Source: Rotaria sp.
Taxonomy: Eukaryota
DNA length: 25,867 nucleotides
Assembly (NCBI GenBank): GCA_905330235.1
Contig: CAJNUA010000035.1
Location: forward strand, 212,831-238,697
Reading direction: 5' to 3'
Part shown: positions 1 to 25,867 of the stretch, in pieces
Position numbering within the stretch: the stretch's first letter is position 1
Layout: the number at the start of each line of letters is the position of its first letter
Notes under the pieces: model-generated
The model's database searches: none
The model's input: only the letters and a program-made list of their open reading frames with translations
Told to the model about the DNA's origin: nothing
Position numbers and translations under genes: made by a program

Positions 1-442
1 GCTTTTGAACATCAGATCTAACTCTCAACCTAGTATCTCAGTGAAATGGGGTCTAACTGCTGTTAACCAGAAAACATGGACTGTATTATTGGTAAAGTAT
101 GGAGGCGTAAGTGAGCTCCAAATTTGGAGTTTACGTGTGGAGCTCATTTTTTATGACCGGTTATGTGTACTTCAAAAAGAAAAAAACTAATTTATGACAC
201 ATTGATTTTGATCAAAGTGTCTAAAAACAATCATCCTTGAACGCACTAAGAAACTGCCCCTTAGGTCCTATCGATGCTCTCTTTTTGTTCCATAGAACGC
301 GGTAAGGAGTTAGTTTCAAAGCCTTTATTTGCATACATGAAAACTTGTTTATTTTAATTAATTATTTTGATGAGTTTATGGAACCTTCCTTCATTTTCAA
401 GTTTGATAAAATCTGGAAGTATCGCTTCTCTGATAGGAAAAT

Positions 443-500
443 GGGTGTGGGTGTGGGTGTGAGTAATATCTTTGAATACATCCGTACTCACACCCTCATC
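443..500. repeat. (GGGTGT)3 microsatellite followed by an inverted copy (gggtgtgagta / tactcacaccc, 11-bp perfect stem, about 22-nt loop); the 14-mer ccgtactcacaccc recurs at 1441-1454
   Basis: Direct reading of the sequence. gggtgtgggtgtgggtgtgagta is at 443-465 and its reverse complement tactcacaccc is at 486-496. The identical 14-mer occurs at 482-495 and 1441-1454. Confidence 0.6.
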
Positions 501-2111
501 CATACCCCTGTTAAAGTGGCTTACTTTCACTGTAAACTTTAATACTTTATTAAAGTGTTTTTAAAGTTAATGCATCACTCCTAATTCGTATTTGTTTTTA
601 TACCATCAACCATTATGTTGACATTTGGATATGCAACTGTACAAAATGTGAGAAAATTACTTTGTCCAATTGTATCGACGATTGGTTCACATAGAACAGG
701 AATGACAATGAAAAAGATTGACCGATAATTGATTCAAATGTCAATTGTTCAAATTATTCTATTAACGCTACTCAACATCTAATTGACTGTTTAACGTCTC
801 TACTTGACCTCGGCATTAAATGTTCAAAAAAGTTTATTAAGATCTACAATCGAAAATTTTTGTTTTCAGCTATTTTACCTTCTGAGCTTTATGATTTTTG
901 GAATGCCATTTTATATTTACACGTTAATCGGAACAGTTTTTAGAAATGATTGTATGAATTGAGTTCGATCCGTTTATCGAAAAGTGAAAATTGCAGCATT
1001 TTAAACATTAAAGAGTGATTGTATTCATAATTCTTTTGTGAAACACGCTCGTTAATAAATGTGGAAGTGTATATAGCAAGAGTCTTCGTTGGCGATTCAA
1101 TCATCTACAGTGTGTTTCACATTATAATCCCGCGTGAATTGCGCTGAAAACTTTTTCACTATAGTCATTACTGTAAGTGTGATGTGAAAGTTGGTCTTGT
1201 TACTAAATCTTGTAAACTTTAATTGATAAAAATTCCATCAAAGAAAAATAAACATACAATCTTCTGTTATTGTACTTAGTGTTCTACACTTCTAAAATCT
1301 GAACGAGCGTTCAACATTTTATAAGTTATTATTAGTGATTGTATAACGTAAGATTCCTATTGTAAGGGCATATGAAAGCATACGAATATCTTACTATAGG
1401 GTGTACAGTATGACTTTTTTTTCTCCTTTTACACCCAAACCCGTACTCACACCCATTTGTAGAAGCAAAGAAATCGGCTTCTTTTTATGCTAGTATTGGT
1501 CGAGAGATCAACTCAAAAATGATGTGAATGTTATCGAAAAATAAATCACATTCACACCCTCGAATAGTGAATAGACTTATGGTTTAATCAAGAAAAAACT
1601 AGCTTTTTCTGTCATGTTCTCCTGCTTATGCTAAAGAATGAAATACACAATCTATTTTTATAAATACTGCCTAATGACCTAATGTTATATTGATAAACAC
1701 GAAGTATTCGAATCAGTACTTTTGACTTGTAGAAAAAGAACAAAAGCCTTAAAAAAATGTACACATTCACGCAACACAAACTCGAAATGCCCTTTGCTCA
1801 ATTCATTATACAGAATGAAGAATATTACATGTAAATAAGCAACTGACAAAATAAAATATGCCATCATACAAAAACTAATTCATAGCAGCAATCGAAATCC
1901 CTGGGACATCTTTATTATGCTCGATACAACTTTATTCTTGTGTTGAGTGTGCGGTAAAGTCTTGTAATCTGTATTTCAGTAATAGTAATAATCGAGAATA
2001 GCGTTAATGATTTTGATCAAAATCTCTTTATTTTAGGTGAAGAATAAATAATGTTGAAAAGTTTCACGATTAGAATAATAAAAAAGAATAAATGTCGTTC
2101 GGAATCATTTC

Positions 2112-2239
2112 TTAATTATTGCCACGGTCGGCACCGATAAGAATACGCCGAATAAACATGTTCCACGATGGAACGTTCAGTTCTAATTGTCTACAATATA
2201 TACTATTACGTTGGCATGCTAATTGATAGAATTTGATCG
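2112..2239 (-). CDS. VWA5A: VWA5A-like C-terminal domain protein, putative terminal exon (…AIKFYQLACQRNSIYCRQLELNVPSWNMFIRRILIGADRGNN*); TAA stop at 2112-2114
   Basis: This is the only acceptor I found (gacaaag|CG at 2240/2239) that keeps phase 1 from the upstream exon and gives an open frame to the TAA. Its pyrimidine tract is weak. An alternative acceptor, gctaag|GTT at 2291, is phase 0 and does not fit the upstream exon. Weak similarity to the VWA5A C-terminus (KAAITFLK…). Confidence 0.3.
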
Positions 2240-2354
2240 CTTTGTCAATTTGTTCGCTCATGTTAGTAGGTAAATAGTTGCAAAGACGAACCTTAGCAAG
2301 AGATAGACATTAGAGTAGGGTAAATGAAAAGATTGAACAAAAAAGAACGACTCA

Positions 2355-2483
2355 CTTTGATTTGTTCACTGTTAAATAAAAAGTCGAACGTATTTTGTTG
2401 TGAAGCTTCCGTTTGAAGAACGAGCCAAAGGAGAATGACACCCGTACCAATCAAACACAGAATGTCGTTACGTATGTTTACAG
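2355..2483 (-). CDS. VWA5A: VWA5A-like C-terminal domain protein, internal exon (AVNIRNDILCLIGTGVILLWLVLQTEASQQNTFDFLFNSEQIK)
   Basis: Acceptor ttgttag|CT ends at 2484 and the consensus donor AAAG|gtgagt is at 2354-2353. The exon enters and leaves in phase 1. The frame matches ORF 2293..2490. I remember it as similar to the VWA5A C-terminus (…WATILAVIWL…EWELLERK…). Confidence 0.65.
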
Positions 2484-2539
2484 CTAACAAAATTAAAGCT
2501 CGTGTCTTTGTACGTTTACAAGAAATTATTCGATCTTAC

Positions 2540-2648
2540 CGAGTGAATTAAAACCTTGTTCGTATAAATAGCGTTCAAGGCCATTGAAAGTATCAAGATT
2601 GATGTGAAGTACATCAGCTAAATCTTTATTCAACGTAAATGAGCCGTC
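2540..2648 (-). CDS. VWA5A: VWA5A-like C-terminal domain protein, internal exon (DGSFTLNKDLADVLHINLDTFNGLERYLYEQGFNSLG)
   Basis: Acceptor atctag|GAC and donor CTCG|gtaaga at 2539-2534. It enters in phase 0 and leaves in phase 1. The peptide aligns to the VWA5A motif NANGSWDLNEDLAKILGMSLEEI. Confidence 0.7.
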
Positions 2649-2708
2649 CTAGATTCGAATCGAATGAAAAAACAATAAATAACTAATGAAGTTTCGTTAT
2701 GATTCTAC

Positions 2709-2810
2709 CTGGGATTGAAGTTTAATAAGTTCTTCAATCATTGTTTTTGTTGATCGAATATCTTTCAGTTTACTGAGAAGTGGAGCATCAACATTTTGAC
2801 CTGAATTCAT
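2709..2810 (-). CDS. VWA5A: VWA5A-like C-terminal domain protein, first or internal exon (MNSGQNVDAPLLSKLKDIRSTKTMIEELIKLQSQ)
   Basis: ATG at 2810-2808 with an in-frame TAA three codons upstream; donor CAG|gtagaa at 2708. An in-frame phase-1 acceptor tcag|GT also exists at 2801/2800, so the exon could instead be internal (2709..2800) and spliced to upstream exons. Aligns to VWA5A …ENHLVQLIYHQNANGS…. Confidence 0.6.
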
Positions 2811-3050
2811 ATAGAGTTACTATTGCAGTATATCTCACAAACCATAACAAGAGATAAATTACCGAATGAGGTAATAAAGTCACTGCAAAAGTTGTGTGTT
2901 AAATTTTCAGTTTGACCATCAAGCTGACAAAGGACAAAAAATGAACAATCGAACTATGAGAAGACAATATAATACGAACCATATACAATGCATCACTAGG
3001 CGTGCGATCATAAACTACAAAATAAAAACAATTAAATATCATTTACCCTT

Positions 3051-3133
3051 TTAACACTGACTAGATTTAGCTGCAAAATCTGCATCGCTCTCTACATTTT
3101 GAATATGCCGTTCAATTTCATCTTTTGTGAATC
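3051..3133 (-). CDS. Hsp70-family (divergent/degenerate) gene, last exon (RFTKDEIERHIQNVESDADFAAKSSQC*)
   Basis: Acceptor tatttag|GA ends at 3134 and the TAA stop is at 3051-3053. Aligns to the Hsp70 motif GRLSKEEIERMV at the end of SBD-beta. The protein stops where the alpha-helical lid would begin. Confidence 0.7.
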
Positions 3134-3191
3134 CTAAATACATTTCAATGGTATATAATTACGATATCAAACATCGAAGTAATTATCGTAC

Positions 3192-3363
3192 TTTTCTGAT
3201 TACTGGGATCAATAGTACATGAAGCTTTGGCACCAGAACGTGCTTCCTCGGCGTCGACACGAAGTATACCGTTGGCATCGATATCCATGCAAATAGAAAT
3301 TTCGAGAGTCTGAGCAGCAAAATTGCTTGTTAGGCCAGAAAGACTGAACTCGCCCAAAAATTT
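3192..3363 (-). CDS. Hsp70-family gene, exon 5 ([57 protein letters not shown])
   Basis: Acceptor ctattatag|AAA and donor AAAA|gtacg. The match to Hsp70 SBD-beta ([36 protein letters not shown]…ITITNDKG) is unambiguous. Same frame as ORF 3145..3357. Confidence 0.85.
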
Positions 3364-3416
3364 CTATAATAGGGAAAGCTATCAAATAACATTTATATAT
3401 GTAGAACACTACACAC

Positions 3417-3663
3417 ATTGTATTTTGTCAGCCTATGTTCGCCTTCAAATATGCGAATGGTAGCTGTTTTCTGATAGGCATAAGCATTTGTGAATAATGG
3501 GCAAAGTTGAGATTTTGTTGGAATGGTTGTATTACGACGAATGAGTGTATGCATGCAACCATGAATATCTTCAATACCTAGGCCAAGTGGGCAGACACCA
3601 AAGAGCAGTAGATCGCAGAAAGATATATCAGACATTGGAATATCTCTCATTCTTGATTCAGAG
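3417..3663 (-). CDS. Hsp70-family gene, exon 4 (…[43 protein letters not shown]…[14 protein letters not shown])
   Basis: Donor AAT|gtgtgt at 3416. The acceptor is either aatttag|C (exon starts 3663) or caag|A (starts 3651). Matches Hsp70 [34 protein letters not shown]…VYEGERAMTKDN. Same frame as ORF 3393..3650. Confidence 0.8.
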
Positions 3664-3763
3664 CTAAATTTTTAGTTTATTCTTATTTGAAAAGTGATAT
3701 CAATATAGAATGATGATTAGTAATTAATCGTCGCATGCCTGTATCAAATCTTTCACAACTTAC

Positions 3764-3855
3764 ATTAATTTCATTTCTTTTCCGTAACGCCGCTTGTAAC
3801 TTGATCTTGTATTTTCCGGTACGGAGTCTAGCACACTGTCGTCATAGAATTGCTT
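3764..3855 (-). CDS. Hsp70-family gene, putative exon 3 (KQFYDDSVLDSVPENTRSSYKRRYGKEMKL)
   Basis: Acceptor cttctag|AAG with an in-frame TAG immediately upstream. Strong donor AAT|gtaagt leaves phase 2, which is what exon 4's acceptor requires. No recognisable Hsp70 motif. Confidence 0.4.
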
Positions 3856-3908
3856 CTAGAAGTGAACAAAATTTCCAAACCAAAAAGCATTTATGTTAAT
3901 GTACGCAC

Positions 3909-4036
3909 TGAGTAGACAGTAAAATCCGTTGCGGATATTTTTCTCAGCGTACGATCACGTGAGCTTCGAGATTCACGCATAGAATTCTTAGTGTGACCAC
4001 GTTCATCACCGCGTGGCGAGTCATGTAACCTTGTTT
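3909..4036 (-). CDS. Hsp70-family gene, putative exon 2 (Arg/Ser-rich: ETRLHDSPRGDERGHTKNSMRESRSSRDRTLRKISATDFTVYS)
   Basis: Acceptor tacatag|AA is compatible with the phase-1 end of exon 1. Donor TCA|gtgcgt is phase 0 and matches exon 3. The frame is open, but there is no homology support. Confidence 0.35.
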
Positions 4037-4093
4037 CTATGTACATTTTTCGTTCTCCAAAATTATCTAGGAATTAATATGATTTTAACTTAC

Positions 4094-4358
4094 CCATACT
4101 AATGGTCGACATACGTTGTGGTGCTGCAGGAGCCTGCATATAACTGCTACTATCTTGTGATCCAAACGACGCCATATCTGTTGACAGTGATATTGTTGAG
4201 CGTGATGTTGGTGGTGGCGGTGGTGGCGGTGGTGGGGGAGGAGCAGTAAAACCAAATAGAGAATTATTAGCAGTATAGGTATAGGAATTGTATCGTGATG
4301 ACAAGTCAACACCTAGAACGAACATAAACTTAGAAGGTAACACACCTGACATGTACAA
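4094..4358 (-). CDS. Hsp70-family gene, exon 1 (MYMSGVLPSKFMFVLGVDLSSRYNSYTYTANNSLFGFTAPPPPPPPPPPPTSRS…MSTISMG)
   Basis: ATG at 4358 and donor ATGG|gtaagt at 4093. GVDLSSRYNSYTY weakly resembles the Hsp70 phosphate-1 motif GIDLGTTYSCVGV. An 11-residue poly-Pro run is encoded by (GGN)n at about 4205-4245. Same frame as ORF 4074..4358. Confidence 0.5.
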
Positions 4359-6807
4359 CTGACAGTGAACGATTGAGGATAACGTTCTACAACAGACAAA
4401 GTTCTTATCATTGTTCTTTCTGCTTTAGAAAAAAATTAAGGAAAACTGTAGATGATATCGATTGGAAATGATAAATGTAATTGCTACTATTCTGAGATGA
4501 CATTGACTATCCAAATAGCAACCTTTCTATAGAATAGTCCGGTATCAGGTTTATAATAAAGATAAATTTACGGCAGTGGTCTAAATTTTAATTTCTCTAA
4601 CATTTGGTTAACAGGAATCGAATGGTTCACATTGTTGTTCCCGGTTTATGGAAAGCAAGCTAAAAACTAACTCATCAGTCGATGAATAAAGTTTCATTAA
4701 ATGTGAAAATATCAATCGAAGGTTCAAGTGAAAATTGGACCACAATGAATTCTACCACCGTCATAAAAGCAATAATGACGTGCTATAATGTTTTTATCGA
4801 TGCATCATTATTTGTTATTGATATCGATCATAAAGTCAAGTTTTTTCTGGAGCTCTAGCAGAACGAAAAGTGTCTTGAAAATATTTTGCATAACTTTTCG
4901 AAATCCGATCGAATGGAAATTGAACTGTGAGATTAAAAGTATGAAACTTTTTAACGTAAAAATTTGTATTTTTGATATTTTTCATAATCTTCTCACTGTG
5001 ATTGAGTATATAACTGCTAATTTTCATGCTTCAAACTGTCCTCTACAACAAAGGACTTTTGGTAAGGCATTAATACAAACTACGGTGCTTATCTTCCAAC
5101 TTGCTAAGTTTTTTGAAAAATCACTGTAACATTCCTATTCAAATTGAGATTATCGACTATTCTCTATCTAACAGTATTGATCCTAGGTCATGTCGGAAGA
5201 GCCAATGTCATCTTCCGGTCTGTGTGTCTTCACTTCAAAAGAAGCTAATAAATTCTACCAAACCTGTTGAAGATAACAATCATACTTTGTTGCAGTACAA
5301 TAAGCAGTTCGACTTCTGATGATATCGCTAGCATTTTTTTTCGAGTTTTTTGATCTAACAGGATAGAACAGAATGGGTTTTATGTATCACAACGCAATGT
5401 AGTATTTTATAGTTTGAACTCTTAAAAAATCTGAAACTTTCCACAAATGTTAACTAGATAGTTACCTATTTATAGACAATAAACGAGAGTAGTATGAGAC
5501 GGGACTATACATTTCATTTTAAAAGATTTTTTCCCATCAATATTGGTGACAATTTTGTCACAACAGTCGCTAAAATAGTACAGATTACATCCATTGTCGA
5601 TGTCATGGGCTTGATGGCTAAGCATCGAATTCAAACTTCAGAGTCTAACGGAATCTCACTAAGACACATTGAGAGGCGTTACTTCTCATTTGAGCTGTAT
5701 AGATGAATATCGGCGTCTATTGGTCGCACACTACATAGTGTTGGTTGAAAACTATTTTTATAAAACTACAGAGATTATATGCTAGATGATCGGTATAAGT
5801 AGTCATTCTTATGAGAAACCTGTTTAATCTCTTATTTTACGCTTCACAAATTAAGTTTCTTGCATTGATCTTCTTTGATAATTTCATTTATGAAACGATT
5901 AATTATAGCGAATATATTAAAAATATCTGTCATCTACTTCGTTCATCGTGAAAATTATGATCAATGAACAATTCATTAACAATGTATTCCAGTGTGAATG
6001 TGGATATCAGTACGAATCGTAGAAGAAGAGACTCATACCCACACATTTGAACTGTTGAAATTTATACAGTGATACTATTTAGCAAGTTGACGTTTTCAGT
6101 GCCAAAACTCTAATTATTGATATATAATTTGAATGATAGCTTTAGCCACCATCTTTGCTCGTGTTGTCAGCATTCCATAGGGTATATCTCTTCTTGATAC
6201 CATTTGTAACTGTTGAGAAAAAGTTTTTCTTGTACAAAAAAGAAGGTTTTTCTGAGGCTTTTAAGGTGTACAGTGTAACAGGCATATCTGTCTGACTTTG
6301 TAATTGATGAACGATTGGAATTTTACTGTTTACAACGTTTCGCCTTTTGCGGTTATTGCTCAACCAAATTTCACAAATAATTTACTGAGTACGACTTATG
6401 TATGTTGTTTGAATTTTTGAATGAAACATTCAACTACGAATTTCGACTAATGACAGAAGTAACCAATTAAATTAACCTATGCGATACTGAAAATGATACT
6501 CTGACAGTCAAAAGGTGCAATAAAATAGGAAAATGCATACATTTTGATTTTATTGATTGTCACTCAAAGTAGTCTCAAGATCTTAAAGGCAAGCAAACAT
6601 GTTTTACGAAAAATAAATGTGTGTTAGTTATGGCTGTGCTTTAATTATCATCAAGACAATAAACAAGGGCAAAACTATGAAAAAAGAATTGTCGACTTCT
6701 GATTGTGTAGTAAAATCCTATTATATTCAATAGATTCAAATGCAGATCGACTTTAATTCAAGGAAAGGAGTAGTATAGATACAAATAGGCAAAAATTCAA
6801 ATCTTAC

Positions 6808-6924
6808 CTCGATCTACGGTACTATTAGTGATGGGAGTCTGGCCAGGATAGTAAAATGATAATGATGATGTTGTTGTTGTTGTTGGAAAAGGAGAAGAAA
6901 TACCAGCAGCAGCAGCTCCGTATT
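6808..6924 (-). CDS. Low-complexity Q/P/S/T-rich protein, exon (EYGAAAAGISSPFPTTTTTSSLSFYYPGQTPITNSTVDR)
   Basis: Acceptor tttctag|AA and donor CGAG|gtaaga. The exon enters and leaves in phase 1, compatible with the upstream exon. Contains (TTG)5 and (GCA)4 microsatellites. Confidence 0.5.
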
Positions 6925-7003
6925 CTAGAAATCTCGATAATATTAATTCGAAAAAAAGACGGCGCTGAATGTAAAAATGAATATGGTTCTATTTGCGACT
7001 TAC

Positions 7004-7228
7004 CAGGGACATAGGCTCGTGTGGCATTATAAAAGCTACTCTCATTGTTGCGGTTGGCGTCAGAACTAAAATCTAAAAGAGAACGAAAGTCATATTTCTT
7101 GAATCGCATTAACTGACCAGATGAAAAGTTTTGTGAATAGCTACTCGAAAGCATCATTGGCATATTGATTGCATCACTCTGAGATCTAAAGGCAGGCGGA
7201 GGCAGAAATGTGGCTTGCATCTGGGGCC
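7004..7228 (-). CDS. Low-complexity Q/P/S/T-rich protein, exon (RPQMQATFLPPPAFRSQSDAINMPMMLSSSYSQNFSSGQLMRFKKYDFRSLLDFSSDANRNNESSFYNATRAYVPG)
   Basis: Acceptor cggttatag|GG and donor CCTG|gtaagt. Frame matches ORF 6825..7220. Phase 1 at both ends. Confidence 0.6.
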
Positions 7229-7344
7229 CTATAACCGAAAATGATGAGTTGTTATTGTTGTGTTGTGTGTCGTTGAGAAATATGCGCCGAAGAGTAGTTC
7301 ACTACTCGATGAACACAACGCTATTTCATGTAGCAACGTCTTAC

Positions 7345-7632
7345 TCGAAGAAGCTTGTGATGTTTCAAAAGCATTTTGAGGAATGGGGTTTTGCAGGCGT
7401 AGACTAGCAGGAGAAATTTGCACACCAGAATACGCCCCCGTTGTGCTTCCTGTTGGCGTTAAATGAGAAAAAGGCATTGACATTCCACCTCTACCTCTAG
7501 CTGCTGCTGTTTCTTGTTGCATAGGTTGTTGTTGCATACATTGTTGCTGCATAGGTTGTAGTTGTACTGGCGGAGGCCGTGGTAGAGATGATTGCCAAGG
7601 TACAGGTGGCATTGGGGGTTGATATGATGGAA
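7345..7632 (-). CDS. Low-complexity Q/P-rich protein, exon (PSYQPPMPPVPWQSSLPRPPPVQLQPMQQQCMQQQPMQQETAAARGRGG…ETSQASSS)
   Basis: Acceptor ttcttatgcttag|TT with a pyrimidine tract and an in-frame TGA further upstream. Donor TCGA|gtaaga. Frame matches ORF 7229..7612. Phase 1 at both ends. Confidence 0.6.
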
Positions 7633-9450
7633 CTAAGCATAAGAAGAAATTGAAATTTGATTGAAATTCGTATCAGCTACATATTGATAGCTTAAAAAGT
7701 AGGACGAAGGGCATTTTTTTTCTGGTCAAATTAGGCCTTTCTAATTTCCGAAAGAAACCAATGAATCCTAACAGGAATAATTAATGCAAACGACCATTCA
7801 GTTGAGAAAGACGTTCACTTAATTCTACGACAAGTCAAAATTGAAGTCTTGCTGTGGGGATTTTGAATGATTCTTTGTGTTTATTGACGTAATACAGTCA
7901 TTTCAAATTAGAATATTAGTGATTAGTTTTCGAATACATGAACAACTAAGCAACTATAGAGTTGACATTTTACTATTAGAAAGAGTAAATACTGGAACAT
8001 ATATTTATGAGATACGTTCATATTTCAGAAATTTCCACAAGCTCGATAACTACGCAACAGCCTATACCAAAAGTTTTGAGAAATATTGAAAATTTCAGAA
8101 ATTTTCTTTTTTTTGGGAGTTTAACAATTGATAAAATTTTGACCGTCTGTTCAGTTATACACACATCTGAATGCGATCAAACTGTTTTATTCACAATAAA
8201 ATCTGATGGATCTTCATGGGTACTTACAAGACGAAAAACCTCATATTTGTCAAAGACATGCCTATGCATGTATGAGCAACGAAAATTATGACTTGACATA
8301 AATGTGTGTCATGCTGATTGGTCACCGCACATTCGTATAAGAAAACGACGACAATATCCTTATTTACCGGAATGAATCTTATATAATTTAAACCTTCATT
8401 CTTGAATTTTTTTTCTCAATATAAAAAATGCAGATTTATAGCTACCCTAGTTGTTGACGCAGTTAATAATAAGATACTCCTATTTTACTTTAACATTAGG
8501 ATGACATTAGATGTTCTCGTTTACAAGATACTGAACAATATAGAAACTAATTCTTGTGCATCAGCAAAATATTCAACTGATGTTGTGTCCACTATCCAAA
8601 ACATTTTGCACATTTATTCACAACAGGAAATGTACAGCAATTGAAAAGAGCTTTCCTGATGTTCAAAATCTCAAGATCTGTATTAGTAAGCAATACATTA
8701 GTTGTGTTCAAGATCTGTCAAAGATTATTGTATTTTTTTTACAAATGCTCAAAATATCATCTTTGACTAACATTAGGATTTAGTAATGAGTTGACGAATA
8801 TCATTTCTAAAGTAAAACTCTTGCAGAATTCAAGTAATACTCAAAAAAGAAAATATTCAAAATAGCTTCCATCAGTTGATGTTAAAAATAATCCTTACAA
8901 TGTAAGAATAAGCGCATTTGATAGCAAAGAAGCATATCTATAAAGTTAATCTCATATATGACCTATTGCTGTTTGTGACATTATGTCAAAATAGTACAAG
9001 TATAGAAATATTGAAAAAAATGTAAGACAATTAGGAACTCTTGATTGTATAATAATAACCTCTTATTTTCAAAAGGACTAAATATAACTCGAATCTAGTC
9101 AAAATTGGGAATCAACATAAACATTAATAGGTCAAAATTCAGATCTTATATTCACCCGTCTTACTACCGATGTGAGCAATGGTAGAAAGCGATGTTGCAG
9201 GTATAGAACTTCGTTTTGATGACTTCTTTTCCCTTGATATGGAACTTAGCGGTGATTTACCAAGTGTCAACCTAATAGAATAAGTCGATGACTACATGAT
9301 ATATCAGAATCTTGAAAATACGAACTTTGGCGTCTTAGTAACAGATTTTTGTTGTTGTTGAATTAATTCTCGTGGCAGCCTTGGTAACGATGATGGCGGT
9401 AATTCTATAAGGTATATAATAAAATGAAGTTGATACTAATAAAAATCTTA

Positions 9451-9551
9451 CTTGTAGTCATACGTTTCTTGGCTTCTATCTCTATTCTATTAGCAGTAGA
9501 CATTGGGATTTCTTTGGCTTCGCGTTTCAAAACCAACCGAAGAAGGCTCAT
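9451..9551 (-). CDS. Candidate 5' coding exon (MSLLRLVLKREAKEIPMSTANRIEIEAKKRMTT)
   Basis: ATG at 9551 with an in-frame TAG just upstream. A 33-codon open frame ends at the strong donor ACAAG|gtaagat in phase 2. No homology. Not phase-compatible with the Q/P exon at 7632 unless unseen exons intervene. Confidence 0.2.
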
Positions 9552-11795
9552 ATGTGTACGTGAACCGCAGAAAAGCTAAATCACCCTTGAGACCACTACT
9601 AATGTCATACTCCTCGATATCTCATGCATCAGCTTTTTCATATGCCTCTAATGGCTTCTAGATTCAATTTATTTATTTTCGATGGTAGCTTTACCGGGCG
9701 TATTGCTACAAATAATCTTCAGCAGTAGCTATAAGATGCTACCAACTATAGAAATGAATCTCCAATTTGTACTAGCCAAATACGATTCGCATATAGAATA
9801 ACCATTTTGTTGTATATATTTTCTTTGGTTAGGAAAGGTTTGTTTTTATGATCATTTTCACTTATAAGTGCGTTGTTGTAACTTATTTTCGAATTCAAAT
9901 AATATTTAAGAACACTGGAATCTGTTGTCTAAATTTCCTTACACGCGTATTTATAATTGACAACAGAACATTGTAACCTAATAAATGATCTACAGTATGA
10001 GACTACTTTTAGTTGATAGATTGTAGTGAGAGGTCAACAAATTTTAGTAAATTGAGTAGACCGATAGAAAATATGAATGTTTATGAAAACGTCTCATTTT
10101 TTCGGTTGAAACTACGAGATAATCGTTTGGTTTAGCTTGGATTTTCCTAGATAGCAGTGAGCTAAATATGACTTTAGTCAAACAGGTAAACTTGTCGTTT
10201 AGAAACAGATAATCTAATTGTCACTTATTACTCCTCGTTGGTCACTGAAGTTTCAGCGGAAGGCTGAGCGATGTTCTATGCTAGTTTATGAAGAAAAGCA
10301 TTTATTAAGTAGTGAACTTAATTCTTCATGCGAATTTCACCATAATTTACGAAGAAGCTTTTCTAACTGATATTCTTCGTTTGATCTCATATTTTTTCAT
10401 AATTGAAGTTCACAGTTTATACGAAAACGATAAAAGAATGTGTACTATTAGACGTTTCTTCTCGAATTAAAAATATTTTACTGAATTTTCAGCCTATTGT
10501 GGAGTATTAGAAGAAAAGTCGAATCAAAGAATTTCAATCTAAAATTTGAGCCACAAATTGATCTTACGGTCTTTTAATATTCTAGAAATTTTAGTCCAAA
10601 TGAACGCTTCTTTTCCCAAATATCAGACTTGGACAAAAGCTTCTTTTTCATAAAAGACTCGAAAAAGTTCGATTTTTCTCGTAATATTTTGCAATCGACT
10701 GAAATTCAGTAAAATGATCTTAGCTCGAGAAAAACTGCTTAATAACCTAAGTCTTTTGAGAGTTTTCATATACACTATTAGTCCTAAATAATGAGAAAAC
10801 TATAAGCTTGGGTGAATGATATCAGTTGCACAAGTTTCGTCTTTAGCAAATAATAAGTTCGAAGACATAAAATCGGCCATATAGTTATTATTGGTAGAAA
10901 GTACCAGAAATGACACAGTATCATACACATATTTTTTTTTAATAAATATAATCGCATTCAAAGCGAAAGAAATATTTATCGTCAATAACAGATATTTGAT
11001 GATGATAATACGACTTAAGGGGAAAAAAGCATCTTTATCTACATTTTCCAAATACAAACGACCAGAAGAGTGTATTTTAATCTAATCAACACTCCCAATA
11101 ACGAGAAACGAAGTAGAACTTTTCAAGTCGTTCCAACTTCTCCTTGATAGACATATTTTTAAGAGGCTGGTACGCTATTCATGTGGTTATTTTATCTGTA
11201 AGTCTTTTGGAACAGATAGGAGAATTAAGTTAAAGGGTTCAAAAATCAGGGTATCGTAGTTGCAATCAGAATAGCAAACGCATTAGTTATGTAAAGATTT
11301 GTTCATTGAAATCGGTTATGCATCTTATAAAGGCTTCGAATAGATCATATTAAATATCATAGATTAAGATTAAGCTTGTTTATGCCACAACTCACCAAAA
11401 AAACACTAAAAATATTATCAATGTCATTTCAGTGGCTCCTAGGCATAAAATTATTTTATTGATCAATAGGAATTTCACAACGATACAAATACCTAATACT
11501 ATGTCATACATAAATATTCTAAAACTTCATAAGAATAACTGCTCGATACATTTTTCTTCATCTTTTAACAGAAGTACAAGTAATTAATATTTACTATTTA
11601 TTTCAAAGCAGTGGCAAATGTATTAAACTAAAGATAATGTCACGAAGAGCTTCTCTTCATATCTTTCACGCTATTCGAATAATAGTATATATCGGAATTT
11701 GAGAATATAGTTTTGAAATTAATTCCAACAAATTCAATTTTATTAAACTTTTCTTTCAATGTTCAATATTAAATAATAAAAATTGCATAACTTAC

Positions 11796-11927
11796 CAGAT
11801 GTTGAATGATAGGAGGTTTCCATCACATCGTTGATAAAGTCGTAATCGAACTCACCACCATCATCATCTAATTCTTTCGATTCTGAACGTACGTGCAACA
11901 GACGTTTTATCGGTGTTGCTTGTCTCG
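11796..11927 (-). CDS. Acidic cassette-type exon, copy 1 (132 nt, phase 1-1: RQATPIKRLLHVRSESKELDDDGGEFDYDFINDVMETSYHSTSG)
   Basis: Acceptor tttacctttag|CG and donor TCTG|gtaagt. Only one frame is open. Paralogous to the exons ending at 15157 and 18485, with shared flanks (aattgcataacttaccagatg). Confidence 0.55.
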
Positions 11928-12024
11928 CTAAAGGTAAACACAGACTCCAAGTATTGAACATTTCCATCCCAGAGTATTAAACAATATTCTCAGTTAAACC
12001 GTCTTAAAATGAGTTGTTTATCGT

Positions 12025-15000
12025 GCTGTAAGTATTTTTTCGGTTAAGTTAAATATGAACTAAATCAAGAAGTTTTCCCATTCGATTTATCATGCTAGCT
12101 CAGAGAGCTAGTTTTGAAAAAGAAATCCTGTCACTAAAGTCAATTTTTCTTTTCAAGAGAAAAAGAATTATTTTCTATCCAGAAATGTACTGAAGTCTCT
12201 TATTTTCGTACACGCATATCGAGTATTTTTAATAATTTAAGTTAATTTTTTTAGTTAGCTTATTTTGTTTTTAAATAAATGCGGTCGTTTTCTAGAAGAC
12301 TTTCAGTTTCTCGTTAAAGATAATTTTGAATGAAGTTCAGCTTTTTTTCCAAAATGTTACTAGCACTGCTCTATAGGTTGATAATTACAGCAACATACAT
12401 TGTTCCTTGAATACAATTCAAAGATAAATAAAGTTTTTCTTTATTAGTGCTTTCCGCAATTGCTCATTTGAAGAATGTCATAGGTTCTTCGACGTTTCCT
12501 ACCTCACTTTTTTGTTCTTCTTTTCACTCACTAAAAGCGAGAACTTTCGTCTCGTCATAATTTGTCAGCTTGATTTCCGTACCAAGGACAAGCAAAACTA
12601 TTTAACAATGTCGTCCGTTGTAGTGTTTCTTCAAACTTAAAACTTGTCATCAGTATAAAAACATGTTAAAGTAAAAATGGAAATTCTGTAGGAATGCAAG
12701 AATGACCTCTTCAGTTTAATATTATCCTTAATTGTATATATTTCGTAGAGAAAAATTTACTTGATTTTAGTGGAGATGTTTTGTGCATTTTGAAACCAAC
12801 AATAAGCCGACAATGACTTAATATGAACATTTCCAAGACTCTTTTACTAAGGGAGGCGAATCCTTACTGAAATTGATGTTTCCAGAACTGATGGAAATAA
12901 TCAAAAATGTTTGAGCTTTTTTTGCTATACAATCTTTCTCTCTCGGATGACTTCTAACAACTACGAAATACACGCCAATATCGATTCAATAACGTGCTAG
13001 CCGTAAAGAAACGAGATATTTCTGCAATTGTGAACTGTGACCACCTTATACATTCCAATAGTACTTATAAACTTATTGTCGCATATATTCATTTCTCGAT
13101 TTTCATTCGTTTGCTCCGTACAGCTAAAGTAGCATCAGCAAACCGTGAATGTTTCCAAAATGAATTCAGGTATCAGAATTCTTTTACAAAAAATCGCTTA
13201 AAAACGAAAAAGTGTACATAATACCTTCGAAATTCGTGCATCTCATACGCTTGTCAGAACACTACAACATGTCCAGTTCGAACTTTAAGAATGTATTTGC
13301 ATCTAGATTTACATATTGATAGTTCTGAACGGATCGATTACAACCAGCGTTGTTACCTATTCTGCTTTTTTTATTTGTTCTGAGCGTTTAGATTTCATTG
13401 CTTTTATAATTTTTAGCAATACTGTTAGATTCTACTAACTCATCTGCTCGAAAATGTCGGAATAATTCCTATTAATATTGAAATATGTTATATCTTTATT
13501 TGTCTCAAGGAATGAGTTGAACTAGTAATGCTGCTTAAACTCTGAAAATCGCATTTCATTGATTGATTTATTTCTGGTTTACCTCAACGTTCCAGCATTC
13601 GACCAGATACTCTGAAAAGACAACAGATATATAGCGCTTACTAATCAAAAATAGTTCGATTTCATTCATATGAAATAGTTTTCAAAGAGCTGTGTTTTTC
13701 AGATATTCTAATTTCGTATGAATCTCTTGTTTGTCCTATAATTTCATAAATTTTCTTTTACACATTCTAAATGAGATTGATTGGGTTTAACCGATGATGT
13801 GATCACTACCAAGACTACTGCTAAATTAACTACATCTACCTAGGTGATATTTTCATATCATTACTGATCGTTGAGTAAAAATCCCAACCCTCTTTTTGTT
13901 TATGTCTAAATATATTATAATGAAAAAACTTAATGTTAGAAATTGAGATTTAGTCATTGAGAATATATTTTGGTATCAATAAATACTTGAAGAAAGATTA
14001 TTAATTAAAACATGCTTCCTGCCTGGTAAAAGTAGAATTTCAAATTTTTTCTATTTTTTCCAAGTCATTCTCATCTTTTTGACACTAAAATTTGCAACAC
14101 TATTTTCGACTAAAGAGCTAGTCTTATCATGTCTCATGAAGCTCATCAACAACATCGTTAGTACGGGTATGCATGGGGAATACAAATTGAGATTAGTCAC
14201 AGGACCGAACTTTTTTTAGACAAATGCTAGACATATGGAACTGTATTTTACTTACTTGGGTAAATATTAAAAAAATTGTTGAAATTTTTCGAATACTTGT
14301 ACAGAAGAAGTTATAGTCATATATGTACGTATGTGATCGATGAGTGTCATTCATATGAATGTGATGCATTCAATTTTCTGTATAAAAAACACGCACGATC
14401 AGACATTGATTTTCGCACAATTATTGGGGTTCAAACCTTTTGTGTGATCGTGCACTTTTCTTCAGTTTTCAACATGAGAAAGGATGATTAATATTTACTA
14501 TTTTCTTCAAATCGATGACAACGATTGATAGTTATGACTAATTTCACGAAAAGTTTTACTTTCTGCCTTTCTTGCCACTTGAACGATGCTAGAAATTTGA
14601 ATTCGAAAGTTTAGTTTTTAAAGCGATTTAAACGAATCCAATTTTATTCAAAAGCGAACAATGTGATTTCTATGCTAGAAATCATTATAATGCGTCAAAC
14701 ATACGAATAATTACACCATGTGGTTAAAAATGATCCAAAAACCGTGAGGAGCCATGAGAACTCAATGAATACCTCCAGTAATATGATTAAGAGTAGAGAA
14801 TTGATTTCTAATGATTTCTTGTGATTTTCTTTCAATTCTAAGCATTTCCAATAACTCTCATTGTGTCGTGGTGAACTAATAAAAAACTGATTTTGGGTAA
14901 TAGAAATCACGAGAAATCAGAAACATTATTAGAAATCGAAGAAACCATGAAATAAGTTTATACGCGTTTCGTTTTATCAAACTTTTCTTGTGATAATCAC

Positions 15001-15230
15001 TACTAATAATGAAAGTTGCGTTACATACCAGATACTGAATCAGAAGACACTTCCAAAAGTTCGTCGGAGTAGACATCCATATCATCATCTTCGCTGTCTT
15101 CATCATCTAATTCTAAAAGTTGTTCTAATGAATGCTTTGTTGCTGCAGGTTTCTTGTCTAAAAGCAAACGCAGATATTTTTTCGCTTCAACGACATTGTA
15201 TTATCTTAATCACTATGAAATAAATATTAC
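12025..15230. repeat. Tandem segmental duplication, copy A (about 3.2 kb; includes acidic exon copy 2)
   Basis: Long stretches are roughly 85-90% identical to 16205-18560, for example 12418-12510 with 16570-16700 and 12990-13330 with 17102-17440. The plus-strand ORFs 12994..13221 and 17106..17399 are paralogous. Copy A has extra segments at about 13426-13800 and 14520-14990 that copy B lacks. Confidence 0.8.
15029..15157 (-). CDS. Acidic cassette-type exon, copy 2 (129 nt, phase 1-1: KKPAATKHSLEQLLELDDEDSEDDDMDVYSDELLEVSSDSVSG)
   Basis: Acceptor gcttttag|AC and donor TCTG|gtatgt. Only one frame is open. Confidence 0.55.
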
Positions 15231-16204
15231 AGCGAATATTTATCACTACAGTTGTAAATACAAAGATTATTGGTTTTAGATACGATTCTTATATATGGAT
15301 ATGTCGTTCAAGAAAAATAATTCCAGTTATCATTTTCCAAGCACCACTGATGCAAAAGAACGATGGTTTAAATAAATAACTAAGATGCTCGAAACTCAAA
15401 CCTTTCAAAACATCTGATATTTTTACAATTTATAAATCATTGGATAGAAATGAACGACTTGTTTCGAGATATCAGTGTTGTAGCCATGATAGTGAACACA
15501 GAGAGTAAAACGCATAGAGAATATTGAGTATTGAAAAATTGAGTACTTTTTTAAATGATGCTAAGAGAATTAACCTCCTTAATTTATATACTCTCTAAAA
15601 AATTCGACTAGAATATTCATTAGTTAGCATGAAAAATCAAATATACAAAAAAAAACACACTTTTTATATTGTTGACACATAACTTTCTTCAAAACTATGT
15701 TGACCAAGAGAAGCGAATAAAGTTTGGACGGGTTTCACTTAAGAAAACAATATTTTAGGTTAAGAGGAATCATTTTTCATTTTATTTCTTAATTTTCGAA
15801 GAAAAAATGACTTTTGTTTTCAATACCATCAACAAAATTTTTAAAGAATGATCTTCTCTTTGTAGAATTTTCACAAGAATTTGTTTCGAAATAAAATGAA
15901 TAAGATATTCAAAATTTGCGTAGAAAGCCACATGAAACAGCATGTTGTTTTATTGCAGGCATGTTTTTTATGATTTATGTACTTCGTAAATTTATTCTGC
16001 ATATTGTATTCGTTTTATTTGGACACAAATTCCTAATGAAAAAAGTCTCTAAGTTGAGAGACTTTTTAAAGAATTTTATTACTGATGTTGAAAAAAGTGG
16101 ATTTCTTAGCGAAAAGTTAGAATAAATACAAACACATATTTCACATCATTTTCAACTGACTCAAAGCTAAACTAAAGTATAACAATGTGCCACACTTCTT
16201 AACT

Positions 16205-18560
16205 TAGAAAGTTAGATATTTTTTCGACTAAGTTACATATGCACAATATCAAGACGAAGTTTTTCCATTCGATTTATCATGTGATCTCGAGACGTTTTTT
16301 ATGTAAAAAGAAGTGAAGAAAGTCATTTACAAAATTTGATTTTCTTTTCTATGACGAATATTAGTTGTTCTCTATAAAGAACTGCACTGAAGTTACCTCT
16401 TTCAAAATACTTATATCATCTATTTCTATTGATTTAAATCGTCTTTTTGTAGGCAGCCTGCTAATTTTTTAATATTTATAGCCATTTTCTGGAAGACTAT
16501 CAAGCTTTTGTTCAAGATGATCTTGAACGAAGCTCAGTCTTTTTTCAAACTATTGAATAGTGTTCCTGAAATACAATTAAGAGATAAATAAAGTTTTTCT
16601 TTATTAGTGCTTTCAGCAATTGTTGCTTAAAAATTCATTTGAATCTCTTTTTATAGAAACATAAGTTTTCGTTTGAAGAATGTCATAGGTTCTTCGAGGT
16701 TTCATACTACAGTTAACTATGTCATCCGTTGGAGCGTTTCTTCAAACTTAAAACTTGTCATCAGTATAAGAACATGTTAAAATAAAAATGAAAATTCTGT
16801 AGGAATGCAAGAATGACCTCTTCAGTTTAATATTATCCTTAATTGTATATATTTCGTAGAGAAAAATTTACTTGATTTTAGAGGAGATGTTTTGTGCATT
16901 TTGAAGCCAACGATAAGTCGACAATGACTTAATATGAACCTTTCCAAGATTCTTTTACCAAAGAAGGCGAATCCTTACTGAAATCACTTTTTCGAGAACT
17001 TGTGCAAATAATCAAGAATTTCTGAGCTTTTCTTTGCTAAACAATCTTTCTCTCTCGGATGACTCATAACAAGTACGAAATACACGCCAATATCGATTCA
17101 ATAATGTGCTAGCCCTAAAGAAACGAGATATTGGTGAAGTTGTGAACTGTGACCACCTTATACATTCCAATAGTACTTATAAACTTATTGTCGCATATAT
17201 TCATTTCTTGATTTTCATTTGTTTGCTCCGTACAGCTAAAGTAGCATCAACAAATCGTGAATGTTTCCAAAATGAATTCAGCTATCAGAATTCTTTAAAA
17301 AAATCGCTTATACACGAAAAAAGAGTATGTAATACCCTCGAGTTTCATGCATCTCATACAGCTGTCAGAACACTACAACATGTCCAGTCCGAACTTTGAG
17401 AATGTATTTGCGTCTAGATTTACATATTGATAGTCCTGAATGGATCGATTACAACCAGCGTTGTCACCTATTCTGCTTTTTTTATTTGTTCTGAGCGTTT
17501 AGATTTCACTGCTTTTATAATTTTTAGCAATACTGTTAGATTCTACGTACTGCTAAATTAACTACATCTACCTAGGTGATATTTTCATATCATTGCTGAT
17601 CTTTGAGTAAAAATCCCAACTCTCTTTTTGTTTATGTCTAAATACATTATAATAGGAAAACTCAATGTTAGTAATTGAGATTTAGTCATTGAGAGTATCT
17701 TTTATTACCAATAAATACTTGAAGAAAGATTATTAATTAAAATATGCTTCCTGCTTGGTGAAAATAAAATTTCAAAAGTTTTCTATTTTTTCCAAGTCAT
17801 TCTCATCTTTTTGACACTAAAATTTGCAACACTATTTTCGACTAAAGAGCTAGTCTTATCATGTCTCATGAAGCTCATCAACAATATCGTTAGTACGGAT
17901 ATGCATGGGGAATACAAATTGGGATTATTCATGGTATCGAACTTTTTTTAGACAAATGCTAGACATCTGGAACCGTTTTTTACTTGTTTGGGTAAATGTT
18001 AAAAAAAATTGTTGAAATTTTTCGAATATTTGTACAGGAGAAACTAGGGCCATATATATATGATATATGAGTCTCATTCATATGAATGAGATACATTCAA
18101 TTTTCTTTTAAAAGAACATGCATGGTCAGATATTGATTTTCTCACAATTATTGAAGTCCAAAACTTGTGTGTGATCGTGCGTTTTTCTTTAGTTTTCAAA
18201 ATGAGAAAGGATTTATCATACGTCAAGAATAAGAATATTTACTCTAAGCAGTTAAAAACTGTAGAATACTCTCAGAAGTTAGTAAAACTCATTAAATATG
18301 TTTGATTTTATCAAAATCAGCTCGTGATGTTTGCTACCGATAATAAAAGTTGCATAACTTACCAGATGCCGAATAGAAGGAAGTGGCTATGTTAATATCG
18401 TCCCAGTCGAAACCCACATTAACGTCTTCAATATGTGATTCTAACTGTTGTTGTAATAAGCTCTCTTCTGAATCAAGTTCCTCGTCTAAAAACAAACACA
18501 GATAAGTTTTTTCTCTTCAACGTTATTGTATTCTCTCATTCACGGGCATTGGTATGGATG
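16205..18560. repeat. Tandem segmental duplication, copy B (about 2.35 kb; includes acidic exon copy 3)
   Basis: See copy A. An approximately 1 kb unique spacer (15230-16205) separates the two copies. Confidence 0.8.
18363..18485 (-). CDS. Acidic cassette-type exon, copy 3 (123 nt, phase 1-1: EELDSEESLLQQQLESHIEDVNVGFDWDDINIATSFYSASG)
   Basis: Acceptor ttgtttttag|AC and donor TCTG|gtaagt. Only one frame is open. Confidence 0.55.
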
Positions 18561-20280
18561 TGGATGATTGCCTTCATTTCATCCGCACATCTACATCCTC
18601 AGTGTCGATTTTTTGTCTTATTTTTTAATTAGTAAATGATTTATCATGACCGAATTCAGGAAAATACGCACTACGTCAACATTCATATATCATAACTTAA
18701 ATTTTATATTTCTTTTGAATGTACACCATTTCGAATTTAAATATTCTGGTTATGAAAGTTAGACTATAGAGTTCTTTCACAATATTCAAGCAATTCCATT
18801 TAATATCATTTCATGAAAACTCTAAAATGAGTTCTCACTTTCTTTCGAGTTTCGAAAATGCAATACAATGACAGAGCACATGTAGTGAGTTGTTCAATTC
18901 CACTTTCAGTCGTTTAAAGTGTCAGATTTTCATAAACTCAACCAGAAGTATGATAATTACGTGAAGTCATTGCCTATTGTGTTGAATTTGCATTTCATGC
19001 ACGGATTCATGCCAACACAAACTATATTCTTTTCAGTTCTGTATCTAGGGTTCATAAACTTCAAATACAAAGCCACTTAGTACTAATTCAGTTTTGTTAT
19101 CTTCGCGATTTGCTAGATCAATATGCAATTTGACGTGCTTGTTTTTTTTTTTATCTCAGATTATTGTCAAAGAACTACAATTTAGAATAATGAATTCATA
19201 AAGTTAAAAGCAGTTAGATTTGATCATAAGTCTTTTTGGGAAAATTTATGATGCCATGAGTATTTAAACATTAGATTTTTAAAAGTTTTTCTTAACCATT
19301 TCGATTTACTTCTTAGATTTCTTTTCGTAAATCAATTTCTTTCAACTGATCCATTTTTCATTGTTTATTTACTCTTATTATAAAAATTTTGTTAAAGTTT
19401 CAAAAACATATTTTGTCAGTAGAAACTTAACAACAACAGACTCGAAGTAAAATGATCATTATTCGAGACTAGACTAATGATAAAATTTGTTTTTACTTCA
19501 ATAACTGCTAGGAATATCTACTAAAATTTGAATTGTGTGCTCATAAATAATAAATGATACTAAATATCTTGAAAAAAAAAGAAACAACCTAATTCAACTA
19601 TTCTGTGGTTTCCTACTTAGTTAATTTGTTTAACTGAATGAATAAAATGGTTTCTTCATGATTGTTTCATAGATGACATGCTACACCGATATCGATAGTG
19701 GAGTTGACAACATAGTACTTCTGTGCATCTTATTCCAAAAGCAGTCGACTAAGTCTGTCAAAGATCTATATATGCCTCACGAATATGTTATGGAATTGTC
19801 ACGATTTTTCTTAGATCTATTGCGATTCACATGATACTAACAATTTGTTTTTTATTTTTTACATTGAATTCAAATGTTGCAAATTCATGCTAGATATCAG
19901 GCCCTCTCTCACTCTAATCGAATAGTGTTAAGAGTTATTCGATTGTTGTATGTGGTTGATTCTTTTGCAATTTTGCGAATCTAATCCAAAAATAAGCTCC
20001 GTTTTATTCTTAACTTCTAGATAAAAGACGAATTGGTCATGTCACAATAGAATGCTCACATCAAACGACACTTTTTGTTTTTTTAAATTTTACTATATAA
20101 CCAAGAAAGTTTCGACGAATATTGAGAGAAAAACCACCATTTAAGATTGAAAGATTGAAACGAAACTGCTCAAACGCTATGATATATACAAACCAAGGAA
20201 TTCAATTCTTTTGTCCGTCACTTTAAGAATGGACAGCATCTCTAAATTTTCATTTTGATCTAAATCATATGATCATCCTC

Positions 20281-20292
20281 TCTCTCTCTCTC
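20281..20292. repeat. (CT)6 dinucleotide microsatellite
   Basis: tctctctctctc, read directly. Confidence 0.9.
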
Positions 20293-20345
20293 GTTTGAGA
20301 TATTTAGAGTTTAAATGATCGAGTTCCACTTACGACTCTTCTTAC

Positions 20346-20368
20346 CATCATAGTCGGCGAATAGTTGA
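20346..20368 (-). CDS. VWA5A: VWA5A-like gene, 23-nt micro-exon (CQLFADYD), or the start of a terminal exon 20311..20368 ending …DGKKSRKWNSII*
   Basis: Acceptor ctcttgtag|T supplies the third nucleotide of the phase-2 codon left by exon F. Downstream there is both a donor GATG|gtaaga in phase 1 and an in-frame TAA at 20311-20313 if the donor is ignored. Confidence 0.35.
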
Positions 20369-20427
20369 CTACAAGAGAATGAACACAATATTATATTTTG
20401 AATATTTTCTTCCTTTCTTTTACATAC

Positions 20428-20524
20428 CATTCGTCACTTGTAATCATCAAATTGTTAGCTTCACATTGTTGTTGTAGTGCTTGCTGTTTTTCTGCCGTTG
20501 CACTAATAATTTCGATCTCTATAT
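20428..20524 (-). CDS. VWA5A: VWA5A-like gene, exon F (DIEIEIISATAEKQQALQQQCEANNLMITSDE)
   Basis: Acceptor aaataaatag|AT fits phase 1 from exon E. Donor GAATG|gtatgt leaves phase 2. Confidence 0.5.
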
Positions 20525-20582
20525 CTATTTATTTTTTGAATATTAATGTATTTGAATATCTATTCTAGATTAACTAACATAC

Positions 20583-20891
20583 CATTTTTCATTTTATCTT
20601 CGAGTTCATTTGCTTTTTCGTGCTCGTTCAATGAATAACGATACGTATGAATAATAGCCATCATCGTATCAAATTTTGCATCACCACCAGCTTGATAGGA
20701 AATTTTTTCACAAAGTTTTTCAACATCAGCAACTGATTCGTTTTTGCTTTGAATCGATGCACTTTCGAGTGAAATACGTGCATCAATCAATTTTTGTTTC
20801 ATCGAAGCTAAATTTGATACATCACCATCCCATCCGATGTATGGTAACAGGTCAACATCTCGATCAAGCATAACATCAAGCAGACGAACAC
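20583..20891 (-). CDS. VWA5A: VWA5A-like gene, exon E (GVRLLDVMLDRDVDLLPYIGWDGDVSNLASMKQKLIDARISLESASIQSKNESVADVEKLCEKISYQAGGDAKFDTMMAIIHTYRYSLNEHEKANELEDKMKN)
   Basis: Acceptor tttctgttatag|GT and donor AATG|gtatgt. Frame matches ORF 20560..20871. Confidence 0.8.
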
Positions 20892-21185
20892 CTATAACAG
20901 AAAGTACATAATGTAGATATTCTCATTAATAATATGAATTAGAAAAAAAATCAACTTATTGAAGTAAGGTATAAAGATAAAATGATCATCATTTAGACAA
21001 AACTGAAATACAACTTGAATACAGGCACTTCAGTTATGACGGTATCAACATTTTTGACCTTCGTATCCAGCTCTAGACATTTAGCTCATTGTATAAGAAG
21101 CATGTAGATAAATTTTTCCTTTTTGTACTGTTGTGTTACTAATCAATTATTAAGACTATCTATACAATTTTAGATTTCTACTAAC

Positions 21186-21960
21186 CTGGTTGAAGTGTTC
21201 GTGCAACTGTTTTAGTATGACGTTCTTCGATGGCAACAAAACTAGTGTATTCACTGACAACAGAATGTTTGATGCTTAGATCGATAAGATCTCGTTTACA
21301 GTGAACTTTGATCAATTCATTTTCGCTCTCGTCCACATGCAATAATCCATTTTCATAATCGTCAATTATCGCTCGAGCAGTTAGACAATGTAGAATACGT
21401 CCTCGGGTTGTTGTCATAGTACTGCTAAATACAGTTGTAACAAATTCTTGTCCATCGATAGTAGCCGTCAATATTGCCTTATGGCAGTTTTGTATGAATC
21501 GATAGACACTAATTCGCATACCGTTGAACAAGGATCGAATCATTTTCGGTGCTTGCATATTGAATTTTTGTTCTTCATCTAAATGACCATGCCAATCGAT
21601 TGATATACTTGTAATACACGGTTGTCGAATATGTTCGAGAATGTTCAATACTTTCGTTTTCCATTTTGATCGATAGTTCGAATCGAATATTGTTGCTAGA
21701 CCACCTCCACTTGCTCCACGAGCTAATTGTTTTAAAGCATGCTTGTCAGCAACATTACCTATTGCACATGTAAATAGACGATCACGACACATAATCGATT
21801 GATGTTCGAGTAGTGTAAGAATTGATTTGAAATCATGGATATGTCCATCGGATAGAAGAATGAATTGCCGACCAAATTTCGACGATATTGATGATGGTAA
21901 AAGTGAATAACGTTGTAGAACAGAAAATAGATCGGTGTTACCGCGATGGACAAGTGAATG
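21186..21960 (-). CDS. VWA5A: VWA5A-like gene, exon D (second half of the vWFA domain plus the conserved middle region: HSLVHRGNTDLFSVLQRY…ARGASGGGLATIF…SEYTSFVAIEERHTKTVARTLQP)
   Basis: Acceptor catattctag|CAT and donor CCAG|gttagt. Frame matches ORF 21181..21792. Aligns with VWA5A GGTEILAPLQNIY…IARASGGTSEFI…SSFTAFIAINKELNKPVQGP. Confidence 0.9.
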
Positions 21961-22023
21961 CTAGAATATGTCAAATGTATAGATTTCAGTGGGAAAAAAT
22001 CATGCTCAAAGCAAATTACTAAC

Positions 22024-22097
22024 CAGAACAAAATGTTTGGCTTTGTCAAGATTCTCTTTTGTGGTTGGTGTTGAAATTGGAAAACATTCATCATTAT
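22024..22097 (-). CDS. VWA5A: VWA5A-like gene, exon C (DNDECFPISTPTTKENLDKAKHFVL)
   Basis: Acceptor ctatttag|AT and donor CTG|gttagt. Aligns with VWA5A SSYEACFPESVKYTQQTMEEALGRVKLM. Confidence 0.8.
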
Positions 22098-22152
22098 CTA
22101 AATAGTTCAAATTTGAACAGTAGAATAACACTACTGACGATCATCTTATTAC

Positions 22153-23026
22153 CTGATCCGAAAGCAACTATATTGAAAATTGTATTTCCATCGTTAACTT
22201 TTAAATTCATAAGAAATAAATGAGCTAATTGTTTAGCTTGTTGTACATGACTGCCATCCATCGAATTGGATGCATCGATAATAAAAATAATTTCAACTCG
22301 TTCGCTCGAATTCGTTAACGTTTCAAATCGCGGATAAAAAGTAAGCATGCATACTTGAGAATTATGATTGTTCGATGTTGTTATTTCGTCGTCATCATCC
22401 AATGACAATGTTTCATTTGATATTCGAGGTAAATTAGCACTTTTGAGTGTGATTGAAAGAATAAAATCTCGATCAAGTAAGATATTATCGACAAGTTCGA
22501 CCATGGCAATACAATCAGTTAATTTTCGACGAAGACGATGTGTCGGCGAAAATAGTTTGGTTATTTCGTAAGGCATTCGAATTGATGCTTTGAAACTGAA
22601 TTCAACTTTTTCATCAACAATACCAATAGATCTTACAATCGATTGATCTTTAGTTTCAACTGCTTGTTTCGATTGCCATGAAGCCATTTTAGCTGGAAGA
22701 CGAAAGATGATATCTCCATTTTCGATTTCTAATTCAGCAACATAGGTTATTTTGATGATGACTTCATTGTTCGCTGGTAAATTACCAACAGCTACGCTAA
22801 ATACTTGAGCTTGTTCTTTGTGCATCAAATAGGCACCATGACTCTTTTCGATTGCTTCTCGATATTCTTGTTTGGCTTGTTCTTTTTCTTTGACGACACC
22901 TGTAATAACTTTATTGTTGATATGTGCTTCGAAACCGCACACGGTCGAATTTTCATCAAGAGGAAATACATATTTGGCTTCGATGGGTGTCGAACTCGTA
23001 TTGTGATAGACTTGATACAGAACAAC
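22153..23026 (-). CDS. VWA5A: VWA5A-like gene, exon B: VIT domain (…EAKYVFPLDENSTVCGFEAHINNKVITGVVKEK…), acidic linker (LSLDDDDEITTSNN), and the first half of vWFA with the MIDAS motif DASNSMDGS
   Basis: The acceptor …ttcaacaaaaaaaag|GTT follows a poly-A run with a pyrimidine tract just upstream. Donor TCAG|gtaataag. Frame matches ORF 22094..22942. Aligns with VWA5A FFVFPMDEDSAVYSFEALVDGKKIVAELQDKMKA…FIIDRSGSM. Confidence 0.9.
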
Positions 23027-23094
23027 CTTTTTTTTGTTGAAAAAAGAAACATGATGAATTAATATTATTTCAGTAGAACAATAGACATGATTAC

Positions 23095-23234
23095 TTCAAC
23101 TGTAGCGTCAACAATTTGAGCACGAATATGAAATGATTTAAGTGGTACACGTTTTCCCGACGATGGACATACTAAACCATAGTCTTGTTCGGCTACGTCA
23201 ATAACTTCATCGTCAATTGTCAACGGAACTTCGA
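23095..23234 (-). CDS. VWA5A: VWA5A-like gene, exon A, start of the VIT domain (VEVPLTIDDEVIDVAEQDYGLVCPSSGKRVPLKSFHIRAQIVDATVE)
   Basis: Acceptor cttattttccag|TC and donor GAA|gtaatc. Aligns with VWA5A CGLLTLHREPLPLKSISVSVNIYEFVAG. Confidence 0.8.
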
Positions 23235-23293
23235 CTGGAAAATAAGAGGTAATCTAATCAAAATTTATTCTAATAACAAATACTCATTATTAC

Positions 23294-23444
23294 CATGTTC
23301 GCTCAATTTTAATGCATTTTGCTTATGATGAACAATTGGTAATCGTTCTAATTCGATATTAAGCGTATCATGTGGTACCCATGAAACTTCCAAAATATAC
23401 AGTAAACGTTGTTGATTGAGTTGATAGATTGCATATTCATTATC
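23294..23444 (-). CDS. VWA5A: VWA5A-like gene, N-terminal extension exon (DNEYAIYQLNQQRLLYILEVSWVPHDTLNIELERLPIVHHKQNALKLSEH)
   Basis: Acceptor tatcgaaatag|GAT and donor CATG|gtaata. The phase-1 end matches exon A. There is no in-frame ATG, so a further upstream exon is needed. Confidence 0.55.
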
Positions 23445-23719
23445 CTATTTCGATAAAAATCAGATTAGCAATTGCACGATTAGGCATGTTGCAAGATCGA
23501 AATCGACATAAGAGTCTCGGGCCTAGTTTTGTATCTAATATTGAATCTTGATTTTTATTTCTAGTGTCTTTATTCTAGTGTTTCACATCTATATTAACAG
23601 AGACTCGACTGAGACACAAAACTCGAGCCGCTCCGTCTTCGAACATGTTTATGTTCAAGTCTAGGACATATAAGTTGGATGATTTCGAATTTTTTCGTTA
23701 AAACGAAATTAAGCATCAC

Positions 23720-23779
23720 TCGAACATAGATCAAAGATTGCTTTTCGGCAACGGATGGCGTGCTCTTGATATAATACAT
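23720..23779 (-). CDS. VWA5A: Candidate first coding exon of the VWA5A-like gene (MYYIKSTPSVAEKQSLIYVR)
   Basis: ATG at 23779 in ORF 23594..23779. The only phase-0 donor is the weak CGA|gtgatg. Speculative. Confidence 0.2.
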
Positions 23780-25639
23780 GACTATACTTTATGTAAAAGA
23801 ATATGTACTGATCAAATTTTGTTTTACTTTCCACTTCAAGACGATGCTTTGATCAAGTCAGCTGTACAGCTGTAGCTCAGTTTTATAATTTATTCTGCCT
23901 GTAAGAGAAATCCTTTTGTTGTAGAAATGCTCAGCGACACTAAATAACGGAAAAGTTTTGTATAACACTCCACATAAGATCTTTTCTGCAAAATAGTCGG
24001 TATAAAATCGATTTAAAACTTAGAAAGTTTTTCAAAGATTCTTTTAATTGGCATTAGTTTAGATTAAAAACACTGACTTCTGTTCAGATTTCAGCAGTTG
24101 TTTTAATGATACATGTTAAAATTGAAATTTTTAATAATATTTTTCTTTGTAAGTACATTAAAAAAAATGAATGTAAAGTGTCATATATGTTTTTAAAAAC
24201 GCCTCATATGAGAGTTCAGCCTATCCCGATATGGATAACTTCAACGGATTTGTTTTAACAGGGAAATCCGAAAAATAAAAACGAATACATATTACTTTTG
24301 TTTCATTATGACAATGAGTCTAAATACAAAAGGCTTTGTTCATAATCTATTCACATTGTTATAAAACGCAAATAAAATAACCTACCGCATACACTCATGT
24401 CATTTATATCATGACAGAAGTTATCAGTTTCTCTTTTACCTAAATGTGCTAGATCAAGAATGCACTAGTTTCTGGAATTATACGCCAATAGTAAGACACA
24501 CAAGATAAGAATAACCATGACAAATATGTTAATTATGACGTTAAATTTTAAGCATTGATAAATTCCTACGCTAAAGCTTTCAGGATCATTAGGATGTTCT
24601 TCCTTTCTCATTATAGTATATCGCGATCTCTAATTCCAAGAAAAAGAGAATATGATTAACCAACATATTGGAGATTAACATTATTTAACTGTTAATTTCT
24701 TCGTGAAACTTATTACTAATGAATAGAGCACGATCGAAGATGAGAATCGTTGATAGTGTAATTTATCAAATCCGAATTGATTCTTATTCTAGACATTAGT
24801 AAACTGCAGAATCAACTTTGATAAACAGAAAAATGAAATATTTTCACACATTAAAAACCTACATTTCAATTGAGTGAAATGTTTTCTTCATGCAAAATGT
24901 ATTTTGTAATGCATTAAAATTGTCCGTGGTGTACCTGTCGAGGATGCATTATCAAGAACTTGATTCTAACAAAGCTCTCTATATTATATAAAGAAAAATT
25001 AAACGACTTGTACGAAGATCAGAGATAATCTCATATTTCTTGTCTCAATGTAATCAGGTTTAGAAAATGATCGCCACATAATATGCTATTGTTATATTTA
25101 CACGCATATAAGAAAAAGTAGTCAAAGTGCAATAATGTCATTGTCATTGAATCGAAATTGGTGCTATACTATGATTAAATATAGTCATAAAAAAATTCCG
25201 TAGATATATGAGACGACTGAAATACAAGCAACAGTGTTAATTAATAGAATAAAGATGTGCTTGAAACGAAACTTTTCTATTTGATGAGGAGACGTGGTCT
25301 GGCCATTTTTGAAGGGAAAACTTGTGAGCTTACTTCGGGCGCTTCTAATAGAGATCTCTGGGAAAATGTTTGCTTTAAAAACTATACAGAGCATGTCTGA
25401 TACGATTGAATATCACTTAGTAGAAAATGAAATTGATTTGAATTCTTTTTTTCTAAAGGTCAATCTGGTCAGCATCAATTTTTCTTATTTGCCTTCTTAT
25501 AAGTGTTAAAAATGCAAGTATTTCAATTCATCGAGTTTTCATCAAGTCAATAAGGTTAGAATGATTAGCGAAATGAAATCTATTGAGAAGAACAATTTGT
25601 TTAATTGAGAAAAATCAGGTCATGATAATGCTGCAATGT

Positions 25640-25867
25640 TGCATTAATATCTGTTCATGTGCAGCCTGCCGGGAGTGTCTATGACACTCACAGGAGTCCA
25701 TCACTGCTTTGCAATGGTGGGAGGCGTCCCTGGGCTGCCGGTAGCCATCTGTCGTGCTTTTGGGTTAGCCACCTGTCTGTAGGACTTTAAATCTTTCTGG
25801 CTAATGAAAAGGATCATAATCTGTGCAATGCACGTAAAACTATGTTCCTCGGTGGGTGGAATGTTCG
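25640..25867. other. GC-rich segment contrasting with the AT-rich background (possible repeat or SINE fragment, or a CpG-type 5' region of a gene beyond the window)
   Basis: gcagcctgccgggagtgtctatgac…ggtgggaggcgtccctgggctgccggtagccatctgtcg. Composition shifts abruptly; the final ~70 nt (from about 25800) revert to AT-rich. No ORF and no recognised family. Confidence 0.3.

Follow-up and report, generated by a model that had tools for sequence, protein, structure and literature searches.

Does the minus strand of this locus encode one large protein or several smaller ones? The window analysed here is a stretch of 25,867 nt from the bdelloid rotifer Rotaria sp. Silwood2. A preliminary description had read it as a VWA5A-type gene in two distant pieces, a VIT-vWA part at 23444-20346 and a C-terminal part at 2810-2112, with acidic exons, Q/P-rich exons and an Hsp70-like gene between them. 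In our preferred reading, to which we assign a probability of about 0.7, positions 25867-2112 on the minus strand (to which all exon coordinates below refer) make up the 3' two-thirds of a single PARP4 (vault PARP)-like gene, a paralogue among the many that each bdelloid genome carries. The predicted protein would comprise about 2,090 aa, of which 445 aa would be encoded upstream of the window and 1,648 aa within it, in the order (BRCT-like)-PARP catalytic-VIT-vWA-conserved middle region-acidic and Q/P/S-rich disordered linker-Hsp70 substrate-binding domain (SBD)-two short connector exons-MINT.

Family assignment

The best non-rotifer matches to the VIT-vWA part are PARP4 proteins (36-41% identity, E about 1e-130 to 1e-140), and VWA5A is absent from the named non-rotifer matches listed, all of which are PARP4 or PARP4-like. 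Rotaria matches to the same part carry PF00644, and in the annotated product P0019 (99% identical) the PARP catalytic domain is spliced directly onto the exon equivalent to 23444. These best matches and this junction place the gene in the PARP4-like family and overturn the VWA5A assignment; VWA5A also has VIT ahead of vWA and a ...TSFVAIEE...-like middle region, and the preliminary description drew a comparison at the C-terminal motif too, but VWA5A has no PARP catalytic domain, whereas the bdelloid gene has one upstream. Residues 1-445 of P0019 map only outside the window, with a gap of 2953 nt before the exon equivalent to 23444, and the exons that encode the N-terminus and most of the catalytic domain lie beyond the upstream window end. 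The interval 23445..25867 is the 3' part of an intron, which in L001, a locus 98.8% identical, measures about 2.95 kb. The supposed gene start at 23779 falls inside this intron, in an ORF (23779-23594) that has no Pfam match.

The exon chain from the catalytic region to the middle region

We built a chain of 27 exons from 23444 to 2112 that uses GT-AG introns throughout, is free of stops and encodes 1648 aa. Each piece has homologues, a collinear position, an open frame and consensus splice sites, and we infer that all 27 exons would be joined in one mRNA in Rotaria sp. Silwood2. Introns within the domain-coding parts measure 45-116 nt, plus one of 294 nt.

Exon P-a (23294..23444; phase 0 to 1) encodes the final 50 residues of the PARP catalytic region (DNEYAIYQ...) and is 98% identical to P0019 residues 446-495. 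The VIT domain starts in P-b (23095..23234), placed by homology and splice sites, and is followed in P-c (22153..23026) by the start of vWA (Pfam VIT at chain residues 82-192, VWA at 342-498). P-d (22024..22097), also vWA, recurs as the same 25-aa exon in Adineta ricciae and Rotaria magnacalcarata. P-e (21186..21960), again placed by homology and splice sites, holds the remaining vWA and the conserved middle region (...SEYTSFVAIEE...), and it is here that the annotated model P0019 ends, by read-through into the intron. The middle region extends into P-f (20583..20891; phase 1-1; amino acid identity 75-82% to L008/L006 and 63-66% to A. ricciae), after which come P-g (20428..20524; phase 1 to 2) and a 23-nt exon (QLFADYD; 20346..20368; phase 2 to 1). 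Pfam supports the VIT and vWA exons proposed earlier for 23444-20346 (VIT E=4e-37, VWA_3 E=6.5e-13), and the splice-site analysis likewise recovers the donor at 20346 (G|gtaaga). The 23-nt exon has a counterpart of identical length, position and phase at the Silwood1 locus L008, and both A. ricciae and R. magnacalcarata have an exon of 7-8 aa at this point.

The linker and its swollen introns

All three acidic exons of the preliminary description were found; each is phase 1-1 and flanked by good GT-AG sites. A1 (18363..18485) has homologous acidic exons in L008 and is weakly constrained (3 non-synonymous differences from L001, 2 from L012); A2 (15029..15157) has a homologue in L008 at 5524-5604; and A3 (11796..11927; ...DFINDVMETSYHSTS) matches 'DDWSTTDFGFLDCLDETSY' of A. 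ricciae P0036. Three tandem 1-1 acidic exons also occur at L008, a finding that, like the absence of A2 from one assembly (below), speaks neither for nor against the alternative cassettes proposed earlier. The A1-A2 and A2-A3 introns contain two copies of a repeat, at 16713..18212 and 12602..14485 (no strand assigned), which are 85-93% identical. The second copy is a breakpoint of the structural difference with L012, a locus from a different assembly of this species that lacks window positions 13436-16712, the segment carrying A2, and with L001, a locus of another assembly that has no similarity to the window left below 16713.

The Q/P-rich exons at 7632-6808 are all phase 1-1, as described, but number four instead of three: Q1 (7345..7632); Q2 (7118..7228), from which onward the chain is collinear with R. 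sordida P0137; Q3 (7004..7072); and Q4 (6808..6924), with donor G|gtaaga at 6808 and a Q4-like block in L005. The phase-1 donor of Q4 is taken up by X1 (4094..4312; phase 1-1), which is poly-Pro and S/T-rich, followed by X2 (3909..4036; phase 1 to 0) and X3 (3764..3855; KQFYDDS...; phase 0 to 2), the last conserved in L005 and L011. The junctions X1-X2-X3-H1 are exactly those of an independent annotated model, P0134 (100% identical). Because the linker consists of symmetric phase 1-1 exons, exon duplication, loss or skipping keeps the frame.

Outside the 27-exon chain, 9452..9551 (MSLLRLVLKREAKEIPMSTANRIEIEAKKRMTT, phase-1 donor) may be an exon that has decayed or is optional. Its match is to exon 1 of the L005 model (E=4e-5), a paralogue relative to which both the window and L012 have a 77-nt frameshifting deletion; to judge from coordinates, it is probably where a separate annotated model of 233 aa begins in L012.

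Sequence constraint

The frameshift at 9551-9452, the apparent lack of constraint on A1, the presence or absence of A2 between assemblies, the many paralogues per genome and a catalytic part not visible within the window would all fit a copy decaying into a pseudogene, whose open chain is a leftover helped by symmetric exons. We regard such decay as highly improbable, since all 27 chained exons are free of stops and frameshifts, every splice site is canonical and the exons are conserved. Against L012, 2252 nt of chain exons contain 3 substitutions (0.13%) and 0 indels, compared with 101 substitutions in 11023 nt (0.92%) and 5 gap columns in the non-exon remainder, a seven-fold difference in substitutions; the linker exons alone account for 3 substitutions in 1156 nt. 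Against L001, exons diverge by 0.43% and the remainder by 1.40%. The C-terminal exons differ from L002 by 16 synonymous and 16 non-synonymous changes, which also counts against decay at a dN/dS of roughly 0.3 (a rough estimate from difference counts).

An internal Hsp70 substrate-binding domain

The Hsp70-like stretch does lie between the Q/P-rich and C-terminal exons, but the separate gene or nested remnant proposed at 4358-3051 does not hold up. Pfam HSP70 covers only profile positions 382-519 of 599 (E=1e-25), the stretch aligns to BiP residues 381-520 (E=1.9e-27), no sequence coding for an Hsp70 nucleotide-binding domain (NBD) is present anywhere in the window, and the apparent TTG start and stop of the ORF are read-throughs into introns. 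Judged by its sequence, the stretch is an internal SBD of the PARP4-like protein with no ATPase domain, start or stop of its own. Exon H1 (3417..3663) encodes the interdomain-linker motif (CDLLLFGV) and the first half of SBD-beta, as identified by Pfam HSP70 and BiP matches; H2 (3192..3363) encodes the second half, supported also by homologous loci; and H3 (3062..3133; phase 1-1) encodes the first lid helix (FTKDEIERHIQNVE...AAKS).

Two small exons connect the SBD in frame to the MINT exons. L1 (2980..3014; (I)YDRTPSDALYM) is conserved in L003, L005, L006, L008, L011 and L014 and included in the homologue proteins P0002, P0003, P0006, P0010, P0036 and P0207; tblastn detected no L1-matching exon in L004/P0027. 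The phase-1 donor of L2 (2863..2923; LDGQTENLTHNFCSDFITSF|G) feeds the acceptor at 2800, and P0005 reads ...ITSFGQTIGAPLL across the L2/C1 junction.

In the preliminary version, a VWA5A-type gene with a same-strand intronic Hsp70 pseudogene, 6808 was spliced directly to 2800. Both sites are phase 1 and the junction would be in frame, and the order VIT-vWA-middle region-C-domain resembles VWA5A as described there. Homologues do not use this junction, however, and eight exons (X1-X3, H1-H3, L1 and L2) lie between its ends. Adineta, Didymodactylos and five Rotaria species all retain the SBD, L1 and L2 at this location and in frame, the exons of the SBD show constraint, and an NBD remnant is missing from the window; with the PARP4 matches and the upstream catalytic domain as well, this version is scarcely credible.

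The C-terminal MINT domain

A coding block for the C-terminal domain was recovered where it had been placed, together with the phase-1 acceptor at 2800. It comprises C1 (2709..2800), the start of the MINT / PARP4 MVP-ID domain, C2 (2540..2648), from which human PARP4 aligns from residue 1574, C3 (2356..2483), placed by homology, and C4 (2112..2291), with a TAA stop at 2114-2112 and AATAAA/ATTAAA motifs 80, 176 and 196 nt downstream of it. We identify the piece 2800-2112 from sequence matches as the PARP4 MVP-interaction (MINT, PF26156) domain: precomputed Pfam gives PF26156 PARP4_MVP-ID, and the sole PDB match is human PARP4 (residues 1574-1641 by single sequence, 1574-1697 by profile, E=2e-4), whose MINT domain is delimited at residues 1562-1724 (PMC12280208). 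On the other side, only one of the three human MVP-contact residues is kept (S1614; K1618 is N and R1689 is Q), and the AlphaFold model of the piece is poor (pLDDT 48).

One gene or several

The window chain is collinear with several single-gene homologues, all of which are gene predictions. Residues 356-1647 align with residues 1-1293 of R. magnacalcarata P0207 in one BLASTP segment (51.7% identity), and collinearity extends to the full-length models P0195 and P0199. P0195 of A. ricciae (2063 aa) is compact, with introns of about 50 nt; it carries Pfam PARP, VIT, VWA and HSP70 domains, and BRCT weakly, below the Pfam cut-off, and its C-terminus aligns with the SBD-MINT part of the window. P0199 of Didymodactylos carnosus is a single-gene model of 2098 aa in the same order. 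In the A. ricciae genes P0036 and P0027 (5.1 kb), every intron is 44-93 nt and the linker and SBD start share one exon. P0207 has the same exon pattern as the window, with short domain introns and 480-1548-nt introns only in the linker, and in L008 conserved blocks keep the same order over 11.5 kb, among them the 23-nt exon and the three 1-1 acidic exons. The outline of a single gene of about 21.5 kb proposed earlier is therefore supported, though its family, nested Hsp70 and last junction do not. The several radiation-induced MVP genes and expanded PARP family of bdelloids (PMC10809525) were also counted for a single PARP4 gene.

Kilobase insertions may instead have broken an ancestral PARP4-like gene in Rotaria into at least two transcription units, an outcome we consider unlikely. 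The products could be a PARP-VIT-vWA protein ending near 20311 and a linker-Hsp70 SBD-MINT protein whose start would lie in H1 or ahead of X1, with an internal promoter or spliced-leader trans-splicing at a strong acceptor as possible routes. Internal starts are conceivable, as in-frame ATGs occur at 2810, within H1 and a short way ahead of X1; the stand-alone C-domain protein from ATG 2810 is not supported, given the intact L1 and L2 exons upstream and the homologues, since in all that extend upstream of MINT the domain is preceded by ...AAKS(V/I)YDRKPxDPLYM|LDGQTE..HNF...SF|G-Q. Bdelloid introns of 1.9-4.2 kb, the size of those in the linker against about 50 nt elsewhere, are very unusual, and read-through of the 20346 donor meets a stop at 20313-20311. 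The Rotaria sp. Silwood2 annotation, too, splits the locus (models of 1117, 103, 233, 377 and 172 aa). Separate linker-SBD-MINT models of 600-830 aa exist in several Rotaria species, some Met-starting (P0136, P0137, P0141 and P0197), under the UniRef name 'PARP4 MVP-ID C-terminal domain-containing protein'; L005 has partial tandem linker-SBD-MINT copies with no adjacent PARP part, and the structural difference in L001 points the same way.

Against such a break, nine of nine linker junctions are open-frame and phase-compatible, divergence is lower in the linker exons than around them, and the same layout in R. magnacalcarata is predicted as one gene. Many 'stand-alone' models begin at a Met inside a domain and are annotation truncations: P0004 starts inside SBD-beta, and P0138 starts in the PARP4 middle region and is identical to the C-terminal 779 aa of P0195. 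AATAAA/ATTAAA is absent within 300 nt after 20311, a weak point as only about 0.75 would be expected by chance. In the single PARP4-like gene that we favour, five linker introns would have swollen to 1.9-4.2 kb, partly through the repeated 1.5-1.9 kb element; this growth would explain both the five or more pieces into which gene predictors split the locus and its first appearance as two distant ones.

Relation to known proteins

Human PARP4 (1724 aa; PDB 9bw6, 9bw7, 11jf) has the same order of PARP catalytic domain, VIT, vWA, long linker and C-terminal MINT, and shares the motifs LQxxDGxW/F, GxxSL and CxxLEL. The bdelloid proteins differ from vertebrate PARP4 in lacking the PF26166 region, in their many paralogues, in two of three MVP-contact residues and in the Hsp70 SBD, or in some paralogues calmodulin, added between vWA and MINT. 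With canonical Hsp70s (BiP, Hsc70, DnaK) the inserted piece shares the DLLL..V interdomain-linker motif, SBD-beta (about 45% identical to BiP 381-520, estimated from the alignment) and the first lid helix, but it has neither an NBD nor a complete lid and is embedded in another protein. PARP4-like proteins with appended 14-3-3, actin and ubiquitin-like domains have been described (Perina et al. 2014, PMC4245714), and PF00244, PF00022 and PF00240 also appear among our VIT-vWA matches. These likewise join a clade-5 PARP core (PARP-VIT-vWA) to a lineage-specific extra domain; in bdelloids, by contrast, the extra domain precedes a retained MINT, a combination unmentioned in that work.

The residual interest of the locus lies in the pan-bdelloid architecture PARP-VIT-VWA-linker-Hsp70 SBD-MINT, which we found in no paper. 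Within it, MINT would anchor the protein in the interior of the vault, as it does in human PARP4, and beside this anchor the ATPase-less Hsp70 SBD would be a nucleotide-independent peptide-binding module, a holdase or cargo-adaptor.

The upstream exons are predicted to belong to a vault PARP

The window, eukaryotic and A+T-rich with a G+C content of about 32%, is 98.8–99.9% identical to contigs in several Rotaria sp. Silwood2 assemblies, and its protein matches point to the bdelloid genus Rotaria. Each feature of the preliminary description is on the minus strand. Rebuilding the minus-strand exons between 23444 and 20346 recovered the VIT and vWFA domains that the preliminary description had placed there (Pfam VIT, E=4e-37; VWA_3, E=6.5e-13; VWA, E=1.4e-10), but not the VWA5A-type protein to which they had been assigned. 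VWA5A is a VIT-vWA protein of approximately 790 aa that lacks a PARP domain. Exon 23444–23294 encodes the last 50 aa of a PARP catalytic region, the only PARP part inside the window, and its product is 98% identical to residues 446–495 of P0019, a Silwood2 protein model of 1117 aa that is 99% identical to the window. Residues 1–445 of P0019, comprising the PARP catalytic domain (PF00644) and the sequence upstream of it, map past the window end and are separated from this exon by a 2953-nt intron. Positions 23445–25867 are therefore intronic, including the ATG-initiated open frame at 23779 that had been taken as the gene boundary and for which no Pfam family match was found. The close matches of the VIT-vWA part are rotifer proteins, each of which also carries a PARP catalytic domain. 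Among the matches listed, the best from outside the rotifers are PARP4 proteins (36–41% identity, E ~1e-130 to 1e-140), and all non-rotifer matches bearing a name are PARP4 or PARP4-like. These names, together with the PARP domain spliced upstream, rule out VWA5A, and on sequence grounds we assign the upstream piece to PARP4/vault PARP (clade 5 PARPs).

The downstream exons encode a putative vault-docking domain

The four exons at 2810/2800–2112 encode a 172-aa product. The C-terminal domain proposed at this position is genuine, although its relatives lie in PARP4 and not in VWA5A. Homologues of the product carry a precomputed Pfam assignment, flagged as weak, to PF26156 (PARP4_MVP-ID), the MVP-interaction (MINT) domain of PARP4. 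When the single sequence was compared with all PDB sequences, the sole match was human PARP4 (residues 1574–1641), and a profile of eight bdelloid sequences likewise matched human PARP4 alone (residues 1574–1697, E=2e-4). It is on the precomputed PF26156 and the PDB match that we identify this piece as the predicted MINT domain; our local copy of Pfam, from which the model is suspected to be missing, returned no match for either the product or its homologue P0001. In human PARP4, the MINT domain that docks the enzyme inside the vault shell comprises residues 1562–1724, and contacts to MVP are made by S1614, K1618, and R1689 (PMC12280208). Our alignment retains the serine at 1614, while K1618 is replaced by asparagine and R1689 by glutamine, with an arginine one position earlier; MVP binding by the bdelloid domain cannot be assumed. 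An AlphaFold2 model built from a 7-sequence alignment was all-helical and of low confidence (pLDDT 48), a level at which fold matches would be meaningless.

The Hsp70-like stretch is predicted to be an internal domain

The Hsp70-like exons between these two pieces match only positions 382–519 of the 599-position Pfam HSP70 profile. They correspond to residues 381–520 of BiP (E=1.9e-27), which cover the interdomain linker, SBD-beta (the beta part of the substrate-binding domain, SBD), and the first lid helix, and the remainder of the lid is absent. A tblastn search with an approximate Hsc70 NBD query (E<=10) found no ATPase domain on the gene strand of the window. The supposed start (TTG 4358) and stop (3054–3052) are both intron read-throughs, and the exons splice in frame to the linker exon X3 upstream and to a small connector exon downstream, as they do in all homologues. 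These features speak against the nested or independent Hsp70 gene described earlier and argue for an internal domain of the surrounding protein.

In four homologous proteins (P0004, P0010, P0013, and P0002), the Hsp70 fragment is joined straight to the C-terminal domain by the sequence ...AAKS(V/I)YDRKPxDPLYM-LDGQTE..HNF...SF-G-Q..APLLSKLK. Both connector exons that encode this junction are intact in the window, at 3014–2980 ((I)YDRTPSDALYM) and 2923–2863 (LDGQTENLTHNFCSDFITSF|G), and the second ends in phase 1, compatible with the acceptor at 2800. This acceptor is thus real, as had been proposed, but its partner is the donor at 2863 and not that at 6808. The peptide GVDLSSRYNSYTY at the start of linker exon X1 resembles the N-terminal GIDLGTTYS motif of Hsp70; the resemblance does not extend to the paralogue contig L005 and was treated as a coincidence.

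A proposed 27-exon chain links all parts in frame

Joining the open segments through the strongest GT-AG sites at their borders gives a chain of 27 exons from 23444 to 2112, stop-free and encoding 1648 aa. Together with the 445 residues encoded upstream, this would give a protein of ~2,093 aa. After a 23-nt exon (20368–20346), the acidic exons A1–A3, the Q/P-rich exons Q1–Q4, and X1 are all phase 1-1, which bears out the phase-1 linker of the preliminary description, with four Q/P-rich exons in place of three. The phases that follow X1 are 1->0, 0->2, 2->0, 0->1, 1-1, 1->0, and 0->1 into C1, the first exon of the C-terminal block. Twenty of the introns measure 45–116 nt and one 294 nt; the other five, all in the linker, measure 1860, 3205, 3101, 4163, and 2495 nt. 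Open frames within the long introns gave no Pfam match, so the inserted DNA is not assignable to a transposon family.

The junctions X1-X2-X3 and X3 to the first Hsp70-like exon are exactly those of P0134 (377 aa, 100% identical), an independent annotation of another Silwood2 assembly. P0134 was also the sole match in a search with the linker peptide; linker sequences diverge too rapidly to be retrieved by word-based searches. Other paralogues have a 'DLVRMFGADFKDL.../EISDPFEANFKKL...' exon, for which no homologue was found between 20346 and 18485. Two short repeats fall within the linker exons: an exact (GGTGGTGGC)x2.9 repeat at 4210–4235, read on the plus strand, underlies the run of eleven prolines in X1, and another at 7514–7564 encodes the MQQQ repeats of Q1. 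Counts of poly(A) signals after candidate stops were uninformative at the A+T content of the window.

The proposed exons are also conserved. Compared with L012, a contig of the same species (99.2% identity), they differ by 3 substitutions in 2252 nt with no indels, as against 101 substitutions and 5 gap columns in the remaining 11,023 nt; within the linker exons (A3, Q1–Q4, and X1–X3) there are 3 substitutions in 1156 nt. Differences from the Silwood2 contig L001 amount to 0.43% in exons and 1.40% outside them, and those from L002 (92% identical) to 5.3% in exons and 8.0% in introns, with synonymous and non-synonymous changes numbering 16 each. This constraint does not extend to exon A1, which has 3 non-synonymous changes relative to L001.

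Related bdelloid genes favour a single stretched gene

The same domain order is found in two Adineta ricciae paralogues, P0036 and P0027, whose genes span 5.1 kb with every intron between 44 and 93 nt. A single exon runs from the last part of the linker into the SBD, and these compact genes leave no room for a second promoter. Among complete models, Pfam assigns BRCT (weak, below cut-off), PARP, VIT, VWA, and HSP70 to P0195 (A. ricciae, 2063 aa), and PARP, VIT, VWA, and HSP70 to P0199 (Didymodactylos carnosus, 2098 aa); the C-termini of both align with the SBD-MINT part of the window. Within Rotaria, the pattern of the window recurs in P0207 (R. magnacalcarata, 1294 aa, partial), a single gene model whose introns are 48–111 nt in the domain-coding parts and 480–1548 nt in the linker only. 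It shares the tiny exon, two acidic exons, S/P-rich exons, the SBD, connector exons of 12 and 21 aa, and four MINT exons, and one BLASTP segment (51.7% identity) pairs chain residues 356–1647 with its residues 1–1293. P0137 of R. sordida likewise aligns with chain residues 1040–1645. Collinearity with the window extends over 11.5 kb in the Silwood1 locus L008, which has the same 23-nt exon and three phase 1-1 acidic exons ~450 nt apart. All of the supporting proteins are gene predictions; no RNA-derived contig was present among the matches, and P0008, P0011, and P0012 are genomic since they contain intron read-through. As models from Adineta, Didymodactylos, and Rotaria share one order, the architecture is ancestral among bdelloids, and the window preserves each of its parts, collinear and with the frame intact.

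Separate transcripts produced by a split at some point along the linker, perhaps through an internal promoter or spliced-leader trans-splicing, which occurs in bdelloids, would agree with the Silwood2 annotation, where the locus is divided into models of 1117, 103, 233, 377, and 172 aa. The block 9640–9300 is conserved with the first exons of a 557-aa model in L005 and, in both the window and L012, bears a 77-nt frameshifting deletion relative to it. The exon-like segment 9551–9452 was left out of the chain; the downstream half of the block retains an ATG and a phase-1 donor and, judging by its coordinates, has apparently been annotated as the beginning of the separate 233-aa protein. Given the compact Adineta genes and P0207, we regard such a split as unlikely. 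The locus is better described, as far as comparison of sequences can tell, as an ordinary though unusually stretched multi-exon gene with a fragmented annotation.

Two structural differences between assemblies concern this gene. L012 lacks 13436–16712 (3.3 kb, holding exon A2) and runs directly between the two intronic repeat copies that bound it (12602–14485 and 16713–18212, 85–93% identical). The frame survives loss of A2 because this exon is phase 1-1, and the absence is either a recombination/deletion polymorphism between the repeats or an assembly collapse. L001 (711 kb, with a 98.8%-identical PARP4 part) carries sequence unrelated to the window below 16713 (L001 21956–27333); where the remainder of the gene would be expected, its opposite strand has an unrelated open frame of 174 aa. 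The assembly that holds L001 contains the C-terminal region only as the 2.3-kb contig L002, at 92% identity. This divergence, seen in contig CAJNVN010000044.1, reflects either haplotypic variation or an assembly error at the repeat.

Architecture varies among paralogues

In some bdelloid PARP4 paralogues, a complete calmodulin with four EF hands follows the 23-nt exon within the linker. P0027 of A. ricciae (locus L004) has the Hsp70 SBD and then MINT after this calmodulin, and calmodulin forms the end of models P0022 and P0035. On L005, a single Rotaria contig, two linker-Hsp70 SBD-MINT modules lie in tandem (1700–6576 and 9169–11456). A related contig, L006, has a PARP4-calmodulin gene at the position of the first copy, so the 3' module has undergone duplication or recombination on its own. 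Two further models deserve mention. Ahead of its SBD, P0141 (Rotaria sp. Silwood1, 800 aa) has a linker that consists of an extended array of S/P-rich repeats, each of ~30 aa and containing FG/FS motifs (SQSMSNIPPVSSVSTSPFSFGGSNVASSQF...), which recalls FG-type low-complexity repeats. P0139 (364 aa; SBD and MINT) has a Pfam match to the DNA-PKcs CC1/2 region at residues 288–338 (E=5e-8), which is probably due to a fused neighbouring gene model.

Implications

This locus, and apparently many of its Rotaria paralogues, is annotated as four or five separate 'unnamed protein products'. Some of these start mid-domain, and merging such models would change the bdelloid protein catalogue. Full-length Adineta models are already in public databases, unremarked. 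The symmetric phase 1-1 exons offer a clean example of a disordered linker that gains and loses exons, and absorbs kilobase insertions, with its frame unbroken.

Extra domains (14-3-3, actin, ubiquitin-like) appended in particular lineages have been described for PARP4-like proteins (PMC4245714), and bdelloid PARP and MVP genes are expanded and stress-induced, with several MVP genes expressed in A. vaga (PMC10809525). Our literature search found no mention of PARP4, or of any bdelloid PARP, carrying an Hsp70 domain, and no paper describing this PARP4 variant common to Adineta, Rotaria, and Didymodactylos, in which the remaining interest lies.

The arrangement would place an Hsp70 SBD devoid of its ATPase, and in some paralogues calmodulin, directly N-terminal to the predicted vault-docking MINT domain. 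To our knowledge, PARP4 is the sole enzymatic component of the vault, and its role is still unclear. One speculative proposal, which we consider improbable as it stands, is that bdelloids have made of the vault PARP a family of ~2,000-aa proteins in which the SBD or calmodulin before MINT acts as a chaperone-like cargo receptor inside the vault. Bdelloid PARPs and MVPs are induced by radiation and desiccation. The gain of an Hsp70 client-binding domain ahead of the vault anchor offers a concrete hypothesis on what vault PARPs might bind and, if it is true, the vaults of these desiccation- and radiation-tolerant animals would bear a client-binding or Ca2+-sensing module beside the ADP-ribosyltransferase.

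Follow-up and report, generated by a model that had tools for sequence, protein, structure and literature searches.

What kind of protein carries the piece of Hsp70 encoded on the minus strand of this DNA, a window of 25,867 nucleotides from the bdelloid rotifer Rotaria sp. Silwood2? The original prediction was a degenerate Hsp70 gene of six exons, in which the ATPase domain had given way to poly-proline and Arg/Ser-rich sequence and a stop codon ended the protein where the helical lid would begin. We propose instead, with a probability of about 0.6, that positions 4312-2112 are the C-terminal module of a bdelloid PARP4-family gene, made up of a linker, the substrate-binding beta-domain (SBD-beta) of an Hsp70 together with lid helix A, a spacer and the vault-docking domain MINT / MVP-ID, and that its product is a putative peptide binder of the vault. 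In this arrangement a disordered Pro/Ser/Arg-rich linker opens the module, ahead of the Hsp70-derived segment.

Much of the predicted exon structure stood. The six exons (4352-4094, 4036-3909, 3855-3764, 3663-3417, 3363-3192 and 3133-3051) have GT-AG borders and an open frame of 326 aa, and four junctions listed for checking (4094/4036, 3909/3855, 3764/3663 and 3417/3363) are the same in the NCBI model P0001. At exon 5, the longer donor of the original prediction, which retains 'SNQK', suits the paralogues better than the NCBI donor. The stop codon, however, is probably not the end of the protein. Exon 6 (3062-3133) closes at the donor a/GTCAGT at 3062/3061, 8 nt before the TAA at 3051-3053, which is intronic in the homology-supported model; this donor, also used in P0001, opens six more in-frame exons down to 2112, and the downstream exons are kept at all five of the paralogous loci that span them. 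The resulting 12-exon model (minus strand, 4312-2112) has an open frame, GT-AG at every border and introns of 47-100 nt. Exon 7 (2980-3014; IYDRTPSDALYM) and exon 8 (2863-2923; LDGQTENLTHNFCSDFITSF) are small spacer exons, the former conserved among paralogues as VYDRKPxDPLYM, the latter with GT-AG borders and seen in paralogues. Together they measure 96 nt, so the frame survives the skipping of both, and the NCBI models P0001 and P0013 do skip them. Exons 9-12 (2800-2709, 2648-2540, 2483-2356 and 2291-2112) encode MINT / MVP-ID and end in a TAA at 2114-2112, with an AATAAA about 80 nt downstream.

The other end of the original model also changed. Exon 1 (4094-4312) contains the predicted run of 11 consecutive prolines and the motif 'RSTISLSTDMASF', shared by proteins of Rotaria and Adineta. 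The exon probably begins at the acceptor ttctag/GT, with the AG at 4314-4313, rather than at the ATG at 4352 of the original prediction or the ATG at 4325 chosen by NCBI; among the paralogues it is the intron-end DNA that is conserved here and not the ATG, and the paralogous locus L003 has an in-frame stop ahead of the position equivalent to 4352. The sequence GVDLSSRYNS, taken for a ghost of the Hsp70 phosphate-binding motif GIDLGTTYS, straddles this probable acceptor (4314/4312); paralogues have ELAASF or EAAASS in its place, and the Hsp70 model leaves it unaligned. Exon 2 (3909-4036, GT-AG) is Arg/Ser-rich, as had been noted, carries the motif 'ESRSSRDRTLRKISATDFTVYS', is weakly conserved among paralogues and is disordered by prediction, and exon 3 (3764-3855, GT-AG) is also present in P0001. 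Rather than replacing an ATPase domain, exons 1-3 belong to a long disordered linker with further exons at about 7.6-6.8 kb, where Pro/Gln-rich coding stretches (6806-7618, minus strand) share homology with the N-terminal regions of paralogue models that run into SBD-beta and MINT.

Given this structure, we consider it very improbable that the locus encodes a stand-alone Hsp70 derivative of about 326 aa, ending at the TAA at 3051 and acting as a free client binder with its nucleotide-binding domain (NBD) replaced by poly-Pro and RS-rich sequence. Such a protein would agree with the open six-exon frame, with a stop right behind helix A and with the lack of an NBD in the window, but it is contradicted by the donor 8 nt ahead of that stop, which leads into six conserved in-frame MINT exons and is shared by the NCBI model, by the unconserved start codon, by paralogue models that contain upstream exons of the same gene, and by N-terminal exons whose homology is to the linker of the PARP4 family and not to an NBD.

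The similarity to Hsp70 itself is real. Residues 176-317 of the six-exon product match positions 382-518 of the 599 in the PF00012 model (E 7.7e-27), and the closest solved structures to SBD-beta are the substrate-binding domains of BiP, Hsc70 and DnaK (E about 1e-26). PF00012, PDB alignments and paralogues agree in assigning the interdomain linker and the first half of SBD-beta, peptide-pocket residues included, to exon 4 (3417-3663) and the second half (LGEFSLSGL...) to exon 5 (3192-3363). With the lid helix A remnant of exon 6 (FTKDEIERHIQNVESDADFAAKS), the Hsp70-derived segment extends over about 150 aa. Its interdomain linker, which reads DLLLFG in the window against a family consensus of DLLLLD, aligns with DLVLLD of BiP. 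The predicted absence of the NBD was borne out: no actin-like NBD with phosphate-binding motifs was found in the 25.9-kb window, where 12 Hsp70 queries that include NBD sequence match only 3629-3157 and PF00012 only through its positions 382-518. The lid, said to be missing, is so beyond helix A; lid helices B-E and the C-terminal tail were not found, as the alignment ends in helix A (about position 518-526 of the model) and is followed by the spacer and MINT, but the remnant of helix A is there.

Compared with canonical Hsp70s (BiP/HSPA5, Hsc70/HSPA8 and DnaK), the segment, from its linker through the eight-stranded SBD-beta to helix A, shares about 45% identity with BiP and Hsc70, and it is predicted to have the same fold. 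The AlphaFold model of P0001 superposes on Hsp70 substrate-binding domains with an rmsd of 2.4-3.7 Å (2.4 Å over 136 columns for 6jpv_A), and its identity to lid-truncated BiP (7a4u) is 44%. Its pLDDT across SBD-beta is 82-95. Since the multiple alignment behind this model included Hsp70s, its Hsp70-like fold is partly expected; with a family-only alignment, confidence in SBD-beta is low. What canonical Hsp70s have and the module lacks is the NBD, lid helices B-E and the C-terminal EEVD or KDEL tail; they also differ in the PAPRG motif and loop L3,4, and in the module SBD-beta forms part of another protein.

The peptide-pocket positions of DnaK, I401, M404, F426, A429, Q433, V436 and I438 (Zhu et al., 1996), align with I, I, F, A, Q, A and I, respectively, and in three genera the residues of pocket and arch are either kept or exchanged for similar ones. 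Because SBD-beta retains these hydrophobic pocket residues, it is most likely an ATP-independent peptide-binding site. Loop L3,4 has changed from the SDN or EDN of Hsp70s to a family-specific YAY, and the universal PAPRG motif has been lost, with other sequence in its place; either change could have altered or abolished client binding. It is also possible, although we believe unlikely, that SBD-beta no longer binds clients and serves as a structural spacer, a self-association surface or a contact surface for MVP, for example by binding the LLLL linker of a neighbour as in oligomers of lid-truncated BiP. The retention of the interdomain linker though the NBD has gone, the YAY loop, the loss of PAPRG and the structural match to oligomeric 7a4u are all in keeping with such a role. 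However, the conservation of pocket and arch residues across three genera is what continued peptide binding predicts, and self-association through a linker would itself amount to peptide binding.

About 60 aa of spacer part the Hsp70-derived segment from the C-terminal domain, which we assign to MINT / MVP-ID through a family profile, the precomputed PF26156 matches being on paralogues. In the PDB this profile has a sole match, human PARP4 residues 1574-1648 (E 2.4e-4), and it also matches the C-termini of killifish and emu PARP4. A word-indexed search with the domain returned Rotaria sequences only; an exhaustive search with the profile extended to Adineta, Didymodactylos and vertebrate PARP4, but to no non-bdelloid invertebrate. 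The MINT / MVP-ID of human PARP4 docks onto repeats 3-5 of major vault protein (MVP) at the inner vault wall. The most conserved motif of the rotifer domain, QGFNSLA, aligns with the human stretch that holds S1614 and K1618. Both of these residues contact MVP, and a protein fused N-terminally to MINT travels into the vault lumen (PMC12280208). We believe, from this homology, that the window module would most likely reside in the vault via MINT.

The sequences flanking the Hsp70-derived segment are those of PARP4 and not remnants of an Hsp70, and a client-binding-only protein that ends at the lid gives way to an SBD-beta lying between the disordered linker of PARP4 and MINT / MVP-ID. PARP4, or vault PARP (VPARP), has BRCT-PARP-VIT-VWA, a long disordered Pro-rich linker and a C-terminal MINT / MVP-ID, and so do the bdelloid genes, which add the ~150-aa Hsp70 segment about 60 residues before MINT and form a multi-copy family that includes solo SBD-beta/MINT modules. 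In Adineta ricciae and Didymodactylos carnosus, individual gene models span the whole order (BRCT)-PARP-VIT-VWA-linker-SBD-beta-MINT: P0190 of A. ricciae (2063 aa) has BRCT(weak)-PARP-VIT-VWA-...-HSP70(1708-1842), and P0183 of D. carnosus (2098 aa) has PARP-VIT-VWA-...-HSP70. In the window, exons of a PARP4-family gene lie at 20430-23444 on the strand of the module and correspond to P0190 residues 554-1343, covering the end of the catalytic domain, VIT, VWA and post-VWA sequence. The VIT (E 2.8e-20) and VWA (E 5e-5) matches fall at 22942-22094; the nearest non-bdelloid relatives of this region are PARP4, with identities of 37-44% to those of molluscs, cnidarians, placozoans and vertebrates.

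Unlike PARP4, the window copy has no BRCT or full catalytic exons. Only the last ~45 catalytic residues are encoded (23444-23310), and neither the rest of the PARP catalytic domain nor BRCT was found in 23466-25867. Without such exons upstream of 23466 the window copy may be truncated or split, and the missing exons could lie outside the window. Between VWA and the module are 16 kb of poorly conserved, partly duplicated sequence, and the protein-level matches found from 4.4 to 20.4 kb are all weak and scattered. For these reasons the gene boundary might fall elsewhere, and we give only somewhat less than even odds to the linker, SBD-beta and MINT being a separate, shorter vault-targeted peptide binder without PARP, VIT or VWA, the VIT-VWA exons then belonging to a separate or decaying gene. 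The missing upstream catalytic exons and the 16-kb gap with its internal segmental duplication favour this division. NCBI annotates distinct genes both here and at L003, where the module follows a PARP-VIT-VWA gene; all of the gene models are predictions, and annotators divide these loci differently. Furthermore, solo modules are known, at L006, where GPCR genes flank the module, and at L007, where two modules stand in tandem. Against a separate gene are the full-length single models in A. ricciae, D. carnosus and R. magnacalcarata, the colinearity of the window with L003 across the whole interval, and the failure to identify a conserved start codon for the short form. We also reject a misassembly or annotation chimera, since the exon order repeats across three genera, in assemblies and at loci that are independent of one another.

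Indeed, linker, SBD-beta and MINT occur in this arrangement at every paralogous locus examined, and exons 4-12 are in identical order at L003, L006, L007 (both copies) and L010. In pairwise comparisons with five paralogues, dN/dS over SBD-beta was 0.18-0.34 (Fisher p 1e-5 to 1e-12), below 1 as a maintained domain had been expected to show; pairwise values were 0.18-0.32 for MINT and 0.45-1.3 for the linker exons. Frame-disrupting variants were sought in conspecific assemblies, and no exon difference was found; at the conspecific locus L001, in a 99%-identical assembly, none of the 23 mismatches falls within the 1575 nt of exons (p about 1e-5). The proposal of a maintained SBD-beta, not a dead pseudogene, is upheld by these ratios, by the intact frame and by the canonical splice sites of all 12 exons, and the pattern of substitution indicates that SBD-beta is under purifying selection and retained in many paralogues. 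The window copy does depart from the family at conserved sites (DLLLFG for DLLLLD, ISICMD for ISIRMD), and the upstream part of its locus looks disrupted or duplicated, as might be seen in a paralogue that has lately been inactivated or is decaying but still has an unbroken frame. We regard this as improbable, as the 12 intact exons, the lack of conspecific exon mismatches and the dN/dS well below 1 in comparisons that include the window lineage all speak against it. Some other paralogues, namely P0144 of D. carnosus and P0131 of R. socialis, have a partly degenerate SBD-beta.

As to its source, SBD-beta scores highest against BiP (135.9 bits), followed by cytosolic Hsp70s (about 127), DnaK (about 108-112) and mitochondrial Hsp70 (about 97-100); diagnostic donor motifs in the Hsp70-derived segment are mixed. 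We infer capture from a eukaryotic Hsp70 of cytosolic or ER type, earlier than the split between the bdelloid genera sampled (Didymodactylos, Adineta and Rotaria). The Hsp70 segment was not found in non-bdelloid PARP4, of which one bird and one fish were scanned directly and the others through precomputed domain lists: emu PARP4 gave no Hsp70 match, and PF00012 is absent from all of the ~90 non-bdelloid PARP4 matches (up to about 1,225 aa). Nor did we find an SBD-beta set inside the PARP4 tail before MINT described in the literature searched on PARP4 with Hsp70 or rotifers and on bdelloid vaults and PARP.

In our model for the module, MINT would put the fused SBD-beta inside the vault, where, lacking lid and ATPase, it would most likely form an ATP-independent, fast-exchange peptide-binding site tethered in the lumen and retain cargo or unfolded proteins by their extended hydrophobic segments. 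Alternatively, SBD-beta may link PARP4 molecules to one another through their retained LLLL linkers. A lidless SBD-beta exchanges its bound peptides rapidly and is able to bind the linker of another molecule. The module resembles a natural version of two kinds of artificial construct at once, the engineered lid-truncated or isolated SBDs (BiP 7a4u, DnaK SBD-beta) and the MINT/INT fusions used for vault loading, and differs from them in being a gene family that is conserved in the bdelloid genera sampled, with peptide binding predicted from its pocket. Bdelloids have and express MVP genes, which are induced by radiation and desiccation (PMC10809525). More speculatively, and with low confidence, we suggest that the bdelloid vault could be an ATP-independent holding compartment, each PARP4-family protein placing a lidless SBD-beta on the inner wall, for use while the animal dries out and rehydrates or once it has been irradiated, conditions that induce MVP and PARP genes; the solo SBD-beta/MINT paralogues might then be dedicated cargo adaptors.

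The locus bears on vault function, on the role of PARP4 in vaults and on natural cargo selection, as it yields a hypothesis open to direct test, namely that the vaults of at least one group of animals serve to bind polypeptides that are unfolded or hydrophobic, and it may bear on the stress tolerance of bdelloids. A natural fusion of a chaperone SBD to a vault-docking domain, apparently selected since before the sampled genera split and amplified into many paralogues, is also relevant to the engineering of vault cargo loading. For the mechanism of Hsp70, it offers a natural case of an SBD-beta that functions, or has at any rate persisted, in the absence of ATPase and lid. Finally, such loci are routinely split in annotation and mislabelled as Hsp70 fragments.

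The original prediction had read six minus-strand exons at 4358-3051 as a degenerate Hsp70 gene. In this AT-rich stretch (GC ~32%) of the genome of Rotaria, a bdelloid rotifer by taxonomy look-up, introns are short, and the joined exons form an open frame of 326 aa with GT-AG borders at each junction. The conceptual product is 99% identical to P0001, the NCBI model of this gene (unnamed protein, Rotaria sp. Silwood2). Its residues 176-317 match positions 382-518 of the 599-position Pfam model PF00012 (E 7.7e-27) and, in the PDB, the substrate-binding domains of BiP, Hsc70 and DnaK (E ~1e-26, ~45% identity); the match runs from the interdomain linker (DLLLFG) through the beta-sandwich substrate-binding domain (SBD-beta) to lid helix A. 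The SBD-beta match is real and well past chance level. By class of putative donor, BiP scored 135.9 bits, cytosolic Hsp70s ~127, DnaK ~108-112 and mitochondrial Hsp70 ~97-100. The missing nucleotide-binding domain (NBD) was also borne out: across the whole window, 12 Hsp70 queries that included ATPase-domain sequence matched 3629-3157 alone, and no NBD was found elsewhere in it. Since both the NBD and the lid are absent, the module is not an Hsp70. In the window copy the linker (3614-3597) carries Phe-Gly at positions that are Leu-Asp in the family and in all Hsp70s, and in ISICMD a Cys replaces the family Arg, a change shared with P0132.

The ends of the predicted gene did not hold. A donor, a|GTCAGT at 3062/3061, lies 8 bases ahead of the TAA (3053-3051) that had been taken as the protein end, and it leads in frame to six further minus-strand exons at 3014-2980, 2923-2863, 2800-2709, 2648-2540, 2483-2356 and 2291-2112. 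All have GT-AG borders, with introns of 47-64 nt, and they terminate in a TAA at 2114-2112, with AATAAA further downstream. Each of the six is kept in the paralogous proteins P0002-P0014, and the NCBI model uses the same donor but lacks two small exons. These, exons 7 and 8 (3014-2863), amount to 96 nt together, so that omission of both is frame-neutral; they are left out in P0001 and P0013 and included in most paralogue models, which could reflect alternative splicing or annotation noise. The proposed start ATG at 4352 is not conserved, and L003, a paralogous locus in Rotaria sp. Silwood1, has an in-frame stop just ahead of the equivalent position. The supposed ghost of an ATP-binding motif, GVDLSSRYNS, spans a strong acceptor (ttctag|GT, 4314/4312); the corresponding residues in paralogues are ELAASF or EAAASS, and the Hsp70 model gives no alignment here. 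Given the donor before the TAA, the conserved MINT exons beyond it and the non-conserved ATG, we do not believe that a stand-alone 326-aa degenerate Hsp70 is encoded. In the AlphaFold model of P0001 exons 1-3 come out as disordered, and they hold short motifs common to relatives, for example RTISLSxEAASF; gene models in other species extend further upstream into Pro/Gln-rich sequence matching window 7618-6806.

The downstream exons encode MINT, the vault-docking domain of PARP4. Precomputed matches to PF26156 ('PARP4 MVP-ID C-terminal domain') were present on paralogues, and an independent check by profile search of the downstream domain against the PDB gave a single match, human PARP4 residues 1574-1648 (E 2.4e-4), within the MINT domain (1562-1724). 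An exhaustive profile search with the same domain also reached the PARP4 C-termini of killifish and emu. By cryo-EM, MINT sits on MVP repeats 3-5 in the vault interior, and S1614 and K1618 of human PARP4 are MVP contacts (PMC12280208); the best conserved rotifer stretch, QGFNSLA, aligns to the human segment that holds both.

Profile search and cluster look-up traced the family to Rotaria species, Adineta ricciae and Didymodactylos carnosus, and a separate homologue search added A. steineri; all are bdelloids. Single gene models join the parts: P0190 (A. ricciae, 2063 aa) reads BRCT (weak)-PARP-VIT-VWA, then HSP70 (1708-1842) and a MINT region, P0183 (D. carnosus, 2098 aa) reads PARP-VIT-VWA and HSP70 (1776-1923), and P0193 (R. 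magnacalcarata) reads VWA and HSP70. With the VIT-VWA region as query we retrieved ~90 non-bdelloid PARP4s, belonging to molluscs, a coral, Trichoplax and a wide set of vertebrates, and their precomputed domain lists (proteins up to ~1,225 aa) contained no PF00012; there was likewise no Hsp70 match in the PARP4s of emu (1631 aa) and killifish. Because that list covers only proteins up to ~1,225 aa, absence of the Hsp70 piece outside bdelloids is suggestive rather than exhaustive. Nor is the domain retained in every copy, as SBD-beta is partial in some paralogues: P0144 (D. carnosus) runs from about mid-SBD-beta directly into MINT, and in P0131 (R. socialis) the first half of SBD-beta is unrecognisable.

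In the window, the final part of the PARP catalytic region, VIT (E 2.8e-20), VWA and a post-VWA segment lie at 23444-20430 on the minus strand, as does the module, and correspond to P0190 residues 554-1343. The whole interval is colinear at the protein level with L003, where a PARP-VIT-VWA gene, a 347-aa gene without recognised domain and an Hsp70-fragment gene follow on one strand. By its MINT domain and VIT/VWA context, features common to PARP4s, the module belongs to the PARP4 family; unlike PARP4 proper, the window copy has no detectable catalytic exons. For this copy the union of VIT-VWA exons and module in one gene is putative, with 16 kb between them. A segmental duplication of ~2.3 kb between VWA and module (12029-14485 against 16213-18212; piecewise identity 79-92%, two long pieces 89-92%) may explain why this interval is 16 kb here and ~8 kb at L003. 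Weaker protein-level repeats surround it. In comparison with L003 copy B, at the DNA as well as the protein level, PARP4 homology has a sharp onset at 23466, and the last 2.4 kb of the window (23466-25867) yielded neither BRCT nor catalytic-domain exons; the copy may be 5'-truncated, or a long intron may run beyond the window. Solo modules occur elsewhere, at L006 between GPCR genes and at L007 as a tandem pair.

The prediction that the SBD exons are under constraint was upheld. Codon alignments made exon by exon with each of five paralogous loci, comparing changed and unchanged synonymous and nonsynonymous sites per region, gave dN/dS of 0.18-0.34 for SBD-beta (Fisher p 1e-5 to 1e-12) and 0.18-0.32 for MINT; linker exons 1-3 gave 0.45-1.3 on poor alignments. 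Neither of two conspecific assemblies carries a frame-disrupting variant. Between the conspecific locus L001 and window 1200-5300, none of 23 mismatches falls in the 1575 exon nt, 2 being intronic and 21 flanking (p ~1e-5); for the SBD-beta exons alone this allele test is weak (p ~0.05).

The AlphaFold model of P0001 reaches pLDDT 82-95 over SBD-beta (below 50 for residues 1-160) and matches Hsp70 SBDs in the PDB, namely 6jpv_A (rmsd 2.4 A over 136 columns), 3dob_B (3.0 A) and lid-truncated BiP, 7a4u (3.7 A, 44% identity), a likeness partly expected, as the underlying alignment contained Hsp70s. When only the family was aligned, confidence was low on SBD-beta and moderate on MINT (67-88). By alignment to DnaK, at its peptide-contact positions reportedly described by Zhu et al. 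in 1996, the product has I at I401, I at M404, F at F426, A at A429, Q at Q433, A at V436 and I at I438. Pocket and arch positions are thus retained or conservatively changed, and are conserved family-wide; by contrast, loop L3,4 is a family-specific YAY, and the universal Hsp70 motif [11 protein letters not shown] is replaced in the family.

MINT fusions are transported into the vault lumen (PMC12280208), and bdelloids have MVP genes, which are induced by radiation and desiccation together with many PARPs (PMC10809525). Given the kept pocket residues, the entry of MINT fusions and the presence of MVP, the module would most likely provide an ATP-independent peptide-binding site tethered in the vault interior. 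Alternatively, it could be a self-association site that works through the retained LLLL linker. The module would act like a natural union of two laboratory constructs, the lidless Hsp70 SBD and the MINT cargo fusion. The searchable literature yielded no report of a PARP4 that contains an Hsp70 domain.

Some bdelloid PARP4-family gene models, namely P0200 (at the C-terminal end), P0209, P0214 and the gene at 1-8551 of locus L008, include a calmodulin-like EF-hand region, which is either a true fusion in the linker region or the product of annotation that joined the gene to one beside or inside it; no EF-hand sequence was found in the window. P0007 (R. sordida) has an extension C-terminal to MINT (residues ~350-509), which is unrelated to the rest of the family and has probably been merged in from the following gene. 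A short coding-like unit, in which SYxSxSGKLCNFY comes after an acidic stretch, recurs at window 18468-18343, 11907-11776 and, degenerate, 15071-14940, and at L003 ~4418-4549, 5032-5130, 19982-20074 and 20530-20655; one window copy has a stop codon, and the unit probably represents a PARP4 linker exon present in several copies. L003 carries two tandem PARP4-family genes on one contig (1-2164 and 15974-17672), both 81-85% identical in DNA to the window VIT/VWA region, and the family has expanded by local duplication.

Follow-up and report, generated by a model that had tools for sequence, protein, structure and literature searches.

Three candidate coding exons in a PARP4-like gene of Rotaria as probable tandem copies of one fast-evolving linker exon

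We analysed a stretch of 25,867 nucleotides of Rotaria sp. DNA (contig CAJNUA010000035.1; hereafter the window) that carries three small, homologous candidate exons (E1, E2 and E3) on its minus strand. These exons probably arose from a single, fast-evolving linker exon by ordinary tandem exon duplication, and the core of the introns between them was homogenised later. A sequence-only reading of the window had found the exons to evolve faster than their own introns and had considered this a sign of diversifying selection or of relaxed constraint. The former interpretation is unsupported, as the intron tract with which the exons were compared (85-92% identity) was homogenised recently and provides no neutral yardstick.

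The host gene and its acidic exons

Judged by its domains, the putative host is a bdelloid-rotifer PARP4-like gene (PARP-VIT-vWA). Coding exons of its VIT, vWA and post-vWA parts lie at 20563-22942 on the minus strand (Pfam VIT and VWA matches), and a PARP-proximal peptide is encoded at 23265-23393. These exons share 85% amino-acid identity with the poly[ADP-ribose] polymerase P0046 of Rotaria sordida, the collinear ortholog, in which PARP_reg, PARP, VIT and VWA domains were detected. The order PARP_reg, PARP catalytic, VIT and vWA is that of PARP4 (vault poly(ADP-ribose) polymerase), with VIT and VWA found in open reading frames of the window and the full set in the R. sordida ortholog. Unlike in PARP4, the region after vWA cannot be aligned to a known domain (Pfam searches with this region and with the acidic peptide gave no match) and carries the acidic array, downstream of which Hsp70-like exons (2045-3704) lie on the same strand.

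Downstream of the vWA part, a 97-nt exon (20428-20524, minus strand, phase 1 to phase 2) encodes ..EIISATAEKQQALQQQCEANNLMITSDE, which matches ...SATTEELQALQQRCQSNNLRITSDEE of P0046. A 23-nt mini-exon before E3 (20346-20368, minus strand) ends in phase 1 and is homologous to a mini-exon of the relatives L007 and L002. The reading chain ...EDKMKN|G / AT..SDE|TG / T..ADYD|G continues into AC-GAG-GAA of E3. The proposal that paralogous, phase-symmetric exons belong to the surrounding minus-strand gene is supported by this in-frame passage from the mini-exon.

In gene order, the acidic exons are E3 (18363-18485, 123 nt, peptide EELDSEESLLQQQLESHIEDVNVGFDWDDINIATSFYSAS), E2 (15029-15157, 129 nt, peptide KKPAATKHSLEQLLELDDEDSEDDDMDVYSDELLEVSSDSVS) and E1 (11796-11927, 132 nt, peptide RQATPIKRLLHVRSESKELDDDGGEFDYDFINDVMETSYHSTS), all on the minus strand and in phase 1-1. 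These lengths and the symmetric phase, as first read, are borne out by the borders of each candidate (...tttag| and |gtaagt or |gtatgt; AG/GTAAGT in E3) and by the phase-1 frame being the sole open frame, with two to five stops in each of the other two. The spacing, earlier put at ~3.3 kb, is 3233 and 3334 nt. Nucleotide identity among the exons amounts to 57-63% per longer length (55-60% had been estimated) and to 59-68% per aligned column, compared with 50-52% in a shuffle null; relative to shuffled sequence, the E2-E3 exon identity reaches z=4 and that of the flanks z=3-6. The copies are now only 20-35% identical in amino acids. A peptide profile search recovered exactly three copies in the window and, in relatives, their homologs (E=1e-16 to 1e-21); the matched sequences had served to train the profile. 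Mutual homology, a common strand, phase 1-1 and similar lengths are the features of a tandem exon duplication array.

The array had alternatively been read as a tandem family of secreted-peptide genes. We reject this possibility because the open frames end at splice sites and the homologs are internal exons. No ATG-initiated ORF of at least 70 amino acids lies over E2 or E3 in the coding frame; E1 alone has an in-frame upstream ATG, by chance. In the Hessian fly, arrays of secreted salivary gland protein (SSGP) genes reportedly combine conserved non-coding with diversified coding DNA, and the units described here resemble them superficially, in that coding sequence is more diverged than non-coding sequence. 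In contrast to SSGP genes, however, our units are internal exons that have no start codon, signal peptide or stop codon in common, and their non-coding identity is that of a young homogenised tract instead of long-term conservation.

R. sordida carries an orthologous array of three exons (X1, X2 and X3), all in phase 1-1. Across both species, every one of the six copies has AG/GT sites, a polypyrimidine tract, a length divisible by three and one open frame. The best match of E3 is X1 (44% amino-acid and 76% nucleotide identity), and X2 is the ortholog of E2 (50% amino-acid identity). The body of E1 resembles X2 (49% amino-acid identity), whereas by position and by its downstream flank it corresponds to X3 (flank identity: 79%). 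The R. sordida gene model P0046 ends before the array and X1-X3 are unannotated. A further R. sordida copy (L015) is 99.9% identical to the one used here (L013) and uninformative for dN/dS on a short timescale. A single homologous exon is present in the relatives L002/L003, L008, L007, L004, L005 and L010; in the compact relative L002 it is located within an in-frame chain of GT-AG exons.

A bar to joint inclusion of E1-E3 could lie in incompatible reading frames, in steric hindrance or in competition between RNA structures; none of these was found. Neither the concatenated E3-E2-E1 peptide nor the spliced L002 peptide had a match among 5.8 billion proteins. The candidate exons would be included in the mRNA by splicing, either in series or as optional cassettes.

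Splice flanks and intron zones

The donor-side intron flanks of E3 (18303-18362, gtaagttatgcaacttttattat...), E2 (14969-15028) and E1 (11736-11795), all on the minus strand, are conserved, with 70-75% identity among the three copies and 74-81% identity to the single-copy relatives L007 and L010. The E3 flank aligns with the entire short intron of L002 and is a remnant of the ancestral 56-nt intron. Using RNAalifold on seven donor-flank sequences, no consensus RNA structure was obtained. Of the splice-flank motifs thought to be conserved, the donor motif held (three occurrences versus 0.22 expected by chance), but the acceptor motif matched E2 and E3 only, the E1 version having diverged. Scanning metagenomes with the donor motif yielded one true relative (L010, with its single exon) and two chance matches (L011 and L012). 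An identity of ~80-85% had been assumed for the immediate flanks. This is correct in part but not uniformly: the 50-nt splice flanks range from 58 to 88%, and at 51-100 nt from the exons identity is 40-60%, which is shuffle level and no better than that of the exons.

The E2-to-E1 intron contains core copy 1 (12401-14485, with a 380-nt indel at 13436-13815), and the E3-to-E2 intron contains core copy 2 (16561-18212), the partner side of the recently homogenised tract. Identity is 92% between 12602-13435 and 16713-17546, and 89% between 13816-14485 and 17548-18212, in agreement with the ~85-90% originally reported for the duplicated non-coding DNA. Per 100 nt, the two copies are 84-98% identical (92% inside the tract, 84-87% at its ends; K2P distance 0.07-0.09). 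The edges of the tract are sharp and lie 150-1400 nt away from the exons.

Elsewhere, the homologous intron zones show 67-70% identity (range in the identity profile of the repeat unit outside the core: 59-77%). Zone b1 (12033-12400), an old unconverted part of the intron, is paralogous to the old zone b2 (16217-16560); at 67-69% identity, the two are no closer to each other than zone b is to its R. sordida ortholog (71-74%; 74% for b1). Zone a1 (11549-11735), downstream of E1 at the end of the repeat array, is 68.5% identical to 14453-14651 and shares 72-73% identity with the sequence that follows X3 in R. sordida. The upstream intron of E2 (15214-16216) is ancestral and not an insertion, with 66-69% identity to R. 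sordida L013 24722-25342 and 21887-22196.

R. sordida has one copy of the core (L013 22786-24112), which is 60-71% identical to both window copies, indicating that the tract was homogenised recently. Within the core, the paralogues are closer to each other than to the ortholog (67-71% in this comparison), and the flanking paralogous DNA is not, as is characteristic of gene conversion. The homogenisation most likely came about by non-allelic gene conversion between the two paralogous introns, and gene conversion is said to be a feature of bdelloid genomes. The combination of paralogous cores at 92% identity (60-71% to the ortholog), sharp edges and old flanks at 67-70% resembles concerted evolution by this process. 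It differs in that the converted tract is purely intronic and the exons are untouched, the mechanism being read from the pattern. Since R. sordida lacks a second a-core-b unit, the age of the a-core-b duplication rests on identity differences that are not significant.

A transposable element or an RNA gene was considered for the 92% core and rejected: a search of the core for terminal repeats, a constrained long ORF, an Rfam family and tRNA found none of them. The differences between the two copies of the core ORF are mostly replacements.

The exons are thus more diverged than ~50 nt at the splice sites and than one sharp-edged tract of ~2 kb, as the sequence-only reading had it, but not more than the other intron. 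Divergence is about the same in unconverted intron (67-70%) as in the exons (59-68%) and at neutral 4-fold sites (67-71%). The exons had looked hyper-diverged because the intron yardstick was the young, homogenised 92% tract.

Rates of change and competing readings

For neutral calibration we used the VIT/vWA part of the gene (pS 0.35, pN 0.065; identity at 4-fold sites: 67-71%). Between species, the acidic exons had a pN of 0.28-0.48. The pooled value (0.39) did not differ significantly from that of the reference pS (p=0.33) and exceeded the reference pN by a wide margin (p<1e-8); amino acids changed at six times the rate of the VIT/vWA part. These values support relaxed constraint on the primary sequence of the acidic exons, which had been named as one of two possibilities. 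Reading frame, splice sites and acidic character have nonetheless been preserved. For the E2-X2 pair, pS was 0.61 and pN 0.28 (p=0.003), which indicates purifying selection on this pair, and pS also exceeded pN for E1-X2 (p=0.01). When neutral substitution was simulated at 20-40% divergence, the frame stayed open with a probability of ~0.09-0.23 per exon. A pN above the reference pS was found for E1-X3 (0.48 versus 0.35, p=0.03), a pair of doubtful orthology; this excess fits simple drift only if E1 is truly an X2-type copy. Related-species dN/dS, suggested at the outset as a check and run here against R. sordida, was 0.27-1.04 and never significantly greater than 1, and thus gave no excess over neutral.

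We consider it unlikely that the exons are alternative cassettes under diversifying (positive) selection, with conversion kept out of them and isoform diversity as the result. Such selection would agree with the lower identity of E1-E2 (75/128, 59%) than of zone b (129/187, 69%), with the E1-X3 excess, with donor flanks (74-83%) that are somewhat better conserved than 4-fold sites, and with a conversion tract that ends short of every exon; symmetric phase and lengths divisible by three would permit any exon combination. However, the divergence is not specific to coding sequence but reaches hundreds of nucleotides into the non-coding flanks, with many indels. Moreover, dN/dS and a pooled pN equal to the neutral reference speak against positive selection, and the sole nominal excess hangs on the uncertain orthology of E1, given its match to X2. 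That optional cassettes encode an acidic/aromatic peptide driven apart by selection, and that gene conversion was selectively excluded from the exons, appears decidedly unlikely; in that case, the window copies would have diverged faster after duplication than the slower X2 of R. sordida. We regard it as quite improbable, too, that E1-E3 are dead or dying pseudo-exons in a long intron or intergenic spacer, with leftover open frames. The near-neutral rate of change, the unannotated state of the R. sordida copies and the absence of matches in protein databases are compatible with decay, as is the region after E1, where no phase-compatible acceptor was placed for a following exon (compared with R. 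sordida, the next conserved block, at ~9400-9650, contains indels of 31 and 12 nt). Yet splice sites, polypyrimidine tract, 3n length and open frame are kept in 6/6 copies, whereas under neutral decay only ~9-23% would remain open per exon. The excess of pS over pN for E2-X2 and E1-X2, the upstream exon reading in frame into E3, and the position of single-copy homologs within compact in-frame exon chains likewise argue against pseudo-exons.

The 92% tracts might instead stem from independent insertions of a mobile element or from a recent copy-paste of one intron segment, which would account for their high identity, their sharp edges, the single copy in R. sordida and the lack of any sign of the tract in the other loci analysed. 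We consider this very improbable. The tract is collinear, in both introns, with the flanking zones a and b, which are old and paralogous, and with one orthologous R. sordida intron segment at neutral-level identity, which marks it as ancestral intron and not as an element; terminal inverted or direct repeats, a transposase-like ORF and an RNA family match are absent, and a non-homologous landing exactly between zones a and b would be a coincidence. Mutually exclusive use of the exons, with exactly one copy per transcript, was also envisaged in the sequence-only reading. In known clusters such as those of Dscam, 14-3-3zeta and others, it involves docking/selector RNA structures (PMC6071210, PMC1431710). 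Our array shares with them homologous exons of similar length and identical phase and conserved intronic sequence beside each copy, and competing RNA structures can arise from tandem duplication (PMC6071210). Nevertheless, we give this reading hardly any credence. The reading frame is kept however many copies are included, introns of ~3.2 kb impose no steric block, and a docking/selector search for sites able to pair with the flank motifs common to the copies found none. For each of the six flanks, the best duplex energy was inside the range of shuffled controls, and the flanks gave no consensus structure. Unlike the structured elements of Dscam and 14-3-3zeta, the conserved flank here is a linear vestige of the ancestral 56-nt intron.

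Proposed history and significance

Tandem duplication of one linker exon, which we favour, would have started from a unit with one small, symmetric phase 1-1 coding exon in the C-terminal extension of a PARP4-like gene. From its composition, the exon would encode an acidic, serine-rich segment, probably a disordered linker. More distant relatives would have retained one copy, and in the lineage leading to the window species and R. sordida, unequal recombination of a unit made up of exon and intron would have raised the number to three, no later than the split of the two species. Constraint on the peptide may be limited to its composition, the reading frame, a Ser-rich C-terminal end and a short patch of aromatic and acidic residues, and the peptide sequence would therefore drift at about the neutral rate, while splice signals and ~50 nt of the ancestral short intron were kept. 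Much later, a tract of 1.7-2.1 kb in both long window introns would have been homogenised, giving the 92% identity.

Tandem exon duplication within genes was reportedly described by Letunic, Copley and Bork in 2002. The subject is reviewed in 'Tandem Exon Duplications Expanding the Alternative Splicing Repertoire' (PMC9013439). As in such duplications, the exons described here are adjacent homologs of the same phase and similar length, copied together with flanking intron, and the symmetric phase keeps added copies in frame. Compared with typical annotated duplicated exons, the amino-acid identity of 20-35% is far lower, which fits a low-complexity linker and not a folded module.

Our findings remove the apparent anomaly of a coding exon that outpaces its intron, as the yardstick was a young homogenised tract, and they leave the current understanding of exon duplication unchanged. 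If the selection-driven reading were true, it would mean lineage-specific isoform diversity in a PARP4-like tail, possibly with an Hsp70-like fusion, in an asexual, stress-tolerant animal. On the favoured reading, the PARP4-like gene of Rotaria gains three unannotated candidate coding exons, its C-terminal tail probably becomes longer, and the public gene model for R. sordida appears to be cut short. The locus would provide a small, clean bdelloid example of near-neutral drift in a frame-keeping linker exon combined with patchy homogenisation between paralogous introns.

Host gene and acidic exon candidates

VIT and vWA domains are encoded in ORFs at 20563-22942, which are 85% identical to exon-sized Rotaria fragments labelled poly[ADP-ribose] polymerase. 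They are likewise 85% identical to a 1438-residue Rotaria sordida protein (P0046; UniProt A0A814LML6) with PARP_reg, PARP catalytic, VIT and vWA domains. These matches indicate that the host gene is PARP4-like and place the window in a bdelloid rotifer close to Rotaria. Downstream of the vWA region a consistent GT-AG chain was found: its first exon terminates in ...EDKMKN plus one extra base, followed by an exon at 20428-20524 (phase 1 to phase 2) and a mini-exon at 20346-20368 (phase 2 to phase 1). From the mini-exon the first acidic exon candidate, E3, is entered in phase 1, giving the product ...QLFADYD-D-EELDSEES...

The three candidates lie on the minus strand in the gene order E3 (18363-18485, 123 nt), E2 (15029-15157, 129 nt) and E1 (11796-11927, 132 nt), with E1, E2 and E3 spaced 3233 and 3334 nt apart. 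A pyrimidine-rich tract with the end tttag lies before each of them, and gtaagt or gtatgt comes after. Only one frame is open in each, the one that fits phase-1 introns on both sides, with 2-5 stops in each other frame. With net charges between -5 and -12 across 40-43 residues, the predicted peptides are acidic; they are also Ser/Thr-rich and have the C-terminal end S-x-S-(G). Allowing up to 3 mismatches, there are three occurrences of the donor-flank motif TTATGCAACTTTTATTAT against 0.22 expected; an acceptor motif is common to E2 and E3 only among the three window copies.

The next block conserved with relatives after E1 (about 9400-9650) has indels of 31 and 12 nt when compared with R. sordida, and no acceptor of fitting phase was found for the exon that would follow E1. 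At 4074-4358 (minus strand) there are overlapping low-complexity ORFs, including one run of 11 prolines; one ORF shows weak similarity (41% across 44 residues) to a Pro/Ser-rich exon in a relative's locus, L002. It probably represents one more rapidly evolving coding exon, located between the acidic array and an Hsp70-like part. The Hsp70-like exons at 2045-3704, which match the Pfam HSP70 substrate-binding region over profile positions 382-503, follow the PARP4-like gene on its own (minus) strand, and this order recurs in the relatives' loci L001, L002/L003, L006 and L008. In compact loci the gap between the two is only about 1 kb, with densely packed same-strand exons, and the PARP-VIT-vWA and Hsp70-like parts may be one gene.

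A long inverted repeat was observed downstream of E1 at 10340-10850 (arms 10351-10523 and 10668-10841; hairpin of about 500 nt, MFE -127.6 kcal/mol, z=-6.1 vs shuffles). The region occurs in both orientations at the orthologous R. sordida place (L013, 27596-28024), and both species thus retain the inverted layout, for which a foldback element and a hairpin RNA are possible readings. At 430-513, two weak miRNA-precursor-like matches to Rfam overlap (MIR1523 and mir-988, E=0.3-0.6, far under gathering scores); they are probably chance.

Counterparts in R. sordida and other relatives

The R. sordida locus was available in three versions (L013 and L014, with identical matches, and L015, 99.9% identical to L013) and is collinear with the window across the long introns at 65-74% identity. 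Downstream of its annotated gene end we found three phase 1-1 acidic exons, X1 (22450-22584), X2 (25815-25943) and X3 (26583-26711; all in L013). X1 is the partner of E3 (44% amino-acid, 76% nucleotide identity) and X2 that of E2 (50% amino-acid identity). In position and downstream flank E1 corresponds to X3, yet its body is nearer to X2 (49% vs 14% amino-acid identity). These counterparts argue that the three-exon state is older than the split of the two species. E1 itself may have arisen later, as a duplicate of X2 type that became joined to the X3 flank, and its mixed character may reflect an exon fusion or conversion event. No exon of the ancestral '...SYL-x-F' type (X3, L002, L007, L008, L010) was found in the window.

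The public model P0046 omits X1-X3, and its last residues (L013, 20250-20290: ...LRITSDEE-YVKEKDGNI) are read-through of the donor after ...SDEE. The read-through and the unannotated exons suggest that this model is probably truncated at its 3' end. Two protein-database searches with spliced acidic-exon products gave no match.

The PARP4-like locus was taken from nine further sources and searched with a profile built from the acidic-exon peptides. Exactly one homologous exon each was found in L002/L003, L008, L007, L004 and L010; L005 gave a weaker match, and L001 and L006 gave none. The L002 exon (123 nt, phase 1-1) is part of a run of five GT-AG exons that join in frame across introns of 50-60 nt, and this compact arrangement is the best sequence-level evidence that the acidic exon type is genuine. 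L002 and L008 are 84% identical in the exon and 65% in the flank, L002 and L007 69% and 74%; in single-copy lineages the exon appears to behave as an ordinary fast linker. In L001, calmodulin-like EF-hand coding segments (about 11550-12300, one stretch being FRAFDKDGTGSISAAELR) sit between the vWA-proximal and Hsp70-like exons, the acidic exon's place in other loci. L004 has a Tc5/pogo-like transposase (HTH_Tnp_Tc5 and DDE_1; 1516-2866) upstream of its PARP4-like gene.

In all three window copies, about 57 nt past the donor align to the whole 56-nt L002 intron, which points to the conserved splice flank as a remnant of an ancestral short intron. The same flank aligns to the start of the longer L007 and L010 introns, with 74-81% identity between window and L007/L010 and 70-75% among the window copies. 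A consensus secondary structure was looked for in the donor flank and none was found. In L002 and L008 the intron after the acidic exon is 56-66 nt long and ends in TTTTTTTAG (L002 intron, 11702-11757), replaced by TTTGATAAAA at the homologous position in the window (flanks 11736-11795, 14969-15028 and 18303-18362), L007 and L010. The old acceptor thus seems to be gone in these three, where the intron now extends over hundreds to thousands of nucleotides.

A homogenised intron tract and the identity contrast

The sequence-only reading had described exons more diverged than their introns. Its identity numbers were right, but the similar non-coding DNA is one internal tract, and the remaining intron is as diverged as the exons. 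Pairwise nucleotide identity of E1-E3 is 57-63% (over the longer length) or 59-68% (aligned columns), against 50-52% after shuffling. The 50 nt of adjoining intron are 58-88% identical, with the maximum on the E2/E3 acceptor side; more than 50 nt out, the exon flanks fall to the shuffle level (40-60%). Self-comparison gave one repeat unit in about 2.1 copies, laid out in gene orientation as [E3-a3-core2-b2-upstream flank][E2-a2-core1-b1][E1-a1], where zones a and b are older, more diverged intron parts beside the cores. Core 1 (12401-14485) and core 2 (16561-18212) are 92% identical over 12602-13435 vs 16713-17546 and 89% over 13816-14485 vs 17548-18212. Identity is 67% in zone b (12033-12462 vs 16217-16622), 68.5% in zone a (11549-11747 vs 14453-14651) and 70% for exon plus flanks (14966-15213 vs 18300-18543). 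In a sliding profile the core reaches 84-98% per 100 nt and the rest 59-77%, with abrupt edges. The tract is internal, 150-1400 nt away from the exons, and the intervening intron has diverged as much as the exons.

The K2P distance between the cores is 0.07-0.09. R. sordida has one core copy only (22786-24112), which is 60-71% identical to both window cores, while these are 84-92% identical to each other; b1 matches b2 (69%) no better than the b zones match their R. sordida counterpart (71-74%). The single R. sordida core and the old b zones argue that the core is intron sequence of ancestral origin with an ordinary rate of evolution, homogenised recently in the window lineage. We found no terminal repeats, constrained ORF or Rfam match in the core, and no copy in the other loci obtained. 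Our interpretation is non-allelic gene conversion of this tract between the two paralogous introns. The exon/intron contrast stems mainly from about 2 kb of intron that was homogenised recently, and in small part from retained splice-proximal sequence. A 380-nt segment (13436-13815) is present in core 1 and absent from core 2; its junctions have a common TAC microhomology (..TCTAC|TAAC.. and ..AGAC|TACTG..), suggestive of a microhomology-mediated deletion from core 2. Both cores carry the near-perfect 30-nt palindrome ATGAGTCTCATTCATATGAATGAGATACAT (14340-14369 and 18067-18096).

Substitution rates, frame retention and splicing

Rates were compared between the window and R. sordida, with the VIT/vWA exons as reference (synonymous differences per site, pS, 0.35; replacement differences, pN, 0.065; Omega 0.14; dS 0.48; 4-fold-site identity 71%). 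We obtained pS 0.48, pN 0.40 and Omega 0.74 for E3-X1, and 0.61, 0.28 and 0.27 for E2-X2 (synonymous vs nonsynonymous p=0.003). The E1-X3 values were 0.47, 0.48 and 1.04, the sole nominal excess over neutral (pN vs reference pS p=0.03), which rests on doubtful orthology; E1-X2 gave 0.63, 0.34 and 0.33 (synonymous vs nonsynonymous p=0.01). Pooled pN over the three positional pairs (0.39) did not differ from the neutral reference pS (p=0.33) and was far higher than reference pN (p<1e-8), suggesting that the acidic peptide evolves at about the rate of silent sites and some six times as fast as the folded part of the protein. Set against unconverted intron and 4-fold sites, the exons appear near-neutral, with residual purifying selection apparently visible in at least the E2/X2 lineage. 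Two results argue against the acidic copies being dead exons. Splice sites, a length of 3n and a single open frame persist in all six copies of the two species, and under simulated neutral substitution at 20-40% divergence the frame survived in only 9-23% of trials per exon.

Any combination of E1, E2 and E3 leaves the reading frame intact. A docking site complementary to the common flank motifs was looked for and not found, and in a scan of 11.6 kb of pre-mRNA the best duplex energies with each of the six flanks were within the shuffled-flank range. Nothing we found supports mutually exclusive use of the exons, whose inclusion may be constitutive or optional.

Our findings indicate that the array is a genuine tandem triplication of an exon within the acidic tail of a PARP4-like gene, shared with R. 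sordida and apparently derived from a single exon still present in other relatives. Tandem exon duplication is of a known kind, which the window array fits, with a gene-conversion tract alongside. The interest of the array is modest, and its practical value lies in gene-model correction.
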